A DNA stretch of 64,000 nt from positions 1,824,001 through 1,888,000 of the forward strand of contig OZ242195.1 in assembly GCA_965205975.1 (NCBI GenBank), in the 5' to 3' direction. The DNA comes from Candidatus Latescibacterota bacterium (GTDB lineage Bacteria > Latescibacterota > UBA2968). The position numbers were made by a program, and so were the translations under genes. Shown piece after piece: positions 1-64,000 of this stretch (its first letter is position 1; every line of letters starts with the position of its first letter). The notes below the pieces were generated by a model that did no database searches, was not told where the DNA came from, and saw nothing but the letters and a program-made list of their open reading frames with translations.

Positions 1-115
1 TCACACAATATAAAACTAACCAGAGAATTAATCTTTTAATAGACCAGGGGAGTTGTAGTCGCTGAGTGCCATCAAATCCCAAATTATTATCTATATCTAT
101 TTTGCTATCTTTCAT
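1..115 (-). CDS. Partial ORF running off the window start (MKDSKIDIDNNLGFDGTQRLQLPWSIKRLILWLVLYCV...), possibly the N-terminus of the exporter partnering the HlyD protein
   Basis: ATG at 115 on minus strand, frame open to the window edge, co-directional and downstream of the HlyD gene; translated by hand. Confidence 0.4.
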   Translation of the reverse strand, partial: MKDSKIDIDNNLGFDGTQRLQLPWSIKRLILWLVLYCV

Positions 116-175
116 GTTCTTCTCGCATGTAAAAGGTGCAGCTCTCGAAGGCCATAATGAACTTGATTCGCGTCA

Positions 176-1447
176 CTATCTACCGCCTCTATCTTCCAAC
201 CCATAAATCTCCGGACGCCCAATTTTGCCCACGGTTTTCAAAAACTTCTTCCACAGCAAGCCAACGATAGGACCGCGCTTTGTCACGATCTTGGCTTCTA
301 TACCCATGCCATAAGCAAGCGGACATTCTTTCTCACCATTAGATAAATGCGGATCTATCACACTGATCTTCACCGGATAAACAGTGCTCATACCGCCTGG
401 AACGAGACCGGCACCTATGGGTGTAATAGGTTCGGGTTTTCTCGGCACGTCTGTCACCCTGCCCTCAAAAATCTTGTATTCCATGTGCGGGAAAGCATTC
501 ACATATATTCGCACCTTATGTCCCTCTTTCACCTTTGGGATATCCACTTCTTGAATCATCACCTCTGCTTGCCAACTGTGCAATTCGGCCAGTTCAATCA
601 CGGCTTCACCCGCCTCAATGCGGTCTCCTTCGCGTTTATCCAAATCGCGTGTCAACACCGTTCCAGAAACAGGTGCGTATATCTTCATCTGTTCCAGACG
701 GGTTTTGATAAGACGATGGCTGACCTCTAATTTTTTGTATGTCTGCTCCAGCATCTCGTGTTCCTGCTTGCGATTGTCCAGAGCAACCAACCGTCGTTTT
801 GCACGCTCAATTTCTACTTTTGCACCCTCTACCCGCGTCTGGTGTACCCGAATAGGGATCAACGTATCAACAGGTGGTCGCACACTCCCATCTTCGCGAT
901 AAGGCGCGTATTTGCGATAGATCTGGTATTCTTGCCGAACCTGTTCCAATTGCAACTGCGCGGTCTCATACGCCACTTCAGCCCGCGCTATCTCTGTCTC
1001 CAAAACAGCGCGCTCGCGTTGCAATTCTGCGACCAACGCCACACGCCGCCCCTGATTTATTCCCAGTTCATGTTCGAGTTGCTCCAATTCCGTGCGTAAA
1101 TCGGTATCGTCCAGAGTCAGCATCAAATCACCCTGTGCAATCTCTTGTCCGTGTTGCACATGAACCGTCTGGATCAAACCTGATCGCTGTGCTTTCACTT
1201 CATAACGCGCAGTAGGCTGCAAGCGACCTTGTCCTGCAACCGTAATTTCCATGCCCAAATGCCAGCCCAAAAGACAGATAAACGCGACCATACTCCCCAC
1301 AACGCACAAAATAGTGAGCAAGAAATAGCGCACAAACCGGAACCCAATTCCCGAAGTTGAGAGGGCTTCTCGCGTCTCCGTGTTTGCAAAATCTCCCTCT
1401 TTTTGGGGATAGCCATTGAATCGTACAACCTGTTCACTGTGTACCAT
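176..1447 (-). CDS. HlyD-family membrane fusion (periplasmic adaptor) protein
   Basis: N-terminal TM helix, barrel-sandwich hybrid motif (V..G..I.QGDLMLTLD), long coiled coil, IYAPVSGTV, beta-barrel C-terminus (GMGIEAKI). Confidence 0.9.
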   Translation of the reverse strand: MVHSEQVVRFNGYPQKEGDFANTETREALSTSGIGFRFVRYFLLTILCVVGSMVAFICLLGWHLGMEITVAGQGRLQPTARYEVKAQRSGLIQTVHVQHGQEIAQGDLMLTLDDTDLRTELEQLEHELGINQGRRVALVAELQRERAVLETEIARAEVAYETAQLQLEQVRQEYQIYRKYAPYREDGSVRPPVDTLIPIRVHQTRVEGAKVEIERAKRRLVALDNRKQEHEMLEQTYKKLEVSHRLIKTRLEQMKIYAPVSGTVLTRDLDKREGDRIEAGEAVIELAELHSWQAEVMIQEVDIPKVKEGHKVRIYVNAFPHMEYKIFEGRVTDVPRKPEPITPIGAGLVPGGMSTVYPVKISVIDPHLSNGEKECPLAYGMGIEAKIVTKRGPIVGLLWKKFLKTVGKIGRPEIYGLEDRGGR

Positions 1448-1503
1448 AACTCATTCAGCTCACTGTTGAAAGTGAATTTCGACCAGACAAATGAACATTC
1501 AAT

Positions 1504-2223
1504 TCAAACATCTTCCGAAAGCGTTTGAATTTCTCCGCGCATAACTTTTGTGCGGTACTCGGTAGGCGGCATTCCGTGTATGGTCTTGAAAGCCTCGCGC
1601 AAACGATTTGGTGAAAGAAACCCGCACGCACTTGCAATTTCATAGACGAATACTGAAGGTTCTTTTATCAAATGCTGTGCCCGTGAAACCCTTATCTCTC
1701 GCAATTTTTCTGAGAACGTCTTGCCCACATGTTTTTTGAACAATTTGCAACCGTGCGATCTGGAAAATCCGAAATGGGCCATGAGGTCATCAAAGCTCAG
1801 CCCTGGGTCGCTGTAATGCGCCTCCAAAAACGACTCCAGACTCCTTTTTATCCAATCTTGTGATGGCATGCACTTCTTGACCTTTGCCAAAAATTTATCC
1901 TTGCGGATCGGTTTATCCAGCACGCCTACAGCACCCAGCTTGAGCATCCTTTCCATTAATTCCAGGCGTTCCATCCCGCCCATGATCAGGACAGGTGTTT
2001 GAATTTCCTCTACCTTTAGACAAGTCAAAAGAGATATCGCATCGAGGTCTCTTATATCTTTGTCAACCACAGCGAGATCAATCTTCTCACGTCTCAAAGT
2101 TTTAAACCCTGCTACGCCATCTCTCGCTGTGAATACGTCGTAAAGTTCATCATTCAAGTATTCACAAAGAGTCGATATAACGCAGCTATCGCGATCTACA
2201 ATTAAAACTTTCTTCGCATTCAT
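1504..2223 (-). CDS. Response regulator (REC) fused to AraC-type HTH
   Basis: KVLIVD...DLAVVD...KP receiver motifs; C-terminal IASACGF...FKTIHGMPPTEYR AraC signature. Confidence 0.9.
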   Translation of the reverse strand: MNAKKVLIVDRDSCVISTLCEYLNDELYDVFTARDGVAGFKTLRREKIDLAVVDKDIRDLDAISLLTCLKVEEIQTPVLIMGGMERLELMERMLKLGAVGVLDKPIRKDKFLAKVKKCMPSQDWIKRSLESFLEAHYSDPGLSFDDLMAHFGFSRSHGCKLFKKHVGKTFSEKLREIRVSRAQHLIKEPSVFVYEIASACGFLSPNRLREAFKTIHGMPPTEYRTKVMRGEIQTLSEDV

Positions 2224-2292
2224 ATTTTCCCCATACGCTAAAAATTTCTACAACCATATTCAAAACATGCTCTTTGCACGAAAACAGATATA

Positions 2293-2308
2293 TGCAACCT
2301 GTGTGCCA
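2293..2308 (-). promoter_or_regulatory. sigma54 (RpoN) -24/-12 promoter upstream of REC-AraC/HlyD
   Basis: Minus strand reads TGGCAC-acagg-TTGCA, matching TGGCAC-N5-TTGC, about 70 bp upstream of the 2223 start. Confidence 0.75.
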
Positions 2309-2508
2309 ATTTAAATTTTTCAAGCAATAATACATGTAACCTATTATCTTTACTTCATATAGAGTTATTACCGCACAAAATCCAGACCGAATATCAAATT
2401 AAAAAGTGAAAATATTGTTCACTTATTCCCGATCAATTGAACATTACTTGCACCTTATGCGCTTTAATTCGCATTGACAATCACCCTTTGGGTCGCTACC
2501 TTAGTTTA

Positions 2509-2584
2509 GTCTTCTCAAGACCTATCTTGAGATACTCACCGCCGCTGACAGATGACTTGCCACGGTCTTGTCGGCGGCTCTTTT
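2509..2584 (+). ncRNA. Candidate small structured RNA
   Basis: TTGACA(2474-79)-17 bp-TACCTT promoter, hairpin tctcaaga/tcttgaga, long hairpin gccgctgacaga/tcttgtcggcggc, then tctttt. Confidence 0.35.
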
Positions 2585-2688
2585 ATGATAATACTGTCAC
2601 ACCTGAAATTTCAACACAAAAAGTCCCCGCGTATTTGTGATTTCCACCGCGTATTTCTGTTTTTTTTATTGTTTTTGAGATTAAGCAT

Positions 2689-2722
2689 AAAAAAACTGTG
2701 AATGGACTTCCCATTCACAGTT
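2689..2722 (-). terminator. Intrinsic terminator for the ABC exporter pair
   Basis: Perfect 12-bp stem aactgtgaatgg/ccattcacagtt, 5-nt loop, T-run on minus strand. Confidence 0.75.
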
Positions 2723-2733
2723 CGCAAAAATAT

Positions 2734-2828
2734 GGGGCGGGCACGGGGCACCGCCCTTACGCAGGCCTGCGCTACATCTATCTATATCTCGCCTTTCATC
2801 TGCGTCTATCTGCGTCCATCTGCGGATG
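2734..2828 (-). repeat. CGCAGAT triple repeat followed by GTAG/GTAA-type REP-like palindromes
   Basis: Minus strand: atccgcagatggacgcagatagacgcagatgaaagg... then gtagcgcaggcctgc and gtaagggcggtgccccgtgcccgcccc; same composite seen at 37196-37257. Confidence 0.8.
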
Positions 2829-4775
2829 CCCTTGTAATTGCTTCTTTCCCTTTTCAACCTCTTCCACCGCCGTCATAATCCCATCAATAAATTCATCTGC
2901 TATATCGTCTTTCTGCTTTTGCTGCTGTTCGTAAAGCAAGCGATAGACCTCGCACTCTTCCAGCAAATCGTCGTGGCCTCCCCAGCCCGCCATGCGACCG
3001 TTGTCCAGCACCAGAATGCGATCCGCCCGCATCGCCGTAGAAATTCTGTGCGTAATCACAAAAGTCGTGCGCCCCTCCATCAAATGATCCAGCGTCTCTT
3101 GAATCTTCGCCTCCGTCTTTGCATCCAGTGCTGAAGTCGTATCGTCCAAAATCAGAATACTGGGATCGGTGACAACAGCCATCGCAAAAGCCAAACGCTG
3201 TTTTTGACCGCCCGATAAATTGGTACCGCGCTCCTCGACCGGCGCTTCGTATTTCTCTGGCAGCGTCATAATAAAATCGTGCAACTCCGCCGCTTTAGCC
3301 GCATCCATCACCTGTTCGGGCGTGGTATAGGGCTGACCGTAGCGAATATTATCGGCAATCGTCCCGGAAAAAAGAACGGGTTCCTGGGGCACCATACTGA
3401 TGTGCTGTCGCAGTGAAGAAATTTTGACATCTTGTATATCGTAATCGTCCAGAATAATTCTCCCCTCTGTGGGTTCATAAAGACGCATCAACAAACTCAC
3501 CAGCGTACTCTTCCCCGAACCCGAAGGCCCAACCACGGCCACCGAAGTGCCTGGCCGCACGACAAACTTGAGATCTCGAAGAACGTAATCGCCCGCATCT
3601 GTATAGCGAAACGACACATTGCGAAACGACACCCGCCCGCGCACTTTGTCGAGGGTCTTCGCATCTTCCCTATCCTGAATAATCACCTCTTCATCCAGCA
3701 CCTCAAACACGCGACTGATCACCACCAGCATCTGTTGCAACGTAGCATTCACATTGGCAAGAGCAACCAGTGGCGAAAAGAGATTCCCCATCGACATAGA
3801 AAAATAAACCAATTCCCCAACCGTCATCACACCGCCGCGAACCTGTAATGCGCCATAATAAAAGATCAGACCCATTGCAACCCCCCCCACAACCGAACAG
3901 ACTGACCCCAGACCAGAACTCAAAACAGACTGTTTGACGCCCAAACGATACAACCCGATCAGCCGCCTGAAAAAGTCCCGAAACTCCCGTCTTTCTCGCG
4001 CATAAGACAGGATGAGACGAATCCCCTTTGAGCGTTCTTCCAACAGCGCAGAAACCTCGCTATAATCCTCTCGAAACCGCATAAAAACATTTGCTATCGG
4101 ACGCTGAAACACCTTATAAGTCACGACATACGCGGGCAATGCAACAAAAGCCATCAGCGCGAGCTTGACATCAATCGTAAACAGAATCGCCGTACCCATC
4201 AAAATGCGCGCAACATGCCGCAGCGTCTCTACAAAAGTCGTCGTAATTTCGCTCTGCAATAACCCCACATCATCCAAAATGCGCGCCATAATCCGCCCGG
4301 TTTGCTGGCGATCAAAAAACGTCATCTGCAACTGCTGCACTTTCTCGTGCAGCGCAAGGCGGATGCGGAAAACAATCCGCTGCCCCACATAGGAGATGTT
4401 ATAGGTATAAAACCAGTTGAGTGTGGCAAAAAACGATCTCACGACCAGATAGAGAATGAAAATCCACCCCAACCATGCCAGTTTTTCCGTGCGCGTTTTG
4501 GGCAGCATTATCCCGCCTTCTTTGCCCAGCCCCGGAATCGTCGCCTGTGGATCGCGCTTTGGGCGCCTCTCCTCCTGAATCAAAGACTGCATGTGGGCTT
4601 CTGAAACGACTTCACCCGCGGGCTTGAGTTGCAAGACCTCATCAACCGTAATTTTTGAAATAAACCCGAGCAAAAACGTATAGGACGACGTAATAGTGGC
4701 CATCGCAATGACCATCAACATGCGCCCCCAATACGGCTTGATATATAAAATGATAAATCGCTTTAAGTTTTCCAT
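2796..4775 (-). CDS. ABC exporter, fused TMD-NBD (MsbA/Sav1866-like)
   Basis: Walker A GPSGSGKS, signature LSGGQKQ, Walker B ILILDD; start reassigned to MENLKR at 4775 after RBS gagg. Confidence 0.92.
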   Translation of the reverse strand: MENLKRFIILYIKPYWGRMLMVIAMATITSSYTFLLGFISKITVDEVLQLKPAGEVVSEAHMQSLIQEERRPKRDPQATIPGLGKEGGIMLPKTRTEKLAWLGWIFILYLVVRSFFATLNWFYTYNISYVGQRIVFRIRLALHEKVQQLQMTFFDRQQTGRIMARILDDVGLLQSEITTTFVETLRHVARILMGTAILFTIDVKLALMAFVALPAYVVTYKVFQRPIANVFMRFREDYSEVSALLEERSKGIRLILSYARERREFRDFFRRLIGLYRLGVKQSVLSSGLGSVCSVVGGVAMGLIFYYGALQVRGGVMTVGELVYFSMSMGNLFSPLVALANVNATLQQMLVVISRVFEVLDEEVIIQDREDAKTLDKVRGRVSFRNVSFRYTDAGDYVLRDLKFVVRPGTSVAVVGPSGSGKSTLVSLLMRLYEPTEGRIILDDYDIQDVKISSLRQHISMVPQEPVLFSGTIADNIRYGQPYTTPEQVMDAAKAAELHDFIMTLPEKYEAPVEERGTNLSGGQKQRLAFAMAVVTDPSILILDDTTSALDAKTEAKIQETLDHLMEGRTTFVITHRISTAMRADRILVLDNGRMAGWGGHDDLLEECEVYRLLYEQQQKQKDDIADEFIDGIMTAVEEVEKGKKQLQGHPQMDADRRR

Positions 4776-4779
4776 AACC

Positions 4780-6555
4780 TCAACTCGCCATCGCCTCCAC
4801 AGCCTCTTCAATAGAACCCGCGGCCTGCTGTTCGTAAAGCTGGCGATACTTTCCATCGGGTATTTGCAACAACTCGCTGTGCGTCCCCTGCTCAATAATC
4901 TCGCCGTGATCCATCATAACAATAATATCCGCATTGACAATCGTCGATAATCGGTGTGCAATGGCAAAGGACGTGCGCTCCTTTAACACCCTGGTCATCG
5001 CCTTTTGTATCAAAGCTTCCGATAGGGAATCGAGTGACGAAGTCGCTTCATCGAGAATTAAAACCGACGGATTGGTCAGCACGGCTCTCGCAATGGCGAG
5101 GCGCTGTTTTTCTCCCACAGACAGTTTAATCCCATCTTTCCCCAGCATCGAATCGTAACCCTCGGGCGTACGCATAATAAATTCGTGAATCTCGGCAATA
5201 CGCGCCGCCTCAATCAACTCGGCATCTGTGGCATCTGCGCGGCCATATAGCAAATTTTCTCGAATCGTCCCATCAAACATCACCGAATCTTGCAACACCT
5301 GTCCAATTTGCGTGCGCAAGGTGCGCAACTTCACATCTCTCAAATCGTGACCATCAATTGTAATACGCCCGTCCTTAACATCGTAAAAGCGCATCAACAA
5401 ACTCGTCAAAGTCGTCTTTCCGCATCCCGTATGCCCCACCAGCGCCACCATCTGCCCCGGCTGCACCTCGAGATTGATCCCCTTCAAAACAGGCTCACCC
5501 TCTTTGTACTCAAAATGTACATCTTCAAATTTAATATGTCCTTTTATCGGCGGCAGTTCAACGGCATCTTCCTTATCCTTAATCTCTATGGGAAAATCTA
5601 AAATTTCCAAAACGCGATCCACAGACACCATCACGGCTTGAAGGCGCATGGCAATTTGCGTGAGATTGAGAACAGGCTGAAACATCCGACTTGAATAAGA
5701 AAAAAAGGCCATCACAGCCCCATAAGTCATTTCACCCTCAATCACGTAATAACAGCCCAAACAAAAAATCACCGTATTGCGAAGTCCCGACACCCCCCAG
5801 GAGCCAGCCATATAGCCAGCGCGATTTGTGGCAGTCTGCATCGCCGCATCCAAACTCTGGTGCGTATCTTCCGCAAATGCGCGGTGTTCTCTGCGCTCTC
5901 GTCCATAAGATTTTACGAGTTGCACCCCGGACAACCGCTCTTGTAGTCCAACCGACACCTGATCCATTTTTCTACGCCAGAGACTGTACGACTCCCTCAT
6001 TGGCGTGCGCCACCCGTAATAATTAAAAAAATACAGGGGCATCAACAAAAGCAGCAGACACGCCATCTTCCAATTCAAGCCCATGCACAGCGCAAGCGCC
6101 ACCCAGAACGACACAAAATCGACAAGAATGCCCAGCATACGCGATGTCACCATACTGCGCACACTCGCAATATCAGACATAATGCGCGACATAATTTTGC
6201 CCGTACCCATCTCGTCGTAAAAGCGCATGGGCAATCTCAACATGTGCTCATACGTAAACTTTCGCATACTCGTCGTTATCCCCCACCCCACATAGGCATT
6301 GGTAAATGAGACCCAAACGCGCATCGCAGCGGACATGATAGGCAGGCAAATCGAAATAAACAGAAGCACTTCCAGCAACTGCCAGTTGCCCAGGGTAATG
6401 ACATCATCAATGATAAACTTCATCACCAGAGGAGGCAACATGCTCAGTGCCGTCATTGTCGCCGTCAGGCACACCAGCAAAATCAGGCGCGATTTAAAAG
6501 GCGTGACAAAATGCGCGAGCTTGCGCAGCTTGTCAGTATTGCTCTCATCTGCCAT
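4780..6555 (-). CDS. ABC exporter, fused TMD-NBD (likely heterodimer partner of 2796-4775)
   Basis: Walker A GHTGCGKT, degenerate signature LSVGEKQ, Walker B VLILDEATS, H-loop IAHRLST. Confidence 0.93.
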   Translation of the reverse strand: MADESNTDKLRKLAHFVTPFKSRLILLVCLTATMTALSMLPPLVMKFIIDDVITLGNWQLLEVLLFISICLPIMSAAMRVWVSFTNAYVGWGITTSMRKFTYEHMLRLPMRFYDEMGTGKIMSRIMSDIASVRSMVTSRMLGILVDFVSFWVALALCMGLNWKMACLLLLLMPLYFFNYYGWRTPMRESYSLWRRKMDQVSVGLQERLSGVQLVKSYGRERREHRAFAEDTHQSLDAAMQTATNRAGYMAGSWGVSGLRNTVIFCLGCYYVIEGEMTYGAVMAFFSYSSRMFQPVLNLTQIAMRLQAVMVSVDRVLEILDFPIEIKDKEDAVELPPIKGHIKFEDVHFEYKEGEPVLKGINLEVQPGQMVALVGHTGCGKTTLTSLLMRFYDVKDGRITIDGHDLRDVKLRTLRTQIGQVLQDSVMFDGTIRENLLYGRADATDAELIEAARIAEIHEFIMRTPEGYDSMLGKDGIKLSVGEKQRLAIARAVLTNPSVLILDEATSSLDSLSEALIQKAMTRVLKERTSFAIAHRLSTIVNADIIVMMDHGEIIEQGTHSELLQIPDGKYRQLYEQQAAGSIEEAVEAMAS

Positions 6556-6730
6556 ATCGATCTCATCTCAAAAATAAGTTGCAGATTTTTGGATCTCGAC
6601 GCTTCTTTATTTAGATAGCTTTGGGTAAACATAAATAATATTTAAGAACAGATATAAAAATATAAAGATACCTTTTAATTTAATCAAGCCCATCTCATCC
6701 GATGACGCATCTTCTACCACTGGTTGAGCT

Positions 6731-8014
6731 ATGAAAAATCTCGCAACAATGACCATCGCGCAAATTCGCGCCCACATCAAATCTATCAATCGCCCTGGCG
6801 AAGCATACCTCCGCGCACTCGAGCAGGACCCTCGTGCTGGTGTTCGCGCAATCGCAGAACAGGTGAGAAAAAAGCAAAAAGCACAGGCACGTGAAAAAGC
6901 GCGCCTCGAACAAATGCTCACCATAGAAAAAAAACTCAGAGAACGGGGCATCCAGCACATTGCAGGCGTAGATGAAGCCGGACGAGGTCCCCTCGCGGGT
7001 CCCGTTGTCGCCGCCGCGGTTATCCTCCCGCCAGATACACTCATCCCCGGCTTGAACGATTCCAAAGCACTATCCGAAAAACGCAGAGCAGAACTTTTTG
7101 AAACCATTCACAATACAGCCCTTGCCATTGGTGTAGGCAAAGCATCTCCACAGGAAATAGACAAATACAACATCCGCAACGCCACCCACCATGCCATGTG
7201 CGAGGCACTCGCCGCCCTCAACATCTCGCCCGACCGCGTGCTCATCGACGGCAATGCCCTCCCGGGTAGTCCATTTCCCGAACAAGCGGTCATAGGCGGT
7301 GACCGGAAGTCGCTTTCTATAGCCGCCGCGTCTGTCATCGCCAAAGTAACGCGCGATCGTCTGATGATCGATTACCACGCGCAATACCCCGCTTACGGCT
7401 TTGCCGGTCACAAGGGATATGGTAGCGCCGATCACCTCGCCGCCTTGCAAAAACACGGGCCCTGTCCCATCCACCGCCAATCTTTCCGGGGTGTCTTTGA
7501 AGCCAGGAGTTCTGAAGACTTTAAAATTTTTGCCGAAGGCATTCGCGCAGCGATGAACCTCGACCAACTTCAAGCCATAGGAAAAACCATTGCCAGTGCC
7601 AGCAAACATATCCCACAGGATGAGGTACAGGCCCTGCGCATACTATTTCGCAAACAACGCACCCGCCTGCAACAATCCGGTCCCAAAGGCGAACAATTGG
7701 CAGAAAAATTTATAGAACAAAAGGGATACGAAATCCGCGCGCGCGGATTTCGCGCCCTGGGCGGTGAAATCGACCTCATTGCGATGAAAAACGACGTGCT
7801 GATCTTTGTCGAAGTCAAAACCGCGACCACGCCACATTTTGGACAACCAGAGACCCGGGTAACACCAGCCAAACAGGCGCAAATCATCAAAATCGCAAAA
7901 GCCTACCTGAGACAACACCCCGATCACGCAGCACCGCGATTTGACGTCATTGCCGTTGACCTGACACAACCGCGCCCTACCATCCGCCACTACGAAAACG
8001 CTTTTACAGCTTAG
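6731..8014 (+). CDS. rnhB: Ribonuclease HII fused to C-terminal YraN (UPF0102) nuclease-like domain
   Basis: AGVDEAGRGPLAGPV, LNDSK, SIAAASVIAKVTRD, HKGYG; C-terminal GEQLA...GEIDLIA...FVEVK...RFDVIAV. Confidence 0.93.
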   Translation: MKNLATMTIAQIRAHIKSINRPGEAYLRALEQDPRAGVRAIAEQVRKKQKAQAREKARLEQMLTIEKKLRERGIQHIAGVDEAGRGPLAGPVVAAAVILPPDTLIPGLNDSKALSEKRRAELFETIHNTALAIGVGKASPQEIDKYNIRNATHHAMCEALAALNISPDRVLIDGNALPGSPFPEQAVIGGDRKSLSIAAASVIAKVTRDRLMIDYHAQYPAYGFAGHKGYGSADHLAALQKHGPCPIHRQSFRGVFEARSSEDFKIFAEGIRAAMNLDQLQAIGKTIASASKHIPQDEVQALRILFRKQRTRLQQSGPKGEQLAEKFIEQKGYEIRARGFRALGGEIDLIAMKNDVLIFVEVKTATTPHFGQPETRVTPAKQAQIIKIAKAYLRQHPDHAAPRFDVIAVDLTQPRPTIRHYENAFTA

Positions 8015-8115
8015 ACCAGTACCCAAATTTCTCCTCTTAAACCTTGACAATACCACCTCTTACCTTTATTTTCGTTTTTTCTTATAAAAAAATAATCTGC
8101 AACGGATATACACCC

Positions 8116-9408
8116 ATGCCCCAGTTAATTCCCAAGGTAAAAGGCACCCGAGATTTTTATCCCGAAGATTGGGCCTACCAGAAGTGGCTCTGCGAGAAAT
8201 TTATCGGCGTTGGCAATCTCTTTGGATATAGAGAATACGAAAGCACAATACTCGAATATATGGCCCTTTACCTGGGCAAAAGCAGCGAAGAAATCGTCAC
8301 ACAGCAGACATTCACGCTATCTGATCGAGACGATAAACAACTCGTCATGCGCCCAGAACTCACCCCCACACTCGCGCGCATGGTCGCCCAAAAAGAAGGC
8401 GAACTCACCTTCCCCATTCGCTGGCAATCATACGGCCGGTTCTTTCGCTATGAGCGTCCTCAACGCGGGCGCGGGCGTTCCTTTTTTCAATGGAATATCG
8501 ACGCCCTCGGCAGCGATAGCTATCTGGCTGATGCCGAAATAATCACCATAGCTTGCACGCTATTCAAACACCTCGGTCTCAGTAACGAACACGCCACTAT
8601 TAGAATCAATGACCGACAGGCCCTTGAAATTTTAATTGCCAAAAAACTGACCTTATCGCCCGAGGATATCAAACCCGTTTTTGGGGCCATTGACCGCATA
8701 GACAAAATTCCCGAGGAAAAATTCCGCACCTATCTGGCCAATGACCTGAATCTCAGTGCAGGTCAAATTGACGCCCTCTACGAAATCCTCCACACGACAG
8801 ACCTGACATTTTCTCCCTGGCTTCAGCACATTTTTGAGCAACTCGACCAAAATGGTGTTATAGACCTCGTAGAACTCGACCTCAAAATCGTACGAGGTTT
8901 TGACTATTATACGCGTACGGTATTTGAAGCCTGGGCCAAAACCTCGCTGCGCCGCGCCCTCTTTGGAGGTGGTCGTTACGACAATCTCACACGTCAAGTA
9001 GGCGGGAAGCGCCAGGTACCTGGCGTGGGATTTGCAGTTGGCGATATGGCCATCACCGAATTACTCAAAGAAATAGACGCTTATCCCCAACTCGAAATGC
9101 CCGGTGCCCGCGTATTCGTTACAGTATTCTCCGAAGACCTTCTCGCCCAATCGTCTTCTTTTGCCGAAAAACTGCGCCAAGAGGGTATCGCAACAGAACT
9201 GCATCTCATTCCTGGACAGCGTCTCGACAGACAATTCAAATATGCAGATCGCCAAAATATTCCCTTTGCAGCGGTTATTGGACCAGACGAGGCATCTGCA
9301 AATACCATCGTAATCAAAGACCTCAAAGCGCGCGCGCAACAAATTTTTTCACAAAACGACCTGTGCGCGATAAAAACAACGCTTAAAAACGGAATTACCC
9401 AAGCGTAG
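8116..9408 (+). CDS. hisS: Histidine--tRNA ligase
   Basis: KGTRDF, RPELTP, FRYERPQRGR, VRGFDYYT, GGGRYD; start at MPQLIP. Confidence 0.97.
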   Translation: MPQLIPKVKGTRDFYPEDWAYQKWLCEKFIGVGNLFGYREYESTILEYMALYLGKSSEEIVTQQTFTLSDRDDKQLVMRPELTPTLARMVAQKEGELTFPIRWQSYGRFFRYERPQRGRGRSFFQWNIDALGSDSYLADAEIITIACTLFKHLGLSNEHATIRINDRQALEILIAKKLTLSPEDIKPVFGAIDRIDKIPEEKFRTYLANDLNLSAGQIDALYEILHTTDLTFSPWLQHIFEQLDQNGVIDLVELDLKIVRGFDYYTRTVFEAWAKTSLRRALFGGGRYDNLTRQVGGKRQVPGVGFAVGDMAITELLKEIDAYPQLEMPGARVFVTVFSEDLLAQSSSFAEKLRQEGIATELHLIPGQRLDRQFKYADRQNIPFAAVIGPDEASANTIVIKDLKARAQQIFSQNDLCAIKTTLKNGITQA

Positions 9409-9417
9409 GAGACAGCC

Positions 9418-11193
9418 ATGTCAGAGTCGCTCGGCGACTGGAAACGCACGCACAACTGCGGCGAATTGCGCATCGAAAATGTAGGCGAAGAAGTCTGCCT
9501 GATGGGTTGGGTTGGCAAAAGACGCGACCACGGAGGCGTCATATTTGTCGATTTGCGCGACCGCTACGGCATCACCCAGGTGGTCTTTCGTCCCGATCTC
9601 GAAGAAGAGACACACGCCATTGCCGAAAAAATTCGCAACGAATTTGTCCTCGCTATAAAAGGCAGAGTTGAACCGCGCCCAGAAGGCATGACAAATCCCA
9701 AACTGCCCACCGGTGCCATCGACATCGAATGTTCAGATCTGCGTCTTCTCAACGAAGCGGACACCCCGCCATTTGCCATAGAACCCGACATTGACGTCAA
9801 CGAAGAACTCCGCCTGCGCTATCGCTACCTCGACCTGCGCCGCCCCGACATGCAACAAGCTCTGTTCCTCAGACATAATGCCGCACAGGAGACGCGCAAA
9901 TATTTAATCACTCAGGGCTTTCTCGAAATCGAAACACCCTTTCTCATGAAAAGCACACCCGAAGGTGCGAGAGATTACCTCGTCCCCTCTCGCGTTCAAA
10001 TAGGCAACTTCTATGCCCTGCCCCAATCGCCTCAAACCTACAAGCAGTTGCTCATGATCGCCGGCTATGATCGCTACTTTCAAATCGTGCGCTGCTTCCG
10101 CGATGAAGACTTGCGGGGCGACCGCCAGCCCGAGTTTACCCAAATTGACATTGAAATGGCATTTGTCACAGAAACCGATGTCATGCAACTCGCAGAAGGG
10201 CTTACGCGGCACCTGTTTGAGCATATCATAGGCTTTGATATCCCCTCTCCCATACCGCAAATGACCTATCGCGAGGCGATTGATCGCTTTGGCACTGATC
10301 GCCCGGATACGCGCTTCGGTCTCGAAATTGTCGATATTGCAAAAGCTGCCCTCGCTTCGGAATTCCGGGTCTTTAGATCTGTAATTGATTCCGGTGGGCA
10401 AGTTCGCGCCATTAATGCCAAGGGATGTGCAAACTACTCGCGCAAACAAATCGACGATCTCACGGCTTTTGTTGCAAAACACGGTGCTAAGGGACTCGCC
10501 TGGATCAAAGTGACAGACCAGGGGCTTGAATCATCAATTGTCAAGTTCTTCCCCGATCAAGCCCAACAAATGCTAAGGGAATCACTCGACGCCCAGACAG
10601 GAGACCTGCTTTTATTTGTCGCTGACCAACCCGCAGTCGTCGCAAACGCACTGGGCAATCTGCGCTTAGAACTCGCGAGACAACAAGACCTTATGGAGAC
10701 TGGTGACTTTCGTTTTTTATGGGTAACGCAGTTCCCTCTCCTCGAATTTGATGACGTTGAAAAACGTTACGTTGCCTGTCACCACCCCTTCACGTCTCCC
10801 CTGGAAGCAGACCTCAACGAGCTTGAAACAGCCCCGGGTGATGTTCGCGCCAGAGCTTATGATCTCGTTCTCAATGGCAACGAAATCGCTGGTGGAAGTA
10901 TCCGTATCCACCACAGAGAAACCCAGGAGCGCGTGTTTCGCATGTTGGGGATATCCGAAAGTGAATCACGAGAAAAATTTGGCTTCTTACTCGACGCCTT
11001 TCGATACGGCGCGCCTCCCCATGGCGGTATCGCGTTTGGATACGATCGCCTGGTCGCCCTCATGGCCGGCAAAGCGTTTATCCGCGATGTCATTCCATTT
11101 CCAAAAACCAATACAGCAGCATCGCTCATGGATGGTGCACCATCTATAGTAGATCCCGCCCAACTCCGCGAACTCGGTTTGCGATTATTGTAA
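9418..11193 (+). CDS. aspS: Aspartate--tRNA ligase (probably non-discriminating Asp/Asn type)
   Basis: RTHNCGEL, RRDHGG, STPEGARDY, ALPQSPQ, CFRDEDLRGDRQPEFTQ, GAPPHGG. Confidence 0.97.
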   Translation: MSESLGDWKRTHNCGELRIENVGEEVCLMGWVGKRRDHGGVIFVDLRDRYGITQVVFRPDLEEETHAIAEKIRNEFVLAIKGRVEPRPEGMTNPKLPTGAIDIECSDLRLLNEADTPPFAIEPDIDVNEELRLRYRYLDLRRPDMQQALFLRHNAAQETRKYLITQGFLEIETPFLMKSTPEGARDYLVPSRVQIGNFYALPQSPQTYKQLLMIAGYDRYFQIVRCFRDEDLRGDRQPEFTQIDIEMAFVTETDVMQLAEGLTRHLFEHIIGFDIPSPIPQMTYREAIDRFGTDRPDTRFGLEIVDIAKAALASEFRVFRSVIDSGGQVRAINAKGCANYSRKQIDDLTAFVAKHGAKGLAWIKVTDQGLESSIVKFFPDQAQQMLRESLDAQTGDLLLFVADQPAVVANALGNLRLELARQQDLMETGDFRFLWVTQFPLLEFDDVEKRYVACHHPFTSPLEADLNELETAPGDVRARAYDLVLNGNEIAGGSIRIHHRETQERVFRMLGISESESREKFGFLLDAFRYGAPPHGGIAFGYDRLVALMAGKAFIRDVIPFPKTNTAASLMDGAPSIVDPAQLRELGLRLL

Positions 11194-11349
11194 TCACAGA
11201 GGGTCATAACACATTCAAAACTTTTTCTTGACTTTCTGTATTTTATGTAGTACTTTGTCTGAAAGTTGTATTATTGGATTTTTTGTTTTTACTTTACGTC
11301 TTGATAATTTAAATACTTACGCCAATATCCATGAGGAGGCAATTGGGTT

Positions 11350-11595
11350 ATGAAAAGACTCAAAAAAGCGGCAGGTTGCGGTCTATTACTCGTTCTGTTA
11401 TCTGGATGTTGCACGCCAATGGCCTCAAGATCGCAACTCCAAATGCTTGAAGAAGCGCGTAAAGCCGCAGAATCGGCTGAAGCCGACCTCGCAGCCTGCA
11501 AGCAGCACCGAGCCGAGTTGGAACGCCAATTGGCACAGAAAAAACAGGTTCTGGCCGAGTGGCAAAATATCTTAAGTCAGTGCAACAGGTCTTGA
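11350..11595 (+). CDS. Small coiled-coil lipoprotein
   Basis: RBS gaggagg, signal peptide with lipobox LSGC, heptad-rich mature part. Confidence 0.7.
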   Translation: MKRLKKAAGCGLLLVLLSGCCTPMASRSQLQMLEEARKAAESAEADLAACKQHRAELERQLAQKKQVLAEWQNILSQCNRS

Positions 11596-11633
11596 GCCAG
11601 TAATTTTTTGGTGTGTGGAAAGGAGTTGGTCGG

Positions 11634-12476
11634 ATGACAGGTTTGAAGCTTTTCGGGTTCTTTCTCGTTTGTTGCGCAATCACTCTTTTGGTTTTCCCTC
11701 AAAAGGGAATTGCCCAAATGGAAATGACCTATGATGAATACAGGATGAAACTTACAGAACAGGAGCAACGGCTTGCAGAACTTAAACAGACTCTGCTCGA
11801 ATGCCAAACTGCGTCTAATGACCTTTCTAACCAGATTTCGAGTCTGGATACCCAGATTAGTGAAATCAAACAGCAAGTCTATAGTCTTGTTGAGTCCAAT
11901 GAAGCAGGGGTCGATGAATATATACAAGAACTCGGCCGCATTGAAGGCCGCCTCATGGGCTTGCGCAGCCTGGCAGAAGATGCTCTTTTTGAAGTTCGAG
12001 ATGAAATTGATCAAATAGAAGCCCGCGTATCAGAGCTTAAAGCAGACAAAAGAGCCTGTTTTCCAGCTGCACAGGAAAAACTGGCGAGTATCGATCAATT
12101 ACTTGAACAAGTCAAAGCGCGGATGCCTCGCAAGCGCATTCGACAATATTCGGTTGTCAGAGGTGACAATCTCTGGAAAATCGCCAAAAAAGACGATATT
12201 TACGGCGATCCTTATCTCTGGCCCCGTATTTACGTTGAAAACCGGGATAAAATTAAACATCCCGATATAATTTATCCCAAGTGGGTTCTCAATGTTCCTT
12301 TTGGCGTCGATATCAATCAACATCTCGTAATGAGCGGCGAAAACCTCTCGTCCATTGCTGGCAAGGTGTACAATGATGTCACCAAATGGAATCGGATCTA
12401 CCAGGCTAACAAAACACAGATTTTTGATCCGAGCATGATTTTCCCTGCTCAAGTATTCGATATTCCGGCAAACTGA
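11634..12476 (+). CDS. Exported coiled-coil protein with two LysM domains
   Basis: Signal peptide; YSVVRGDNLWKIA...WPRIY and HLVMSGENLSSIA...WNRIYQAN LysM repeats; RBS aaggag before ATG 11634. Confidence 0.9.
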   Translation: MTGLKLFGFFLVCCAITLLVFPQKGIAQMEMTYDEYRMKLTEQEQRLAELKQTLLECQTASNDLSNQISSLDTQISEIKQQVYSLVESNEAGVDEYIQELGRIEGRLMGLRSLAEDALFEVRDEIDQIEARVSELKADKRACFPAAQEKLASIDQLLEQVKARMPRKRIRQYSVVRGDNLWKIAKKDDIYGDPYLWPRIYVENRDKIKHPDIIYPKWVLNVPFGVDINQHLVMSGENLSSIAGKVYNDVTKWNRIYQANKTQIFDPSMIFPAQVFDIPAN

Positions 12477-12586
12477 CCTCAACCTTTTCGATCCCAGAAT
12501 TTGGATCTTTCATAAATCCAATGGAAGGTTCATCTATAAACCTTTAACTCTAAAATAAAACTCTCATTCCCGTAGTCTGTTTGGGA

Positions 12587-13600
12587 ATGAGAGTTTTATT
12601 TTTAAATACTCAAATCGTGGAAAATAGAGAACTCTCCCATAGACTATCGTTGCGCGGTGTTGACCTCCTATCGTTATACGGTCACAACGATGCAAATTTG
12701 CTCGCCCTTGAAGACCGCTATGGCGTGCGTTTAACCGCCCGCGGTGATCAGCTAAATGTCCAGGGGCCACAACACAAAGTTCAACACGTCTCTGGTCTAT
12801 TAGAAGAAATGATTTCGTGCCTTCGGCGTGGCGATCAGTTTGACCCTCTGCACCTGCTTGCGCCACCGCCGGAAAATTGTGAATCTGAAATTGGCGAATA
12901 CGCAAAGCCCATTCTTTCAACACCCAAAATTCTCATTCGCCCCCGCTCCCGGACTCAGGTTACTTACTCGGCAGCTATCGAAAACCACGACATTGTTTTT
13001 GGCATTGGGCCTGCGGGCACGGGAAAAACTTATCTGGCAGTCGCAGCGGCTGTTGCTGCACTAAAAAGCAAACACATCTCCAGAATTATTCTGACACGGC
13101 CGGCCGTAGAAGCTGGCGAAACCCTGGGATTTCTTCCGGGAGATATACAGGATAAAGTTGATCCCTATTTGCGCCCGCTCTACGATGCACTGCGCGACAT
13201 GTTACCCGATACACAATTGCAACACCTTATGGAAATGCGCACACTTGAAATTGCACCGCTTGCATTTATGAGAGGACGCACCCTGAACAACGCTTTTGTC
13301 ATTCTCGACGAAGCTCAGAATACCACCGTCAACCAGATGAAGATGTTTCTTACCCGCCTGGGCAACAATGCCAAGGCTGTGATTACGGGTGATATAACAC
13401 AAATAGACCTGCCACCGGGTATTCAGTCTGGACTTATACACGTCCAACACATCCTGTCTCATATAGAAGCCATCAAATTTGTCAGTTTTTCAGAAAAAGA
13501 TGTCGTACGACACGCATTGGTCCAGCAAATCATAACAGCCTATGAGCAAAGTGAACATTCCCCTGAACCAGACGTAGAAGAGGCACTGCCAAAACCATGA
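12587..13600 (+). CDS. phoH: PhoH-family ATPase (YbeZ-like)
   Basis: GPAGTGKT, LTRPAVEAGE.LGFLPG, FMRGRT, ILDEAQN, TGDITQIDL; exact start uncertain. Confidence 0.95.
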   Translation: MRVLFLNTQIVENRELSHRLSLRGVDLLSLYGHNDANLLALEDRYGVRLTARGDQLNVQGPQHKVQHVSGLLEEMISCLRRGDQFDPLHLLAPPPENCESEIGEYAKPILSTPKILIRPRSRTQVTYSAAIENHDIVFGIGPAGTGKTYLAVAAAVAALKSKHISRIILTRPAVEAGETLGFLPGDIQDKVDPYLRPLYDALRDMLPDTQLQHLMEMRTLEIAPLAFMRGRTLNNAFVILDEAQNTTVNQMKMFLTRLGNNAKAVITGDITQIDLPPGIQSGLIHVQHILSHIEAIKFVSFSEKDVVRHALVQQIITAYEQSEHSPEPDVEEALPKP

Positions 13601-15852
13601 TGTTCTTTAGAAAACGTCAGCGCGAACGCACGCGTCGGACAAAACAACAGTGGAAACAGCGGGGAAAGCAAGCCTTTCGCATGGCATTGATGCTCGCCCT
13701 CTTAGGCGTACTAACCGTCTTATTTCCCACGCAACAGCAGTACGAGTACAGTGCATTTCGCGAAGGCGCGATTGCGCCAGATGAAGTCATCGCCTCTGAA
13801 TCATTCTCCGTGTACAAAAGCGAAGAAGCATACCAGAATGAAGTCGCAGAAGCTCGCCGCCAGATTTTGCCGGTTTTGCGCTATGATAGCACGGTTCAGC
13901 AAAGCAAACTGAACGCATATAAAACATTTCTAAACGACATAAAAAAGCACATAGGCTCCGGGGTAAGCGAATCGCTCTCACACGAGTTGCGGCTTTCACA
14001 CCCGGAGATTAGCCCCCTGTCGGAATCCACCCTGAAACATCTCGTACCCGTATCTCGAAGGCGATCAGCCAGCCGCAGTACATTGACCACCGCAGTTGAG
14101 AAAATTCTTCAAAGCACCTACCAGAACGGGATTATCGACCAGGAAATAAATACCGTCGAAGAGGGGTACGCAGAGGTTATACTACTCAACAATGGCTCAG
14201 AACGCCAAATTAGCCTTGAAGAACTGGCCGATATAGAAAATTTCACCTCGGAGCTCCAACAAACCATAGAACAACAAGTGCCAAAAGCGAGCGCTATGGA
14301 AATGAGAGCGGGTAGTGAACTGGTCCTGGCCTATCTATCCCCCAACATTGCCTATGACGCTACCGAAACGCAGAGGCGCAGAGATGAAGCAGCCAGCAAT
14401 GTCCAACGCGCCAAGCCTGGGACAGTCCTCAAAGGCGAGCGCATTATTGACAAACACGACCGCGTAACATCTGACGACATAGATAAACTCAGGTCGCTGG
14501 CAGAACATATCAACCAACGCCGCCAGCAAGACCCATTCATTGACCTCATTCAACGAGGTGCTGGACTATCACTTTGCGCGTTGACGCTAATCATATTTTT
14601 TGCATTTCTAAAATTTTATCGTCCTGACCTTTATCGTCCATCCAAAAACATCGTACTGTTTGGCATCATTATTTTAATCCCTACTGCCGTGGCTGATTAC
14701 GCCGCCCAAAGTCAGGCCATATCGCCGTTTCTCATCCCCGTCGCACTATCTGCAATGCTGGCAACCGTGCTCTTTGATGCCGTCATCGGCATGGTGATCA
14801 CCCTTGTCGTTACAACGCTTTGTGCCAGCATACTCGGCGAACTTCAATACGGAATCATCTTTCTCACCACAGGCATTATTGGCGCATTTTCGGTACATCA
14901 GGTGCGCCATCGCAGAGATTTTTACCGTCCGGGGCTGTATCTGATTGCCGCTTATGCCTTGACAATTACCTCTACAGTTGGACTCCTTTTTTCTTATGCC
15001 AACACCACCGAGTTTCTCACGGAAATACGCGAAGATTTATTCTGGGGCATCTTGTCTGCCTGTGGTTCCTTAATCCTCACCATTGGATTACTGCCTGTAT
15101 TCGAAAGTGTTTTCAATGTCGTAACATCAATGACATTGCTCGAATTGGCAGACTTAAATCGCCCGCTGTTACGCAATTTGGCCATTCGTGCTCCTGGCAC
15201 CTTTAGTCACAGCATAAATATGGCCAATATCTCGGAAGAAGCCGCGGTCGCAATAGGTGCAGACCCCTTGCTCGCGCGCGTTGGGTGCTATTACCACGAT
15301 ATTGGGAAGATGAGACGCCCACACTATTTTATAGAAAATCAGCATGGCGTGAATCCTCACGATGAGTTGCAACCTCAAATAAGTGCCCTGATTCTCATCT
15401 CTCATGTCAGGGACGGGATCGAATTGGCGAAAGAAGAAGGCCTTCCTCTTGCAATCATTGATCTCATCCCACAGCACCATGGGACTTCAGAAATGACTTC
15501 ATTTAAGCATCAGGCACAACTCATAGACGAACAGGCGGTCCGCGATGCCGACTTCCACTATCCTGGTCCCAAACCCCAGACCAAAGAAGCGGGCATTATT
15601 AACCTCGCAGACGCTGTTGAATCTGCGACGCGGTCTCTGCCCAACAATGATCCAGACGAAATTAGAGAACTCGTCCATACAATTGTCAAAGGCCGTTATG
15701 ATGCTGGGGAATTGGATGAATGCGATCTTACATTGCGCGACCTGACCCGAATTCAGGAAGCCTTTTTACCTGTCTTGCAGGCTTCGCACCATCACCGAGT
15801 CCCCTATCCCTGGCAAGTACAACAACAAGAACGCCAAAGCGCGAGCGCATGA
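13597..15852 (+). CDS. 7TM-HD (HDIG) phosphohydrolase, PgpH-like c-di-AMP phosphodiesterase family
   Basis: Extracellular domain, seven TM segments, APGTFSHS...YYHDIGK...QHHGT...LADAVE; usual position between phoH and ybeY. Confidence 0.9.
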   Translation: MMFFRKRQRERTRRTKQQWKQRGKQAFRMALMLALLGVLTVLFPTQQQYEYSAFREGAIAPDEVIASESFSVYKSEEAYQNEVAEARRQILPVLRYDSTVQQSKLNAYKTFLNDIKKHIGSGVSESLSHELRLSHPEISPLSESTLKHLVPVSRRRSASRSTLTTAVEKILQSTYQNGIIDQEINTVEEGYAEVILLNNGSERQISLEELADIENFTSELQQTIEQQVPKASAMEMRAGSELVLAYLSPNIAYDATETQRRRDEAASNVQRAKPGTVLKGERIIDKHDRVTSDDIDKLRSLAEHINQRRQQDPFIDLIQRGAGLSLCALTLIIFFAFLKFYRPDLYRPSKNIVLFGIIILIPTAVADYAAQSQAISPFLIPVALSAMLATVLFDAVIGMVITLVVTTLCASILGELQYGIIFLTTGIIGAFSVHQVRHRRDFYRPGLYLIAAYALTITSTVGLLFSYANTTEFLTEIREDLFWGILSACGSLILTIGLLPVFESVFNVVTSMTLLELADLNRPLLRNLAIRAPGTFSHSINMANISEEAAVAIGADPLLARVGCYYHDIGKMRRPHYFIENQHGVNPHDELQPQISALILISHVRDGIELAKEEGLPLAIIDLIPQHHGTSEMTSFKHQAQLIDEQAVRDADFHYPGPKPQTKEAGIINLADAVESATRSLPNNDPDEIRELVHTIVKGRYDAGELDECDLTLRDLTRIQEAFLPVLQASHHHRVPYPWQVQQQERQSASA

Positions 15853-16274
15853 ATACACTGGAAATCACAACTTTGGTCGATGTCTGCGATCTGGATATCC
15901 CTCAATTAGAAGCTGTAGTGAAACAACTTCTTTCAGACAACGAGGTGCATCTTCCCATTTCGTGCGTTCTAACCCATGACGCCCATATCCGACAACTCAA
16001 CAAACAATATCGGAACATAGACAAAACGACCGACGTTCTTTCATTTGAGCTTTCCGATGCGATCCATCCAGAAGCGCATTATTGTGGAGAGATATACATT
16101 TCAGTAGATCGCGCACGACAGCAAGCAAAAACGCATAACCGATCCCTACAGACAGAAATAACTCATCTGACAGTGCATGGGACCCTGCATTTGCTGGGAT
16201 TTGAACACGATACCCCCGAGGGGTACACGCAAATGCAAAACGAAGAAAAAAAATACCTGACCTTGATGGGATAA
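15849..16274 (+). CDS. ybeY: rRNA maturation endoribonuclease YbeY
   Basis: LNKQYR..DKTTDVLSF, GEIYIS, HGTLHLLGFEH; ATG overlaps the upstream stop. Confidence 0.95.
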   Translation: MNTLEITTLVDVCDLDIPQLEAVVKQLLSDNEVHLPISCVLTHDAHIRQLNKQYRNIDKTTDVLSFELSDAIHPEAHYCGEIYISVDRARQQAKTHNRSLQTEITHLTVHGTLHLLGFEHDTPEGYTQMQNEEKKYLTLMG

Positions 16275-16309
16275 CCCTTGCTATAAACAATTCTTCCCCC
16301 GAAAGGAGC

Positions 16310-17626
16310 GTGATTTTTTTGGACGATCCTTGGCCAGCAATCTTTATAACCATCGCTTCTATTCTCCTGACAGCAGCTTTCTCCAGGCTCGGATCAATTG
16401 TTGTTTCGCGCACAACTCTCGAACGCCTTCACGAAGAAAAAATAGGACGTGCAGGGCTCTACCTCTGGCTCTATCGCTCCCGCGATTTTGTGTCACAAAT
16501 GGTTTTGCTCGGTCAGACAATCGCCATATCTATAGGCGCTCTGGCACTGTTTTCCATTCTTTTTCAGACGTTAAAACCGGGTTTCTGGCTATATCCCAGT
16601 GCAGCATTGCTCATCGCACTTTATGTATTTATCGCCCTGGTCATTCGCAGCATCGTTCCCCCCTACCGCAGGGAAGAGGGATCAGACCGTCCGCTGCCTT
16701 TTTTGCCGTTATGTTTTTTGCCCTTTTACTTTATTCTTGTTCTTCCCACACTCTTGTTGCTCAAAGCGCAAACTGTTTTCTTGAGCGAAGACGATAGCCG
16801 AGCACTTAAAGAAGAAGAATTGCGAAATATCGTCGAGTCGGAAACAGAAGAAGGCACAATCGAAGCAGAAGAAAGAGAAATGATTGAGGGCATCTTTGAA
16901 TTTGATGAAACAACGGTCAAAGAGGTGATGATCCCGCGCATAGATATAATTTCTGCCGAAATAACGGCCACGCCCAAGGAGCTTCTCGAACTGATCCAGC
17001 AATCCTGGCATTCGCGAATCCCCATCTATGAAGAACGAATCGACAACATCAAGGGCGTCGTTTATGTCAAAGATATTTTGCTCAATCTGGCGACCAATCA
17101 GCCGTGGTCTATTCCAGAGATCATGCGTGCGCCATACTTTGTGCCGGAAAATAAGACACTCGCTGAGCTAATGGCCGAATTTAAGCGCGAGAAAGTACAC
17201 ATGGCGATTGTTGTCGGAGAATATGGTGGCACGTCTGGCCTCATTACAATGGAAGATATTATCGAAGAAATTGTCGGTGAGATTCAAGATGAATACGACG
17301 ATGAAGAACCGCTTTTTGAATGGCGCGAAGAAGGCAAAATACTCGTCGCAGATGCGCGCATTGACATTGAAGACCTCAATATCGTGCTCAACGTCGAACT
17401 GCCACAAAACGGTTACGAAACGCTCGGAGGATTTATATACAACGTGCTTGGACACGTACCTCATATAGATGAAAATTTAGAACACGGAAATCTATTTATT
17501 GAAATCCTCCAGGTCGTAGGACAGCGCATTACACGAGTAAAAATCACCAAACGCGGAGAGCCTTCACAGGATAGCTCAGAACATGTTGAAGAGACACAAA
17601 TGCAAAACGACAAACCGCAGAAATAG
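16310..17626 (+). CDS. CNNM/CBS-pair/CorC_HlyC protein (hemolysin family, Mg2+/Co2+ transport related)
   Basis: N-terminal TMs, EVMIPR, HSRIPIY, EYGGTSGLITMEDIIEEIVGEIQDEYD, C-terminal ETLGGFI. Confidence 0.92.
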   Translation: MIFLDDPWPAIFITIASILLTAAFSRLGSIVVSRTTLERLHEEKIGRAGLYLWLYRSRDFVSQMVLLGQTIAISIGALALFSILFQTLKPGFWLYPSAALLIALYVFIALVIRSIVPPYRREEGSDRPLPFLPLCFLPFYFILVLPTLLLLKAQTVFLSEDDSRALKEEELRNIVESETEEGTIEAEEREMIEGIFEFDETTVKEVMIPRIDIISAEITATPKELLELIQQSWHSRIPIYEERIDNIKGVVYVKDILLNLATNQPWSIPEIMRAPYFVPENKTLAELMAEFKREKVHMAIVVGEYGGTSGLITMEDIIEEIVGEIQDEYDDEEPLFEWREEGKILVADARIDIEDLNIVLNVELPQNGYETLGGFIYNVLGHVPHIDENLEHGNLFIEILQVVGQRITRVKITKRGEPSQDSSEHVEETQMQNDKPQK

Positions 17627-17681
17627 CTTGACAATAACCCCAAAATCCCGTTCTTTTTTAGTGCTTATCTGGACATAGGGT

Positions 17682-17758
<77 letters not shown>

Positions 17759-17760
17759 AA

Positions 17761-17802
17761 AAAATAAGGGAACCTAAAATTTCGGTTCCCTTTTATTTTT
17801 TT
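17761..17802. terminator. Bidirectional intrinsic terminator
   Basis: aagggaacc...ggttccctt stem with A-run before and T-run after, between the tRNA and the convergent XRE gene. Confidence 0.75.
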
Positions 17803-17813
17803 CTTCATCTTCA

Positions 17814-18191
17814 TCAGGCATCGAGCAAAGATCGAAATGCAGCTTTGAAATTGTGCGGGGCGCTCCGCCAGAGTTGAATACCCTCAATAATATCATCGGT
17901 TTCCGATTTGAATATCGGCTGCAACGCTTTCCTCAGTTCGGCGATCTGTATTGTCTCCTGACCTGCTTTATGATCCGTCAACAAATCTTCGACACTTCTG
18001 CCCAACACATCTGCAATTTTTGCCAACACGGGAATGGACCCGCGCTGTTTGCCCTTTCGAATATCGCTAAAATAGGGCGCACTAATCCCAACCATTTTGG
18101 CGATCTCCTGGCCCTGTAAACCCGATTCGCGTTGCCAGCGCTGAATCTTCTCACCCGCTATTTGTTTATCATAAAGCTCTCGCCTTGTCAT
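17814..18191 (-). CDS. XRE-family HTH transcriptional regulator
   Basis: GEKIQRWQRESGLQGQEIAKMVGISAPYFSDIRKG...LAKIADVLGRSVEDL. Confidence 0.85.
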   Translation of the reverse strand: MTRRELYDKQIAGEKIQRWQRESGLQGQEIAKMVGISAPYFSDIRKGKQRGSIPVLAKIADVLGRSVEDLLTDHKAGQETIQIAELRKALQPIFKSETDDIIEGIQLWRSAPHNFKAAFRSLLDA

Positions 18192-18206
18192 GCATACACT
18201 CCTTTT

Positions 18207-18977
18207 TTAGTGAGAATGCTTCACCACCTCGACCAGCCACGCAATGTCATTCAGGTCGTGAAACACGATATCCTCTGCCCCAATGCCACACGCACCGAGA
18301 TTGGACGCGATGCTATCTTGCGTCCACCTTGCAGACCAAAAACCTTCAGCAGTCGCCACAAATCGCGACCCCAAAGGCGTCACAACGCGCTGCCCTGTAT
18401 GCTCGTAGAAATCGACTTGCGCGGCCTCAGTTTCCGGCACATTCTTGTACATGGTGAAAAATGCGGAACCGCCGATTTTCAGAGCGCGATAAAAACGAGA
18501 AATCGTCTGAATAAATCGCGGATTGCGGTCGAGATAGGCGTCGTTGTACAGGCTGAGGTCATCGGATTTATCCCTGATATTGCCCGGCGTAAAATACAGA
18601 CAGAAAACGAGGTCGTAAAATTCCTCCTCAACCACTGCCTCAGCGGCATCGCCTATAAATATCTGTGCGTTGTCAATGCGTTCTTTTTTCCACAGCGCGT
18701 GTGCGTCTTCAGCCATTTCGGGCGATATTTCAAAGCCGTGGTACAAAAGACAGTGCGGCGCGAATAGAACGGCGTGATAGCCATTGCCACACCCGATATC
18801 CGCAATTTTGTATGGGCCGTGCTGAAGTTGCTCGCAGAGTATCTCATCCTGTTTCTGCCGAGCCTCTCTAATCGGTTCGGGACAATAGGACGACTCAAGC
18901 GCGCGTTTGACGGCTTCATTTTCGGATTCCAGCGATATACGACTCACTTGTTCCCTCTTTGGTTTTTGCTTAGACAA
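18207..18977 (-). CDS. Class I SAM-dependent methyltransferase
   Basis: IADIGCGNG motif I, GFEIS, GDA, YDLVFC, ALKIGG. Confidence 0.85.
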   Translation of the reverse strand: MSKQKPKREQVSRISLESENEAVKRALESSYCPEPIREARQKQDEILCEQLQHGPYKIADIGCGNGYHAVLFAPHCLLYHGFEISPEMAEDAHALWKKERIDNAQIFIGDAAEAVVEEEFYDLVFCLYFTPGNIRDKSDDLSLYNDAYLDRNPRFIQTISRFYRALKIGGSAFFTMYKNVPETEAAQVDFYEHTGQRVVTPLGSRFVATAEGFWSARWTQDSIASNLGACGIGAEDIVFHDLNDIAWLVEVVKHSH

Positions 18978-19083
18978 TTAATTATTCATGCAGAAATCTA
19001 CTATGCGGGTCAAGTTGTAAATATCAACTGTCTATGTATTCCCAACCCGTACTGTATCAATTTTACAACACCTGTGCTAAAAA

Positions 19084-19194
19084 GGCACACATTTTGCTTT
19101 CTTTGTAAAATGTCATGACAAAATACAAAATGCTATAAAAACAAGTATTTATATCATTTTTTTCAAAAAAATAATTTACGGCACACATTTTGCA
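19084..19194 (+). promoter_or_regulatory. Two tandem sigma54-type promoters
   Basis: Identical GGCACACATTTTGC (GG-N10-GC) at 19084-19097 and 19180-19193, upstream of ORF 19239. Confidence 0.6.
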
Positions 19195-19238
19195 TACTAT
19201 AATCAATAGCCGGGGTCATACACTTTCAGGAGGTTACC

Positions 19239-20153
19239 ATGTCACAGATTCGACTGTTTTTGCTCGCCGCTCTCGTCTGCTTACCAGTCACTGCATCGTC
19301 TGCACCGCACCTTGAACCCACACTCGAAAAATCCAAAGTCCAATTATCGGGTTCAATAACCAATGGTGTCATTGACATCAACTCCAACGGAGAAATAAAA
19401 ATCCACATCCCCCAGGGCACCCTTACACTCCCGACTGATTCGCTCTCCACAGCGCCCAAAGGACCATCCGGCCCCTATGCCCCTTGCATCCTCGGTGGTC
19501 CTGGTCAATCAGTTCTTAGTAATCCAGCCAGACTATCTCCAGTATATACACCGATGCCAGACCCGATGAAATTGCTCAATCATATCGGGATGTTTTTCTC
19601 AACGGCCAGTGGCGGATTTGGCTCTCGTATCAATTATGACCACAAAATATCTCCAAACACACGCTTTACCGCCAGCCCGGAATTTCTCACCTATAGCCTG
19701 TCCAGATCCAGTGCTATTCTGGGAGACCTTATGCCCTCAGGCACAACGCGAATCACCTTGATCGCCATACCCATCGGTCTCCAACGCCACTTTGCGCCCA
19801 CATCGCGTATCAATCCCCACATAGGATTTGGTTTTGGCCCCATAATCCGGCTGGACCACCGCTCACACCGACTGGGGTACTACGGGAACAATTTGGGTTT
19901 AGACAGAACAATTCGCAATAGACACAACAGCCTCAATCTTACGGTCCCCCTTACCCTCGATGATTTTCCAAGCACCTCCTTAACTTTGGGCGGCCATCTC
20001 GCCTCTGGCCTGAACATCCATTTCGGCGCGAAAAAAAATCTCGCCCTCACCATCGAAGGCCGCTACACCCTGGCTCGATTCATTGACGCGATGGGTTCAC
20101 CCGGCGATTTTAGTGGTCTCTCTCTTGCTATAGGATTTGGAAAAGCGTTCTAA
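19239..20153 (+). CDS. Exported protein, probable outer-membrane beta-barrel
   Basis: RBS aggagg, signal peptide, amphipathic strands (INPHIGFGFG, LTIEGRY), C-terminal ...GFGKAF ending in Phe. Confidence 0.65.
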   Translation: MSQIRLFLLAALVCLPVTASSAPHLEPTLEKSKVQLSGSITNGVIDINSNGEIKIHIPQGTLTLPTDSLSTAPKGPSGPYAPCILGGPGQSVLSNPARLSPVYTPMPDPMKLLNHIGMFFSTASGGFGSRINYDHKISPNTRFTASPEFLTYSLSRSSAILGDLMPSGTTRITLIAIPIGLQRHFAPTSRINPHIGFGFGPIIRLDHRSHRLGYYGNNLGLDRTIRNRHNSLNLTVPLTLDDFPSTSLTLGGHLASGLNIHFGAKKNLALTIEGRYTLARFIDAMGSPGDFSGLSLAIGFGKAF

Positions 20154-20172
20154 AAAATCACCGCATAAAATC

Positions 20173-20209
20173 AAAACGGGACGCATCGGGAAATGATGGG
20201 TCCCGTTTT
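20173..20209 (+). terminator. Intrinsic terminator
   Basis: aaaacgggac...gtcccgtttt stem. Confidence 0.65.
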
Positions 20210-20252
20210 CTGTACTTGTCATTAATTTTCACACACATTTACAATTCCTTGC

Positions 20253-20307
20253 TTGACAGTACCCTATATTTAGTGCTATAATTTGGGCAATATACAATAT
20301 CATGTTG
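20253..20307 (+). promoter_or_regulatory. sigma70 promoter of nrdR overlapped by two NrdR boxes
   Basis: TTGACA 20253-58, TGc-TATAAT 20277-82; accCTATATTTAGTGc 20261-76 and ataCAATATCATGTtg 20292-307, starts 31 bp apart. Confidence 0.8.
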
Positions 20308-20332
20308 ATTTCAAGAAAGGAACTCTATACTT

Positions 20333-20785
20333 ATGAAATGTCCTTATTGTGGCGTGATCGAAGACAAAGTGGTAGATTCCAGATCGAGCAAAGAAGGCAC
20401 CGCCATTCGACGCCGCCGAGAATGCCTGGGGTGCGAACGTCGATTCACGACCTACGAATACATTGAAGACACCCCTCTCACCGTTATCAAATCCGATGGA
20501 CGACGCGAAATCTTTGACAAAAACAAACTCATGGATAAAATCCGACTCTCCTGCACCAAACGTCCGATCTCGACAACTCAGATCGAAGAAATCGCCGACC
20601 GAATCGAAGATCAACTCGTAAGCAGAGGCGAACGCGAAATAGAAGCCAAAGAGCACATTGGCGAACTTGTCATGACAGAACTCAAACGTCTCGACGACGT
20701 TGCCTACGTGCGCTTTGCCTCTGTGTACCGCCAATTCAAAGACCTCAGCGACTTTGAAAAAGAACTGAGGCAACTTGAAAGATGA
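20333..20785 (+). CDS. nrdR: Transcriptional repressor NrdR
   Basis: [30 protein letters not shown] cone, [13 protein letters not shown]. Confidence 0.98.
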
Positions 20786-20804
20786 GATGTTAAAGAGCCA
20801 GTAC

Positions 20805-21392
20805 TCACCTCTCCAAAAACTTCGCTTTCCCCTCATGACAAGTCTGGCACGTTGCGGGCTTGCCCGTTTTAATATCCAATAAGCGATCTGTAAACTTCTC
20901 CATCATCATGCGTGCAACAACCTTATTGGGGGTAGGCGTGACCGGATCGAGCCGGCCATCGCGCCTTCTCACATGGCAATAGTCACATGCCTTCACACCC
21001 AGAGCTTTCTGCATTTCTTTCATCATCGCCACAATTTCTCCACGCGACATACCCGCCAACCGCGAGGGTTTGGCCGCACTCGTATCGCGCACTACAAACC
21101 GCACCGTGCCCGTGTGGCAAAAAGCACAATCAATCGTTTTTCCCGCTGCCGTAACCAGACCATCCACAAAATGATGCTTCATATAAAATGCTGTTTTCTT
21201 AAACGGAGACGGTGCTTTGTAATCGCGTTCACCAGCCTCAGTCACAGACGGATGGCAATACTTACATTTTACCCCCAGAGCATTAGAAATCGCTTCCATA
21301 CCCTCTTTGCTCGTATCCAGAACGTGGTGATCGCCCGCGTGTATATCGGCACAAAGCAAGATAACCGCACAGCAAAAAATAAAACGTTTCAC
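20805..21392 (-). CDS. Exported tetraheme c-type cytochrome (two repeats of a diheme unit, reaction-centre cytochrome-like)
   Basis: Signal peptide; CKYCH, CAFCH, CDYCH, CQTCH; repeated M...ALGVK.C..CH unit. Confidence 0.85.
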   Translation of the reverse strand: MKRFIFCCAVILLCADIHAGDHHVLDTSKEGMEAISNALGVKCKYCHPSVTEAGERDYKAPSPFKKTAFYMKHHFVDGLVTAAGKTIDCAFCHTGTVRFVVRDTSAAKPSRLAGMSRGEIVAMMKEMQKALGVKACDYCHVRRRDGRLDPVTPTPNKVVARMMMEKFTDRLLDIKTGKPATCQTCHEGKAKFLER

Positions 21393-22747
21393 AAAGCTCC
21401 TCTCACGACTCGACCATCCACCCCTTCAGGACTTTCCAGCCCCAACAGAGCCATCATCGTAGGCAAAATATCCATCACAATCGCGTCATCAGATGCCAGA
21501 TCAGGCGCATTGACAAACCACAACGCATCATCGAAAGTATGCGTACCATTCACAGGGCTGGATTCAAACAAAACGCGCTTTTCAAAACCGCCCTTCAAAT
21601 CATATCCCCGCGCAGGCACTGCCATAAGATCGGGTGCTGCATCGAGGTCATCGCCGGAAAAAGCCTCTTCGCGCATCAACACGCGATCAATGATTGGTAC
21701 CCCACCATCGGGGTCGCGGATTTCCATCAATGCATCTGCCACATCTCGCCGGACTTGCTCGTATTCAGCACCTGCCTGAACGCAGCCCTCGCGCTCCCTG
21801 CCCTTTAGATTCACGTAAAATCGCCCGGGCAACAATGAATAACACCGCGTTCGGGGATCCAGGTCTCTCAACTGTTTTGGTTCAGGCGATGCAAAAGACA
21901 ACAACCCCATCTGTTGCAGCCAAAAATTCAAATGCACCTCGCGCTGTAGGGTGCAAAAACCGTGGTCCGACACAATCATGAGCAACGTATCGCTGTATAA
22001 CCGCGAAACCAATTCTCCGATGATTTCATCTACGCGCGCGTAAAACTGATTGAACCACGCGGTGTACGACACATCTCCTCGTTCCACATCGCCCCAGAGA
22101 AAGTGGTGCAATCGATCGGTATCCATAAAATGCGCTACAAATAAATCCCATGACTCCTGGGCATAATACTTGAACATAGCCTCTGCACGTCGGTCGAGTG
22201 CCCAGAAGATCTCATCGAGAAATTTATGACGATTTATCCGCGCCTGCCAGGCGTCAATATCGATCAAATATCCCATGGATTCCAGCTCAGATGCGATAGA
22301 AGGCGGATAGGTCGCTCGCTTCAAATCGGGTGCTAAAAATCCCGAAATCAAGATGCCATTGACTTTGCGAGGGGGAAAAGTAGTCGGTACCCCCATAGAA
22401 AAAACCCGCTGTCCCATATTGCTAAACAGATCAACCCACGTCTTGCCCTGCAAAGTTCTCGAAGATGGAATAAACATCTCATATGTTTGGGGTACGCGGT
22501 CAATAAAACCAAAAATCCCGTGCTTACCCGGATTGCAACCCGTCGCAATTGACGCCCAGGCCGTTGACGATACCGTAGGTAGCACCGACGTCATAGACAT
22601 CAATGATCCCTGAACGATCAACTGTTGAAAATTGGGCATAACCCCCTCGGCAATCAGACGTTGCAACAAGCTATGTGGCATACCATCTAAGCCCAGAACA
22701 ACGACCCGGCTAAATTTGGATCTATTTCGTCGAAAAAAATTAAGCAT
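21389..22747 (-). CDS. Alkaline phosphatase superfamily (nucleotide pyrophosphatase/phosphodiesterase) protein
   Basis: VVVLGLDG, AWASIATGCNPGKHGIFGF, DRLHH, IVSDHGF, GTH, DILPT. Confidence 0.88.
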   Translation of the reverse strand: MLNFFRRNRSKFSRVVVLGLDGMPHSLLQRLIAEGVMPNFQQLIVQGSLMSMTSVLPTVSSTAWASIATGCNPGKHGIFGFIDRVPQTYEMFIPSSRTLQGKTWVDLFSNMGQRVFSMGVPTTFPPRKVNGILISGFLAPDLKRATYPPSIASELESMGYLIDIDAWQARINRHKFLDEIFWALDRRAEAMFKYYAQESWDLFVAHFMDTDRLHHFLWGDVERGDVSYTAWFNQFYARVDEIIGELVSRLYSDTLLMIVSDHGFCTLQREVHLNFWLQQMGLLSFASPEPKQLRDLDPRTRCYSLLPGRFYVNLKGREREGCVQAGAEYEQVRRDVADALMEIRDPDGGVPIIDRVLMREEAFSGDDLDAAPDLMAVPARGYDLKGGFEKRVLFESSPVNGTHTFDDALWFVNAPDLASDDAIVMDILPTMMALLGLESPEGVDGRVVRGAL

Positions 22748-22859
22748 CTATCCCCATCCCACAATAAAATAGGGCTTTTAACCCCTTGTATATAGAAGCT
22801 AAAAGCCCAAGATACTGAATAAAACCTCTTCAGCACATGCATAGTAAATGTAAATAATG

Positions 22860-22937
22860 TGGGGTGAGTGAGGGGATTTGAACCCCCGACCTCCTGGGCC
22901 ACAACCAGGCGCTCTGACCGACTGAGCTACACCCACC
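22860..22937 (-). tRNA. tRNA-His (GTG)
   Basis: Reverse complement GGTGGGTGTAGCTCAG...TTGTGGC...GGTTCAAATCCC...CACTCACCCCA with G-1 and encoded CCA. Confidence 0.95.
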
Positions 22938-22952
22938 ACACAAAACGCAAAA

Positions 22953-23026
22953 CACTCCCGGCAGGGCTCGAACCTGCGACCTACTGCTTAGAAGGCAGTT
23001 GCTCTATCCAGCTGAGCTACGGGAGC
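22953..23026 (-). tRNA. tRNA-Arg (TCT)
   Basis: Reverse complement GCTCCCGTAGCTCAGCTGGATAGAGC-actgc-CTTCTAA-gcagt...GGTTCGAG...CGGGAGTG; CCA not encoded. Confidence 0.93.
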
Positions 23027-23318
23027 AAAAAACCTGCCCTTAAGGATTCTATCAAAGGGCGATACTGATATGATACACATCCTATTTGAGAGCAAAATTA
23101 TCATATTGATCAAAAAGTGTCAAGCAAAAGTAACATCTCTCACCCCATCCTCAGCTTGAGTTGTAGATCCTTCGCAAAGCTTTAGTCTCGCGCGATAAGT
23201 GGCAGAGTTTACACTTTAATTTCTTCCAAATTCCAGTTTTTTTTTCAACTTGACAACTGTTCTTCCCCTGATGATATTTTTTTATCTAACTATTCTTCCC
23301 AAGATTACTGGTCCGCAC

Positions 23319-23945
23319 ATGCCCAGAAAACGACTTACACAAGCCGAACGGCGCACCCAAATTATCGAAGTGGCGATGACGCTTTTCGCCACCAAAGGAT
23401 TTACCGGTACCACCACGCGTGCCATTGCCCGTGCGGCAGATGTTTCAGAAGCCATTATCTTCAGGCACTTTGCGACCAAAGAAGACCTCTACAATGCCAT
23501 TATCACATACACAGTTGAAAAACGCTCAGAACAATGGGATCAAGACACAGCACCTCCGCCAGCCCCGAGCAATATCGAACGCCTCTTGCGCGACTTTGCC
23601 CAGACATTTGTCAATCGCAATCGCAAAGATTCGACGTTCATACGCCTGATGATGTACAGCGCACTCGAAGATCACAAATTCCGAGAAAAATTTTTCGCAA
23701 TTTACAGCAACCCCCACATGCGATCCATTCGCCAGGCCATTCAAACCGGTGTCGATCAGGGCCTGTTTTGCGCGGTTGATCCGGCTGAATCGCTTCGCTC
23801 TTTCTTCTATGCACTCCTGCAATACTGTATCAGCCGTTTTGTTGCGAGCAATGAAACCGATATGCCAGAACGCGATGACGCCATGATCGAAAATCTCGTG
23901 ACGATTTTTGTGCGCGGACTGCGAATAGATAATCACAAAAGCTAA
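23319..23945 (+). CDS. TetR/AcrR-family regulator
   Basis: IIEVAMTLFATKGFTGTTTRAIARAADVSEAIIFRHFATKEDL. Confidence 0.92.
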   Translation: MPRKRLTQAERRTQIIEVAMTLFATKGFTGTTTRAIARAADVSEAIIFRHFATKEDLYNAIITYTVEKRSEQWDQDTAPPPAPSNIERLLRDFAQTFVNRNRKDSTFIRLMMYSALEDHKFREKFFAIYSNPHMRSIRQAIQTGVDQGLFCAVDPAESLRSFFYALLQYCISRFVASNETDMPERDDAMIENLVTIFVRGLRIDNHKS

Positions 23946-23952
23946 TCCTCTC

Positions 23953-25308
23953 ATGATCGATTTACGCTTTCTCGAAGAAGGCAAAGCAATTCGGGATCCC
24001 ATTTGGGGCTATATCCACATACCGCCCGATTTTTTATCCCTCGTTGATGCCGAAGAATTTCAACGCCTTCGCGATATATCGCAACTCGGGCACGTCTTGC
24101 TCGTGTATCCCGGAGCTCGCCACTCGCGTTTTGAACACGCTTTGGGCGTGTTTCACATTGCGGGCCATTTCCTCAAACAATTGCTCAAAACCCAGCCCCC
24201 TCCCAATATTGATATCGATGACGTCCGCGTGCTTCTCGCGGCGAGTTTGTTGCACGACATCGGTCATTATCCCTTTTCGCATCTGCTCGAAGAAATGCAG
24301 ATGTTTTTTATTGACCATGAAACGCGGGGGCGCTACATCATTGAAGATCCAAGCACAGAAATTCATGCCGCGCTTCTCAAAGTGGGTATTGATCCCCAGC
24401 GCGTTGCAAATGTCATCGATTACCAGCAACGCACCATTCCCGACCGCGATATGCGCCTTGCCCACATTCTCAGCGGCACACTCGACCCCGACAAAATTGA
24501 CTATCTTCTGCGCGACGCACGCTACTGCGGTGTCCCATTTGGCGAGAGCGTGAATAGAGACCGCCTCCTATCCTCAATTACATACCATCACGCGACACAG
24601 CGACCAGCCATCACTTACAAAGGCGTATCTGCGGCTGAAGCACTCATCTTTACCAGTTATCTGATGTATCGCAACGTCTATTGGCACCACGCGGTTCGCT
24701 CAGCCAATGCCATGTTCAAGCGCGGGATACAAGACCTTTTGGCGCATCCCAACTGTTCGCTGACAGAAAATGATTTTGACCGCGCCACAGAATCCGACCT
24801 GCTTCACCGTCTCGAAAAAGAACACACCGAACTCGAGATCTCCTATCGAACCAGCCTGATTGGCCGTCTCAAAAGACGCAAACTCTTCAAAGTTGCCCGC
24901 ATATTCTTTCCCCATGAATACGCGCACAACCTCATAAACCTATTTCGTCGTCTCTATGACGCACCCGACCAACGGCGAGAACTTGAGATGGCCTTTTGCA
25001 CCCACCTTTCCTCAAAGCACAATCTCAACCTCTGCGGCGATGAAATACTCCTCGACATTCTCCAATTTGACAAAATTCCCGAAGTAGATCTCAAAGTCTT
25101 TTTTGACGCCCACATCCCCGTAGAAAAAACAGAACCCTTGAGCTTTGACGACCCGGAAGTCTCTTTGCTCAAAAATTATCTGATCGACAATTTTGAGGCA
25201 CAGGCCAAAGTGGTGCGTATCTTCTGCGACGATATTCCCAATTTACGCCAGGCCGTGCGCGATGAAGCCTTTCCTTTCCTGAAAAAATGGGGAATAGTCA
25301 ACGCTTGA
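23953..25308 (+). CDS. HD-domain phosphohydrolase, SAMHD1/dNTP triphosphohydrolase-like
   Basis: DPIWG, FQRLRDISQLG, YPGARHSRFEHALG, LLHDIGHYPFSH, LDPDKIDYLLRD, MYRNVYWH. Confidence 0.88.
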   Translation: MIDLRFLEEGKAIRDPIWGYIHIPPDFLSLVDAEEFQRLRDISQLGHVLLVYPGARHSRFEHALGVFHIAGHFLKQLLKTQPPPNIDIDDVRVLLAASLLHDIGHYPFSHLLEEMQMFFIDHETRGRYIIEDPSTEIHAALLKVGIDPQRVANVIDYQQRTIPDRDMRLAHILSGTLDPDKIDYLLRDARYCGVPFGESVNRDRLLSSITYHHATQRPAITYKGVSAAEALIFTSYLMYRNVYWHHAVRSANAMFKRGIQDLLAHPNCSLTENDFDRATESDLLHRLEKEHTELEISYRTSLIGRLKRRKLFKVARIFFPHEYAHNLINLFRRLYDAPDQRRELEMAFCTHLSSKHNLNLCGDEILLDILQFDKIPEVDLKVFFDAHIPVEKTEPLSFDDPEVSLLKNYLIDNFEAQAKVVRIFCDDIPNLRQAVRDEAFPFLKKWGIVNA

Positions 25309-25431
25309 TAAAATGAGTAAAAAGTTATATATTGCACACTTCTAAATGTAGATTTACCTGAATTTATTGAAAGTTCTATATTCTCCCTCAGACATAGATA
25401 AGTCACTCTCACCTTTATCTGGATTTTTTGC

Positions 25432-26358
25432 ATGAAAAAATATCTGACTTTAATGTTTATCTCCCACAATGAAGGTTATATCAAAGAATACCATCTCTCA
25501 CGACCCAAATTTATCGGCAGTATAAGTGCATTATGCCTACTCCTATTGCTCTCACTCGGCTATGTAGCCACAATTGGCAAAAGGGAAAGACTTGCCGAAC
25601 TCAAGGAGGAAAACACGACACTCCAACGCGAATTTGTCTTAATTCAAGAAGAATTGGAAAACATGCGCCACAACATGGATCAGCTACAGGAAAAAGATCG
25701 CATCATGCGCGCCTGGGTTGACCTGTCCGAACCGAGTGACGAAGTCCGTCAAATAGGTGTGGGGGGTGGAGATGCCATACTGCCAGAAAGGGAAAATGCC
25801 ATCTCAGACGACGTCTCAGATCTTCTGACTTATAACCGCACCAATATGGATCAACTCTTGCGAGAAGCGCACTTTCTGAAAACCAGTTTTGATACGATTT
25901 TGACAGTACTCAGCAAAGACATCCAAATGCGCCAGCACATACCTTCAATTACCCCTGTAAGGATGGAAAATCCGAGAATATCATCGGGATTTGGTTACCG
26001 TCGCGATCCATTCACCGGGCGTAGGCAATTTCACTTTGGGATCGATTATCCCGGTCGCAGGGGCACGCCTATTATCGCTACAGCCGATGGGAAAATAGAT
26101 AAAATTAACTATAACAATCGTTTGGGATGGTATGTGATTATCGACCACGGCTATGGCTTACAAACGCTATACGGGCACCTCAATAGCAGGCCGTCTGGCA
26201 AGCAGGGTGATCGCATCAAACGCGGTGAAAAGATTGGAGAGATGGGCAGGACTGGGCGCTCAACAGCCCCACATCTCCACTACTCGGTCTACAAAAATGG
26301 CGATCCCGAAAATCCCAAACACTACATCTTTGATCAAAAAACGCGCTCTTTGTTTTAA
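25432..26358 (+). CDS. M23-family metallopeptidase (peptidoglycan endopeptidase)
   Basis: SSGFGYRRDP, HFGID, TLYGHL, GRSTAPHLHY; N-terminal TM and coiled coil. Confidence 0.93.
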   Translation: MKKYLTLMFISHNEGYIKEYHLSRPKFIGSISALCLLLLLSLGYVATIGKRERLAELKEENTTLQREFVLIQEELENMRHNMDQLQEKDRIMRAWVDLSEPSDEVRQIGVGGGDAILPERENAISDDVSDLLTYNRTNMDQLLREAHFLKTSFDTILTVLSKDIQMRQHIPSITPVRMENPRISSGFGYRRDPFTGRRQFHFGIDYPGRRGTPIIATADGKIDKINYNNRLGWYVIIDHGYGLQTLYGHLNSRPSGKQGDRIKRGEKIGEMGRTGRSTAPHLHYSVYKNGDPENPKHYIFDQKTRSLF

Positions 26359-26376
26359 CGAATCAGAGGATAAACC

Positions 26377-27675
26377 ATGAGTTCCGTTTACAGTTCGATA
26401 TCTGTCGCAACGGTCTGGTCTGGTCATCCCGTCGGGTTTGATCTGCTGAGCCAAGGCGATATGCAGTTTATCGCTTTTTACAATGCCGAACGCAAAATGA
26501 CCGTTGGTATGCGAAAGATAGATGAAGAAACATGGACATTTGCACACCCAGAAGGTGTATGGCTGGAAAATCGAGGGCGACTCTCTTCGGAAATCGGATG
26601 GGACAGTCACAATTCACTAACCATGGCCATCGACGACGATGGCCATATTCATTTGTGCGGCAATATGCATGTGGATCCCTTGATTTATTTTCGCACAACG
26701 CGCCCACTCGATGTCACGAGTTTGGAACGCATAGACTTTATGGTCGGCAAAAATGAGGATCGCTGTACCTACCCCGTGTTTATGCGCGGTCCCAATAATG
26801 AATTGATTTTTCGATTTCGAGATGGTAAAAGCGGCAATGGGGTCGATTTTTACAATTCGTATGATGTCCAAACAAAAACATGGCACCGAATGCACAGTAC
26901 ACCATTGCTCGATGGACTCGACCGCATGAATGCGTATGCGCGCATGCCGGAAAAAGGTCCAGATAGAAATTATCACATGGTCTGGATCTGGCGCAATACT
27001 CCCGATTGTGCGACCAATCACAGTATTTCTTATGCCCGCAGTCCAGACCTCCTGTCCTGGGAAACAGGCGGTGGCAACGCACTAACTTTGCCAATTACAA
27101 TAGAAAGCGGCGCCACTGTCGATCCCGTACCCCCAGGAGGTGGATTGATCAATATGACGCAATCACTGGGCTTTGACGACCAGAAACGCACTGTGATCAG
27201 CTATCACAAACACGACGAGAATGGATACACACAAGCCTATTGTGCGCGGTTGGAAAATGGCGAGTGGGTATTTTATAAGGTGAGCAATTGGACCTATCGA
27301 TGGGAGTTTGGGGGCGGCGGCTCTATCGGTGCAGAAATTCGGCTGGGTGGCGTTAAAGTAGAGGCCGATGGGAATCTCAGCATGCATTATTGGCATATAA
27401 AAGAAGGCCAGGGAATCTGGAAATTACATCCCCAAACTCTGCAAGTGATCGGGACATACCCACTACCCGATAACGAGATTCCCGATGAATTGGAACAAGT
27501 GACATCTGATTATCCGGGCATGACTGTCAACCTGCGCGGTGCTCGCGGCAATGGAACACGTCCCGGAGAGCAACACGTCTTGCGCTGGGAAACACTGGAC
27601 CGCAACCGCGACAGACCCAGAGAAAAAATCCCACCGCCGAGTGAATTGAGACTCTATATCCTGAAAAAAAATTAA
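26377..27675 (+). CDS. BNR-repeat beta-propeller protein (possible polysaccharide lyase/hydrolase)
   Basis: WDSHNSL.MAIDDDGHIHLCGNMH, TYPVF, FRDGKSGNG, SYARSPDLLSW Asp-box-like motif. Confidence 0.7.
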   Translation: MSSVYSSISVATVWSGHPVGFDLLSQGDMQFIAFYNAERKMTVGMRKIDEETWTFAHPEGVWLENRGRLSSEIGWDSHNSLTMAIDDDGHIHLCGNMHVDPLIYFRTTRPLDVTSLERIDFMVGKNEDRCTYPVFMRGPNNELIFRFRDGKSGNGVDFYNSYDVQTKTWHRMHSTPLLDGLDRMNAYARMPEKGPDRNYHMVWIWRNTPDCATNHSISYARSPDLLSWETGGGNALTLPITIESGATVDPVPPGGGLINMTQSLGFDDQKRTVISYHKHDENGYTQAYCARLENGEWVFYKVSNWTYRWEFGGGGSIGAEIRLGGVKVEADGNLSMHYWHIKEGQGIWKLHPQTLQVIGTYPLPDNEIPDELEQVTSDYPGMTVNLRGARGNGTRPGEQHVLRWETLDRNRDRPREKIPPPSELRLYILKKN

Positions 27676-27708
27676 AAAAGCCCTCCGGTGATCACCGGAG
27701 GGCTTTTG
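27675..27708. terminator. Bidirectional terminator between convergent genes
   Basis: aaaagccctccggtga/tcaccggagggctttt perfect palindrome. Confidence 0.8.
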
Positions 27709-27719
27709 GGTTGCGTTCA

Positions 27720-28973
27720 TTACGCGCCAAGTGCCCAACCCACAGGCAGTGCCACAATGTCATTGCCGAGGTCGTGAATGCGAGGGTCGTTGGAGAGCAC
27801 CAATCCCTGCAGGATGGGTTTGTCTAAAATTTCGTCGAGTTTGCGCAAATGGCGGGCATCTGTGGAAGCAACGCGTTCCGCCATTTTTATTTCAATAGGC
27901 ACAAAGCCCTGTTCGGTTTCGAGCAACAAATCGACTTCGCGTCCATCAGCCGTGCGCAGATGATAACAATCAATGGGCAACCGACTATTTTGAATTTGTT
28001 TGTAAATTTCAGCAATAATAGCACTTTCAAATTCATGGCCTGTGAGTTGACCGCGTCGATTGAGCAACGCACGCTGGATGCCGGGATCGAGAAAATGAAC
28101 TTTTGGTGCTTTGGACAGGCGTTTATTCAGGTTGCGAAACCACGGTTGTAACAAAAGGACCTGGTAACTTATTTCGAGATATGAAATAAAGCGTTTGACA
28201 GTTTTGGATGTGACGCCGGTAAGTTGAGCCAATTCATTCATATTGAGCAACACGCCAGTCAGCCCTGCCAATGCACGCTGCATGCGAGCAAAAGGCGTGA
28301 GATCGCGCAAATTGGCGAGATCGCGCAGGTCGCGCTGAAGATAGGTCTGGATGTAGTCGTGCAACCAATCGTATTTATCGCGGATAGTGAGCCTGGGATC
28401 AACGACGGCTGGCATAGCACCAAAATTTAGATAATGTGCCATGTGATGTGCTACCTGTGCGTAGCGTTCGCTCTGGAGTGGCATACCCGAATACAACATA
28501 TCGCGTTCACCTGTTTTTAGAAAACGGATGAATCTGGAATCCACAATAGTGTCATCCCAGGAATCCGTCAGCATTTCCGGCAATGTGAGAGGATACAGTT
28601 CAATAAGGGAGATCCGTCCGGCCAAACTTTCGCGGATCTGTTCCATTAACAGGATTTGGCTGGAACCGAGCAAGATGCTGCGCGCATCGGGATACTGATC
28701 GTAAACGGCTTTGATAGACTCTATGATCGCAGGTGCTTTTTGCACTTCATCCAGAATGACATTGGGATACTGTTGATACCATTGTGCAGCCGAAAGCGCA
28801 GTGAAATCTGGACGCGTGATCGGATCATCGAGGGAAATGTATGAATAGTCGGAAAATCCCGTTTGTACCAATGTGGTCTTGCCCGTTTGTCGCGCTCCTG
28901 TCAAAGCAATGAGACGCCCCAACCTGGAAGCAGATCTTTGTTTGATAAGTGAAAGGATGGTTCTATTTTTCAA
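27720..28973 (-). CDS. AAA+ ATPase with C-terminal DUF4143 / PD-(D/E)xK-like domain
   Basis: GARQTGKTT, ILDEVQ, LLGSS, ESLAGR, KAPKVHFLDPG, EVDLL...PIEIK. Confidence 0.9.
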   Translation of the reverse strand: MKNRTILSLIKQRSASRLGRLIALTGARQTGKTTLVQTGFSDYSYISLDDPITRPDFTALSAAQWYQQYPNVILDEVQKAPAIIESIKAVYDQYPDARSILLGSSQILLMEQIRESLAGRISLIELYPLTLPEMLTDSWDDTIVDSRFIRFLKTGERDMLYSGMPLQSERYAQVAHHMAHYLNFGAMPAVVDPRLTIRDKYDWLHDYIQTYLQRDLRDLANLRDLTPFARMQRALAGLTGVLLNMNELAQLTGVTSKTVKRFISYLEISYQVLLLQPWFRNLNKRLSKAPKVHFLDPGIQRALLNRRGQLTGHEFESAIIAEIYKQIQNSRLPIDCYHLRTADGREVDLLLETEQGFVPIEIKMAERVASTDARHLRKLDEILDKPILQGLVLSNDPRIHDLGNDIVALPVGWALGA

Positions 28974-28988
28974 GTTATCACCTCTATC

Positions 28989-29059
28989 GGCGTAAAATTT
29001 GGACTTCTATTCCATAATTTACGCCAAAATCTGGAATAAACAACCATAATTTACGCCAA
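28989..29059. promoter_or_regulatory. Operator-like repeats upstream of the DUF4143 ATPase
   Basis: ccataatttacgccaa at 29012 and 29044; imperfect inverted copy ggcgtaaaatttgg at 28989-29002. Confidence 0.55.
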
Positions 29060-29174
29060 TATAGTGTAACCCCTTGCTGAAAGTTGATAATATTTCTCTT
29101 TGGTGATGAGATTTCATAGATTATTTTCTCCAGGTAGATATATTTTGTGATAGCGTTCTAAAAAAGGAGACACC

Positions 29175-30137
29175 ATGAGTTCTGATACATTTCGCGGGGT
29201 ATTTACCATACCCTCAACACCGTTTAAGCAAAATGGAGATGTCGATTGGAGTGACCTCAAGCGCGTGCTGGATTTTTGTATCACCTGTGGCGCACACGGA
29301 ATTGTCTGGCCCGTAAATGCCAGTAGTTTTCCCGTATTGACTGACCGGGAACGCCTGCACGGAATGCAGATGGTCGTAGAACACACCGCCGGACGCATTC
29401 CTGTAATTCTCGGCGTTCAGGGGGCGAGTGGTAATCACGCGGCAATGTTCGCACGCCACGCTCAGGCATTGGAGGCCGATGGCGTCATAGCAATGGCCCC
29501 TTATATAGAGCCAATTGAAGACGAAGATGCGATGGTACACTATTATCAAGCAATAGACCGCGAAGTGGATATGCCAATTTTTATACAAAATCACATGCGG
29601 GGCAGCGAGTTGTCAATCAATACAGTGGTGCGCTTGATCAGCGAAGTAGAACACATAGAATACGTTAAGGAAGAGGTCTTCCCCCCAACGCACATGATTA
29701 CGGGCTTAATCGAACAGGCCGGGCCAAAATTAAAAGGCGTATTTGGCGGAGCCAGCGGTCGCTATTTACTGCTCGAACATCCGCGCGGTGTGGCCGGACA
29801 AATGCCGGGCTGTCACATAACAGATGTTGTGGTGCGCCTGTGGAATGCTCTGGAAGCTGGAGACTTGAAAGAGGCAAAACGGGTATACGGCATCATGGCT
29901 CCCCTATTTGCGCTCGAGACAGTAAAAGGTACGAATTATCCCGAAATACTGCGCCGACGCCAGGTCATCAAAAGTTCGCACAGCCGTTTGACAACCCGCT
30001 TCCCAACTCAAGATGCGTACGATCACGCGGCCCTCGACGATATTTTGCGGGATATAGAACCGCTATTTACCTGGAACGAAAAGCCATTGCTATACGGCCC
30101 TCCCGAATGGCTCAAGCACAATGATCGAGTAAAATAA
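29175..30137 (+). CDS. Dihydrodipicolinate synthase/N-acetylneuraminate lyase family aldolase
   Basis: FRGVF..PSTPF, GRIPVILG, ADGVIAMAP, IEYVKEE (Schiff-base Lys). Confidence 0.85.
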   Translation: MSSDTFRGVFTIPSTPFKQNGDVDWSDLKRVLDFCITCGAHGIVWPVNASSFPVLTDRERLHGMQMVVEHTAGRIPVILGVQGASGNHAAMFARHAQALEADGVIAMAPYIEPIEDEDAMVHYYQAIDREVDMPIFIQNHMRGSELSINTVVRLISEVEHIEYVKEEVFPPTHMITGLIEQAGPKLKGVFGGASGRYLLLEHPRGVAGQMPGCHITDVVVRLWNALEAGDLKEAKRVYGIMAPLFALETVKGTNYPEILRRRQVIKSSHSRLTTRFPTQDAYDHAALDDILRDIEPLFTWNEKPLLYGPPEWLKHNDRVK

Positions 30138-30161
30138 AAGACTTATAAAAAGGAGCAAAAA

Positions 30162-31511
30162 ATGTCGAACTCCCGTCCGAATGTCCTCTGGCTTTTTCTC
30201 GAAGATGTGAACCCGTGGATGAGTTGTTACGGCGACCAGACCATACAAACACCGAATATAGACGCGCTCGCCGCTTCGGGCATAAAATTTGATCGGGCGT
30301 ATCAAACCTCGGGCGTATGCTCGCCTTCTCGCTCGGCAACAATTACCGGGATGTATCAAACCACCATAGGCGCGCACAACCACAACAGCTCATACCCCCT
30401 TTTACCCGAAGGGATAAAGACAATACCCGAGTATTTTCGAGATGCCGGATATTACACATTTAACGAAGGCAAAACGCATTATAACTTTGTCTTTGAGTTA
30501 GATGCTTTATTTAATCACCATGGGAGCATGGATTTCAAAGGGGCAAAAGATGGAAGCGACTGGTCGGGCTGTCCCCCTGACCAACCGTTCTTCGGACAAA
30601 TTCAGCTTCGGGGTGGCAAAAGCATTGGATTGCTCAAAGGACCGGGCATTGATCCCGCCTCGGTACCCGTGCCATCGTTTTATCCCGACCACGAAATCAT
30701 CCGCAGAGAAATTGCCCTGCACTACGACTGTATCCTGCACACAGACCGACAAGTGGGATGGATTCTGGAGCGATTAGAAGAAGATGGATTGCGCGAAAAT
30801 ACGATCATTTTTTTCTTTAGCGATCACGGGATGCGGTTGCCGCGACACAAGCAATTTATTTATGAAGGTGGTCACAAAATTCCATTGATAATTTCATGGC
30901 AGGGCAATACAGATATCGTAAAACCCGGAAGCGTGCGTCCCGACCTCGTCAGCGGCATTGACATCGGTCCCACCTCTCTCGCGCTCGCTGGCCTCGGTGT
31001 GCCCGATTACATGGAAGGTCAAAATCTGTTTGGCGAACGTTTCGTCGAGCGCGACTACGTGATTGCGGCAAAAGACCGCTGTGATTTCACAATAGATCGC
31101 ATGCGCACGGTGCGGACCCAACGATATCGCTATGTGCGGAACTTTATGACAGATCGCCCTTTTATGCAGGCGCAATACCGCGATGGATCGGATTATATGG
31201 AACTGATTCGGACCATGAACGCCAACGGTGAACTGACGCCCGAACAGGCATTTTTCTGGGCAGAAGAACGCATCGCAGAAGAATTTTACGATTGTGACGC
31301 CGATCCCGAAGAGGTGAACAATCTCGTAGATGATCCAGACCATGCCGAAGCCTTGCAACACCACCGCGATATTCTGACACAGTGGATTGCCCAGACCGAT
31401 GACCAGGGCCAATATCCCGAACCCGCAATCGGCTTGCGATGGGTGCTGAAACAGTGGGGAGAACAGTGTGTAAATCCGGAATATGATAAAATAAAAAAGG
31501 AGACACAATGA
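30162..31511 (+). CDS. Sulfatase (formylglycine-dependent, Cys-type)
   Basis: [26 protein letters not shown]. Confidence 0.93.
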
Positions 31512-33211
31512 CCAGACCAAATATTCTCGTGATCTTGACCGACGATCAGGGGTGGGGCGATTTGAGTGTACACGGCAACACCAATCTCAACACGCCCAAT
31601 GTGGATTCTCTCGCACGGGATGGCGCGCTATTCGACCGGTTTTACGTCTGCCCGGTATGCGCGCCCACGCGGGCAGAGTTTTTGACGGGGCGCTACCATC
31701 TGCGCGGCGGAGTCCACGGCGTGAGCACGGGCGCCGAGCGACTGAACCTCGATGAGACCACCATTGCCGATGTCTTCAAAGCCGCTGGATACGCCACGGG
31801 AGCTTATGGCAAGTGGCACAATGGCACGCAACATCCCTATCACCCCAATGCGCGGGGATTTGACGAGTTTTTTGGGTTCTGTTCCGGACACTGGGGACAA
31901 TATTTCGATGCCGAACTCGAACACAATGGCGAACTCACCCGTGGAACGGGATATTTGCCCGATGAGTGTACAGACCGCGCGATGGATTTTATGGCGGCAA
32001 ATGTTGAACGAGATCAACCGTTCTTCTGTTATCTCCCCTACAATATCCCACACACCCCATTTCAGGTACCCGACGAGTTTTACGAGCCTTTCCGCGACAA
32101 ACCGATTGAGATGCGGGCGACCAACCCCGACCAGGAAGAAATAGTGCGCACGCGGGCGGCACTGGCTCTCTGTGAAAACATCGATTGGAACGTGGGACGC
32201 TTACTGGACAAACTCGACGAGTTGAGAATCGCGGAAGACACCATTGTATTTTATTTTGGAGACAATGGGCCCAATGGCGCGCGCTGGAATGGCGGGATGA
32301 AAGGCACAAAAGGATCAACAGATGAAGGCGGCGTGCGCGTGGCGGGCTTGATGCGCTGGAAGGGGCATATTCAAGCGGGTACAGTCATTGAAGAAATCGC
32401 CGGAGCAATTGATCTATTGCCCACATTTGCAGACCTTGCGGGTATCGACCTGAAAGTTGAAAAACCCCTGGATGGCCGCAGCCTCAAACCCCTGCTATTG
32501 GGCGAAGATGTCGAATGGTCTGACCGCATCATTCTATCACACCAGCGGGCACAATTGAGCGCGCGCAATCAGCGCTTCCGATTGGACATAGAGGGCAAGT
32601 TATACGATATGGTCGCCGACGGTGGACAGACAACCGATGTGTCAAAAGAACACCCCGATGTCCACGCGGAATTGTCAGATGCCGTAGCAAAATATCACGC
32701 TGAAGTCTTGCCCGTCAACGACGACCGTCCCTTTGCCACGGGCTACTGGAAAACGACCCGCTTGCCCGCGCGAGACGGAGTGCATCACGGCACAGTCCAG
32801 CGCAGTGCAGGTGCGCCCAACTGTTCTTATTTCACGCACTGGACCCAGGTAGGCGATCGGATGACCTGGGATATTGAAGTCGGCACAACGGGCGACTATG
32901 AAGCAGCGATTTATTATACATGCCCGGAAGAAGATGTGGGATCAACCGTCGAACTGGCATTTCATCCCACGCATGGCCAGGCAACAAAAGTGCAAGGACA
33001 GGTGACCGACGCACACGACCCACCACAAATCGGCGCAGCAGATGACCGCTATCCTCGCGGAGGCGAGTCCTATGTGAAGGATTTCGAGCCATTGACATTG
33101 GGAACAATTCATCTAAACGAGGGCAGAGGAACCTTGACCTTGCACGCCCTTGACGTACCCCATTCACAGGTGATGGACGTGCGACGCGTGATGCTGACGT
33201 TGAAGGAATGA
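31508..33211 (+). CDS. Arylsulfatase-family sulfatase with C-terminal beta-sandwich domain
   Basis: [39 protein letters not shown]. Confidence 0.93.
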
Positions 33212-33310
33212 GGATCCGCAGATTACGCAGATGGGCGCAGATGAAGGCGGATCAGGATTTTCAGGATGGGAGGATGAACAGGATGAAAGGCGGGAGATGT
33301 CCGCAGATGG
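33212..33310 (+). repeat. CGCAGAT repeat cluster plus 9-bp-period AGGAT repeats at the left edge of the defence island
   Basis: ggatccgcagattacgcagatgggcgcagatgaa; caggattttcaggatgggaggatgaacaggatgaaagg; tccgcagatgg. Confidence 0.8.
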
Positions 33311-33498
33311 CGGAGAAAAAACGCGAGTGAGTGGTTTACTACTGCGACAGCAGTTCATTTGAACAGAACGCCAATTTGCGGCTAAATGAAGAATTTCCCT
33401 TGACAGACAGAGTGAAATCTTTTTCTTTATTCTGCGAGAAAGTCTTTCATGTAATATTTTTACTCAGACCAGCAACTCTTATATTTATACCAGTTATT

Positions 33499-34083
33499 AT
33501 GAAATATAAACTCAAAGACATCGCCCTCGTTCAGATGGGTCTCTCCTTCCGGGCCCGAATCGAACCGGATGCAGATGGAAATGTGGCAGTCATTCAGATG
33601 CGCGACCTAACCGAAGATAACAAGTTAGATCATAGCAATCTGACTACCATTAATATAAACGACATAAATGAACGCCATCTGGTCGAATGCAAAGATTTGG
33701 TTTTCCGCTCTCGAGGTAGAACGACTACTGCCGCAATCATCGACCAGGAACTAGGCCAAGCAGTTGTTGCAGCCCCGCTGTTTCTCATTCGGGCTATAAG
33801 CGAAAAAGTACTGCCAGAATATCTATACTGGTTTATCAACCTGCCCTCATCTCAGGCATTTCTGCACAGCAGGGCGACCGGAACGATGATGATTATGATA
33901 GGCAAATCGGCTCTCGATGCTTTGGAAATCCCTCTCCCCAATCTGGAAACTCAGAAGCAAATCGTCGCCCTCGCCGATTTGTTAAATAGGGAACAAAGGC
34001 TGATGAGAGAATTGACAGAGCAAAAGGAAAAACTGGTCAAAGCAATTCAGATGCGATTGGCAATAGAATCTGAAAAACCTTAA
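33499..34083 (+). CDS. hsdS: Half-size Type I R-M specificity subunit (single TRD)
   Basis: KLKDIA, YLYWFIN, LEIPLPNLETQKQIV; 194 aa, directly upstream of hsdM. Confidence 0.8.
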   Translation: MKYKLKDIALVQMGLSFRARIEPDADGNVAVIQMRDLTEDNKLDHSNLTTININDINERHLVECKDLVFRSRGRTTTAAIIDQELGQAVVAAPLFLIRAISEKVLPEYLYWFINLPSSQAFLHSRATGTMMIMIGKSALDALEIPLPNLETQKQIVALADLLNREQRLMRELTEQKEKLVKAIQMRLAIESEKP

Positions 34084-34105
34084 ATCAACAGGAGTAAAAC
34101 AAAAT

Positions 34106-35617
34106 ATGAATAATCAAATCCAACAAAAAGACATCAACAATGCTGCCTGGGCTGCCTGCGACACCTTTCGCGGCGTGATGGATGCCGCCGGATATAAGGA
34201 CTACATCCTCGTAATGCTGTTTCTAAAATACATTTCCGATGTCTGGCAAAACCACTACGCGGAATACAAAAAACGATACGGCGACAACGATGAACGCATC
34301 CGACGCAGGCTGCAGAATGAGCGTTTTGTATTGCCGGATGGCAGCAGCTTTTACAGCCTTTATGAACAGCGCTCTGCTGCCAATATCGGCGAACTCATCA
34401 ACATCGCACTGGAGGCGATTGAAACGGAAAACAAACAGAAATTGGAAGGCGTTTTCCGCAATATAGATTTCAACAGCGAGACAAATCTCGGCAGAACCAG
34501 AGACCGCAACCGTCGCCTGAAAACACTGCTGGAAGATTTCAACAAACCCGAATTAAATATGAGTCCCAGACGGGTTTCAGAGGACGTGATTGGCAACACG
34601 TACATCTATTTGATTGAACGTTTCGCATCTGACGCGGGCAAAAAAGCCGGTGAATTCTACACGCCGCATAAGGTATCCGAACTGGTGGCAAAACTGTGCG
34701 CGCCCAAACCCGGTGCCCGCATCTGTGATCCGGCCTGTGGGTCTGCGGGTCTTCTCATTGAAGCCGCGCGCGTGGTAGGCGACAAAAACTACGCCCTTTA
34801 CGGAATGGAAGTGAACGGCAGCACCTGGGCATTGGCGCGTATGAATATGTTTCTACACGGAGCCGACGCAGCCCGCATCGAATGGTGCAATACACTCACT
34901 GCCCCCGCACTGGTAGAATCCGACCGACTGATGAAATTCAGCAATGTGGTCGCCAATCCCCCATTTTCACTCAATAAGTGGGGCGCGGAAGACGCCGAGG
35001 CAGACATATACAACCGCTTCTGGCGCAGTTTGCCTCCCAAATCCAAGGGCGACTATGCGTTTATCAGCCACATGGTAGAAACAGCTTTGGAAAAACAGGG
35101 ACGGGTTGCTGTGGTAGTCCCACACGGCGTTTTGTTCAGGGGCGGTGCAGAAGGACGCATTCGCCAGCAACTCATCGAAGAAAACTTGCTCGACGCCGTT
35201 ATTGGCTTGCCGGGCAATCTATTCCCCACGACTTCAATACCAGTCGCCATTCTGGTCTTTGACCGCTCGCGCGAACAAGGGGGGGCGAATGAGAACTGCA
35301 AAGATGTCTTGTTTATTGATGCAAGCCGGGAATATCAGGCAGGCAAGAATCAAAATGCATTGCTGGACGAACATATTGAGAAAATCACTACCACTTATAA
35401 AAAACGCCATGATATGGACAAATACGCCCACCTCGCCACCTTTGAAGAAATTGAAGAAAATGACTTCAATTTGAACATTCCGCGTTATGTAGATACCTTT
35501 GAAGAAGAAGAGGAGATTGATATTGATGCGGTGCAACTTGAGATAGACCGGCTGGAAGAGGAGTTGAGCGTGGTGCGAGGAGAGATGGGGAGATTGATGC
35601 AAGGTATCCGCAGATGA
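34106..35617 (+). CDS. hsdM: Type I R-M methyltransferase subunit (N6-adenine)
   Basis: AGEFYTP, DPACGSAG, ANPPF, PHGVLFRG, FNLNIPRYV. Confidence 0.97.
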   Translation: MNNQIQQKDINNAAWAACDTFRGVMDAAGYKDYILVMLFLKYISDVWQNHYAEYKKRYGDNDERIRRRLQNERFVLPDGSSFYSLYEQRSAANIGELINIALEAIETENKQKLEGVFRNIDFNSETNLGRTRDRNRRLKTLLEDFNKPELNMSPRRVSEDVIGNTYIYLIERFASDAGKKAGEFYTPHKVSELVAKLCAPKPGARICDPACGSAGLLIEAARVVGDKNYALYGMEVNGSTWALARMNMFLHGADAARIEWCNTLTAPALVESDRLMKFSNVVANPPFSLNKWGAEDAEADIYNRFWRSLPPKSKGDYAFISHMVETALEKQGRVAVVVPHGVLFRGGAEGRIRQQLIEENLLDAVIGLPGNLFPTTSIPVAILVFDRSREQGGANENCKDVLFIDASREYQAGKNQNALLDEHIEKITTTYKKRHDMDKYAHLATFEEIEENDFNLNIPRYVDTFEEEEEIDIDAVQLEIDRLEEELSVVRGEMGRLMQGIRR

Positions 35618-35740
35618 ACGCAGATAGGCGCAGATGATTTGAAAGCGGTAAGTTAGAGGAGGAGTCAGTTATTTCCATTTTGGAAACAACTGCCCAAGAT
35701 GGCAAAATCAAAAGGGATCCGCAGATGAAAGGACAAAAAC
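35603..35740 (+). repeat. Two CGCAGAT repeat units bracketing a RhuM-like gene fragment
   Basis: ggtatccgcagatgaacgcagataggcgcagatga (35603-35637) and ggatccgcagatgaaaggaca (35715-35735); the sequence between them translates FESGKLEEESVISILETTAQDGK. Confidence 0.75.
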
Positions 35741-36802
35741 ATGAGCAAGAAATCCTCAAAAGATTTGACGATCCGCAGCAGCACAGCGGAATTTCTGATC
35801 TTCACCCGTCAATCTGGCGAAGGTGGCATTGAGGTTCGCTATGAGGATGAGACCATCTGGCTGACGCAGAAGCTGATGGCGGAGTTGTTTGAAGTTACCA
35901 CCCCAACGATTAACGAACATCTGAAAAACATCTTTGACTCCAGCGAATTACAGCGCGATTCAGTTATTCGGAAATTCCGAACAACTGCCGCCGATGGAAA
36001 AAACTACAATACCCAGTTTTACAATCTGGACGCCATCATCTCGGTCGGTTATCGGGTAAACTCCAGGCGCGCCACGCAATTTCGCCAATGGGCAACCCAG
36101 GTCTTGCGCGATTTTGCGATCAAAGGCTATGTTCTGGATAAGCAACGGTTGGAAAATGGCGCGTTTCTCGGCGAGGATTATTTTGAGCGGTTGTTGGAAG
36201 AAATCCGCGAGATTCGTCTAAGCGAACGGCGGTTTTACCAAAAGATCACCGATATTTACGCCACCAGCATGGATTATAACAGGGATGCGCCGACCACCCG
36301 CGAGTTTTTCGCCAGAGTGCAAAACAAACTGCATTATGCTATTCACGGCCATACCGCAGCGGAATTGATCCGACAGCGGGCAGATCAAAAAAAGAAAAAC
36401 ATGGGATTGACCAGTTGGGAAAACAGTCCCAGAGGCAAAATCCTGAAGTCTGATGTGTCTGTTGCAAAGAACTACCTGTCGAAAGAAGAACTGGAATCTC
36501 TCGGGCGTATCGTCAACGCCTATATTGACCTCGCCGAAGACCGGGCACAGCGCAAGATTCCCATGACAATGGAGGACTGGGCAAAACGGCTCGATATATT
36601 TCTCGAGGCTTTTGACCGGCAGATATTGAAAGACAGCGGACAAGTCAGTGCCGAGATTGCCAGAGCCCATGCCGAAAGCGAGTTTGAGAAATACCGAATT
36701 GTTCAGGATCGTTTGTTTGAATCTGATTTTGATAGAGAAACTAAAGAATTAGAACGACAACTGGGTCGGAAAGACGAGGGTTCTGCGAATATCTGCGGAT
36801 AA
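35741..36802 (+). CDS. rhuM: RhuM-family protein
   Basis: ETIWLTQKLMAELF, YNLDAIISVGYRVNS, ATQFRQWA, IREIRLSERRFYQKITDIYA, HGHTAAELI, VAKNYL. Confidence 0.92.
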   Translation: MSKKSSKDLTIRSSTAEFLIFTRQSGEGGIEVRYEDETIWLTQKLMAELFEVTTPTINEHLKNIFDSSELQRDSVIRKFRTTAADGKNYNTQFYNLDAIISVGYRVNSRRATQFRQWATQVLRDFAIKGYVLDKQRLENGAFLGEDYFERLLEEIREIRLSERRFYQKITDIYATSMDYNRDAPTTREFFARVQNKLHYAIHGHTAAELIRQRADQKKKNMGLTSWENSPRGKILKSDVSVAKNYLSKEELESLGRIVNAYIDLAEDRAQRKIPMTMEDWAKRLDIFLEAFDRQILKDSGQVSAEIARAHAESEFEKYRIVQDRLFESDFDRETKELERQLGRKDEGSANICG

Positions 36803-36853
36803 TATTGGACAAGCAAAACCTATTGGCAAAATTACAAGGAGACCGACCCTACG

Positions 36854-37228
36854 ATGAGACAGATGAGAAATTATCGCGATTATTTGATCGAAAAACTTTC
36901 TGACCGCGAGAGAGCCATCTCCTACCTTCAAACGGCATTGGAAGAGCATGAAAAAGATCCGGATAGTGCCGCGTTTTATTACGGATTCAGTGCGGCTGTT
37001 GAAGCCCAAGGCGGTGCGCGAAAATTTGCCCGAAAGACGCATAGCGATCCTCAAGATGTGGTGAATGCCCTGTCAAATAAGGACGAGACGCTGATTGCGA
37101 ACATCATCGCCCAACTGCCCGCGACGCAATGCGAGATTTCTGAAACAGAGAAATTGCAGGCGGTCAAGATAAAGCAGGAGGGCAAAATCAAAAGGTATCC
37201 ACAGATGGACGCAGATAGACGCAGATGA
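36854..37228 (+). CDS. Orphan addiction-module antidote-like HTH protein, C-terminus extended into the repeat
   Basis: YRDYLIEKLSD...YLQTALEE...AVEAQGG resembles HI1420-type antitoxins; ends in repeat-encoded YPQMDADRRR. Confidence 0.6.
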   Translation: MRQMRNYRDYLIEKLSDRERAISYLQTALEEHEKDPDSAAFYYGFSAAVEAQGGARKFARKTHSDPQDVVNALSNKDETLIANIIAQLPATQCEISETEKLQAVKIKQEGKIKRYPQMDADRRR

Positions 37229-37290
37229 AATGTAGGGGCAGTGCCTTGTGCCTGCCCGTTAGATGAATCCGCAGATGAAAGGACAGAGAT
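37181..37290 (+). repeat. CGCAGAT triple repeat, GTAG REP-like hairpin and a further CGCAGAT unit
   Basis: ggcaaaatcaaaaggtatccacagatggacgcagatagacgcagatgaaa; gtaggggcagtgccttgtgcctgccc; atccgcagatgaaaggaca. Confidence 0.8.
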
Positions 37291-37800
37291 ATGGATAAAA
37301 GACTTTTAGACAATCCTACCGAAATGGTCTGTGAGAGCAGCATCTTATATGGTCGAGAAAAGAGGCTTACCTTCGAAGATATTATCACTGGGAATGCCCC
37401 TCACTATTCAGGGCAGATGGACAATATCCCGACCTTCATCACTCGCAAGCGCGGCGATGAGGCCATAGCCTATAACTACACCAATTTAGATCCGATGTAT
37501 GGGACTATAGTCTATGGGGGACCGAGCATGCGGAAAAAGATTTCGCACAAAATTTTGAGAATCAAACCAAATCCTCAACAGATCTATTGGAAGCCAACCC
37601 TGCAGATCGAAATTGACCCCAAGGCCGACACGTCAGATGATCGTGCGAATGAACTTGTGCAGTTGGTTCAATCTTGGGTGGACGAGGGAGATGCTGACGA
37701 ACAGCGAGAAACACTCGAATACCTCATTCACGCTTTGGATGAAGATCGGCCGTCCAACCGTAAACTCTTCCCAAAGGAACTGAAAGGAAAGAGTTGGTGA
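37291..37800 (+). CDS. Hypothetical protein, probable antitoxin partner of the downstream PIN protein
   Basis: Stop overlaps the PIN start (GTGA); acidic C-terminus LVQSWVDEGDADEQRETLEYL..ALDEDR. Confidence 0.55.
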   Translation: MDKRLLDNPTEMVCESSILYGREKRLTFEDIITGNAPHYSGQMDNIPTFITRKRGDEAIAYNYTNLDPMYGTIVYGGPSMRKKISHKILRIKPNPQQIYWKPTLQIEIDPKADTSDDRANELVQLVQSWVDEGDADEQRETLEYLIHALDEDRPSNRKLFPKELKGKSW

Positions 37801-38294
37801 GCCAGACCGTACTGCTCGATAGCGGCCCTCTTAGTATGATAACCCACCCAAAGAGTTCGGGAAAATCCATGCAGTTTAAAAACTGGTTTCAGCAGTTAGT
37901 AGCCAGCGGCGTGACAGTGATAGTACCAGAGATCACAGACTACGAGGTTCGACGCGAGTTGCTCAGAGCACGCAAAATCAGCAGTATTCAGCGACTTGAC
38001 GCGCTTATCACCAAGACCGAATACCTGGCGATCACAACCGAAGCCATGCGCCAGGCTGCAAAGTACTGGGCCAATGCTCGTCAGCAAGGTCAACAAACTG
38101 CAGATAATAAAGCACTTGATGTCGATATGATCCTGGCGGCGCAAGCGACAATGCTGAACCAGACTGACGTGGTTATCGCGACGACAAACGTAAAGCATCT
38201 GGCCCCATTCACTCAGGCGCTGCTCTGGTCCGATATTAGTCCGGAGATTCCGAGCAGTTCAAACGGAGATTTACAGAATGACAGTGAAAAATGA
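37797..38294 (+). CDS. PIN-domain (VapC-like) ribonuclease
   Basis: VLLDSGPL, ITDYEVRRELL, LDVDMILAAQA, IATTNVKHL. Confidence 0.85.
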   Translation: MSQTVLLDSGPLSMITHPKSSGKSMQFKNWFQQLVASGVTVIVPEITDYEVRRELLRARKISSIQRLDALITKTEYLAITTEAMRQAAKYWANARQQGQQTADNKALDVDMILAAQATMLNQTDVVIATTNVKHLAPFTQALLWSDISPEIPSSSNGDLQNDSEK

Positions 38295-39186
38295 ACTATT
38301 GCAGGATGGATGGCGGGAAGTGAAGTTGGAGGATGCTTGTGAAGTTATTGTCAGTCCAGTTGACAAAAAGACTGTTGATGGAGAATTGCCTGTCAGATTA
38401 TGCAATTACACAGATGTTTATTATAACAATACCATTGATTCTGAAATTGACTTTATGACTGCCACAGCCAAACCTCGAGAAATAGAAAAATTCTCGCTTT
38501 TTAAAGACGATGTAATCATTACTAAAGATTCTGAAACACCCGATGACATTGGTGTTCCTACCTATGTCAAAGAAACCATTGACAATCTGTTGTGCGGCTA
38601 TCATTTGACAATTCTTCGCCCAAAGAAACGGACGATAGGGAAATATGTTTGTTATGCCTTGACTTCTCAGAAAACAAAGTATGATTTTTATAGATTCGCT
38701 AATGGGATTACACGCTTTGGATTGACCTCTAAATCTTACAAAAAAATCAAAATCCTACTTCCACCCCTTCCCGAACAAAAAGCCATTGCGTCTTTGCTGG
38801 AAAAATGGGACACGGCCATTGAGAAAACTGAGGCACTGATAGAGGCAAAAGAGAAGCGGTTTAAATGGTTGCTGAAAACCCTCATCAGCGACCAGCAGGA
38901 TAATCCTGAATGGCAAAAGATGAAGTTAGGAGAGATTTGCACATTTGAATATGGTAAGCCGCTCAAAGAACAAGATAGAATCGGTTATCAATACCCTGTG
39001 TTTGGATCAAATGGAATTGTTGGTCGTCATAACGAGTATTTGGTAGCTGGTCCATTTATCGTGGTTGGGAGAAAAGGTTCGGCTGGTACAGTTTCATATT
39101 CAATGAGTAATGGCTTCCCTATTGATACAACATTCTACATAAATTTACAAAGTGGAGAGATTCACCTTCGGTTCTTATATTACTTA

Positions 39187-40234
39187 ACGCGATGTGTGAC
39201 TTCAAAATGTTACGAGGCCGTCAAAATCCAGCGGGTCTCTGTAATTGATGATATTTAGAAAGACACACATGGTATGGGTTAAGATTTTGGTATGCCACAA
39301 GTTTAATAGATGCCAAGCATCTCGCACTTTCATGCGCGCAATATGCAAACGTTCAGTCAATTGTGCGTAAACGGTTTCGACTAATCGCCTTGTGGTTCTC
39401 TTGGCTTTGGGCAAAATGAAAGGGGTGCGTTGTGGATTGTCTTTCATATTGGACTTTAAGGGTGTCTTTATGCGTATGCGGTAGGTATCAAAGCACCTTT
39501 TTTGCCAGTCCAAATCCATAAATGCTGAATCGGCTAAGACGGTTGTATCTCCCATCGTGCCTTCTATGAGTGCGTCTCGGCACTGCTTGTCGTGTCCATA
39601 GGCTTGCAGGATAGGCGCGTGGAGGATAAGGCCATAATCCGTGATCCTCAGACCGCCCTTAAAACCAAAATACGCTTCGTTTTTGGCTGCGCAAAAGCCT
39701 TTTGAAGGGATAGGGAACTCAAAGACGGGCTCACCTCTAAAAATCTTGCGCGTATGTCGCCTTGCCAGTTTACAGATGGGTAAGGGCAAGGTGTCTATGA
39801 TCTGACAGGACGCCTGATGCCCTTCGAGGCAGGCCACAATCCGCTGTTGCATCCACATCTTGACAACCCACAAATTGGCACATTGACGCACAAAGGCCGG
39901 ACGATCTTTCAAAGTGGGAAACCAGTCTATAAAGTGTTCTTTCATCTGCTCATAAAGTTTCTTCTGGCTTGAATACCCCAAAAAGTGACCCACGATTTCT
40001 ATGGTGAGGCATTCCACATCACTTAAACCGGGTTCAAAGCCTGCCCGACGCGGCTTGCCATGCACCTCACAATACGCTGGATAGAGGTCGTCTTCAATAA
40101 AACAGTAGATTGTAATGACAAAAAGGGCTAAATTATACATTGGAGGTTCCTTTCGTTGCATGGCTTCTTGTTTTACGGACAATCCAAGATAGCCGAGGAA
40201 CCTCTTTTTGTCTATTTAAAGTCACACATCACGT
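39187..40234 (-). mobile_element. IS982-family insertion sequence (1048 bp)
   Basis: Terminal IRs acgcgatgtgtgactt / aagtcacacatcacgt; 9-bp target duplication TATTACTTA at 39178-86 and 40235-43. Confidence 0.9.
39202..40140 (-). CDS. IS982-family DDE transposase
   Basis: LSDVECLTI, IIDTLPLPIC, YFGFK, VLADSAF, RRLVETVYAQL; start probably MYNLAL. Confidence 0.88.
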   Translation of the reverse strand: MYNLALFVITIYCFIEDDLYPAYCEVHGKPRRAGFEPGLSDVECLTIEIVGHFLGYSSQKKLYEQMKEHFIDWFPTLKDRPAFVRQCANLWVVKMWMQQRIVACLEGHQASCQIIDTLPLPICKLARRHTRKIFRGEPVFEFPIPSKGFCAAKNEAYFGFKGGLRITDYGLILHAPILQAYGHDKQCRDALIEGTMGDTTVLADSAFMDLDWQKRCFDTYRIRIKTPLKSNMKDNPQRTPFILPKAKRTTRRLVETVYAQLTERLHIARMKVRDAWHLLNLWHTKILTHTMCVFLNIINYRDPLDFDGLVTF

Positions 40235-40511
40235 TATTACTTATTATTGCATGTAGAACTTGATAGAATTAGTGCTCAGTCTGGTGTGCCGGGTCTAAAC
40301 AGAAATGATGCGTATAAAATTTCAATATCAATACCGTCTTCTGTCGAGCAAAAAGGAATCACTCGAACACTAGACGCAGGAAACCGTGAAATTGATCTAC
40401 TCAACCAACTCGCCGAGAAATACCGCACACAAAAACGCGGATTGATGCAGAAGTTGCTGACGGGAAAGTGGAGGGTAAAACCAAACACGAAGGCGAGGAT
40501 GTGAATTTTAT

Positions 40512-40577
40512 AAAAAAAGGAGCGACCAGCCTCAAATGAGGAGGATTACTGAAAAGGAGCAATCCTCACTGGTCACT
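40512..40577 (-). ncRNA. Candidate structured sRNA, antisense to the island transcript
   Basis: Minus-strand TTGACA(40612-07)-17 bp-CATGAT; outer stem agtgaccag/ctggtcgct enclosing two hairpins; ends in T7. Confidence 0.45.
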
Positions 40578-40641
40578 AATATGATCATGTGCCATTATGC
40601 TGCATTTGTCAACCAAGTAAATGCTTAAAACAAAAAAATTA

Positions 40642-40701
40642 ACTCAAAAACGCGGATTGATGCAGAAATTGCTAACTGGCAAGTGGAAAATAAAAATATA
40701 A
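40642..40701 (+). repeat. Second, diverged copy of the hsdS 3' end
   Basis: actcaaaaacgcggattgatgcagaaattgctaactggcaagtgg (TQKRGLMQKLLTGKWKIKI*) versus 40427-40471. Confidence 0.85.
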
Positions 40702-40711
40702 GGTAATAAAT

Positions 40712-43700
40712 ATGGCTACATCAAAACGAAATTATTCACAAAGGACACAGAGGATTCTGGACATCCAGAGCTTAAATCAATGTGCATTCCCAGGATGTAC
40801 GAGCCCTTTGGTCGAGCCAGGCGCCGGACAATCAGGCCCTGCTGTTATTAGTGATATATGCCACATTTATGCTTCGAGCCCTAGTGGTCCAAGAGGGCAA
40901 GGGGGTCTCACAGAAGATGAACTAAAGTCTATAGATAACCTGATTTTGCTTTGCCCGAATCACCATAGGGTGGTGGACCGTCAACCTGAAACTTATACAG
41001 CTGAATTGCTCAAACAATGGAAGGAAGAGCATGAAGCTAAAGTGAACAAGCAACGCCCTGCTGGCTTAGATATTATAAGGGAAATCGTTGATCAAAAAAT
41101 TAAGGATGAAACCGATATACTCCGCAAATCTCGCTTTTTTGCCGAGTTTAACAGTACCCTATATTCATTAGAACTCGCAAGAAAGTTGGTAGAAGGAGAA
41201 CTTTCGGTTGGTACTAATGCTGTAAGGAGACAGGCCCTTGCTTGGTGTGTGCGAATCCTATCTGCCAAAAAATTGGATAAAGCAAAAGAATATCTCTATC
41301 ATGCGAAAAAAATAGGTACTTGTGAAGAAATAGATATAGCAGATGCCTTTATATCGTCACAGAAGGGTGATAAAAGCACTGCTCTAAGTGCTCTGACAAG
41401 CATTGATTCACCAATGTCTCTGTCCGCAGCCCTCATAGTTGTCGCAAATCATGATGGGTCACAGGAGGCTATTGACTGGCTAAAGACAGTCGGTATTGAC
41501 ACTGCTGATTTGGCCCCCGAAGGCAAACGGTTTCTTTTGCAGTGTCAGCTTGAACTCGCTGATTGGGAGGCAGCACAAGAATGTCTTGATGTACTGAGTG
41601 ATGACGATTTGCGTGATGCCCCAGTCCTCCATCACTTGAAGGCTATAACACACCTTCTAAGAGCAGTGCCAGATGAACTTCGCTCTAGCATACTTCAACA
41701 ACCACCTTTTGAAGCTGTCAAATTTCCTCTTGGATCAGATGCAGATGCAATTGAAGCCCGCCGACTGGCACACCACCACTTTATAGAGGCTCAAAAAGTA
41801 GCAAATCAGTTAAATTTTCCACAGGCAGCAGCAATAGATAATGAGTACGCACTGTGGCTTGAACTCAAGGATCCCAATGAATCGGACAATGGGCGGAAAC
41901 GGCTGGAAGTTGAACTTAGCGATCCCAAGTCCGCTCTACACCTCGTTCATCTCGGATTTCAATTTGGCATAGAATTAGATACAGCATTAGTCGAACGGGA
42001 GATCGAAAGACAAATTGCTCTCAATGGCAAAACGACCTATGACGCGGCAAAAGCGCGTCTTGCTATCGTTTTCAGGCAACAGACGCCGAAGGAGGCCACA
42101 AATTATATCGCTCGGTACTACGACGAACTTGTCGACCATATTAGTAAAAAATCACTACTGTTTCTCCAAATAGATCTGTTTTCTCAAACTGGACAGATAG
42201 GAAAGGCAAAAGAGTGCTTAGACATCCTTTTAAAAGAAGGACTGCCTGAGATAGATAAAAGCCGGCTTGAGTTCATAATTGCTGAGGCAGAAGGAGAAAT
42301 TGATCCGGTTGAGAGTCTCAAAGAGCAGTTTCAAAAAACAAACGCCCTTAATGATTTGGAAAACCTTGTCCGCAGGCTCAAAGAACAAGATGACTGGAAC
42401 GGTCTTTGCGAATATAGCGAAATTCTGTTTGACAGAACCGGCGAGTTGCGCCAAGCGGAGGATTTAGCACTCGCTTTATACAATACACAAAAGAATGAAC
42501 AACTTATAAAGTTTCTGAAATCAAACAAAGAACTTTTAACGCAGTCCGAACTACTACAAATGCTCTATTGCTGGGCTTTGTTTTTCGAGGGCGATTTACT
42601 CAAGGCTCGCTCCGAATTAAAAAAATTAAATGGTGATTGGGATGATGAGAAAAACCGCAAATTACATCTTTATCTTACAATCTCTTTGGGTGATTGGCCT
42701 GATCTTTCTGAATTTGTAGTTAAAGAGTATCAGAAGAAAGACAAGAGAAATGCTCAAGAATTGATACAAATTGCTCAACTGGCCCTTCAAGTGAACTCAC
42801 CCTATGCAAAAGAGTTGATACAGGCGGCGGCAAACAAAGGGAATAATAATGCTGATGTATTAGGAACCGCCCATTTTCTTGCAGCAAGAGCAGGTTTGGA
42901 AGATGATCCAGAGGTCTCTCAGTGGATTCAACAAGCCGTTGTGCTCTCTGGTGACGATGGACCAATCTGGAAAATGACGCTAAAAGATTTCTGGGATCAA
43001 GTGCCAAATTGGAATCGTCAAGCCTCTGAAATATGGCATCAGTTGAGACGTGGCGAGATCCCGATGTTTCTTGCCGCAGAAGGTACCAATAGGTCCCTTA
43101 GTGATTTGATGCTTTTCCCCGCTTTGGCGAATCCATCAGTAAACGATCCTCGGCGGAGAGTCATCATCCCTGCATATAGCGGTCAGCGACACCCGTTATC
43201 TCTCGATATCAATAGACAAATCGGAATGGATGCAACCACATTGCTCACTTTGAGTCTTTTGAATCTGTTGGACGATGCACTGGACGCTTTTGATACGATC
43301 CACATACCACATTCAACTCTTCGCTGGCTTTTTGATGAAAAACAGAGAGTTGCATTCCATCAGCCAAGCCGGATCAAAGATGCGAAAGAAGTATCTAATT
43401 TATTGAACACTGGTGCGTTAGAAAAATTCTCGCCAAGTACTGTGCCCAACAGTGATTTATCCATCCAAGTTGGAGACGTGTTGGCACAATTTATAGCAGA
43501 GGCAGAAAAAGCGAGCGACAATGACAATACTCAACGCATCGTCGTGCAGCCATCCCCTGTTTATCGGGTTGTCTCTCTGATGGAAGAAGAAGCAGACTTA
43601 CAAGCGCATGAAACCGTGTTGAATAGTTGCCAAGCTATTGTGGAGAAGTTGAGACAAAAGGGCCAGATTACGGCGAATGAAGCACAGAAGGCATGTGACT

Positions 43701-44782
43701 ATTTGCAACTTCACGAGAAACCCTGGTCAAACCAGCCAGATATAGCTGATGGAGCAATACTGTATTTAAGTGACCTGGCTATAGCCTATTTTCAGTATCT
43801 CGGAATATTGGAAAAGCTGCATGCTGCTGGCCTCAAACCTATTATTTCGCCCCAAAAGGTATCTGAAATAAATCAACTCATTTCTTATGAAAATATTTCT
43901 GAAAAGGCCGAAAATACCATAGAACACATACGGCTGGCCGTCAATTCACGGATAGAGACAGAAAAAATACAGATAGGCAGACAATTCTATGTCGATCAAC
44001 CAATAGACAGGTCAATATCCGAACATCCAAGTGTGGGTATTTTCTCATTAGAGAAGGGCTGCAACGCAATCATTATGGACGACAGAGTCCTCAACCAACA
44101 TGCCAATTCCAATCATAGCGACCCACCTATGCCGATATTTTCAACATTGGACCTTATAGATGCACTGGTCTCTAATGGTTCTAAAATACCTGAAGAACGA
44201 CGAGAGTACAGGACCCAACTTCGTAGAGCTGGATACGTATTTATCCCCGTAAGCGTAGATGAACTTGCCCATCATCTTGAAACCTCTGAGGTTGTGGATG
44301 GCAAAGTTGTTGAGACAGCCGAATTAAAAGCTATCCGCGAAAATATTCTTCTCGTTCGAATGAGTACCTGGCTTCAACTTCCAGAAGAAGCATATTGGCT
44401 TGTTGAGTTGCAAAAAACTTTTGTCCATGTGCTAAAAGATCAGTGGAAAGCCGATGCTGACTTTTCGGTTGCCCGGACCCACTCTGACTGGATCTTGGAT
44501 CAAATTGGCATCCATGGCTGGGCACATAGCTATGGCCCTGAGATCGGATCCAACATTGTCAAGACGGGAAGTAGCGCACATATTATGGCGGTGCTCACAC
44601 CCCCAGTTGAAGAACCACAGAAAGTCAGGAAGGAATACTGGAATTGGGTTGAAGGGAGAGTTTTAGCTCCGATCAAAGAACAATATCCCGATCTGTACCT
44701 CGAGCTTGTCGAATGGCACCGAAGATGGATTGCAAAAATTGCTGATATGGATATGATTGAGGAAAGGAAAAATGATGAATAG
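40712..44782 (+). CDS. Large putative defence protein: N-terminal HNH nuclease, TPR-like helical region, C-terminal tandem PIN-like domains
   Basis: CAFPGC...ICHIYASSPSGPR...NLILLCPNHHRVVD (Zn-binding HNH); long all-helical middle; IGMDATTLLTL..L..L..F..IHIPHST, LYLSDLA and IIMDDRVL PIN-like motifs. Confidence 0.75.
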   Translation: MATSKRNYSQRTQRILDIQSLNQCAFPGCTSPLVEPGAGQSGPAVISDICHIYASSPSGPRGQGGLTEDELKSIDNLILLCPNHHRVVDRQPETYTAELLKQWKEEHEAKVNKQRPAGLDIIREIVDQKIKDETDILRKSRFFAEFNSTLYSLELARKLVEGELSVGTNAVRRQALAWCVRILSAKKLDKAKEYLYHAKKIGTCEEIDIADAFISSQKGDKSTALSALTSIDSPMSLSAALIVVANHDGSQEAIDWLKTVGIDTADLAPEGKRFLLQCQLELADWEAAQECLDVLSDDDLRDAPVLHHLKAITHLLRAVPDELRSSILQQPPFEAVKFPLGSDADAIEARRLAHHHFIEAQKVANQLNFPQAAAIDNEYALWLELKDPNESDNGRKRLEVELSDPKSALHLVHLGFQFGIELDTALVEREIERQIALNGKTTYDAAKARLAIVFRQQTPKEATNYIARYYDELVDHISKKSLLFLQIDLFSQTGQIGKAKECLDILLKEGLPEIDKSRLEFIIAEAEGEIDPVESLKEQFQKTNALNDLENLVRRLKEQDDWNGLCEYSEILFDRTGELRQAEDLALALYNTQKNEQLIKFLKSNKELLTQSELLQMLYCWALFFEGDLLKARSELKKLNGDWDDEKNRKLHLYLTISLGDWPDLSEFVVKEYQKKDKRNAQELIQIAQLALQVNSPYAKELIQAAANKGNNNADVLGTAHFLAARAGLEDDPEVSQWIQQAVVLSGDDGPIWKMTLKDFWDQVPNWNRQASEIWHQLRRGEIPMFLAAEGTNRSLSDLMLFPALANPSVNDPRRRVIIPAYSGQRHPLSLDINRQIGMDATTLLTLSLLNLLDDALDAFDTIHIPHSTLRWLFDEKQRVAFHQPSRIKDAKEVSNLLNTGALEKFSPSTVPNSDLSIQVGDVLAQFIAEAEKASDNDNTQRIVVQPSPVYRVVSLMEEEADLQAHETVLNSCQAIVEKLRQKGQITANEAQKACDYLQLHEKPWSNQPDIADGAILYLSDLAIAYFQYLGILEKLHAAGLKPIISPQKVSEINQLISYENISEKAENTIEHIRLAVNSRIETEKIQIGRQFYVDQPIDRSISEHPSVGIFSLEKGCNAIIMDDRVLNQHANSNHSDPPMPIFSTLDLIDALVSNGSKIPEERREYRTQLRRAGYVFIPVSVDELAHHLETSEVVDGKVVETAELKAIRENILLVRMSTWLQLPEEAYWLVELQKTFVHVLKDQWKADADFSVARTHSDWILDQIGIHGWAHSYGPEIGSNIVKTGSSAHIMAVLTPPVEEPQKVRKEYWNWVEGRVLAPIKEQYPDLYLELVEWHRRWIAKIADMDMIEERKNDE

Positions 44783-46703
44783 CCCTTATGTCAAATCTGC
44801 ATTGGCACAAACAGCTTTGGATCTTACTCCTCCACTTATACGTGAGACTTTGCTTAAGGAGTCTAATTTTCGGGATGAGTACAGTCTCACAGCGAATGTG
44901 ACTCTTTCCTTTCCCGATATTGATACTACATTTCACCTTTCCAGCCTGTACGATGCTATCCGAAGCGTTCTTGCAGGTGCATCAGAAAAGAAAGTGATTG
45001 ATACGGAAGGCCAAAAGTGGAGGCTAAAAAACATCGGCAAGAAAGGAGAGCCGCATCTTTCACTTTCTCGCGGCGAAAAGCATTTCTCTCTTCCTGACCT
45101 TGCGACACTTTCTCCAGATAGAGATACACGTCTACGTTTTCTTGATGAAGCTATTTTTGACGTTAATCTTCCCAGCAGTGTATCAGATCAATGGCGTAAT
45201 ATTCTTTCGGAACGCGCCCTCGAAGATGACGAAGTTGATACGTGTCTTAGTGAGTTTCGCAATACACCAGTTGAAATGGTACGTGCCATACAGAGTGAGA
45301 TTATGGCGGGACAAAGTAACTTGTCCTCGCTGGTTCCTTCTTCCCATAGATATTTTGAAAGACTTGTGGGCGTATATGACGACAGTCCTACCATTCGCGA
45401 TTATGCTGCCAGTGGTGGTAGAAAGCTCTTTGCTCAACTGTCTGCGTGGCGACCCTATGACGGCTTTTTATTTAGCCTCCTTCTGTCATCACACACCTCG
45501 CTAACAGATGAAATCAATGTCGATCAGTTGAGTAGTGAAGATCTTGTACGCGCCTACGATTTTTTGGCAAAACATGGTGATAGAATTTCGCAGTTGGGTG
45601 CTATTGAAGTCGGCTTGCGCGTTCTTCCATCAAGGCCTGAGATAGAACAGGGTCTTATCAGTCTCATTGAGCAAATTCGTGATGACGATATTGAGGGACA
45701 AACAAGCGATTTCAAACTACTCTGGGCATTGTTTTGCCTTGTGGATGGAGAGCTATCAAGGACCCGTCTTTTGTCTTCGAAACCACCTTTTTATAGAAGA
45801 TTAGCAGCCTTATCACAGGCTGCATTGATTCATCGCCAGCATGTGAATTTACCTATTGATGTTGACATTGACCGCTTCAGTAAATGGACTTTTAGCAATC
45901 GTGGACAACAATATTACCTCCAATCGCTGGTCGATATGCGTTTGGAACCGCGCTGGGATCCCTATCTTGCAATGGCTTCGCAAATGAAGGCATATTTCTT
46001 TGGTCGCATACTGAGCGCAGCAAAGAAATACGAGCAGAATATAAAGGGTAATCAAATATACGATTTAGTACTCGCAAACAAGACCGGAAGCCCTCAGCCT
46101 TTTGGTGATGACCCTGAGACATGGTTACCTGGTCCATTAGAGGGAGAGGAAAAAACGCAAAAGAATTTGCCAGCCGAAATCGCAGAAACAATTGAGACAC
46201 AGATCCGGAAAGATGAAGTAGGACCATTGTCGTTTGTTGCGCTTGTTAATTTCGCCTTGATTTTTCCTTTTAGTACAGATCATGCTGAATTGGCGGCAAA
46301 AGCATTACAGCGTGCTAACTATCGAATTCCGGACATAGAAGACAGATCGCAGCTTGTTATTATATTAGATGGACTGGCTAAGGTTGCCGCCGTTTCGAGG
46401 AGTTTAACACTCGCGGATGAATTGCAAATCCTTGTACGTAGATACAGGCATGATGCTGAGTATGAGTTGTCCATACAAGAGGTCATAAGAATCTGCCTCT
46501 TAGCCGCTGCAAGTCGTTCAGATCTGAGTGAATGGACAAAATTTGTCGGTGACTGGCTAACGGAACTCGCATTTGGCGATTTGAAAGACGAAGAAGCACA
46601 AGGACTCCATTTGTGCTTAAATAGTCTTTGTCATGCAGTTCCTGAGCTATGGGTATCCTGCGGAAGAGCCGATGCCGCTCTATCCGCTTTGATAAACAAA
46701 TGA
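44772..46703 (+). CDS. Uncharacterised 643-aa helical protein translationally coupled to the HNH-TPR-PIN gene
   Basis: Long ORF; ATG overlaps the upstream stop; RBS gaggaaagg; no catalytic motif recognised. Confidence 0.8.
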   Translation: MMNSPYVKSALAQTALDLTPPLIRETLLKESNFRDEYSLTANVTLSFPDIDTTFHLSSLYDAIRSVLAGASEKKVIDTEGQKWRLKNIGKKGEPHLSLSRGEKHFSLPDLATLSPDRDTRLRFLDEAIFDVNLPSSVSDQWRNILSERALEDDEVDTCLSEFRNTPVEMVRAIQSEIMAGQSNLSSLVPSSHRYFERLVGVYDDSPTIRDYAASGGRKLFAQLSAWRPYDGFLFSLLLSSHTSLTDEINVDQLSSEDLVRAYDFLAKHGDRISQLGAIEVGLRVLPSRPEIEQGLISLIEQIRDDDIEGQTSDFKLLWALFCLVDGELSRTRLLSSKPPFYRRLAALSQAALIHRQHVNLPIDVDIDRFSKWTFSNRGQQYYLQSLVDMRLEPRWDPYLAMASQMKAYFFGRILSAAKKYEQNIKGNQIYDLVLANKTGSPQPFGDDPETWLPGPLEGEEKTQKNLPAEIAETIETQIRKDEVGPLSFVALVNFALIFPFSTDHAELAAKALQRANYRIPDIEDRSQLVIILDGLAKVAAVSRSLTLADELQILVRRYRHDAEYELSIQEVIRICLLAAASRSDLSEWTKFVGDWLTELAFGDLKDEEAQGLHLCLNSLCHAVPELWVSCGRADAALSALINK

Positions 46704-46760
46704 TCCATCTAACCAGAAAATTCGTTCGCCCTTGCATCTAACGGCTTTCCCTCTGGACCT

Positions 46761-48193
46761 GGTGTTGTCCCTATATTAGTTGAAATAGTAGAGGCTCCAA
46801 TGTAAATTGGATACAGCAGATTCAACCGTGAAAACGCTGTGTCCACAACCAAAGGAGCCCGTGATGAAAAAAGTATCGCACAAAGCCCCCAAAGTCAAGG
46901 CAATCCACAAAGACGATGCAACGTCCCAGACACCCACACAAGAAGAACTGGACATACTGGATACCCGCATCGCGCTGATCCAGGCCTTGATCCCATTAGG
47001 ATTAGACGCCGTGGCAGAAGAATTGCAGGAGGAAGTGAGCCGCTTGGCCGGGGACAGATACAGTCGCAAAGACACCGAAAACCCCAATCGTCGGTGGGGC
47101 AGTCAACAAGGGTCTGTGTATCTGGCCGATCAAAAAGTGCCGATCTCTGTACCGAGGGTACGTAATGTGGAGAGGGATGAGGAAGTCTGCCTTGAGACCT
47201 ATCATCACCTCCAAGTTCCCAGACGTATGGATGAAGGGCTGCTCCTTCGCGTGATCAAAGGCATTGCGACTCGGTCTTATCAAGCCTGCGCTGAGGCGAT
47301 CCCGAAAGCCTTTGGGCTGTCCTCATCAACGGTATCGAGACGTTTTATCAAGGCGTCGGCACAAAAGCTGAAGCAGTTCCGTGAACGCTCTTTAGCGCCG
47401 TATGACTTGGTTGCCCTCTTTATAGATGGCAAGACCTTTGCAGACCAAGAGATGATCATTGCTCTGGGCGTGACGATAGAAGGGCACAAAATCCCAATAG
47501 GCTTTGTCCAGGCTGCCACTGAGAACGAACGCGTCTGTCGGCAGTTTATACAGTCTCTCATCAATCGTGGCTTGGTCTATCACAAGGGCCTGCTGTGTCT
47601 TATTGACGGCTCAAAAGGCTTGTATGCTGCCCTTACAAAGGCATTGGACGGTTACGTGGTCATCCAACGTTGTCAGTGGCACAAGAGAGAGAACGTGCTT
47701 TCCTATCTGCCTAAAAATAAACAGGATCAGATCAAAAAGGCCCTACAAAATGCCTACGACCAGCCCACCTACAAAGATGCTAAAATGGCACTCTTATCCC
47801 TCAAAGCGGAATTGGCCTTGATCAACGAAGACGCGCTCTCCAGCCTTGAAGAAGGAATAGAAGAAACCCTTTCCTTGCATCGCCTCGGACTGATGCCGCA
47901 CTTGAAGCAGTCCTTTCGTACGACAAACTGCATTGAGTCCATAAACTCAATGGTCGCACAAATCACACGAAATGTGAAGAGATGGACAAACTCGAATCAA
48001 CGCAGGAGATGGTTAGCCACCGCTCTGCTGGACATTGAACCCCGATTGCGAAGGGTCAAAGGCTACAAAAGCCTACCCAGGCTCAGGCGCGCACTGCACA
48101 AGCACTTGAAACTCGATACAGACTGGCAAGACCCAATTGCTGCGGATTGAAAACACCGGCCTCAATTATTTCAACTAAATATAGGACTTGACC
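46761..48193 (+). mobile_element. IS256-family insertion sequence (about 1433 bp), no target duplication
   Basis: IRs ggtgttgtccctatattagttgaaata / tatttcaactaaatataggacttgacc; flanks ctggacct and agacaact differ. Confidence 0.85.
46864..48150 (+). CDS. IS256-family (mutator-type) transposase
   Basis: VPRVR, LSSSTVSR, LFIDG, LIDGSKGL, QRCQWHK, RTTNCIES; RBS aaggag. Confidence 0.92.
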   Translation: MKKVSHKAPKVKAIHKDDATSQTPTQEELDILDTRIALIQALIPLGLDAVAEELQEEVSRLAGDRYSRKDTENPNRRWGSQQGSVYLADQKVPISVPRVRNVERDEEVCLETYHHLQVPRRMDEGLLLRVIKGIATRSYQACAEAIPKAFGLSSSTVSRRFIKASAQKLKQFRERSLAPYDLVALFIDGKTFADQEMIIALGVTIEGHKIPIGFVQAATENERVCRQFIQSLINRGLVYHKGLLCLIDGSKGLYAALTKALDGYVVIQRCQWHKRENVLSYLPKNKQDQIKKALQNAYDQPTYKDAKMALLSLKAELALINEDALSSLEEGIEETLSLHRLGLMPHLKQSFRTTNCIESINSMVAQITRNVKRWTNSNQRRRWLATALLDIEPRLRRVKGYKSLPRLRRALHKHLKLDTDWQDPIAAD

Positions 48194-48674
48194 AGACAAC
48201 TGGCGAGCATCTCAAGTTCGCAATATCGGTGTTATCGAAGGCAATAGGCCAGCGACAGATAATGATTGGGAAACGATTAAAAGAGGTGGAGACGCAGCCA
48301 TAGTGAGGTGGATCAGAGGCCAAATGAGGGGAAAGACTTGCACCATTGTTTTGGTAGGAACAAACACCGCGAATCGCAAGTGGATCAACTATGAAATAGT
48401 AGAATCGTGGCGTCAAAAAATGGGGGTGGTGGGCATTCATGTCCATGGCCTGAAGGATAGATATGGTCGCACTTCAGCAATGGGCTATAATCCCTTCGGC
48501 TACTTCACATTTCCAAGAACGGTAACAGCAATGTCAAGCGTTGTGCGGTGCTATAACCCACCGGGCCGGAACAGCACAGAGAGGTATAATTGGATTGCCA
48601 ATAATCTTTCAGCGATGGTTGAAGAAGCAATCGACATCCGCAAAAAATTCCAAGCAGGAAGGTATGTCAAATGA
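48192..48674 (+). pseudogene. 5'-truncated Thoeris ThsB-like TIR-domain (DUF1863) gene
   Basis: Frame from the IS end reads PDNWRASQVRNIGVIEGN...NDWE...WIRGQM..KTCTIVLVG..TANRKWINYEI..SW...MGVVGIHVHGLKD; an in-frame TGA lies in the IS end; start and first beta-strand are missing. Confidence 0.85.
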
Positions 48675-49117
48675 ACAACAATGAATGTATCTTGAAGCAC
48701 CTGGAGTTTATTCAGGATATCGTAAACCGCTTGGAATCCAATGCCTTCCTTCTCAAGGGGTGGAGCCTTACCGTCCTTGTCGGAGGATCCTTATTGATGG
48801 TGAGACTTAGGCCAGACCAACCTCTATTAGCATTGACACTTCTCGTACCTGTTTTCGGGTTCTGGATGCTGGATGCATATTTTTTGTGGCAAGGGCGGTT
48901 GTTTCGAGATGAGTACAACCGGGTGCGTAAACAGGATGAGACCGACTTTGCCCTGGATCCGATGCAACATAAGCATAAACCGAAACGTAGCTGGTGCTCA
49001 ACATTTTTCTCCGGTACGCCGTTCATTTTTTATGTTGTGGAAATTGGGTTTGTTTCAGTTCTCGTTTTTTTTCTATGGATGGCAGGCATCCCGGCACCTG
49101 AGAATTGCTTCCCATGA
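48671..49117 (+). CDS. Small multi-TM protein coupled to the TIR gene (putative membrane effector)
   Basis: ATGA overlap with the TIR stop; HLEFIQ.IVNRL..NAFLLKGW, FWMLDAYFL..GRLFR..Y; three hydrophobic segments. Confidence 0.8.
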   Translation: MNNNECILKHLEFIQDIVNRLESNAFLLKGWSLTVLVGGSLLMVRLRPDQPLLALTLLVPVFGFWMLDAYFLWQGRLFRDEYNRVRKQDETDFALDPMQHKHKPKRSWCSTFFSGTPFIFYVVEIGFVSVLVFFLWMAGIPAPENCFP

Positions 49118-49161
49118 TTTTCCTTCTTCGCCAAAGGTAACTAACGGTCTCTTAGAGATAG

Positions 49162-49219
49162 TTTTATCAGCGTCTATCCTGGTCTTCACAAGGACAGGCC
49201 TATGTCCATCTGCGGATAA
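49162..49219 (-). repeat. Reverse-oriented CGCAGAT repeat (degenerate, interrupted)
   Basis: ttttatcagcgtctatc...gtccatctgcggataa. Confidence 0.65.
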
Positions 49220-49247
49220 CACTTAATTTTACATTTTACTCAATACA

Positions 49248-49391
49248 ATGAGCAGACAACCATTCACCAGACCTCAAGCTGCGGAGTTGGCGCGGCGGTT
49301 AAAAGAACCCCGACGATTCATTCAAGTCGTATTGGGAGCGAGGCAGGTCGGCAAAACGACCCTTGCATTGCAAGTGGCAGATCAGGAGGAT
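49248..49391 (+). pseudogene. N-terminal remnant of an AAA+ ATPase, in frame with hicB
   Basis: RRFIQVVLGARQVGKTTL Walker A with no Walker B or remainder. Confidence 0.7.
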
Positions 49392-49619
49392 ATGATGAGA
49401 AATTTTAGAATTATCGTTGAAAGATATTCCGATGGCTATGTGGGATATCCGCTCGGATTGAAGGGGGTCGTCGTTGGGCAGGGAGATACTTATGAAGAGG
49501 CATTGGCAGATGTAAAATCTGCTATTCGGTTTCATATTGAGACGTTTGGTAAAGAAGCGTTTGATGAAGATCCGCCGGTTCTGGAAACTTTTATGATTAA
49601 TGCAGAAATGGCGGTATAG
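49392..49619 (+). CDS. hicB: Short HicB-family antitoxin (no DNA-binding domain)
   Basis: RBS aggagg; FRIIVER..DGYVGY..GL.GVVVGQGDTYEEALADVKSAI. Confidence 0.85.
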   Translation: MMRNFRIIVERYSDGYVGYPLGLKGVVVGQGDTYEEALADVKSAIRFHIETFGKEAFDEDPPVLETFMINAEMAV

Positions 49620-49859
49620 ATGGCGAAGTTTCCTGTGGACGCACCCAGACGAAGGGTGATTCGCGCTTTCGAGTCTTTAGGATTCAAACGTGTACGCGAG
49701 GCAGAACATATTGCTATGCTTAAGGAAAATGCGGATGGTTCAAGAACTCCTTTGACGATGCCCAATCATCCGCGACTAAAGTCATCAACTTTGCGAACGA
49801 TTTGCACGCAATCAAAAATTTCGCGCGATGATTTTTTGCGTGCCTATCAAGATGCTTGA
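49620..49859 (+). CDS. hicA: HicA-family toxin
   Basis: VIRAFESLGFKRVR..EHIAM...LTMPNH..LKSSTLRTI. Confidence 0.85.
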   Translation: MAKFPVDAPRRRVIRAFESLGFKRVREAEHIAMLKENADGSRTPLTMPNHPRLKSSTLRTICTQSKISRDDFLRAYQDA

Positions 49860-49930
49860 TATCATTTGGAGGTTTATTCAGGGCGTCTTGAATCGTTTGG
49901 AATATTACCTAACCATCTATTTTATAAGGG

Positions 49931-49968
49931 TTTTATCTGCTTCCATCTGCGCCCATCTGCGGATAAAA
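49931..49968 (-). repeat. Reverse-oriented CGCAGAT triple repeat just before hsdR
   Basis: ttttatctgcttccatctgcgcccatctgcggataaaa. Confidence 0.8.
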
Positions 49969-49981
49969 CAGGAACGGAGCA

Positions 49982-52900
49982 ATGCCTACCTTCCCCTTCA
50001 GCGAAAAACATCTCTCCCAAATCCCTGCCCTGCAGCAGCTAATTAACATGGGCTACCGGTATCTCCCCCCCGAGAAGGCAATGGTAGAACGCGGCGGTCG
50101 CGCCTCCAATGTTCTGCTGGAAAACATCTTGCGCGATCAGCTTAAAAAAATAAACCGCATTCACTACAAAGGCGGTATGTATCTGTTCAGCGAGGAGAAT
50201 ATTCAATCCGCCATTCAGAAAATCAAAAATGTCCAATACGATGGCTTGCAAAAAACAAATGAAGTGATCTACGACCTGATAACGCTTGGCACATCGCTTG
50301 AACAAACAATTGAGAGCGATTCCAAAAGTTATACCCTGAACTATATCGACTGGAAAAATCCCGCGAACAATGTGTTTCACGCCACAGCGGAATTTTCTGT
50401 TGAACGCCCCCGCAGCATGGAAACCGCAAGACCGGATATTGTGCTGTTTGTGAATGGCATTCCCCTTGTTGTAATGGAGTGCAAAGGCCCCGATGTAGAT
50501 GTGGATCAGGCCATATCTCAGACAATTCGCAATCAGGGCGAAGAATATATCCCGCGTCTTTTCATTTACGCGCAGTTATTGTTGGCTATAAACAAAAATG
50601 AGGCAAAGTACGCAACAGTGGGAACTTCAAAGGCGTTCTGGAGTATTTGGGACGAAATGGAAGATTCTACTCACGAAGTGAATGCCAGCATCAATAAACC
50701 CCTTTCCGCTGAAGACAAAGACGCCCTATTCCGTGGCGATTTTGCCCTATCAGAATCGCACTTTGCCGCGCTTGAAAGCACAGGCGACCGGCTGCTTACG
50801 GAACAGGATAAATGTCTTCACAGTTTATGCCGCCCGGAACGTCTGTTAGAACTGATTTACGGCTTTATAGTCTTTGACCTCGGTATCAAAAAAATTGCCC
50901 GATACCAGCAGTTCTTTCTCGTTCGTTCCGCAATGAAGCGCATCAAACAAATAGATAATACAGGACGCCGCCAGGGCGGCATTGTCTGGCACACACAGGG
51001 GTCTGGAAAATCCATCACAATGGTTATGTTGGCTCGTAATCTGGCTCTGAACTCCGAACTGAATAACTCCCGAATGATTCTTGTTACAGACCGCAAAGAC
51101 CTGGACAAACAACTCGGCAACACCTTCGCGGCCTGTGGACTGATCATGGAACGAGCGACAACCGGACGGAATCTGGTCAAACACATCAAAAACGAAGTAG
51201 GCATCATCACGACGCTAATCAATAAATTTGATACGGCACTTTCTGCTGAAAAATACGTTGATGACTCAGCGAATATTGTCGTCCTCGTAGATGAAAGCCA
51301 CCGCACAAACTTCGGCTCTCTCGCAGCGCGTATGAGGCAGATGTTACCCAATGCCTGTTACATCGGTTTCACGGGTACGCCATTGCTCAAAAGAGAGAAG
51401 AACAGTTTTGTTAGATTCGGAGGTCTTATTGAACCGCACTATTCCGTGCGACAGGCGATCAAAGACAAGGCAGTGGTTCCCCTGCTGTACGAGGGGCGAC
51501 ATGTGGAGATCGAGCAAAACAAAATCGCTGTTGATTTGTGGTTCGAACGCCATACGGAAAACCTGACAGACGAACAAAAAGCCGACTTAAAAAGAAAATA
51601 TTCCCGTGCAGATGCACTCAATCAGGCAGATCAGATCGTCTATATGTGCGCGTTTGACATAAGCGAACACTACCGCGCAAACTGGCAGGACACCGGATTT
51701 AAGGCGCAACTTGTAGCACCCAACAAATCGACTGCCCTGAAGTATCGAGAATTTTTCAGTGAGATAGACGCTATTTCATCAGAGGTCGTTATCTCTCCCC
51801 CGGATACGCGAGAGGGACATGAGGAGGTAGGCGAAGAGACGGACGAGGTCAACGCGTTCTGGAACAAAATGATGGCTCGTTATGGTTCCGAAGACCAATA
51901 CAACAAGCAAATCATCGCGCAGTTCAAACACGCGGATGACCCGGAAATTTTGATTGTAGTAGATAAACTCATCACGGGATTTGACGCGCCTCGCAATACC
52001 GTGCTCTATCTGTGCCGCAAGTTGCGCGAACACACATTGCTCCAGGCTATTGCCCGGGTTAATCGCGTACACGAAGATAAGGAATTTGGCTATGTCGTTG
52101 ATTATGCCAACGTGCTTGGTGAACTGGATAAAGCACTGAACGAATACGACGCACTTGCGAATTTTGACGGAGAGGACCTCGCAGATGTCCTGATCTCCAT
52201 CCAGGAAGAAATACAAAAATTGCCGCAACGTTACTCAGACCTCTGGGACATATTCAAAGAAATTAAACATTCCCGAGATGAAGAACGCTACGAAGTCCTG
52301 CTATCCGATGACGCATTGCGGGAAGATTTTTATGAACGCCTCACGGAGTACGGCAAGACCCTCGCCATCGCGCTTTCATCTGAGCAGTTCATTATGCAGA
52401 CCAAAGAGGCTCAACTCAAACGCTACAAAAGCGACCTCTTACGTTTTGAGAAGCTGAGAAAGGCTGTCAGACTGCGCTACGCCGAAGCCATTGATTACGG
52501 CAATTATGACTCCCGAATTAAAAAGTTGCTAAACACGCATATTCAGGCAAATGAGGTTACCCAATTAAACGCCCCCGTGGATATTTTTGATGACAACGCC
52601 TTTTCTATGGTCAGAGAGACGCAAGGCATCTATCGCACCCGAAATACAGCGGCAAACGCCGACCAGATCGCGCATGCAACCAAACGCAAGATTACCGAAA
52701 ACATGGACAAAGACCCCGCTTTTTATGAGAAATTCTCAAAACTCATTCAGGAGGCAATCGACGATTTCAGGCAGCAACGGATATTAGCCCTGGATTATCT
52801 GCAAAAGGTGAGCGAGATTCGAGATAAGGTCGAAAGCACACAACGCGACGATGTACCCGACGAAATTCGCAATAACGGTGAGGCTTGTGCATATTTTGGC

Positions 52901-53176
52901 GCAATTAAACCCTGTTTCTCAAAAATTGACATTGGTGAAAGCCAGACCGATAACATCGCAATAAAAACAACGCTTGCCATTCAAACCGCGATAGATAAAA
53001 ATTGGAAGGTAGATTTTTGGAATGATGGTGACGCGCAAAATGCCGTAAAAAATGAGATTGATGATTTCTTCTACGATGTGGTGGAAGAAGTGCATGGCAT
53101 TGATCTATCGTCAGAACAAATGGACGAAATGATCAGCCAAACCATGAGGATCGCCAAATTCTGGAGACCCGCTTAA
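49982..53176 (+). CDS. hsdR: Type I R-M restriction subunit
   Basis: RPDIVLFVNGIPLVVMECK nuclease motif; HTQGSGKS, DESHR, GFTGTP, TGFDAP, QAIARVNR helicase motifs. Confidence 0.97.
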   Translation: MPTFPFSEKHLSQIPALQQLINMGYRYLPPEKAMVERGGRASNVLLENILRDQLKKINRIHYKGGMYLFSEENIQSAIQKIKNVQYDGLQKTNEVIYDLITLGTSLEQTIESDSKSYTLNYIDWKNPANNVFHATAEFSVERPRSMETARPDIVLFVNGIPLVVMECKGPDVDVDQAISQTIRNQGEEYIPRLFIYAQLLLAINKNEAKYATVGTSKAFWSIWDEMEDSTHEVNASINKPLSAEDKDALFRGDFALSESHFAALESTGDRLLTEQDKCLHSLCRPERLLELIYGFIVFDLGIKKIARYQQFFLVRSAMKRIKQIDNTGRRQGGIVWHTQGSGKSITMVMLARNLALNSELNNSRMILVTDRKDLDKQLGNTFAACGLIMERATTGRNLVKHIKNEVGIITTLINKFDTALSAEKYVDDSANIVVLVDESHRTNFGSLAARMRQMLPNACYIGFTGTPLLKREKNSFVRFGGLIEPHYSVRQAIKDKAVVPLLYEGRHVEIEQNKIAVDLWFERHTENLTDEQKADLKRKYSRADALNQADQIVYMCAFDISEHYRANWQDTGFKAQLVAPNKSTALKYREFFSEIDAISSEVVISPPDTREGHEEVGEETDEVNAFWNKMMARYGSEDQYNKQIIAQFKHADDPEILIVVDKLITGFDAPRNTVLYLCRKLREHTLLQAIARVNRVHEDKEFGYVVDYANVLGELDKALNEYDALANFDGEDLADVLISIQEEIQKLPQRYSDLWDIFKEIKHSRDEERYEVLLSDDALREDFYERLTEYGKTLAIALSSEQFIMQTKEAQLKRYKSDLLRFEKLRKAVRLRYAEAIDYGNYDSRIKKLLNTHIQANEVTQLNAPVDIFDDNAFSMVRETQGIYRTRNTAANADQIAHATKRKITENMDKDPAFYEKFSKLIQEAIDDFRQQRILALDYLQKVSEIRDKVESTQRDDVPDEIRNNGEACAYFGAIKPCFSKIDIGESQTDNIAIKTTLAIQTAIDKNWKVDFWNDGDAQNAVKNEIDDFFYDVVEEVHGIDLSSEQMDEMISQTMRIAKFWRPA

Positions 53177-53886
53177 TGTCGGAAACTCAGCACGCCATCA
53201 TGTATGCGGGCGAATCCATCCCCTTTCATCTGAGTTATTCCAACAGAAAATCTATCGAAATTGCCGTTCACCCAAATGGCTTAGTAACTGTAAAAGCACC
53301 ACTGGAAACAGATAAAAACCTCATCGAGCGTCGCGTTTACAAGCGCGCGCGTTGGATAAGACGCCAGATCCGCTATTTTGCACAGTTTGACCCGCGGACT
53401 CCAGAGCGGCGGTTTGTCGGAGGTGAAAGCCACCTTTACCTGGGGAAAAAGTATCGGCTAAAGATAAGACAGGCCGAAACGAACAAGGTCTTGCTAAAGC
53501 ATGGATTTTTTTATATAACAACCGTTAATAACGAACCAGAACATATCGCGATGTTGCTCGAAGAATGGTACCGAAGCAAGGCGAATATTTATTTTTCACG
53601 AGTGTTTGAAGAATGTTGGCATCCCTTTCAGAAAAAAGGGATAGATAAACCCACCCTCAAAATCCGAAAGATGAAAACGCGCTGGGGAAGTTTGAGCAGA
53701 AAAGGCAACCTGACGTTAAATCTGGACCTCATCAAAGCACCCAGAGAATGTATTGAATACGTCGTTATCCACGAGCTATGCCACCTGTTTCATCCCAATC
53801 ACGGGGCAGAGTTTTATAACTTGCTTGAACTCATGCTCCCCGATTGGATAAAACGAAAACACAAATTGGAAATGGCACTGTCTTAG
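53176..53886 (+). CDS. M48/YgjP (DUF45) zinc metallopeptidase-like protein associated with hsdR
   Basis: MKTRWGS, EYVVIHELCHL...NHG..FY. Confidence 0.9.
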   Translation: MSETQHAIMYAGESIPFHLSYSNRKSIEIAVHPNGLVTVKAPLETDKNLIERRVYKRARWIRRQIRYFAQFDPRTPERRFVGGESHLYLGKKYRLKIRQAETNKVLLKHGFFYITTVNNEPEHIAMLLEEWYRSKANIYFSRVFEECWHPFQKKGIDKPTLKIRKMKTRWGSLSRKGNLTLNLDLIKAPRECIEYVVIHELCHLFHPNHGAEFYNLLELMLPDWIKRKHKLEMALS

Positions 53887-53906
53887 AATCAGATCCGGCA
53901 TTCAAA

Positions 53907-55229
53907 TCACAACGTATGCAATTTTTGCGACAAATTTTCAACAGGTGTAAACACCCACTGTTTTCCTCTTTTTACCGCATTGAGCAATCCTTGAGCCTGT
54001 AAATTCAGCAAATCTGTACGTGCGGTCTGATAAACCACATTGTGGCTATTCTGGTGGCCATAGATTGTATAGCGATGGCGGGGATGGCGAAGTGCATGAC
54101 TCAAAAGTGCGCGTTGTCGATGATTGAACACGGCAGAATTTTTCAACACCTGATCAATGTCTTCAAATAGTCGCGCTTTGCGTTTGGCATATTGATGAAA
54201 TACATCCACAGTTTGCTCAATAACGCGCAATTGGTATAAAATAAAATACGTCAAATCATTGTCATCCGTCTCAGTGTACAAAAAGGACCGGCTATATCTT
54301 ACAGGAGCCTTGTGCAAAATTTGCGAAATAGACAAAAACTTAAACAGCCCGTAACCATTGCGTAGCATCAACCAGTAGAACAGTGCGCGTGCGGTGCGCC
54401 CATTGCCATCGACAAATGGGTGGTCATATCCCAGCCAGAAATGCAACATAATCGCTCGAAGCGCCGGATGAATAAACCAATCTGGCGTTTTGCCATTGGC
54501 AAAATCGCACATCGCCTGCACGCGCTCGGGGAGCTCTTCCGCAGGTGGCGGACGGTGCAAAATCTCACCAGTAATGGTATCGGTAACATAAACAGATTCT
54601 TTTGCATACCGAAAACGACCAGTACCTGATGGATCGTCCAGAGTATCTTCCGTCACCAGGCGGTGCAGATGAAAAATCAGGTCTTGAGTTAAAGGCTGAT
54701 CTTTCAACTCGCCAATTGCATTCATAGTGAGATAATTATTCAAAATCATCTGCTCACTGCGATTCTGTGGGGCTCGTCCAGTGCGGAGCATTTCTCTGGC
54801 GACCTGGCGCGTGGTTGTGGCACCTTCGAGTTGGCTGGATGTAATGGCCTCTTCAATCAGTGAATCCACAAAGTAGAGATTGGAGAACTCAGATGTAGTA
54901 GCCTGTTCAAGCAGACTAGAAAAACCAGACCTTCCCAAATCGATTTGGTGCAAATACTCGGGAATGGGGTCTATAATCAAAAAACGAAACGGGATGCCCG
55001 AGCCATCAACAAGTGGGATTTCTTTCCACAATTCCTTGCGGTGCAGCTTAAGGCCCAACCACCACTCGCGATGTGTCAGCCCCCGGGGAGGAGTCCGATA
55101 ACGCAACTCATCCCAATGCAAGTAGTCAGCCAACTCCACTTCCGAAATCAAATGTGGAAGTCGTCCAACTTCCACATCGCGCATCAGATCATCGAAAGCC
55201 GGTGGTATTTGCGGTTTTTTCATAATCAC
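53907..55229 (-). CDS. Fic-family protein with probable C-terminal wHTH
   Basis: YLHWDELRY, EEAITSSQLEGA, HPFVDGNGRTAR, TARTDLLNL. Confidence 0.92.
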   Translation of the reverse strand: MIMKKPQIPPAFDDLMRDVEVGRLPHLISEVELADYLHWDELRYRTPPRGLTHREWWLGLKLHRKELWKEIPLVDGSGIPFRFLIIDPIPEYLHQIDLGRSGFSSLLEQATTSEFSNLYFVDSLIEEAITSSQLEGATTTRQVAREMLRTGRAPQNRSEQMILNNYLTMNAIGELKDQPLTQDLIFHLHRLVTEDTLDDPSGTGRFRYAKESVYVTDTITGEILHRPPPAEELPERVQAMCDFANGKTPDWFIHPALRAIMLHFWLGYDHPFVDGNGRTARALFYWLMLRNGYGLFKFLSISQILHKAPVRYSRSFLYTETDDNDLTYFILYQLRVIEQTVDVFHQYAKRKARLFEDIDQVLKNSAVFNHRQRALLSHALRHPRHRYTIYGHQNSHNVVYQTARTDLLNLQAQGLLNAVKRGKQWVFTPVENLSQKLHTL

Positions 55230-55259
55230 TGCCCATCCATATTAAATGCTCATACTAAT

Positions 55260-55386
55260 TTCATACTAATATATGTAAAATTAGTATGAAAGGCTATCTA
55301 TACTTGTCCATATCGCTGTCCATTCATATTGGATGTTCATACTAATCTATGTAAAATTAGTATAAAAAGCCATCCATACTTGTCCA
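55260..55386. repeat. Tandem duplication (76-bp period) carrying an 11-9-11 palindrome upstream of the Fic gene
   Basis: ttcatactaat-N9-attagtatgaa at 55260-90 and a near-identical copy at 55336-66, each followed by ...atacttgtcca. Confidence 0.8.
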
Positions 55387-55459
55387 CTAAAATGTGGTGT
55401 GCTTAGTAGAAAACGTCGTATATTATGAAACATCAAAACCTACATAAAGAGGGTTATTA

Positions 55460-56305
55460 ATGGGATTACTCAAAGGAAAAGTAGCGATCATCACGGGTGG
55501 CGCGAGCGGCATTGGTCGCGCAACTGCTCGCCTCTTTGTTGAAGAAGGCGCACAAGTCGTCATCGCAGACATCCAGGAAGATAAGGGTCAAACCGTAGCA
55601 GAAGAACTCGGTCCCAACGCCATCTTCCAGCACACCAATGTGAGACGGGAACCCGATATCAGAGCCATGATCGGCCTCGCGGTCTCACACTTTGGACGCC
55701 TGGATTGCCTCTTTAACAACGCCGGATACGGCGGTGTAGCAGGACCTGTTGAAGAAACATCCATGCGGAGTTTTGACAAAACCGTAAGCATTCTCCTGCG
55801 CGGCGTATTCATGGGCATCAAATACGCGGCTCCCGTGATGAAAAAACAGGGATCGGGCAGCATCATCAGCACGGGTTCCGTCGCGGGCCTTCGCACGGGC
55901 TATGCGCCGCATGTGTACAGCGCGTGTAAAGCCGCCGTCATACACCTCACCCGCACAACGGCAATGGAATTGGGACCTCACAACATCCGTGTCAACTGTA
56001 TATGCCCCGGTGGCATTGCCACCCCCATATTTGCCCCGGCATTGGACCTCGCGCCCGAAGAATCCGACAAAGCATATCAACTCATGACCGAAAAACTCGC
56101 TGGTGGGCAGCCCATTCACCGCGCGGGGCAACCCGAAGACATCGCACACGCAGCCCTCTATCTCGCCAGCGATCACGCCTCATTTGTCAACGGTCACGCC
56201 CTCGTCGTCGATGGCGGCCTCATCGGCGGCCAAAAATGGGACAGATCCTGGATCGCCCGAGAGGGGCTTACGTCTGATGAGGACATACGTGAAGAAGGAG
56301 AATGA
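55460..56305 (+). CDS. Short-chain dehydrogenase/reductase
   Basis: TGGASGIG, NNAG, YSACK, IRVNCICPG. Confidence 0.93.
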   Translation: MGLLKGKVAIITGGASGIGRATARLFVEEGAQVVIADIQEDKGQTVAEELGPNAIFQHTNVRREPDIRAMIGLAVSHFGRLDCLFNNAGYGGVAGPVEETSMRSFDKTVSILLRGVFMGIKYAAPVMKKQGSGSIISTGSVAGLRTGYAPHVYSACKAAVIHLTRTTAMELGPHNIRVNCICPGGIATPIFAPALDLAPEESDKAYQLMTEKLAGGQPIHRAGQPEDIAHAALYLASDHASFVNGHALVVDGGLIGGQKWDRSWIAREGLTSDEDIREEGE

Positions 56306-56306
56306 T

Positions 56307-57287
56307 ATGAACCGCGTTTTAATCTCATTGGCCCTCATGCTCTTTATCGCTTGTGGCAGTGAACAAACCGGACCGGCAAAAACAACCATTGCCGTCATCC
56401 CCAAAGGCACAACCCACGAGTTCTGGAAATCGATTCACGCAGGTGCTGTCAAAGCGCAGCGCGAGTTAGACATAGAAATAATATGGAAAGGCCCGCTCAA
56501 AGAAGACGACCGCGAAGACCAGATCGCACTGGTCGAAAACTTCATCTCTCGCGGCGTTTCGGGCATTGTACTCGCGCCCCTCGACGACACTGCCCTTCGC
56601 GTACCCGTCGCCAATGCCGTGCGCAGCGGCATCCCGGTCGTCATCATCGACTCAGGGCTTCAAAGCGAGGACTTCGTCTCCTTTGTCGCCACCGATAATT
56701 ATCGCGGAGGACGCCTCGCAGGTGCCGACATGGCCCAACGCCTGAACGAAAAAGGCAAAGTCATCATGCTGCGCTATCAGGAAGGCTCTGCCAGCACAAT
56801 GAAACGCGAACAGGGATTCCTCGACGCAATAGGCGAGTATCCAGACATCGAAATTGTCTCATCAAATCAGCACGGCGGTGCCACCACCGAAAGCGCGTAT
56901 CAGGCCAGCGAAAACTTGCTCGCTCCCTTGAAGGACGCAAATGGCAAACTCACCATCCAGGGCATCTTCTGCCCCAATGAATCCACCACATTTGGCATGC
57001 TGCGCGCCCTGCAAGACGCGGGCCTCGCTGGCAGTGTCATATTCATCGGCTTTGACAGTTCGGAAAAACTCGTCGAAGCCCTCGAAAACGACCAGATCCA
57101 CGGGCTTGTACTGCAAAACCCCTTTAGAATGGGCTACCTCGGCGTCAAAACCATGGTCGCACATCTCAAAAATCAACCCGTTGAAAAGCGCATCGACACC
57201 GGCGTTGCCCTCGTCACCAAAGACAATATGAACGCCCCAGACATCAAAGACGTATTAACGCCAGACCTGAATAAATGGCTTAAGTAA
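56307..57287 (+). CDS. Sugar ABC transporter substrate-binding lipoprotein (RbsB-like)
   Basis: Lipobox FIAC, IPKGTTHEFW, GIPVVIID, VATDNYRGG, IGFD, QNPFRMGY. Confidence 0.92.
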   Translation: MNRVLISLALMLFIACGSEQTGPAKTTIAVIPKGTTHEFWKSIHAGAVKAQRELDIEIIWKGPLKEDDREDQIALVENFISRGVSGIVLAPLDDTALRVPVANAVRSGIPVVIIDSGLQSEDFVSFVATDNYRGGRLAGADMAQRLNEKGKVIMLRYQEGSASTMKREQGFLDAIGEYPDIEIVSSNQHGGATTESAYQASENLLAPLKDANGKLTIQGIFCPNESTTFGMLRALQDAGLAGSVIFIGFDSSEKLVEALENDQIHGLVLQNPFRMGYLGVKTMVAHLKNQPVEKRIDTGVALVTKDNMNAPDIKDVLTPDLNKWLK

Positions 57288-57300
57288 ATGGAGGAAATAG

Positions 57301-58821
57301 GTGAAAAAACTTTTTCGAATTGCGCTAATTATCACTGCCATCCCTTCAATTGCCCTATCGCAGACCTTACCCAACCTGACTGCGCTAAGCGAAACTATTA
57401 AGCCACAGGTATCGTCAATTCGGTTACTCAACTTTATCCAGCCATTCACAATACGCTATCAGACAAACGCGGAAATCACCGCATTCATAAGCGATGAGTT
57501 CAATCAGACTGTACCGCTAACAATTCGTCAAAACTACGATCTATTAATCCGCGCCATCGGGTTGTACCACGGAGGTATCCCCTTCGACTTCGAAGCTCTG
57601 ATAAGAGCTTCACAGAGCCAAATAGGTGCCTATTACTATCCCGCAAACCGTTCTATCAACATCCCGATAGGATCAATTCCCATACAAGAGCTTCGAGTAA
57701 TCGTAGTCCATGAACTGACGCATGTGCTACAGGACCAACACTTTGGACTCGACCGTTTACTCAGCGCAACAAACAGCGACAAATTATTAGCCCATCAAGC
57801 TCTCGCCGAAGGCGATGCAACGCTGGTGGAATACCTCTGGTTTTTAGATCGCACTGGACAAACGATGTCAGATGCCCAACTACAACAATTCGTAAACAAT
57901 ATTGCCAACACGACGGTTGGCGAAGTCAAACGCAACCTCAAAGATGCAACAGCAGATCCACAGGTCGTCAAAGCGATTGACGAAACCCCCGATTTTATAT
58001 TCGAACAACAACTTGGAATCTACTTTCGCGGGCTGGCCTTTGTATTTGATCTGAAAAAACGCGGAGGCTGGGCAACAGTGAATCGCGCGTACACCAATCT
58101 GCCAATGTCAATGGAACACATCCTTCACCCAGACAAATACTTCGCAGGAGAATCTCCCGAGGAGATCGCACTTCCAGATCTGGCAAACGAAACCTTCACA
58201 GGGAGCTGGGAACTGTTGGACCAGGATACACTGGGCGAATTTGGCCTCAGAATCATCTTCAATACCTTTGATGTCAATACCCCATCACACTCGGCGGCCG
58301 CGGGCTGGCATGGCGACCAGTATGTCGTCCTCAAACACCGCCAGGATGATACACCCGCTCTCGTCCTGTTCACGACCTGGGATACGGAACGGGATGCGAC
58401 AGAGTTCAAAACAGCCTACGAAGACGTGCTCGCAATAAAACACCGTGGATCTACAGACTTCAGAATTGAGCAGCGAGGGACAGATGTGTTAATTTCTGAA
58501 TCATCTCGGGACCTCGACCTGTTATTTGCGTACCTCGAAAAAGTTCGGTTCACCCCCACGGTAGCCCTCGAACTCTTCGATTTTGACGGCGATCGCACGA
58601 TCGGCTTCTCGGACTTCCTCCTGTTCGCTGCCCACTTTGGCAAGAACAGTTCTGACCCTGATTTTGACCCGCAATTCGACATCGATGCAGATGGTATGGT
58701 CGGCTTCTCGGACTTCCTCGCATTTGCTTCTGCTTTCGGAAAACAAATTACGCGCAACTCAAAACCCACTGTTGTAATTGACCCGCACGTTATCCACCGC
58801 ACGTTGGGATTCGTCCGATAA
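57301..58821 (+). CDS. Secreted zinc-metalloprotease-like protein with C-terminal paired EF-hand/dockerin-like repeats
   Basis: Signal peptide; HELTHVLQDQHF...ALAEGDA; AAAGWHGD; DFDGDRTIGFSDF and DIDADGMVGFSDF. Confidence 0.75.
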   Translation: MKKLFRIALIITAIPSIALSQTLPNLTALSETIKPQVSSIRLLNFIQPFTIRYQTNAEITAFISDEFNQTVPLTIRQNYDLLIRAIGLYHGGIPFDFEALIRASQSQIGAYYYPANRSINIPIGSIPIQELRVIVVHELTHVLQDQHFGLDRLLSATNSDKLLAHQALAEGDATLVEYLWFLDRTGQTMSDAQLQQFVNNIANTTVGEVKRNLKDATADPQVVKAIDETPDFIFEQQLGIYFRGLAFVFDLKKRGGWATVNRAYTNLPMSMEHILHPDKYFAGESPEEIALPDLANETFTGSWELLDQDTLGEFGLRIIFNTFDVNTPSHSAAAGWHGDQYVVLKHRQDDTPALVLFTTWDTERDATEFKTAYEDVLAIKHRGSTDFRIEQRGTDVLISESSRDLDLLFAYLEKVRFTPTVALELFDFDGDRTIGFSDFLLFAAHFGKNSSDPDFDPQFDIDADGMVGFSDFLAFASAFGKQITRNSKPTVVIDPHVIHRTLGFVR

Positions 58822-58841
58822 AGCGGTCAGGCATATCCTCT

Positions 58842-60329
58842 ATGTCTATTCCCAGACATCCGCGCTTTGCCATGCACGGCATTCGCAAAACCTTTGGCGC
58901 GACCGTCGCGCTCGACAATGTCGATTTTGCCGTTTCAGCCAGCGAAATTCACGCCCTCATCGGTGAAAATGGCGCAGGCAAAAGCACCCTGATGAAAGTG
59001 CTATCGGGAGCCTTGCAACCCGATGCCGGGGAAATGAACGTTGACGGATCGCCCTTCGCACCTGCCAATCCCCTCCAGGCGCGGCAGCAGGGCGTCGCCA
59101 TGATCTATCAAGAACTCTCCCTCGCGCCGCATCTAACCGTTGTAGAAAACGTCCTCCTCGGAATGGAAATAACGCGACGCGGGCTATTGCAAAAATCAGA
59201 CATGCACGCCCTTGTTCAAAACGCGCTAACAGAACTCGACCATGCCGATATCGACCCCCACGCACGCGTAAGCACCCTCACCATTGCCGAACGACAAATC
59301 GTAGAAATTGCACGCGCACTATCTGTTCAATGCCGCGTCCTCGTCCTCGACGAACCTACCAGCAGCCTCACGCGCGCAGATGCCGACCGTTTATTTCGCG
59401 TGATGCAACGCCTGAAAGCGCGAAATTTGGCAATCGTCTATATCTCGCATTTCCTCGAAGAAATCAAAGAAATCGCCGATCAATTCACAGTTCTGCGAGA
59501 CGGCAAAAAAGCTGGCAGTGGCCCGGTCGCTCAAACTCCCATATCCGACATCGTCCGCCTCATGGTCGGTCGGCAAATTGACGACTTTTTCCCGCGCTCC
59601 AAACGCACGCCGGGCGAACCCCTCCTCGATCTCACAAACGGCGCCCCTCTCCCTCACAGCGCGTCCCTCGTCCTGCACCGCGGAGAAGTACTCGGTATTG
59701 GCGGACTCATCGGCGCGGGTCGCACGGAACTTTTGCGCGCCATTTTTGGCCTTGACCCCATCAGTAAAGGCAATATCACCTTCGCGCACAGCACGGGCCG
59801 CGCAACACCTGTACAGCGCCTCGCTCAAGGAATGGGATTGCTCAGCGAAGACCGCAAAGACGAGGGCCTCGCCCAGTCTATGAGTCTGGCCGACAACCTC
59901 ACCCTCTCACGCTTGCCCAGAGGGTTCATCTTTCCCAAAAAACTGCACACCATTGCCCATCAGTGGATATCTCGCCTCGACATTCGCACATCGGGACCTG
60001 CACAATCCATTGCAGATCTTTCCGGCGGCAATCAGCAAAAAGTCGCGCTCGCCCGCCTGCTCTATCACGATGTAGATTGCCTGCTTTTGGACGAACCCAC
60101 GCGCGGTATTGACATTGCCAGCAAAGCCGACATCTACCACCTGATTGACCAACTCGCAACACAGGGAAAAGCCATTCTCCTCGTAAGCAGTTACTTGCCT
60201 GAACTCCTCGGGATATGCGACCGCATCGCCGTCATGTACCGCGGTCAACTCGGCCCGGCGCGTCCCGTTGACAAATGCAGCGAACACAGCCTCATGCTCG
60301 AAGCGACCGGGCAGGAGGTCGCACTGTGA
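58842..60329 (+). CDS. Sugar ABC transporter ATP-binding protein (RbsA-like, two NBDs)
   Basis: GENGAGKS, LDEPTSSL, YISH, LSGGNQQK, LDEPTRGID. Confidence 0.95.
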   Translation: MSIPRHPRFAMHGIRKTFGATVALDNVDFAVSASEIHALIGENGAGKSTLMKVLSGALQPDAGEMNVDGSPFAPANPLQARQQGVAMIYQELSLAPHLTVVENVLLGMEITRRGLLQKSDMHALVQNALTELDHADIDPHARVSTLTIAERQIVEIARALSVQCRVLVLDEPTSSLTRADADRLFRVMQRLKARNLAIVYISHFLEEIKEIADQFTVLRDGKKAGSGPVAQTPISDIVRLMVGRQIDDFFPRSKRTPGEPLLDLTNGAPLPHSASLVLHRGEVLGIGGLIGAGRTELLRAIFGLDPISKGNITFAHSTGRATPVQRLAQGMGLLSEDRKDEGLAQSMSLADNLTLSRLPRGFIFPKKLHTIAHQWISRLDIRTSGPAQSIADLSGGNQQKVALARLLYHDVDCLLLDEPTRGIDIASKADIYHLIDQLATQGKAILLVSSYLPELLGICDRIAVMYRGQLGPARPVDKCSEHSLMLEATGQEVAL

Positions 60330-61264
60330 ATTATCTATCGCGCTTTGCCCCCTTGCTGGGCCTATTTGCAGTGTACGGCCTATTCGCCATTCTCGGTCCC
60401 GACAGCTTTAGCAGCGGCCGCAACCTCGAGACCATCGCGCGTCAAACAGCCATTGTCGGCACAGCAGCGCTCGGCATGACCCTCGTCATTATTGCCGGGG
60501 GCATTGATCTCTCTGTCGGCTCCATCATAGCCCTGACCACCGTCACCATCGCAGCAGCGCTCCAGGCTGGCCTGTCACCCCTGTTCGCTGCACTCATCGG
60601 CATACTCACAGGCGCCCTGTGCGGCCTTGTCAACGGCCTGATTATCACCCGTTTTCGCGTCGTACCTTTTATCGTAACACTCGGCACGCTACTGCTCGTG
60701 CGCGGCATTGCCAAAGGACTGGCCAGCGAACAGAAAATCGACGCTCCCCTCACCTATCTCATCGACCTGCTCGCAGCACTTCCGCAAGATGCGTGGTGGA
60801 TATTCCCGCCCGGCGTATGGCTCCTCATCATCCTCGCCCTCCTCACCGTCGGATTCCTCGCCTATACGCGCCCGGGCAAACACATCGTAGCCATTGGCTC
60901 CAATGAAAACACGGCTCGCCTGTGCGGCATTCGCGTTGAAGCCACCAAATTACTCGTCTATACCCTCGCCGGAACATCCGCAGGCATAGCCGGACTCCTC
61001 CAATTTTCGCGCCTCACGGTAGGCGATCCCACGGTCGCTGTTGGCCTCGAACTCGACGTCATCGCAGCCGTTGTCATCGGCGGGGGCAGCCTCTCGGGCG
61101 GCGAAGGCTCGGTACTCGGCAGCGTGGTCGGTGCCCTGATCATGACCGTCATTCGCTCTGGCTGTTCACAAATGGGCCTGCCAAATTGGGTGCAGGAAAT
61201 CGTCACTGGCATTATTATAGTCACCGCGGTAGCTGTCGATAGACTGAGACATCGAGAAAGATAG
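60326..61264 (+). CDS. Sugar ABC transporter permease (RbsC-like)
   Basis: GGIDLSVGS, PFIVTLG, AIGSN, ELDVIAAVVIGG. Confidence 0.95.
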   Translation: MNYLSRFAPLLGLFAVYGLFAILGPDSFSSGRNLETIARQTAIVGTAALGMTLVIIAGGIDLSVGSIIALTTVTIAAALQAGLSPLFAALIGILTGALCGLVNGLIITRFRVVPFIVTLGTLLLVRGIAKGLASEQKIDAPLTYLIDLLAALPQDAWWIFPPGVWLLIILALLTVGFLAYTRPGKHIVAIGSNENTARLCGIRVEATKLLVYTLAGTSAGIAGLLQFSRLTVGDPTVAVGLELDVIAAVVIGGGSLSGGEGSVLGSVVGALIMTVIRSGCSQMGLPNWVQEIVTGIIIVTAVAVDRLRHRER

Positions 61265-61382
61265 TGAATACCCATCTCTGTTTTTTGCAACTTATTTCCC
61301 ATACCTGAGTTAGAAAAAACATATCTTATTGCAGACCGGAGCCAACGCCATGGCTCATTCACCCATTTCAAGGAGTAAACCC

Positions 61383-61829
61383 ATGCAAACCCGACGCACT
61401 CTCTCCCTCATCGCCCTCGCTTTTTTGTTCACCACAGCCCCTGTCTTTGCAGGCACCGTGGAAGTAGAAGGCGAAGGCACGCCAGCCCTGTACGTGGTCA
61501 AAGTACACGCCGACTGGTGCGGCTCCTGCAAGGCACTGGTGCCCATTCTCGACGAAGTCCGAGAAACCATGTCTGCCGAGCCTGTTCTCTTTCTCACCCT
61601 GGATGTAACCGACGCAGACCGCACCGGCCAGGCCCGCCTGCTGGCCGCAGCCCTCGGCATAGAGCAACATCTCAAAACCAATAACAAGACCGGACTGGTC
61701 CTGATCATCAACCCCTCGGACAAGGCCCTGCTGGAAACCCTGACTAAAGAAAACACCGCCGATGAAATGGTCGGCAAAATTGAGGGTCATATTGCTGAAA
61801 CTGCGGACGCAGACGATATGGATATGTGA
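61383..61829 (+). CDS. Exported thioredoxin-fold protein
   Basis: Signal peptide; HADWCGSCK; RBS aaggag. Confidence 0.8.
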   Translation: MQTRRTLSLIALAFLFTTAPVFAGTVEVEGEGTPALYVVKVHADWCGSCKALVPILDEVRETMSAEPVLFLTLDVTDADRTGQARLLAAALGIEQHLKTNNKTGLVLIINPSDKALLETLTKENTADEMVGKIEGHIAETADADDMDM

Positions 61830-61925
61830 GGCAAGAGATCAAATTACGGTGCATCACTTAGCGATCACTGGGCGATGCACCTGAAAAATCAACTATATTA
61901 CAATGCTACTTATCGGAATCACAAC

Positions 61926-63203
61926 ATGAACAAAGACACCGCATTTCAAATGGGAGCCTCAAACCTGCGCTTTGGGGTAGGGACAACGCGAGAGATCGGC
62001 ATGGACCTTTCCGACATGGGCCTCAAGCGCGTCCTCGTCATCACCGACCCCAACCTCGTCGATCTACCCCCTGTTCAAACCGCGAGAGAGAGCCTGGAAT
62101 CCGAAGGCATAGAATACGATCTGTTCGATCGCGTACGCGTGGAACCCACAGATATCTCTTTCAAAGACGCCATTGCAGTCGCCACAGAAGGTGCTTACGA
62201 AGGCTATGTCGCCATTGGGGGCGGTTCATCTATCGACACGGCAAAAGCAGCCAATTTATTTGCAACCTATCCCGACGACTTCTTCGCCTATATCAACGCA
62301 CCCATCGGCCAGGGCAAACCCGTTCCCGGCCCCGTCAAACCCCTCTTTGCCATTCCCACCACAGCCGGTACGGGAAGCGAAACCACGGGCGTAGCCATTA
62401 TGGACCTCTCTGACCGCCACGTCAAAACCGGCATTGCACACCGCTATCTCAAACCCGACCTCGCCATTGTCGATCCCGAAAACACGCGCACCATGCCGCC
62501 TTCCATCGCGGCGGCAACCGGCCTCGACGTCCTTTGCCACGCCCTCGAATCCTTCACCGCTATCCCCTATACCGAACGCCCCAGACCCAATCGCCCAATC
62601 GAACGCCCCGCCTATCAAGGCGCCAACCCCATTTCCGACATGTGGGCACTCAAAGCCATTGAAATGACGACGCAATACCTGCCCCGCGCGGTTCGCAACC
62701 CCGATGATGACGAAGCCCGCGCGCAAATGATCCTCGCCGCATCGCTCGCTGGCATCGGCTTTGGCAATGCAGGCGTTCACCTCTGCCACGGCATGTCGTA
62801 TCCCGTCTCAGGTATGGTGCGAGACTTCAAACCCAAAGGCATGATCACAGACCACGCCATCATCCCACACGGCATGTCCGTCGTCCTCAACGCCCCTCCC
62901 GTCTTTCGATTCACAGGACCCGCGCAGCCTGAACGCCACCTTCAAGCTGCTCAGATCATGGGGGCAGACATCTCCAACGCATCTCCCGATGAAGCGGGCC
63001 ACATTCTCGCCAATCAAATCGTCGCCCTGATGAAGCAACTCGAAGTCCCCAATGGTCTGTCAGCAATCGGATTTACCGAAAGTGACATCCCTGCACTCAT
63101 AGAAGGCACCCTCCCCCAACACCGCGTCACCAAGCTCTCACCGCGCCCCGCAGAAGCCGAAGATTTGGAAGCCTTGTTCAAAGATGCAATGGTTGCATGG
63201 TGA
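61926..63203 (+). CDS. Hydroxyacid-oxoacid transhydrogenase (Fe-ADH family, ADHFE1-like)
   Basis: GGGSSID, PTTAGTGSETT, LDVLCHALES, RPAYQGANPISD, GVHLCHGMSYPV, IPHG. Confidence 0.88.
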   Translation: MNKDTAFQMGASNLRFGVGTTREIGMDLSDMGLKRVLVITDPNLVDLPPVQTARESLESEGIEYDLFDRVRVEPTDISFKDAIAVATEGAYEGYVAIGGGSSIDTAKAANLFATYPDDFFAYINAPIGQGKPVPGPVKPLFAIPTTAGTGSETTGVAIMDLSDRHVKTGIAHRYLKPDLAIVDPENTRTMPPSIAAATGLDVLCHALESFTAIPYTERPRPNRPIERPAYQGANPISDMWALKAIEMTTQYLPRAVRNPDDDEARAQMILAASLAGIGFGNAGVHLCHGMSYPVSGMVRDFKPKGMITDHAIIPHGMSVVLNAPPVFRFTGPAQPERHLQAAQIMGADISNASPDEAGHILANQIVALMKQLEVPNGLSAIGFTESDIPALIEGTLPQHRVTKLSPRPAEAEDLEALFKDAMVAW

Positions 63204-63288
63204 AATCAAAGGTTGCCATTCTGTTTCTGAAATATTATGATGTAAGCACCAACAGCATTGATATGCAGGCATAACAGGAGGGGTTTTC

Positions 63289-64000
63289 GTGGACGCTAAA
63301 CTAATCTGGCTTTTTGCTTTTGTGGGACTTTACTGGGCTTATTGCCTCTTCTGGGGTGTCAGAGGCGCTATCTCTTCACGCACATCAACCGACTACTTCG
63401 TGGCCGGACGCACCATTGGCTTATGGGTATTTGTTCTTGCGGCCACCGCCACCAGCTTTTCTGGCTGGACCTTTGTAGGACACCCCGGCAAAATCCTCAT
63501 CGATGGCCTGCCCTACGCATTCGCTTCCTTCTATGCCCTCACAATACCCTTTACAGGCGTGCTCTTTTTGCGCCGCCAATGGGTCGTTGGTCGGGCGTTT
63601 GAACACATTACCCCCGGCGAAATGTACACCACCTACTACGGTGGCAATGCCATGCGTCTGCTCACGGTTCTCGTCGCCTTCCTCTTTTCAGTACCTTATC
63701 TCGGCGTACAACTCCGCGCCTCTGGCGACCTCTTCCACGTACTCACAGACGGCATGATCGGCATTGAAGTGGGAATGTTCGCCCTCTCTGCCATTGTTAT
63801 GATCTACGTCGCCTCCGGCGGTCTTCGATCCGTTGCCTATGTTGACTGCGCCCAATGCGTCTTGCTCGCCCTCGGCATTGTCATCCTGGGCGGCATCGCC
63901 ATCAGCTTTGCAGGAGGTTGGGGCGGGTTTACCGATGGCCTTGCAGCCTATGTCAAACAAGACCTTGCATCGGGCCAAAAACTCACCCCCGCCGGTCACT
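63289..64000 (+). CDS. Sodium:solute symporter family protein (partial, runs off the window)
   Basis: Not in the ORF track; hand translation from GTG 63289 after RBS aggagg: VDAKLIWLF...DYFVAGR...ATATSFSGWTFVGHPG...YVASGGLRSVAY. Confidence 0.88.
   Translation, partial: MDAKLIWLFAFVGLYWAYCLFWGVRGAISSRTSTDYFVAGRTIGLWVFVLAATATSFSGWTFVGHPGKILIDGLPYAFASFYALTIPFTGVLFLRRQWVVGRAFEHITPGEMYTTYYGGNAMRLLTVLVAFLFSVPYLGVQLRASGDLFHVLTDGMIGIEVGMFALSAIVMIYVASGGLRSVAYVDCAQCVLLALGIVILGGIAISFAGGWGGFTDGLAAYVKQDLASGQKLTPAGH

Follow-up and report, generated by a model that had tools for sequence, protein, structure and literature searches.

The R-M locus and its tandem arrays

The window analysed here, a stretch of 64,000 nucleotides from a Candidatus Latescibacterota genome (contig OZ242195.1), contains a type I restriction-modification (R-M) operon with embedded cargo, in which hsdM, hsdS and hsdR are separated by variable genes. 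Short arrays with a 10-nt period and the word CGCAGAT lie at gene boundaries of this island. They consist of tandem words, not palindromes, and are referred to below as arms, left or right after their place in the cassette described in the next section. The features of the locus are given below, with gene ends taken from a hexamer gene caller made for the present analysis; class counts are approximate because they rest on these gene ends. The present genome is denoted G000, and other G numbers denote relatives.

31508..33211, + strand: sulfatase gene (Pfam PF00884), kept in the loci of relatives; marks the constant left edge of the variable locus
33214..33242, + strand: left arm of three units directly 3' of the sulfatase stop, read as the scar of a GxxExxY cassette
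33250..33308, + strand: units with the word CAGGAT, assigned to another GxxExxY clade by word-to-clade match, then a single CGCAGAT unit
33499..34083, + strand: half-size type I specificity subunit, hsdS-like (PF01420; PADLOC Specificity_I)
34106..35617, + strand: hsdM, which takes its last codons and its stop from the arm (ending ...GIRR-stop)
35606..35635, + strand: left arm of three units, a fusion of two direct arms that enclose the GxxExxY gene in G005, G002 and G012
35636..35707, + strand: rhuM-like gene remnant of about 24 codons (local alignment to rhuM; translation)
35717..35726, + strand: single forward unit, resembling with its 5' flank the arm region near 37180
35741..36802, + strand: rhuM-family gene, cargo (PADLOC PDC-S05)
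36781..36800, - strand: right-arm remnant across the rhuM stop, with the same wording as in the G012/G002 cassette on its right side
36854..37228, + strand: orphan ORF, probable antitoxin, with its stop inside an arm; its relatives come after RelE/ParE toxin genes
37197..37276, + strand: left arm (three units), GTAG-type hairpin and single unit
37291..38294, + strand: unnamed ORF and PIN-domain gene (weak match), variable cargo; later junctions lack an arm
38278..40504, + strand: second and main hsdS of the island, split in the present genome by a multi-copy DDE insertion sequence (~39187-40234)
40712..46703, + strand: HNH...PIN protein and permuted GreAB-C partner, variable cargo with both ends free of arms
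46761..48193, + strand: Mutator-family (IS256-type) insertion sequence, with four near-identical copies in the genome
48303..49117, + strand: gene pair of TIR (ThsB / PDC-M50B-like, 5' part missing) and PDC-M50A
49131..49225, - strand: first of two copies of a ~75-nt unit, degenerate, with a right arm at its end (intact word 49208-49217), preceding the AAA-ATPase start
49248..49859, + strand: AAA_14 ATPase stub (full-length in G003 and G008) fused at ~49385 to a hicB-like ORF, then hicA
49899..49964, - strand: second copy of the ~75-nt unit; right arm (three units) 18 nt 5' of the hsdR start
49982..53176, + strand: hsdR
53176..55229, no strand given: YgjP-like and Fic genes, still in the variable locus, without arms
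2798..2827, - strand: triple left arm outside the island, containing the stop codon of gene 2796-4775
Forward arrays of the island, + strand: 33214-33242 (three units), 33302-33308 (one), 35606-35635 (three), 35717-35726 (one), 37197-37226 (three, the first reading CACAGAT) and 37267-37276 (one)
Reverse arrays of the island, - strand: 36781-36800 (one plus one degenerate), 49208-49217 and 49935-49964

The window contains 28 copies of the word CGCAGAT, compared with 11.3 +/- 3.4 in shuffled sequence (0 of 100 shuffles reach 28), and among 17-kb stretches of the genome the R-M island presents the arm-word peak, with eight against four in the next best stretch and a genome mean of 0.49. The original prediction had listed nine repeat sites, all at gene boundaries, and this placement was borne out for all nine. 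The word lies within a few bases of eight of these sites; the copy placed at 49162 is degenerate, and the intact word is found at 49208-49217. The claim that gene remnants adjoin the repeats also holds, since 35636-35707 can be aligned with an interior portion of rhuM. The cluster is not confined to the island, however, as the array at 2798-2827 is identical, and the variable region extends beyond hsdR to ~55445, a stretch in which relatives show differences away from any arm. No Rfam matches at gathering score were detected in 33000-56000.

A GxxExxY nuclease gene between inverted arms

The present genome contains 99 tandem clusters, or about 109 arms by a broader pattern, mostly solo and in a common register. 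A same-strand stop codon lies just upstream of 69 of the ~109 arms; a sense-strand stop is found within 45 nt for 105/109, and an antisense stop is absent in 90/109. Positioned at the same peaks as intact cassettes (see below), 74 of 123 arrays lie near an upstream stop; random intergenic points give 8.6, and the opposite strand 1/123. Only one inward-facing (hairpin) pair within 700 nt was observed among the 109 arms, so that this genome shows no evident mobile unit made of two arms without a gene. Codon use of arm-adjacent genes is typical and not foreign (64/109 arms scored). Many of the solo arms form fusions with GTAG-type REP hairpins, a GTAGGGGC hairpin coming directly after the arm, and polymorphic inserts often contain arm and GTAGGGGC hairpin together. 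The replication-strand bias of arms is mild (71/109 on the G-rich strand, and 9/16 for right arms) and stronger for GTAG hairpins (159/201); replication-strand polarity was hence rejected as the main cause of arm orientation.

The predicted link to GxxExxY genes was upheld, with a forward word 5' and an inverted word 3' in 72 of 80 related genes, and at least two words on each side in 63/80; distant control windows gave 3/75 and 2/68. The resulting cassette of ~420 bp encompasses a left arm, a GxxExxY PD-(D/E)XK nuclease gene of ~130 codons and an inverted right arm, its ends being defined by the outer 10-mer ATCCGCAGAT, inverted between left and right. In many phyla the GxxExxY gene lies between such arms, and arm words track GxxExxY protein clades, each clade presenting its own word. 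Simple cassettes have terminal inverted repeats, and 38 of the 39 measure between 408 and 435 bp. Cassettes occupy gene junctions in the same orientation as the host gene, their left end coinciding with the upstream stop or lying close to it: in 51 of 65 intact cassettes the left arm begins within 45 nt of it, with peaks at -11, 0 and +1.

No target-site duplication was detected in the 39 simple cassettes (1.79 versus 1.71 +/- 0.19 for shuffled pairings, with 176/500 shuffles reaching 1.79). This led us to reject, as a general mode, the IS-like insertion hinted at by a ~10-nt direct repeat flanking the hsdM cassette in G002 and G012. A GCGARTAATTTGAGC stretch was likewise discarded as part of the cassette leader, because it also occurs inside arms of another word family.

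The G012 and G003 genes, the latter in the intact cassette at the site of 33214-33242, score 140.8 and 138.6 bits on TIGR04256 (cut-off 35) and carry the GxxExxY motif; the catalytic D...ExK is intact, and E28, D68, E78, K80 and Q92 are invariant in 50 sequences. The structure model (pLDDT 94.5) matches best the folds of Cas4 SSO0001 and other PD-(D/E)XK nucleases. No DDE fold appears among the top structural matches of the cassette protein, though DDE elements do occur in the window, and the sole PDB match of the alignment sequence search, S100-A8 (E>=0.047), was taken as chance.

HMM, motif scan, tblastn and blastn searches returned no GxxExxY gene or remnant in the present genome. Among 20 relatives of the genus, four cognate genes were identified, 82-100% identical to the query and all in the present R-M locus, where intact cassettes correspond to the window arms at 33214 (in G003) and 35606 (in G005, G002 and G012); these two arms match intact cassettes, and word and register serve to assign the remaining ~100. 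Other GxxExxY matches in these relatives are 56% identical or less and carry other words. An other-clade cassette of G015 corresponds, at the orthologous site of the present genome, to a 35-bp scar without a gene.

Copy number ranges from 3 to 229 doublets among 18 genus genomes and from 0 to 2 in 12 genomes of the other family, with 0-1 matches per genome for a reversed-pattern control. Arm number does not track GxxExxY gene presence within the genus: genomes devoid of the cognate gene contain 229 (G009), 189 (G015, with other-clade genes only) and 155 (G000), and gene-bearing genomes 60 (G003), 80 (G002), 100 (G005) and 188 (G012). R-M operons as a preferred cassette site were also rejected, since R-M families make up 4 of 66 upstream ORFs (44/66 with any Pfam match at 1e-8) and sbcD (6), PAP2 (4), V/A-ATPase (3) and Dak1 (3) are as common. 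No description of the cassette unit was found in the literature searched, which largely excludes subscription papers and bioRxiv supplements and could therefore miss one.

Gene content at and away from the arms

The original prediction held that the repeats are sites of gain and loss of small genes, and this is supported for two precise events in duplicated arm units. The GxxExxY gene of G005 and G002 is absent from the present genome, the join lying inside the 35606-35635 array (at 35628/35629, skipping 447 nt of G005); and the module of AAA-stub, hicB and hicA lies between two ~75-nt arm units in G004, where G002 presents one copy and no module. Both are what ordinary direct-repeat recombination would give.

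As a general system, the prediction fails. Arms lie at 10 of 107 gene-sized indels, against 28 of the 420 remaining junctions (p=0.40); the odds ratio worked by hand from these counts is 1.44, with an interval of about 0.7-3.1. Turnover of the island is not restricted to arms, given that 7/11 arm-free junctions vary too, versus 6/6 with arms (p=0.24). The largest cargo (40.5-49 kb) varies among relatives, and its 5' break lacks an arm. The rhuM gene, which the prediction described as bracketed by inverted copies, occurs without the 5' arm in four relatives, and hicBA joined the AAA-ATPase stub at ~49385, where there is no repeat. Nor are the arms limited to variable genes; they lie genome-wide between conserved genes, largely the distribution named in advance as contrary to the idea. 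Between genomes ~94% identical, 40 of 44 orthologous arm sites have the same neighbours: the arm is common to both genomes in 26/44, and present in one and absent from the other between the same neighbours in 14/44. Gene content differs in 4/44, one of which has different small genes behind the same arm.

The reported lack of an integrase stands, as no tyrosine recombinase is encoded inside the window and all PF00589 matches of the genome lie over 250 kb away from it. No integron integrase exceeds the cut-off genome-wide (TIGR02249 best 88 versus 265 bits; genome 98% complete). Of the proposed companions, RAYT and GxxExxY, the present genome has neither a Y1_Tnp (PF01797) match nor a GxxExxY gene, though both kinds of match occur in relatives. 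Logan contigs from four runs contain joints near arms whose short side spans 19-54 letters at 85% likeness; these could stem from other arm copies or strains and include no excised circle, in contigs that cannot show rare variants.

Origin of the arms

Taken together, the data make it reasonably probable that a small selfish GxxExxY nuclease cassette left the CGCAGAT arrays as its terminal arms, decayed to solo arms, and that they are not integron-like docking sites. The nuclease would recognise its own arms and cut, and host repair might then join arm DNA to gene ends via 2-4 nt of common AT/GAT sequence, often replacing the last codons of the host gene; cassettes would subsequently decay to solo arms. 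Forward-reading arms may be tolerated because the 10-nt period gives stop codons in shifting frames, and solo arms may be kept because they supply stop codons. Arms would have piled up in the island because it is both the cassette home and a recombination hot spot, and direct arm pairs could act as passive substrates for RecA- or slippage-type deletion. Turnover of the island cargo itself is best read as mostly ordinary type I R-M hot-spot turnover, regardless of arms.

Dedicated recombination sites that capture and release small defence and toxin-antitoxin (TA) genes, in the manner of integrons, would account for the island being the densest arm cluster of the genome, for the variation at all six of its arm-bearing junctions, for the two segments bounded by duplicated arm units and for the four orthologous arm sites at which gene content differs, once behind the same arm. 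Such a system is nonetheless very unlikely, in view of the lack of arm enrichment at gene-sized indels, the variation at arm-free junctions, the typical codon use of arm-adjacent genes, the arm-free 5' break of the largest cargo, the low IntI score together with the absence of tyrosine recombinases from the window, and a cargo that follows no fixed one-site-per-gene layout. The arms could alternatively be passengers, spread in GTAG-type REP composites by a Y1 (RAYT) transposase or through gene conversion of intergenic repeats, with GxxExxY serving an unrelated role in repair or defence. The frequent fusion of solo arms to GTAG-type REP hairpins indicates that a Y1 transposase could have carried them; the joint polymorphic inserts, Y1_Tnp matches in 13/20 relatives, the uncoupling of arm number from gene presence and the mild replication-strand bias point the same way. 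This account predicts neither the flanking of the GxxExxY gene by arms in many phyla nor the own word of each clade, GTAG hairpins are more strand-biased whereas arms follow gene stops, and the present genome lacks a Y1_Tnp match, so we regard it as unlikely.

Sites selected at operon junctions for regulation on mRNA or DNA, as GxxExxY operators or translation signals, would fit the strict polarity and register at gene ends and the sites common to both genomes, and a translation-signal role has been proposed for the TAACTGA repeats of Beggiatoaceae in the part of PMC4679880 drawn on here. Yet arms mostly follow stops, whereas TAACTGA repeats precede starts according to that part of the paper; 14/44 sites are present or absent between the same neighbours, copy number spans 76-fold within the genus and the present genome lacks the cognate gene, all of which leaves a regulatory function with a rather low probability. 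Slippage can generate short tandem words, but an assembly artefact or chance microsatellite is refuted by the same arrays at orthologous sites of independent genomes and by the reversed-pattern control, and can be practically dismissed. The decayed cassette hence stays our preferred reading.

Known systems share some of these features. Integrons comprise IntI, attI and attC cassettes, the attC hairpin containing R and L boxes. The island resembles them in that its small defence/TA genes form an array in one orientation and some of their junctions carry repeated sites, but it has neither an IntI over cut-off nor a site-per-gene layout, arm sites are dispersed genome-wide between conserved genes and most cargo breaks lie away from them. 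MITEs and DDE insertion sequences present terminal inverted repeats, target-site duplication and a DDE transposase encoded or acting in trans; the cassette likewise encloses a small gene in sharp terminal inverted repeats and has gene-less derivatives, but it shows neither a target-site duplication nor a DDE fold in its top structural matches. Cyanobacterial STRR/SDR repeats consist of short words, repeated 2-6 times in tandem where genes meet, and are patchy among relatives.

The same holds for the TAACTGA repeats, to judge from the passages of PMC4679880 covered here, which state their origin as unknown, place them mostly before start codons and name no linked nuclease gene; the word is also different. 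The closest counterparts are REPtrons and REPINs with RAYT and TIRtrons with TIRYT, compared here through parts of PMC3116915, PMC3733652 and PMC8266576. As far as those parts describe them, REPtrons and TIRtrons also encompass a small enzyme gene between inverted cognate repeats at a home locus, with many dispersed gene-less extragenic repeats, a repeat family matching the enzyme clade, repeats outlasting gene loss and copy numbers differing widely between relatives. By the same sources, the REPtron enzyme is an HUH/Y1 transposase, and the cassette enzyme a PD-(D/E)XK nuclease (TIGR04256); REPs are GTAG-tagged hairpins, and cassette arms tandem 10-mers overlapping coding ends; and REPINs are doublets, unlike the nearly all solo arms (one pair in 109). 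The cassette is best interpreted as a selfish unit similar to REPtrons, with an enzyme of another fold. The cassette gene belongs to the PDDEXK_3 / GxxExxY family (PF13366, TIGR04256), of which PMC3424549 reports function unknown and multiple transfers, in a table passage with no link to repeats. For the island cargo, work on 'guilt-by-embedding' genes in type I R-M operons (bioRxiv 10.1101/2024.01.29.577857), whose abstract names no repeat mechanism, describes variable defence cargo between hsd genes, here including the PADLOC matches of rhuM (PDC-S05) and of the TIR pair (PDC-M50). To the extent of that abstract, it accounts for the cargo and not for the arms.

The integron-like finding is thereby chiefly corrected, since cargo turnover in the R-M island needs no new cassette machinery. 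More tentatively, GxxExxY genes and their tandem-word arms may constitute a class of selfish DNA in which a minimal Cas4/RecB-like PD-(D/E)XK nuclease, and not a transposase or integrase, is the driving enzyme, with clade-specific word recognition and insertion at stop codons without target duplication, which would have seeded hundreds of solo arms that rewrite C-termini and give operons direct repeats for gene loss and regain, the present locus being the master site of the genus. Cassette arms suggest how short tandem repeats come to lie at the boundaries of bacterial genes, for which the passages of PMC4679880 covered here give no evident mechanism. The clade-specific word and fixed stop-codon position also provide a direct binding and cleavage test for the widespread GxxExxY/PDDEXK_3 family, and, if the nuclease moves arms, a PD-(D/E)XK enzyme would do the job that HUH transposases perform in REP systems.

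Repeats and gene content of the R-M island

The word CGCAGAT was observed 28 times in the window versus 11.3 expected. The arrays of tandem ~10-nt units named in the original prediction (arms; forward, left; inverted, right) are present at gene boundaries of the type I restriction-modification (R-M) island, with slightly shifted coordinates; the copy listed at 49162 is degenerate, but an intact word lies at 49208 in the window. With eight arm words per 17 kb the island is the chromosome maximum (mean, 0.49; next, 4). The repeats are not confined to it, with an identical triple array at window position 2798 and 99 tandem clusters across the 5.56-Mb source genome (G000). As a whole, the predicted observation was confirmed in part.

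Gene content of the island (window positions)
Left part: sulfatase, half hsdS, hsdM, rhuM, small TA-type ORFs, IS-split hsdS
37291-37800: ORF whose central stretch is weakly similar to DNA polymerase III alpha; most relatives have a 73-codon version without this stretch
38278-40504: main hsdS, interrupted by a DDE IS
Right part: HNH/PIN and GreAB-C pair, Mutator-family IS, TIR pair, AAA-stub/hicB fusion, hicA, hsdR, YgjP, Fic
46761-48300: Mutator-family IS occupying the expected position of the 5' TIR segment

Given the two IS insertions, in hsdS and in place of the TIR 5' part, both defence modules look damaged in G000. Several relatives carry a ~100-codon ORF between half hsdS and hsdM (L002:3393-3698, with orthologues in G004, G006 and G015) that is absent from G000 and had no match in an NCBIfam profile search. 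Within the island, pairs of a RelE/ParE toxin gene and its partner are repeated in tandem up to three times (L002:7075-8099, L004, L005, L006, oriented loci), the last partner gene being joined in frame to hsdS in G004 and G006. At 26000-55500, a stretch that begins some 7 kb ahead of the R-M genes, the GC skew lies close to zero or is slightly positive, in an otherwise negative replichore.

The GxxExxY cassette

The CGCAGAT repeats belong to a cassette comprising a left arm, a GxxExxY (PDDEXK_3, PF13366/TIGR04256) nuclease gene and an inverted right arm. No GxxExxY gene was found in G000, and matches were detected in 16 of 20 genus relatives. The cognate gene lies directly after hsdM in G012, G002 and G005 and directly after the sulfatase in G003, in each case with a forward array before it and inverted words after it. 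As no other genus match exceeds 56% identity to the query, the island locus is taken as home to the cognate gene within the genus sample. Other GxxExxY clades carry other words (CACGAA, GCCACAAAA, AACCACAGAT, CGCGGAT and CAGGAT, flanks judged by eye), which group with the protein tree (25 rows, 4 of 29 being left out as fragments; support 85/77 to 100/100). Cassettes of the CACGAA and GCCACAAAA clades occupy one gene junction in different genomes (L021-L023, L034, L035, L041, L042), located in another, putative R-M-like operon of the genus.

Of 282 relatives in other genomes, the best 80 were scanned, with gene ends set approximately; 72 presented a forward word upstream and an inverted word downstream, and 63 at least two of each, while control windows 1 kb away scored 3/75 and 2/68. 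Of 77 cassettes examined, 39 were simple; 38 of these measured 408-435 bp, and no target duplication was found in the flanks of the 39. A usable left arm was available for 65 loci; in 51 of them it starts no more than 45 nt from the stop codon upstream, the distances peaking at -11, 0 and +1, and solo arms (those lacking the nuclease gene) in G000 show the same three peaks. Upstream neighbours are mostly housekeeping genes (R-M families, 4/66).

Arms across the genome and genus

CGCAGAT doublets numbered 3-229 in all 18 same-genus genomes of the first search versus 0-2 in 12 genomes from another family (reversed-pattern control, 0-1 matches), and within the genus sample arms were as numerous in genomes lacking the gene as in those with the cognate gene. 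In G000, 74 of 123 arrays start with a same-strand stop within -45 to +40 nt, versus 8.6 for random intergenic points, and an opposite-strand stop at the array end was seen once in 123; these counts, like those of starts, are approximate because gene ends come from a custom hexamer gene caller. Nineteen arrays contain the gene's stop codon. A stricter pattern yielded 109 arms, of which 69 follow a stop, 16 precede a start in inverted orientation and 24 were assigned to neither class; one inward pair was present. Arms have a sharp ATCC end toward the gene and a ragged tail. Owing to the 10-nt period they carry stop codons in several sense frames, with a sense-strand stop within 45 nt in 105 of 109 and two or three frames stopped in 73; 90 of 109 have no antisense stop. 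These stop codons could allow arms to clip the last codons of genes without harm. The sulfatase ends in IRR* with a fused arm versus TLKE* in outgroups, and hsdM in GIRR* with an arm versus GVKRA* or GIKRA* without.

A ~28-nt hairpin containing GCGARTAATTTGAGC is a presence/absence variant between array units across G000 (for example at contig C1 positions 3644246, 3863424 and 3988461). All 16 copies lie within 60 nt of CGCAGA, and it also occurs inside arms of another word family (L042 flanks); it is possibly a micro-element targeting arms. Other-word arms in G000 include AACCACAGAT (29) and CAGGAT (30), and further abundant intergenic families comprise 8-mer ACGAAT tandems (190 doublets), GTAGGGGC hairpins (201 copies, 159 on the G-rich strand) and GAAGTGTGAAG (72 copies). 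The sole four-helix-bundle (PF05635) match in G000 is a broken gene (C1:1810549).

Tests of integron-like capture, passive deletion and a possible nuclease-driven mechanism

The original prediction read the repeats as integron-like sites for gain and loss of cargo. Sixty array loci from G008, G016 and G010 were compared with G000; after removal of 12 duplicate or contig-edge loci and of 4 without a synteny call, 26 of 44 shared array and neighbours, 14 had the same neighbours without the array in G000 and 4 differed in gene content, some rows representing the same G000 site. In a single genome pair, along an 800-kb stretch of G008 (14% of its genome), arms occurred at 10 of 107 indels of at least 300 bp versus 28 of 420 other junctions (p=0.40). 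IS insertions and changes within genes are counted among the 107, so that a modest excess of up to about threefold is compatible with these figures. Arm-side genes showed no foreign composition (64 of 109 arms scored), and upstream genes were above the genome median. Across 15 relative loci, 6/6 island junctions with an arm were variable versus 7/11 without (p=0.24), the former figure being partly circular, as arm gain alone breaks the alignment. Arm-free breaks fall at hsdS/hsdM (the ~100-codon ORF in or out), at the second hsdS end, where cargo differs among relatives, and on both sides of Fic. No IntI integron integrase scored over cut-off in G000. With the indel test, the variable arm-free junctions and this result, a capture system is largely unsupported.

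The predicted bracketing of rhuM by inverted copies does not define a unit, since the 5' arm is missing in G004, G006, G009 and G015 and the 3' words are forward, reverse or absent depending on the genome. Gene remnants do abut repeats, but similar scraps occur in G007 and G013 with no arm. A two-copy unit bounds hicBA, but the arrival join lies inside the AAA-ATPase gene (~49385), at no repeat. Gain or loss within repeats stands for two events in duplicated arm units. G000 corresponds to G005 or G002 minus 447-471 nt (the GxxExxY gene), joined inside the 35606-35635 array, and G002 to G004 minus 950 nt (AAA stub, hicB, hicA), joined within a duplicated unit of ~75 nt, some 30 nt ahead of the words. 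Both can be read as passive deletions between duplicated arm units, or as gains in the opposite direction. Gene-less cassette scars are found at orthologous sites between genomes; these, together with cassette anatomy, register, home locus and lack of target duplication, are direct observations.

The tests run speak against an integron and against a DDE element, and no Y1 transposase matched in G000. In its mode of operation the GxxExxY unit parallels the REPtron/REPIN and TIRtron systems (PMC3116915; PMC3733652; PMC8266576), but it differs in enzyme fold and doublet structure and so falls outside them. The island cargo is an ordinary case of genes embedded in type I R-M operons (bioRxiv 10.1101/2024.01.29.577857). 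The literature search returned no paper on a GxxExxY gene-plus-arm unit, and PF13366 is listed as a family of unknown function (PMC3424549).

The GxxExxY protein models well (pLDDT 94.5) as a predicted minimal PD-(D/E)XK nuclease. The top Foldseek match was Cas4 SSO0001 (E 8e-5), and VIA structural comparison gave Z 8.0, tied with BpuSI and others (rmsd 4.5, 101 aligned); these comparisons fix fold, not function. Residues D68, E78, K80 and Q92 are invariant, and a QxxxY motif is typical of RecB-family nucleases. The nuclease may recognise its own clade word and cut, repair would then join the arm to a gene end at AT/GAT microhomologies, which are present at the sulfatase, hsdM and L077 joins, and forward arms would be retained for the stop codons they supply. 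The GxxExxY cassette could tentatively be regarded as a distinct nuclease-driven class, an assignment that we consider possible, if somewhat doubtful.

Follow-up and report, generated by a model that had tools for sequence, protein, structure and literature searches.

A split, HNH-headed branch of the TPR-GreA/B-C-PIN family as a candidate two-subunit phage receptor in a Latescibacterota bacterium

Results

Genes A and B of the window (a 64,000-nucleotide stretch of contig OZ242195.1 from a Candidatus Latescibacterota bacterium) are, judging from their profile matches, a rearranged branch of the TPR-GreA/B-C-PIN (TGP) family, given that Pfam PF24407, PF20698 and PF24388 all match the pair above their cut-offs. 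We consider it probable that the two proteins make up a split receptor related to TGP proteins, which would sense phage, oligomerize, fire its HNH nuclease and abort the infection. An initial annotation had treated the pair as an unnamed system, but its domains are held in Pfam as part of TPR-GreAB-C-PIN, in models that may stem from Nicastro et al. (NAR 2023). In addition, a fused double-PIN member, a single 2304-aa SIR2+TPR+PIN+PIN protein, is tabulated in the accessible part of Kaur et al. (eLife 2021, PMC8195603).

The two open reading frames described initially, of 1356 and 643 aa, were confirmed (Table 1), as was the overlap of the stop codon of gene A (44780-44782) with the start of gene B, which is preceded by an AGGA-type ribosome site and has an alternative second ATG at 44775. 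A contig from a second study covers the junction (43768-46760) with 15 substitutions and 0 gaps, which rules out misassembly as the source of the split. A programmed frameshift between A and B was ruled out, because the overlaps vary among relatives (4, 8 and 11 nt) and the relation of the two frames varies with them. Contigs from RNA runs match only pieces of A and B and do not demonstrate transcription, and a scan for promoters and terminators gave signals at chance level.

Table 1. Features of the gene pair and of its surroundings in the window.
Feature	Coordinates	Strand	Residues and remarks
Upstream part of Type I R-M locus: hsdS, hsdM, rhuM, antitoxin/PIN pair, second hsdS	33331..40504	+
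IS interrupting second hsdS	39185-40236
Gene A	40712..44782	+	1356 aa, from HNH head through helical TPR-like body and HTH to interleaved double PIN and helical tail
Cap5-type Zn-binding HNH nuclease, swappable effector	40712..41056	+	gene A aa 1-115
Helical TPR-like constant region	41084..42979	+	gene A aa ~125-756; TPR_19 E 0.06
HTH upstream of double PIN (PF24407)	42980..43189	+	gene A aa 757-826; E 6.9e-24, 84.4 bits vs cut-off 27
N-half of PIN repeat 1	43211..43417	+	gene A aa ~834-902; D840, E876
C-half of repeat 1 and N-half of repeat 2	43418..43966	+	gene A aa ~903-1085; predicted second, degenerate PIN fold
C-half of PIN repeat 2	43967..44236	+	gene A aa ~1086-1175; D1123, D1124, R1125, N1128
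Gene B	44772..46703	+	643 aa from first ATG: small beta domain, then alpha-solenoid
Permuted GreA/B-C domain	44901..45089	+	gene B aa ~44-106; predicted six strands and one helix
IS256-family element	46759-48195	+
5'-truncated ThsB-like TIR gene, then membrane protein (PADLOC PDC-M50B/A), after IS256-family element	to 49117	+
hsdR and YgjP-like protease, closing R-M locus	49982..53886	+

The N-terminal HNH motif set that had been noted is intact, with residues C24, C29, H51, N76, C81, H84, H85 and D89 all present, and the head matches structures of Cap5-type HNH/SAVED proteins (best 9om4, E 6e-19). The PADLOC HNH effector models match gene A over residues ~3-115 only and, since this holds for the SAVED-HNH models as well, no SAVED domain fused to the HNH was found. 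The proposed search for swapped N-terminal effectors found such swaps: on a constant core, relatives carry HNH, TIR, SIR2, calcineurin, SMEK, PNP or hydrolase heads, as is characteristic of TGP proteins, and in a relative of the same genus a TIR replaces the HNH. Nearly all full-length relatives have a head domain or motif.

The ~700 aa stretch described as TPR-like is indeed a helical constant region, which is kept in fused relatives, but the TPR label is weakly supported in gene A itself; TPR_19 passes its cut-off in the relative P0207. The HTH region is helical in the AlphaFold model. Pfam gave no GreA/B family match in gene A, where aa 757-830 are modelled as helical, and the Pfam, PADLOC and NCBIfam scans detected no P-loop or STAND NTPase in A or B.

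PF20698 matches gene A in two stretches (42.2 bits versus a cut-off of 27.8; best stretch 840-878), and PIN structures occupy the top five rows for the model of the C-terminal region (Z 9.2 to 1o4w). This model suggests that the double PIN is internally swapped, with the N-half of repeat 1 pairing with the C-half of repeat 2, and that it has one intact composite RNase-type site (D840, E876, D1123 and D1124) and one degenerate site; the topology is drawn from a single AlphaFold model and the end-points of the fold ranges. The PIN folds proposed initially were recovered, as were all four PIN-like motifs, but the model does not suggest two independent RNase sites. The conservation of the composite site is high, with E876 and D1123 found in 93 of 93 sequences, D1124 in 91 of 93 and D840 in 89 of 93 (4 more have Glu), and D1123 and D1124 agree with the DD-x-x motif of the PIN alignment in the accessible part of Kaur et al. 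(2021). No acid follows the fourth strand of the second PIN fold, where the family Asp1020 is Ser in gene A; this Asp is kept by the 15 closest other rows and is also missing from eleven other rows. Coevolution analysis by mfDCA (208 rows including duplicates; effective number 146) was too noisy to confirm the swap, and its top-60 pairs included 3 N1-C2 and 8 C1-N2 pairs, together with 5 N1-C1, 2 N2-C2 and 14 C1-C2 pairs. Foldseek returned no match at E <= 0.001 for the PIN model or the gene B model, a second structure search with the PIN model gave nothing further, profile searches of segments A3 and A4 of gene A against PDB sequences gave no significant match, and the single ESM Atlas match (0.75) was uninformative.

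Gene B, in which no motif had been recognized, matches PF24388, the permuted GreA/B-C domain, above cut-off at aa 53-94 (E 1.6e-9). Its predicted structure (pLDDT 95, pTM 0.93) consists of the beta domain and an alpha-solenoid of ~530 aa. Most of the split and fused relatives that were tested also match the permuted domain. Conservation within B is lowest in the GreA/B-C-like region, at 0.36 versus 0.51-0.54 for aa 261-420, where the strongest conservation falls on a polar cluster (D270, E279, R342, R343, Q384, D388, R390, E392 and R412). GreA and GreB were absent from a whole-protein fold search that barely probed this part of B, and the matches from a wide fold search were limited to generic helical repeats, at aa 451-643. 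A complex prediction of B with the rim-helix region of the host RpoC gave a score of 0.00 and a mark of 0.32, and weighs neither way.

Fusion in many relatives indicates that B is the C-terminal third of one protein rather than the regulator or scaffold first proposed. Among 7999 candidates scored, 153 fused relatives of 1127-3215 aa were found, and the A-like part precedes the B-like part in all 120 among the fused matches listed. The suggested check for co-occurrence gave the same picture, with A immediately preceding B in every one of the 68 metagenome loci that had 200 nt or more of upstream sequence (58 with split genes and 10 with fusions; 12 of 80 loci were uninformative), and so the mostly stand-alone single gene with a C-terminal PIN of canonical TGP is not the form seen here. 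The same junction occurs at ~30% identity on two plasmids. The split form is commoner than the fused one (117 versus 33 rows), and 25 changes between the two states were counted among 149 rows, of which 32 are fused.

The traits of the double-PIN branch, namely an HTH upstream, two PIN repeats and a permuted GreA/B-C, are all present in the pair. The family comprises 1,279 clusters at 50% identity. Its spread is patchy, with matches in 4 of the 20 other genomes from the genus and in 12 of the 168 from the phylum, where two of the 12 are short remnants; phage collections yielded no member. The family core lacks a model in PADLOC 2.0, and an NCBIfam scan of A and B gave no match. In a literature search whose scope lay outside Nicastro 2023, Burroughs & Aravind 2020 and the bioRxiv supplements, the two-gene double-PIN form was neither described nor tested in any paper found, and no experiments on this TGP branch came up; text searches of the ParA preprint and of the Lipocone paper gave nothing that bears on the pair.

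A ~70-aa Bell-like gene, encoding a hydrophobic N-terminal helix and a C-terminal motif that is repeated at the N-terminus of A, accompanies the core in 22 of 55 related loci, where the shared motif was found by pattern in 16 and by eye in 6. None of the 21 HNH loci and none of the 12 loci with other effectors has such a gene, and it is likewise absent from the window, which holds an HNH-headed copy. From its sequence the shared motif is putatively amyloid-like, and a single weak EAD10 match (E 0.055) was obtained in relatives.

The Type I R-M setting of the pair was corroborated, with hsdS and what we take from its motifs to be hsdM upstream, and a gene that we assign as hsdR on the same basis downstream. 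Among 20 long loci, clear defence neighbours lie within 3.5 kb in 8 (a raw count, made without a control set), 3 have no defence or mobile genes nearby, and 4 have mobile genes only.

Discussion

CBASS Cap5 and Avs/STAND receptors follow a sensor-oligomer-effector logic. The HNH of gene A is of the Cap5 type but, unlike Cap5, the pair has no SAVED domain and its locus no cyclase; the same logic is proposed for the pair, which lacks the STAND NTPase of Avs/STAND receptors. The PIN systems DS-3 and DS-5 of DefensePredictor have other layouts in the accessible part of their description, and are set apart by layout alone.

The closest relation is with the TGP conflict system as set out in the accessible part of Kaur et al. 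(eLife 2021, PMC8195603), which shares with the pair a variable N-terminal effector (HNH, TIR, SIR2 and PNPase among them), a putative TPR-like body, a PIN of the PF20698 type and a GreA/B-C-related domain. The branch of the pair differs in being mostly two-gene, with an HTH and a duplicated, interleaved PIN, in an extra alpha-solenoid of ~530 aa, and in its total of ~2,000 aa versus ~1,100-1,400. Its GreA/B-C is permuted and placed after the PINs on a separate subunit, and not between TPR and PIN on one chain as in canonical TGP. Agp, a canonical TGP member, was tested as an abortive-infection sensor in the Bab/Agp system by Ibarlosa et al. (2024, bioRxiv 10.1101/2024.11.07.622273). In the accessible part of that preprint, amyloid templating by this TGP protein leads to abortive infection, point mutations in GreA/B-C abolish both defence and amyloid assembly, and Agp without its effector gives no defence. 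The relatives of the pair resemble Bab/Agp in combining a TGP-type receptor with a small helical effector gene that shares a short motif with the N-terminus of the receptor. Nonetheless, Agp is a single-gene, single-PIN protein whereas the copy in the window carries its HNH as a fused head and lacks a Bell gene, and the small protein has ~70 aa in the relatives versus 109 aa for Bab, with a motif that is a candidate counterpart of BASS11. Given that the domain order differs, the trigger of Agp need not apply to the pair.

The sensor-effector reading of the initial annotation keeps its HNH head, PIN folds, lack of a P-loop NTPase and obligate partner, but loses the unnamed status, the separate regulator and the two RNase sites. 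A role in defence is likely. As two halves of one receptor of ~2,000 residues, A and B would reassemble, probably as a heterodimer, and the reassembled receptor would sense phage infection and cluster into oligomers; the N-terminal HNH would thereby be switched on and destroy DNA, so that the infection is aborted, probably with death of the cell. Activation by oligomerization is more likely than not, and it is to this that the motif shared by receptor and small gene in the relatives points. By analogy with Agp, a tentative candidate for the trigger is RNA polymerase that has been hijacked or altered, a state that the permuted GreA/B-C domain of B would read. The PIN site would be an accessory or sensing RNase, with the main killer elsewhere.

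The same system might respond to another trigger, with the TPR-like body and the alpha-solenoid of B binding a phage protein or small ligand in the manner of Avs and GreA/B-C being structural. This is conceivable, if somewhat doubtful: the polar cluster of B lies outside the GreA-like domain and helical repeats account for ~1,100 residues in the complex, but that domain is detected in most relatives tested and its point mutation inactivates Agp, according to the accessible part of the preprint. It is unlikely that killing falls mainly to the PIN RNase, restrained by B as the inhibitor of a toxin-antitoxin pair and backed up by the HNH. The near-invariant acids of the composite PIN, the majority of split forms and the first-line defence by PIN cleavage proposed in the accessible part of Kaur et al. 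(2021) would fit such an arrangement, but the repeated fusion of A and B is unlike a labile antitoxin, nearly every full-length relative has a head, and Agp without its effector was reported to give no defence (Ibarlosa et al. 2024, accessible part).

A role of the pair as guard of the Type I R-M system, set off when a phage inhibits that system, is very improbable. The loci of close relatives lie inside Type I R-M loci in 7 of 11 cases, but an R-M gene occurs within 3.5 kb in only 4 of 20 more distant loci, and in a genome of the same genus the equivalent slot holds an unrelated HNH gene together with the final codons of B, a pattern that a cargo hotspot would give. There is also a small chance that the window copy is decaying, non-working cargo, given that the two flanking IS insertions break hsdS and thsB and that Ser replaces Asp1020, which the closest rows keep. 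Against this, both frames are open over 6 kb with all HNH and composite-PIN residues retained, a strain from another study carries A and B gap-free, and Asp1020 is absent elsewhere in the family too.

Since the architecture itself is already catalogued in Pfam, the value of the pair as a discovery is limited. Phage sensing by TGP proteins and the role of their PIN are stated as open in the accessible part of Ibarlosa et al. (2024), the sole experimental study that was found, and the pair is a natural dissection of TGP, in which the GreA/B-C-like part sits on a gene of its own, amenable to deletion or separate purification, the HNH head offers a direct biochemical read-out, and the amyloid-motif relatives on the same core permit effector-swap tests. 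More speculatively, the family may be a widespread NTPase-free two-subunit receptor, in which one subunit reads RNA polymerase or a phage ligand, the other carries a single RNase site formed by a swap between its PIN repeats, and the oligomer fires either a fused enzyme, HNH in the window, or an amyloid-triggered ~70-aa membrane attacker. If true, this would be a second, architecturally distinct class of bacterial amyloid-signalling receptor, with the smallest Bell-type executioner.

Domain identity and family membership

The pair formed by genes A and B belongs to the double-PIN branch that Pfam already covers, and is not an unnamed system as the initial annotation had it. In A, PF24407 (HTH_upst_double_PIN) matches aa 757-826 (E 7e-24), PF20698 (PIN-TPR-GreABC) matches two stretches above cut-off, and HNH_2 matches weakly. 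No motif had been recognised in B at first, but PF24388 (Permuted_GreAB-C) matches its aa 53-94 (E 1.6e-9). The Zn-binding HNH domain proposed at the N-terminus of A is indeed present, as a Cap5-type head with every motif residue retained. This head is all that the suggested PADLOC run matched.

The pair is a candidate receptor that likely works like the abortive-infection receptors of the TPR-GreA/B-C-PIN (TGP) family, although it differs from canonical TGP proteins in domain order and in not being a single gene. In Kaur 2021 (PMC8195603), effector-TPR-GreA/B-C-PIN proteins are mostly stand-alone genes for which RNA-polymerase engagement is predicted. Its table includes canonical members with an HNH head, as well as a single fused SIR2+TPR+PIN+PIN protein of 2304 aa. 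According to Ibarlosa 2024 (10.1101/2024.11.07.622273), the canonical member Agp sets off abortive infection via an amyloid motif that it has in common with its paired Bell-type protein Bab. Agp requires its own GreA/B-C domain and gave no defence independently of Bab, and its PIN mutant was unstable.

A and B form one protein

Relatives of B number 985 in the size range 353-1126 aa and 153 in the range 1127-3215 aa, with 7999 candidates scored for each range. In all 120 long relatives among the matches listed, A-like sequence is followed by B-like sequence, and 58 of these 120 have an HNH head. A and B are thus one protein, and B is not the separate regulator or scaffold first proposed. The check for co-occurrence of the pair gave a positive answer: in metagenome loci (best 80 of 175, 12 of them without upstream sequence, some near-duplicates), A immediately precedes B in 68/68 informative loci, 58 split and 10 fused. 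Plasmids of Agrobacterium and Methylophaga show the same split, with sequence identity of ~30%. A FastTree tree of B was built from 139 of 150 representatives (11 fragment or intermediate-length ones left out), with 11 earlier proteins added and one partial row removed. Across its 149 rows, 32 of them fused, the fused/split state switches 25 times (raw count without shuffled baseline), which means that fusion or fission has been recurrent at the A/B junction.

Predicted composite PIN site

The AlphaFold model of A aa 747-1356 (46 rows, pLDDT 84.6, pTM 0.79) contains two PIN-like repeats with a helix of 36 residues between them. All PIN-family rows of the wide fold search cover model residues ~80-90 to ~397-452, yet with 102-130 aligned residues (for SMG5 PIN, 105/111 at 2.7 A). 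Given that these rows span both ends of the region with so few aligned residues, one PIN fold is predicted to combine the N-half of the first repeat with the C-half of the second. This swap stays a prediction because it is read from the range end-points of the search and coevolution analysis, with its noisy signal, did not confirm it. The conservation of D840 (89/93, Glu in 4 more), E876 (93/93), D1123 (93/93) and D1124 (91/93) fits a composite fold. By eye, these same two halves of A resemble those that make up the single PIN of canonical proteins in 40 rows of the Kaur 2021 alignment. The other PIN fold retains D1020 (86/93), E1052 (67/93) and an acid at 922/923, and has no acid past the fourth strand; the window copy has Ser1020 in place of Asp. 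The C-terminal resemblance to two PIN folds that was first noted is borne out by the two repeats of the model; one of the predicted folds has an incomplete acidic set.

Effector slot and paired motif genes

A-type proteins (n = 176, redundant set) comprise 76 with HNH, 37 in which a pattern match picks out a short motif, and 63 with something else. The search for swapped N-terminal effectors was successful, with Pfam identifying TIR, SIR2, calcineurin-like, SMEK, PNP and hydrolase heads in relatives; a same-genus genome has TIR in place of HNH. Two fused relatives (P0183, P0205) carry an extra Schlafen/AlbA domain at the C-terminus, beyond the B region, which is a second effector position.

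Enough upstream DNA was available for 55 of 89 loci, and a Bell-like N-terminal helix motif occurs upstream in 22/55, with 0/21 HNH loci and 0/12 other-effector loci having such a gene. The gene encodes ~65-75 aa, and its C-terminal motif (roughly TQTIxSGDxSTNxQAGRDI) is repeated at the A N-terminus; in locus L096 it is fused to A. A second paired motif, RD[IV][RK]DSTI[IV]Q-like, is common to a 105-aa membrane gene (5794-6111) and the A N-terminus (start 6114) in locus L072, and fused relatives P0135, P0136, P0151, P0160 and P0167 have similar N-termini. By analogy with the Bab/Agp layout, we infer that the shared motifs may be amyloid and the small proteins Bell-like. Most likely the core signals by oligomerising, without an NTPase, because amyloid templating, TIR and Cap5-type HNH all need clustering.

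The B model (116 rows, pLDDT 95) has a six-stranded domain (aa 44-106) plus an alpha-solenoid, and structure searches with it returned generic helical repeats only. The trigger may be RNA polymerase, if Agp is taken as the guide, or else a ligand that binds to the solenoids. The choice is uncertain because B conservation peaks at aa 261-420 (many invariant Arg/Asp/Glu) and has its minimum in the GreA-like domain.

Genomic setting and distribution

Features of the locus (window coordinates)
Feature	Position	Strand	Remarks
Gene A	40712-44782	+	intact, 1356 aa
Gene B	44772-46703	+	intact, 643 aa
hsdS 3' end, two copies	40427-40480; 40642-40695		54 nt, 85%, just before A
IS splitting second hsdS	39185-40236		22-nt inverted repeats
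IS256-family element, ThsB-like TIR gene, membrane protein	46759-49117		TIR gene 5'-truncated (first codons missing); PADLOC label PDC-M50
GCAGAT-rich short repeat	33225; 35608-35637; 37199-37228; 49935-49965	both	between R-M locus genes
Chimeric ORF	49248-49860		first ~49 codons of AAA_14 ATPase gene + HicB-like gene
Antitoxin-like ORF and small PIN toxin gene	37291-38294		coupled; ORF of 169 aa

As first noted, the stop of A overlaps the start of B, in the same orientation, within a Type I R-M locus, here in its lower-GC section (43-45%), with an hsdS interrupted by an IS on one side and an IS256 element on the other. The A/B junction is bridged gap-free by a contig of a second study. The same slot in the same-genus genome G074 holds a different HNH gene and a final 123 nt matching the last codons of B; together with the hsdS-end duplication, this suggests cassette exchange through recombination at the hsdS end. 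One contig of sequencing run X4 (short side 54 letters) links 46758 at the B end to 40395 in the 3' end of hsdS across 19 intervening letters, possibly a circular or tandem cassette form or another strain's arrangement. The IS in hsdS is polymorphic, being absent from contigs of two runs (joint 39177-40235, 9 shared letters).

In loci L003 and L026 the membrane gene directly follows B, with no TIR gene between. The AAA_14 ATPase gene is whole in L003 and L007, and a short HicA-like frame comes after the chimeric ORF. The middle of the antitoxin-like ORF has a weak match (E 5e-7) to part of DNA polymerase III alpha. The GCAGAT-rich repeat is perhaps a REP-like element.

Close relatives are from Candidatus Latescibacterota, one of them a same-genus genome. 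The distribution is patchy, with matches in 4/20 other genomes of the genus and 12/168 in the phylum, two being short remnants only, and the pair was not found in the phage collections searched. Seven of 11 close loci lie inside Type I R-M loci. The expected defence neighbourhood was found in part: when 20 long loci from more distant relatives were sorted by what lies within 3.5 kb, clear defence neighbours were present at 8, ambiguous ones at 5, mobile-element genes only at 4 and neither at 3 (classes assigned by judgement, raw counts without control set).

This analysis adds the paired motif and Bell-like genes, a prediction of a swapped PIN site, and the recurrent fusion or fission of the two halves.
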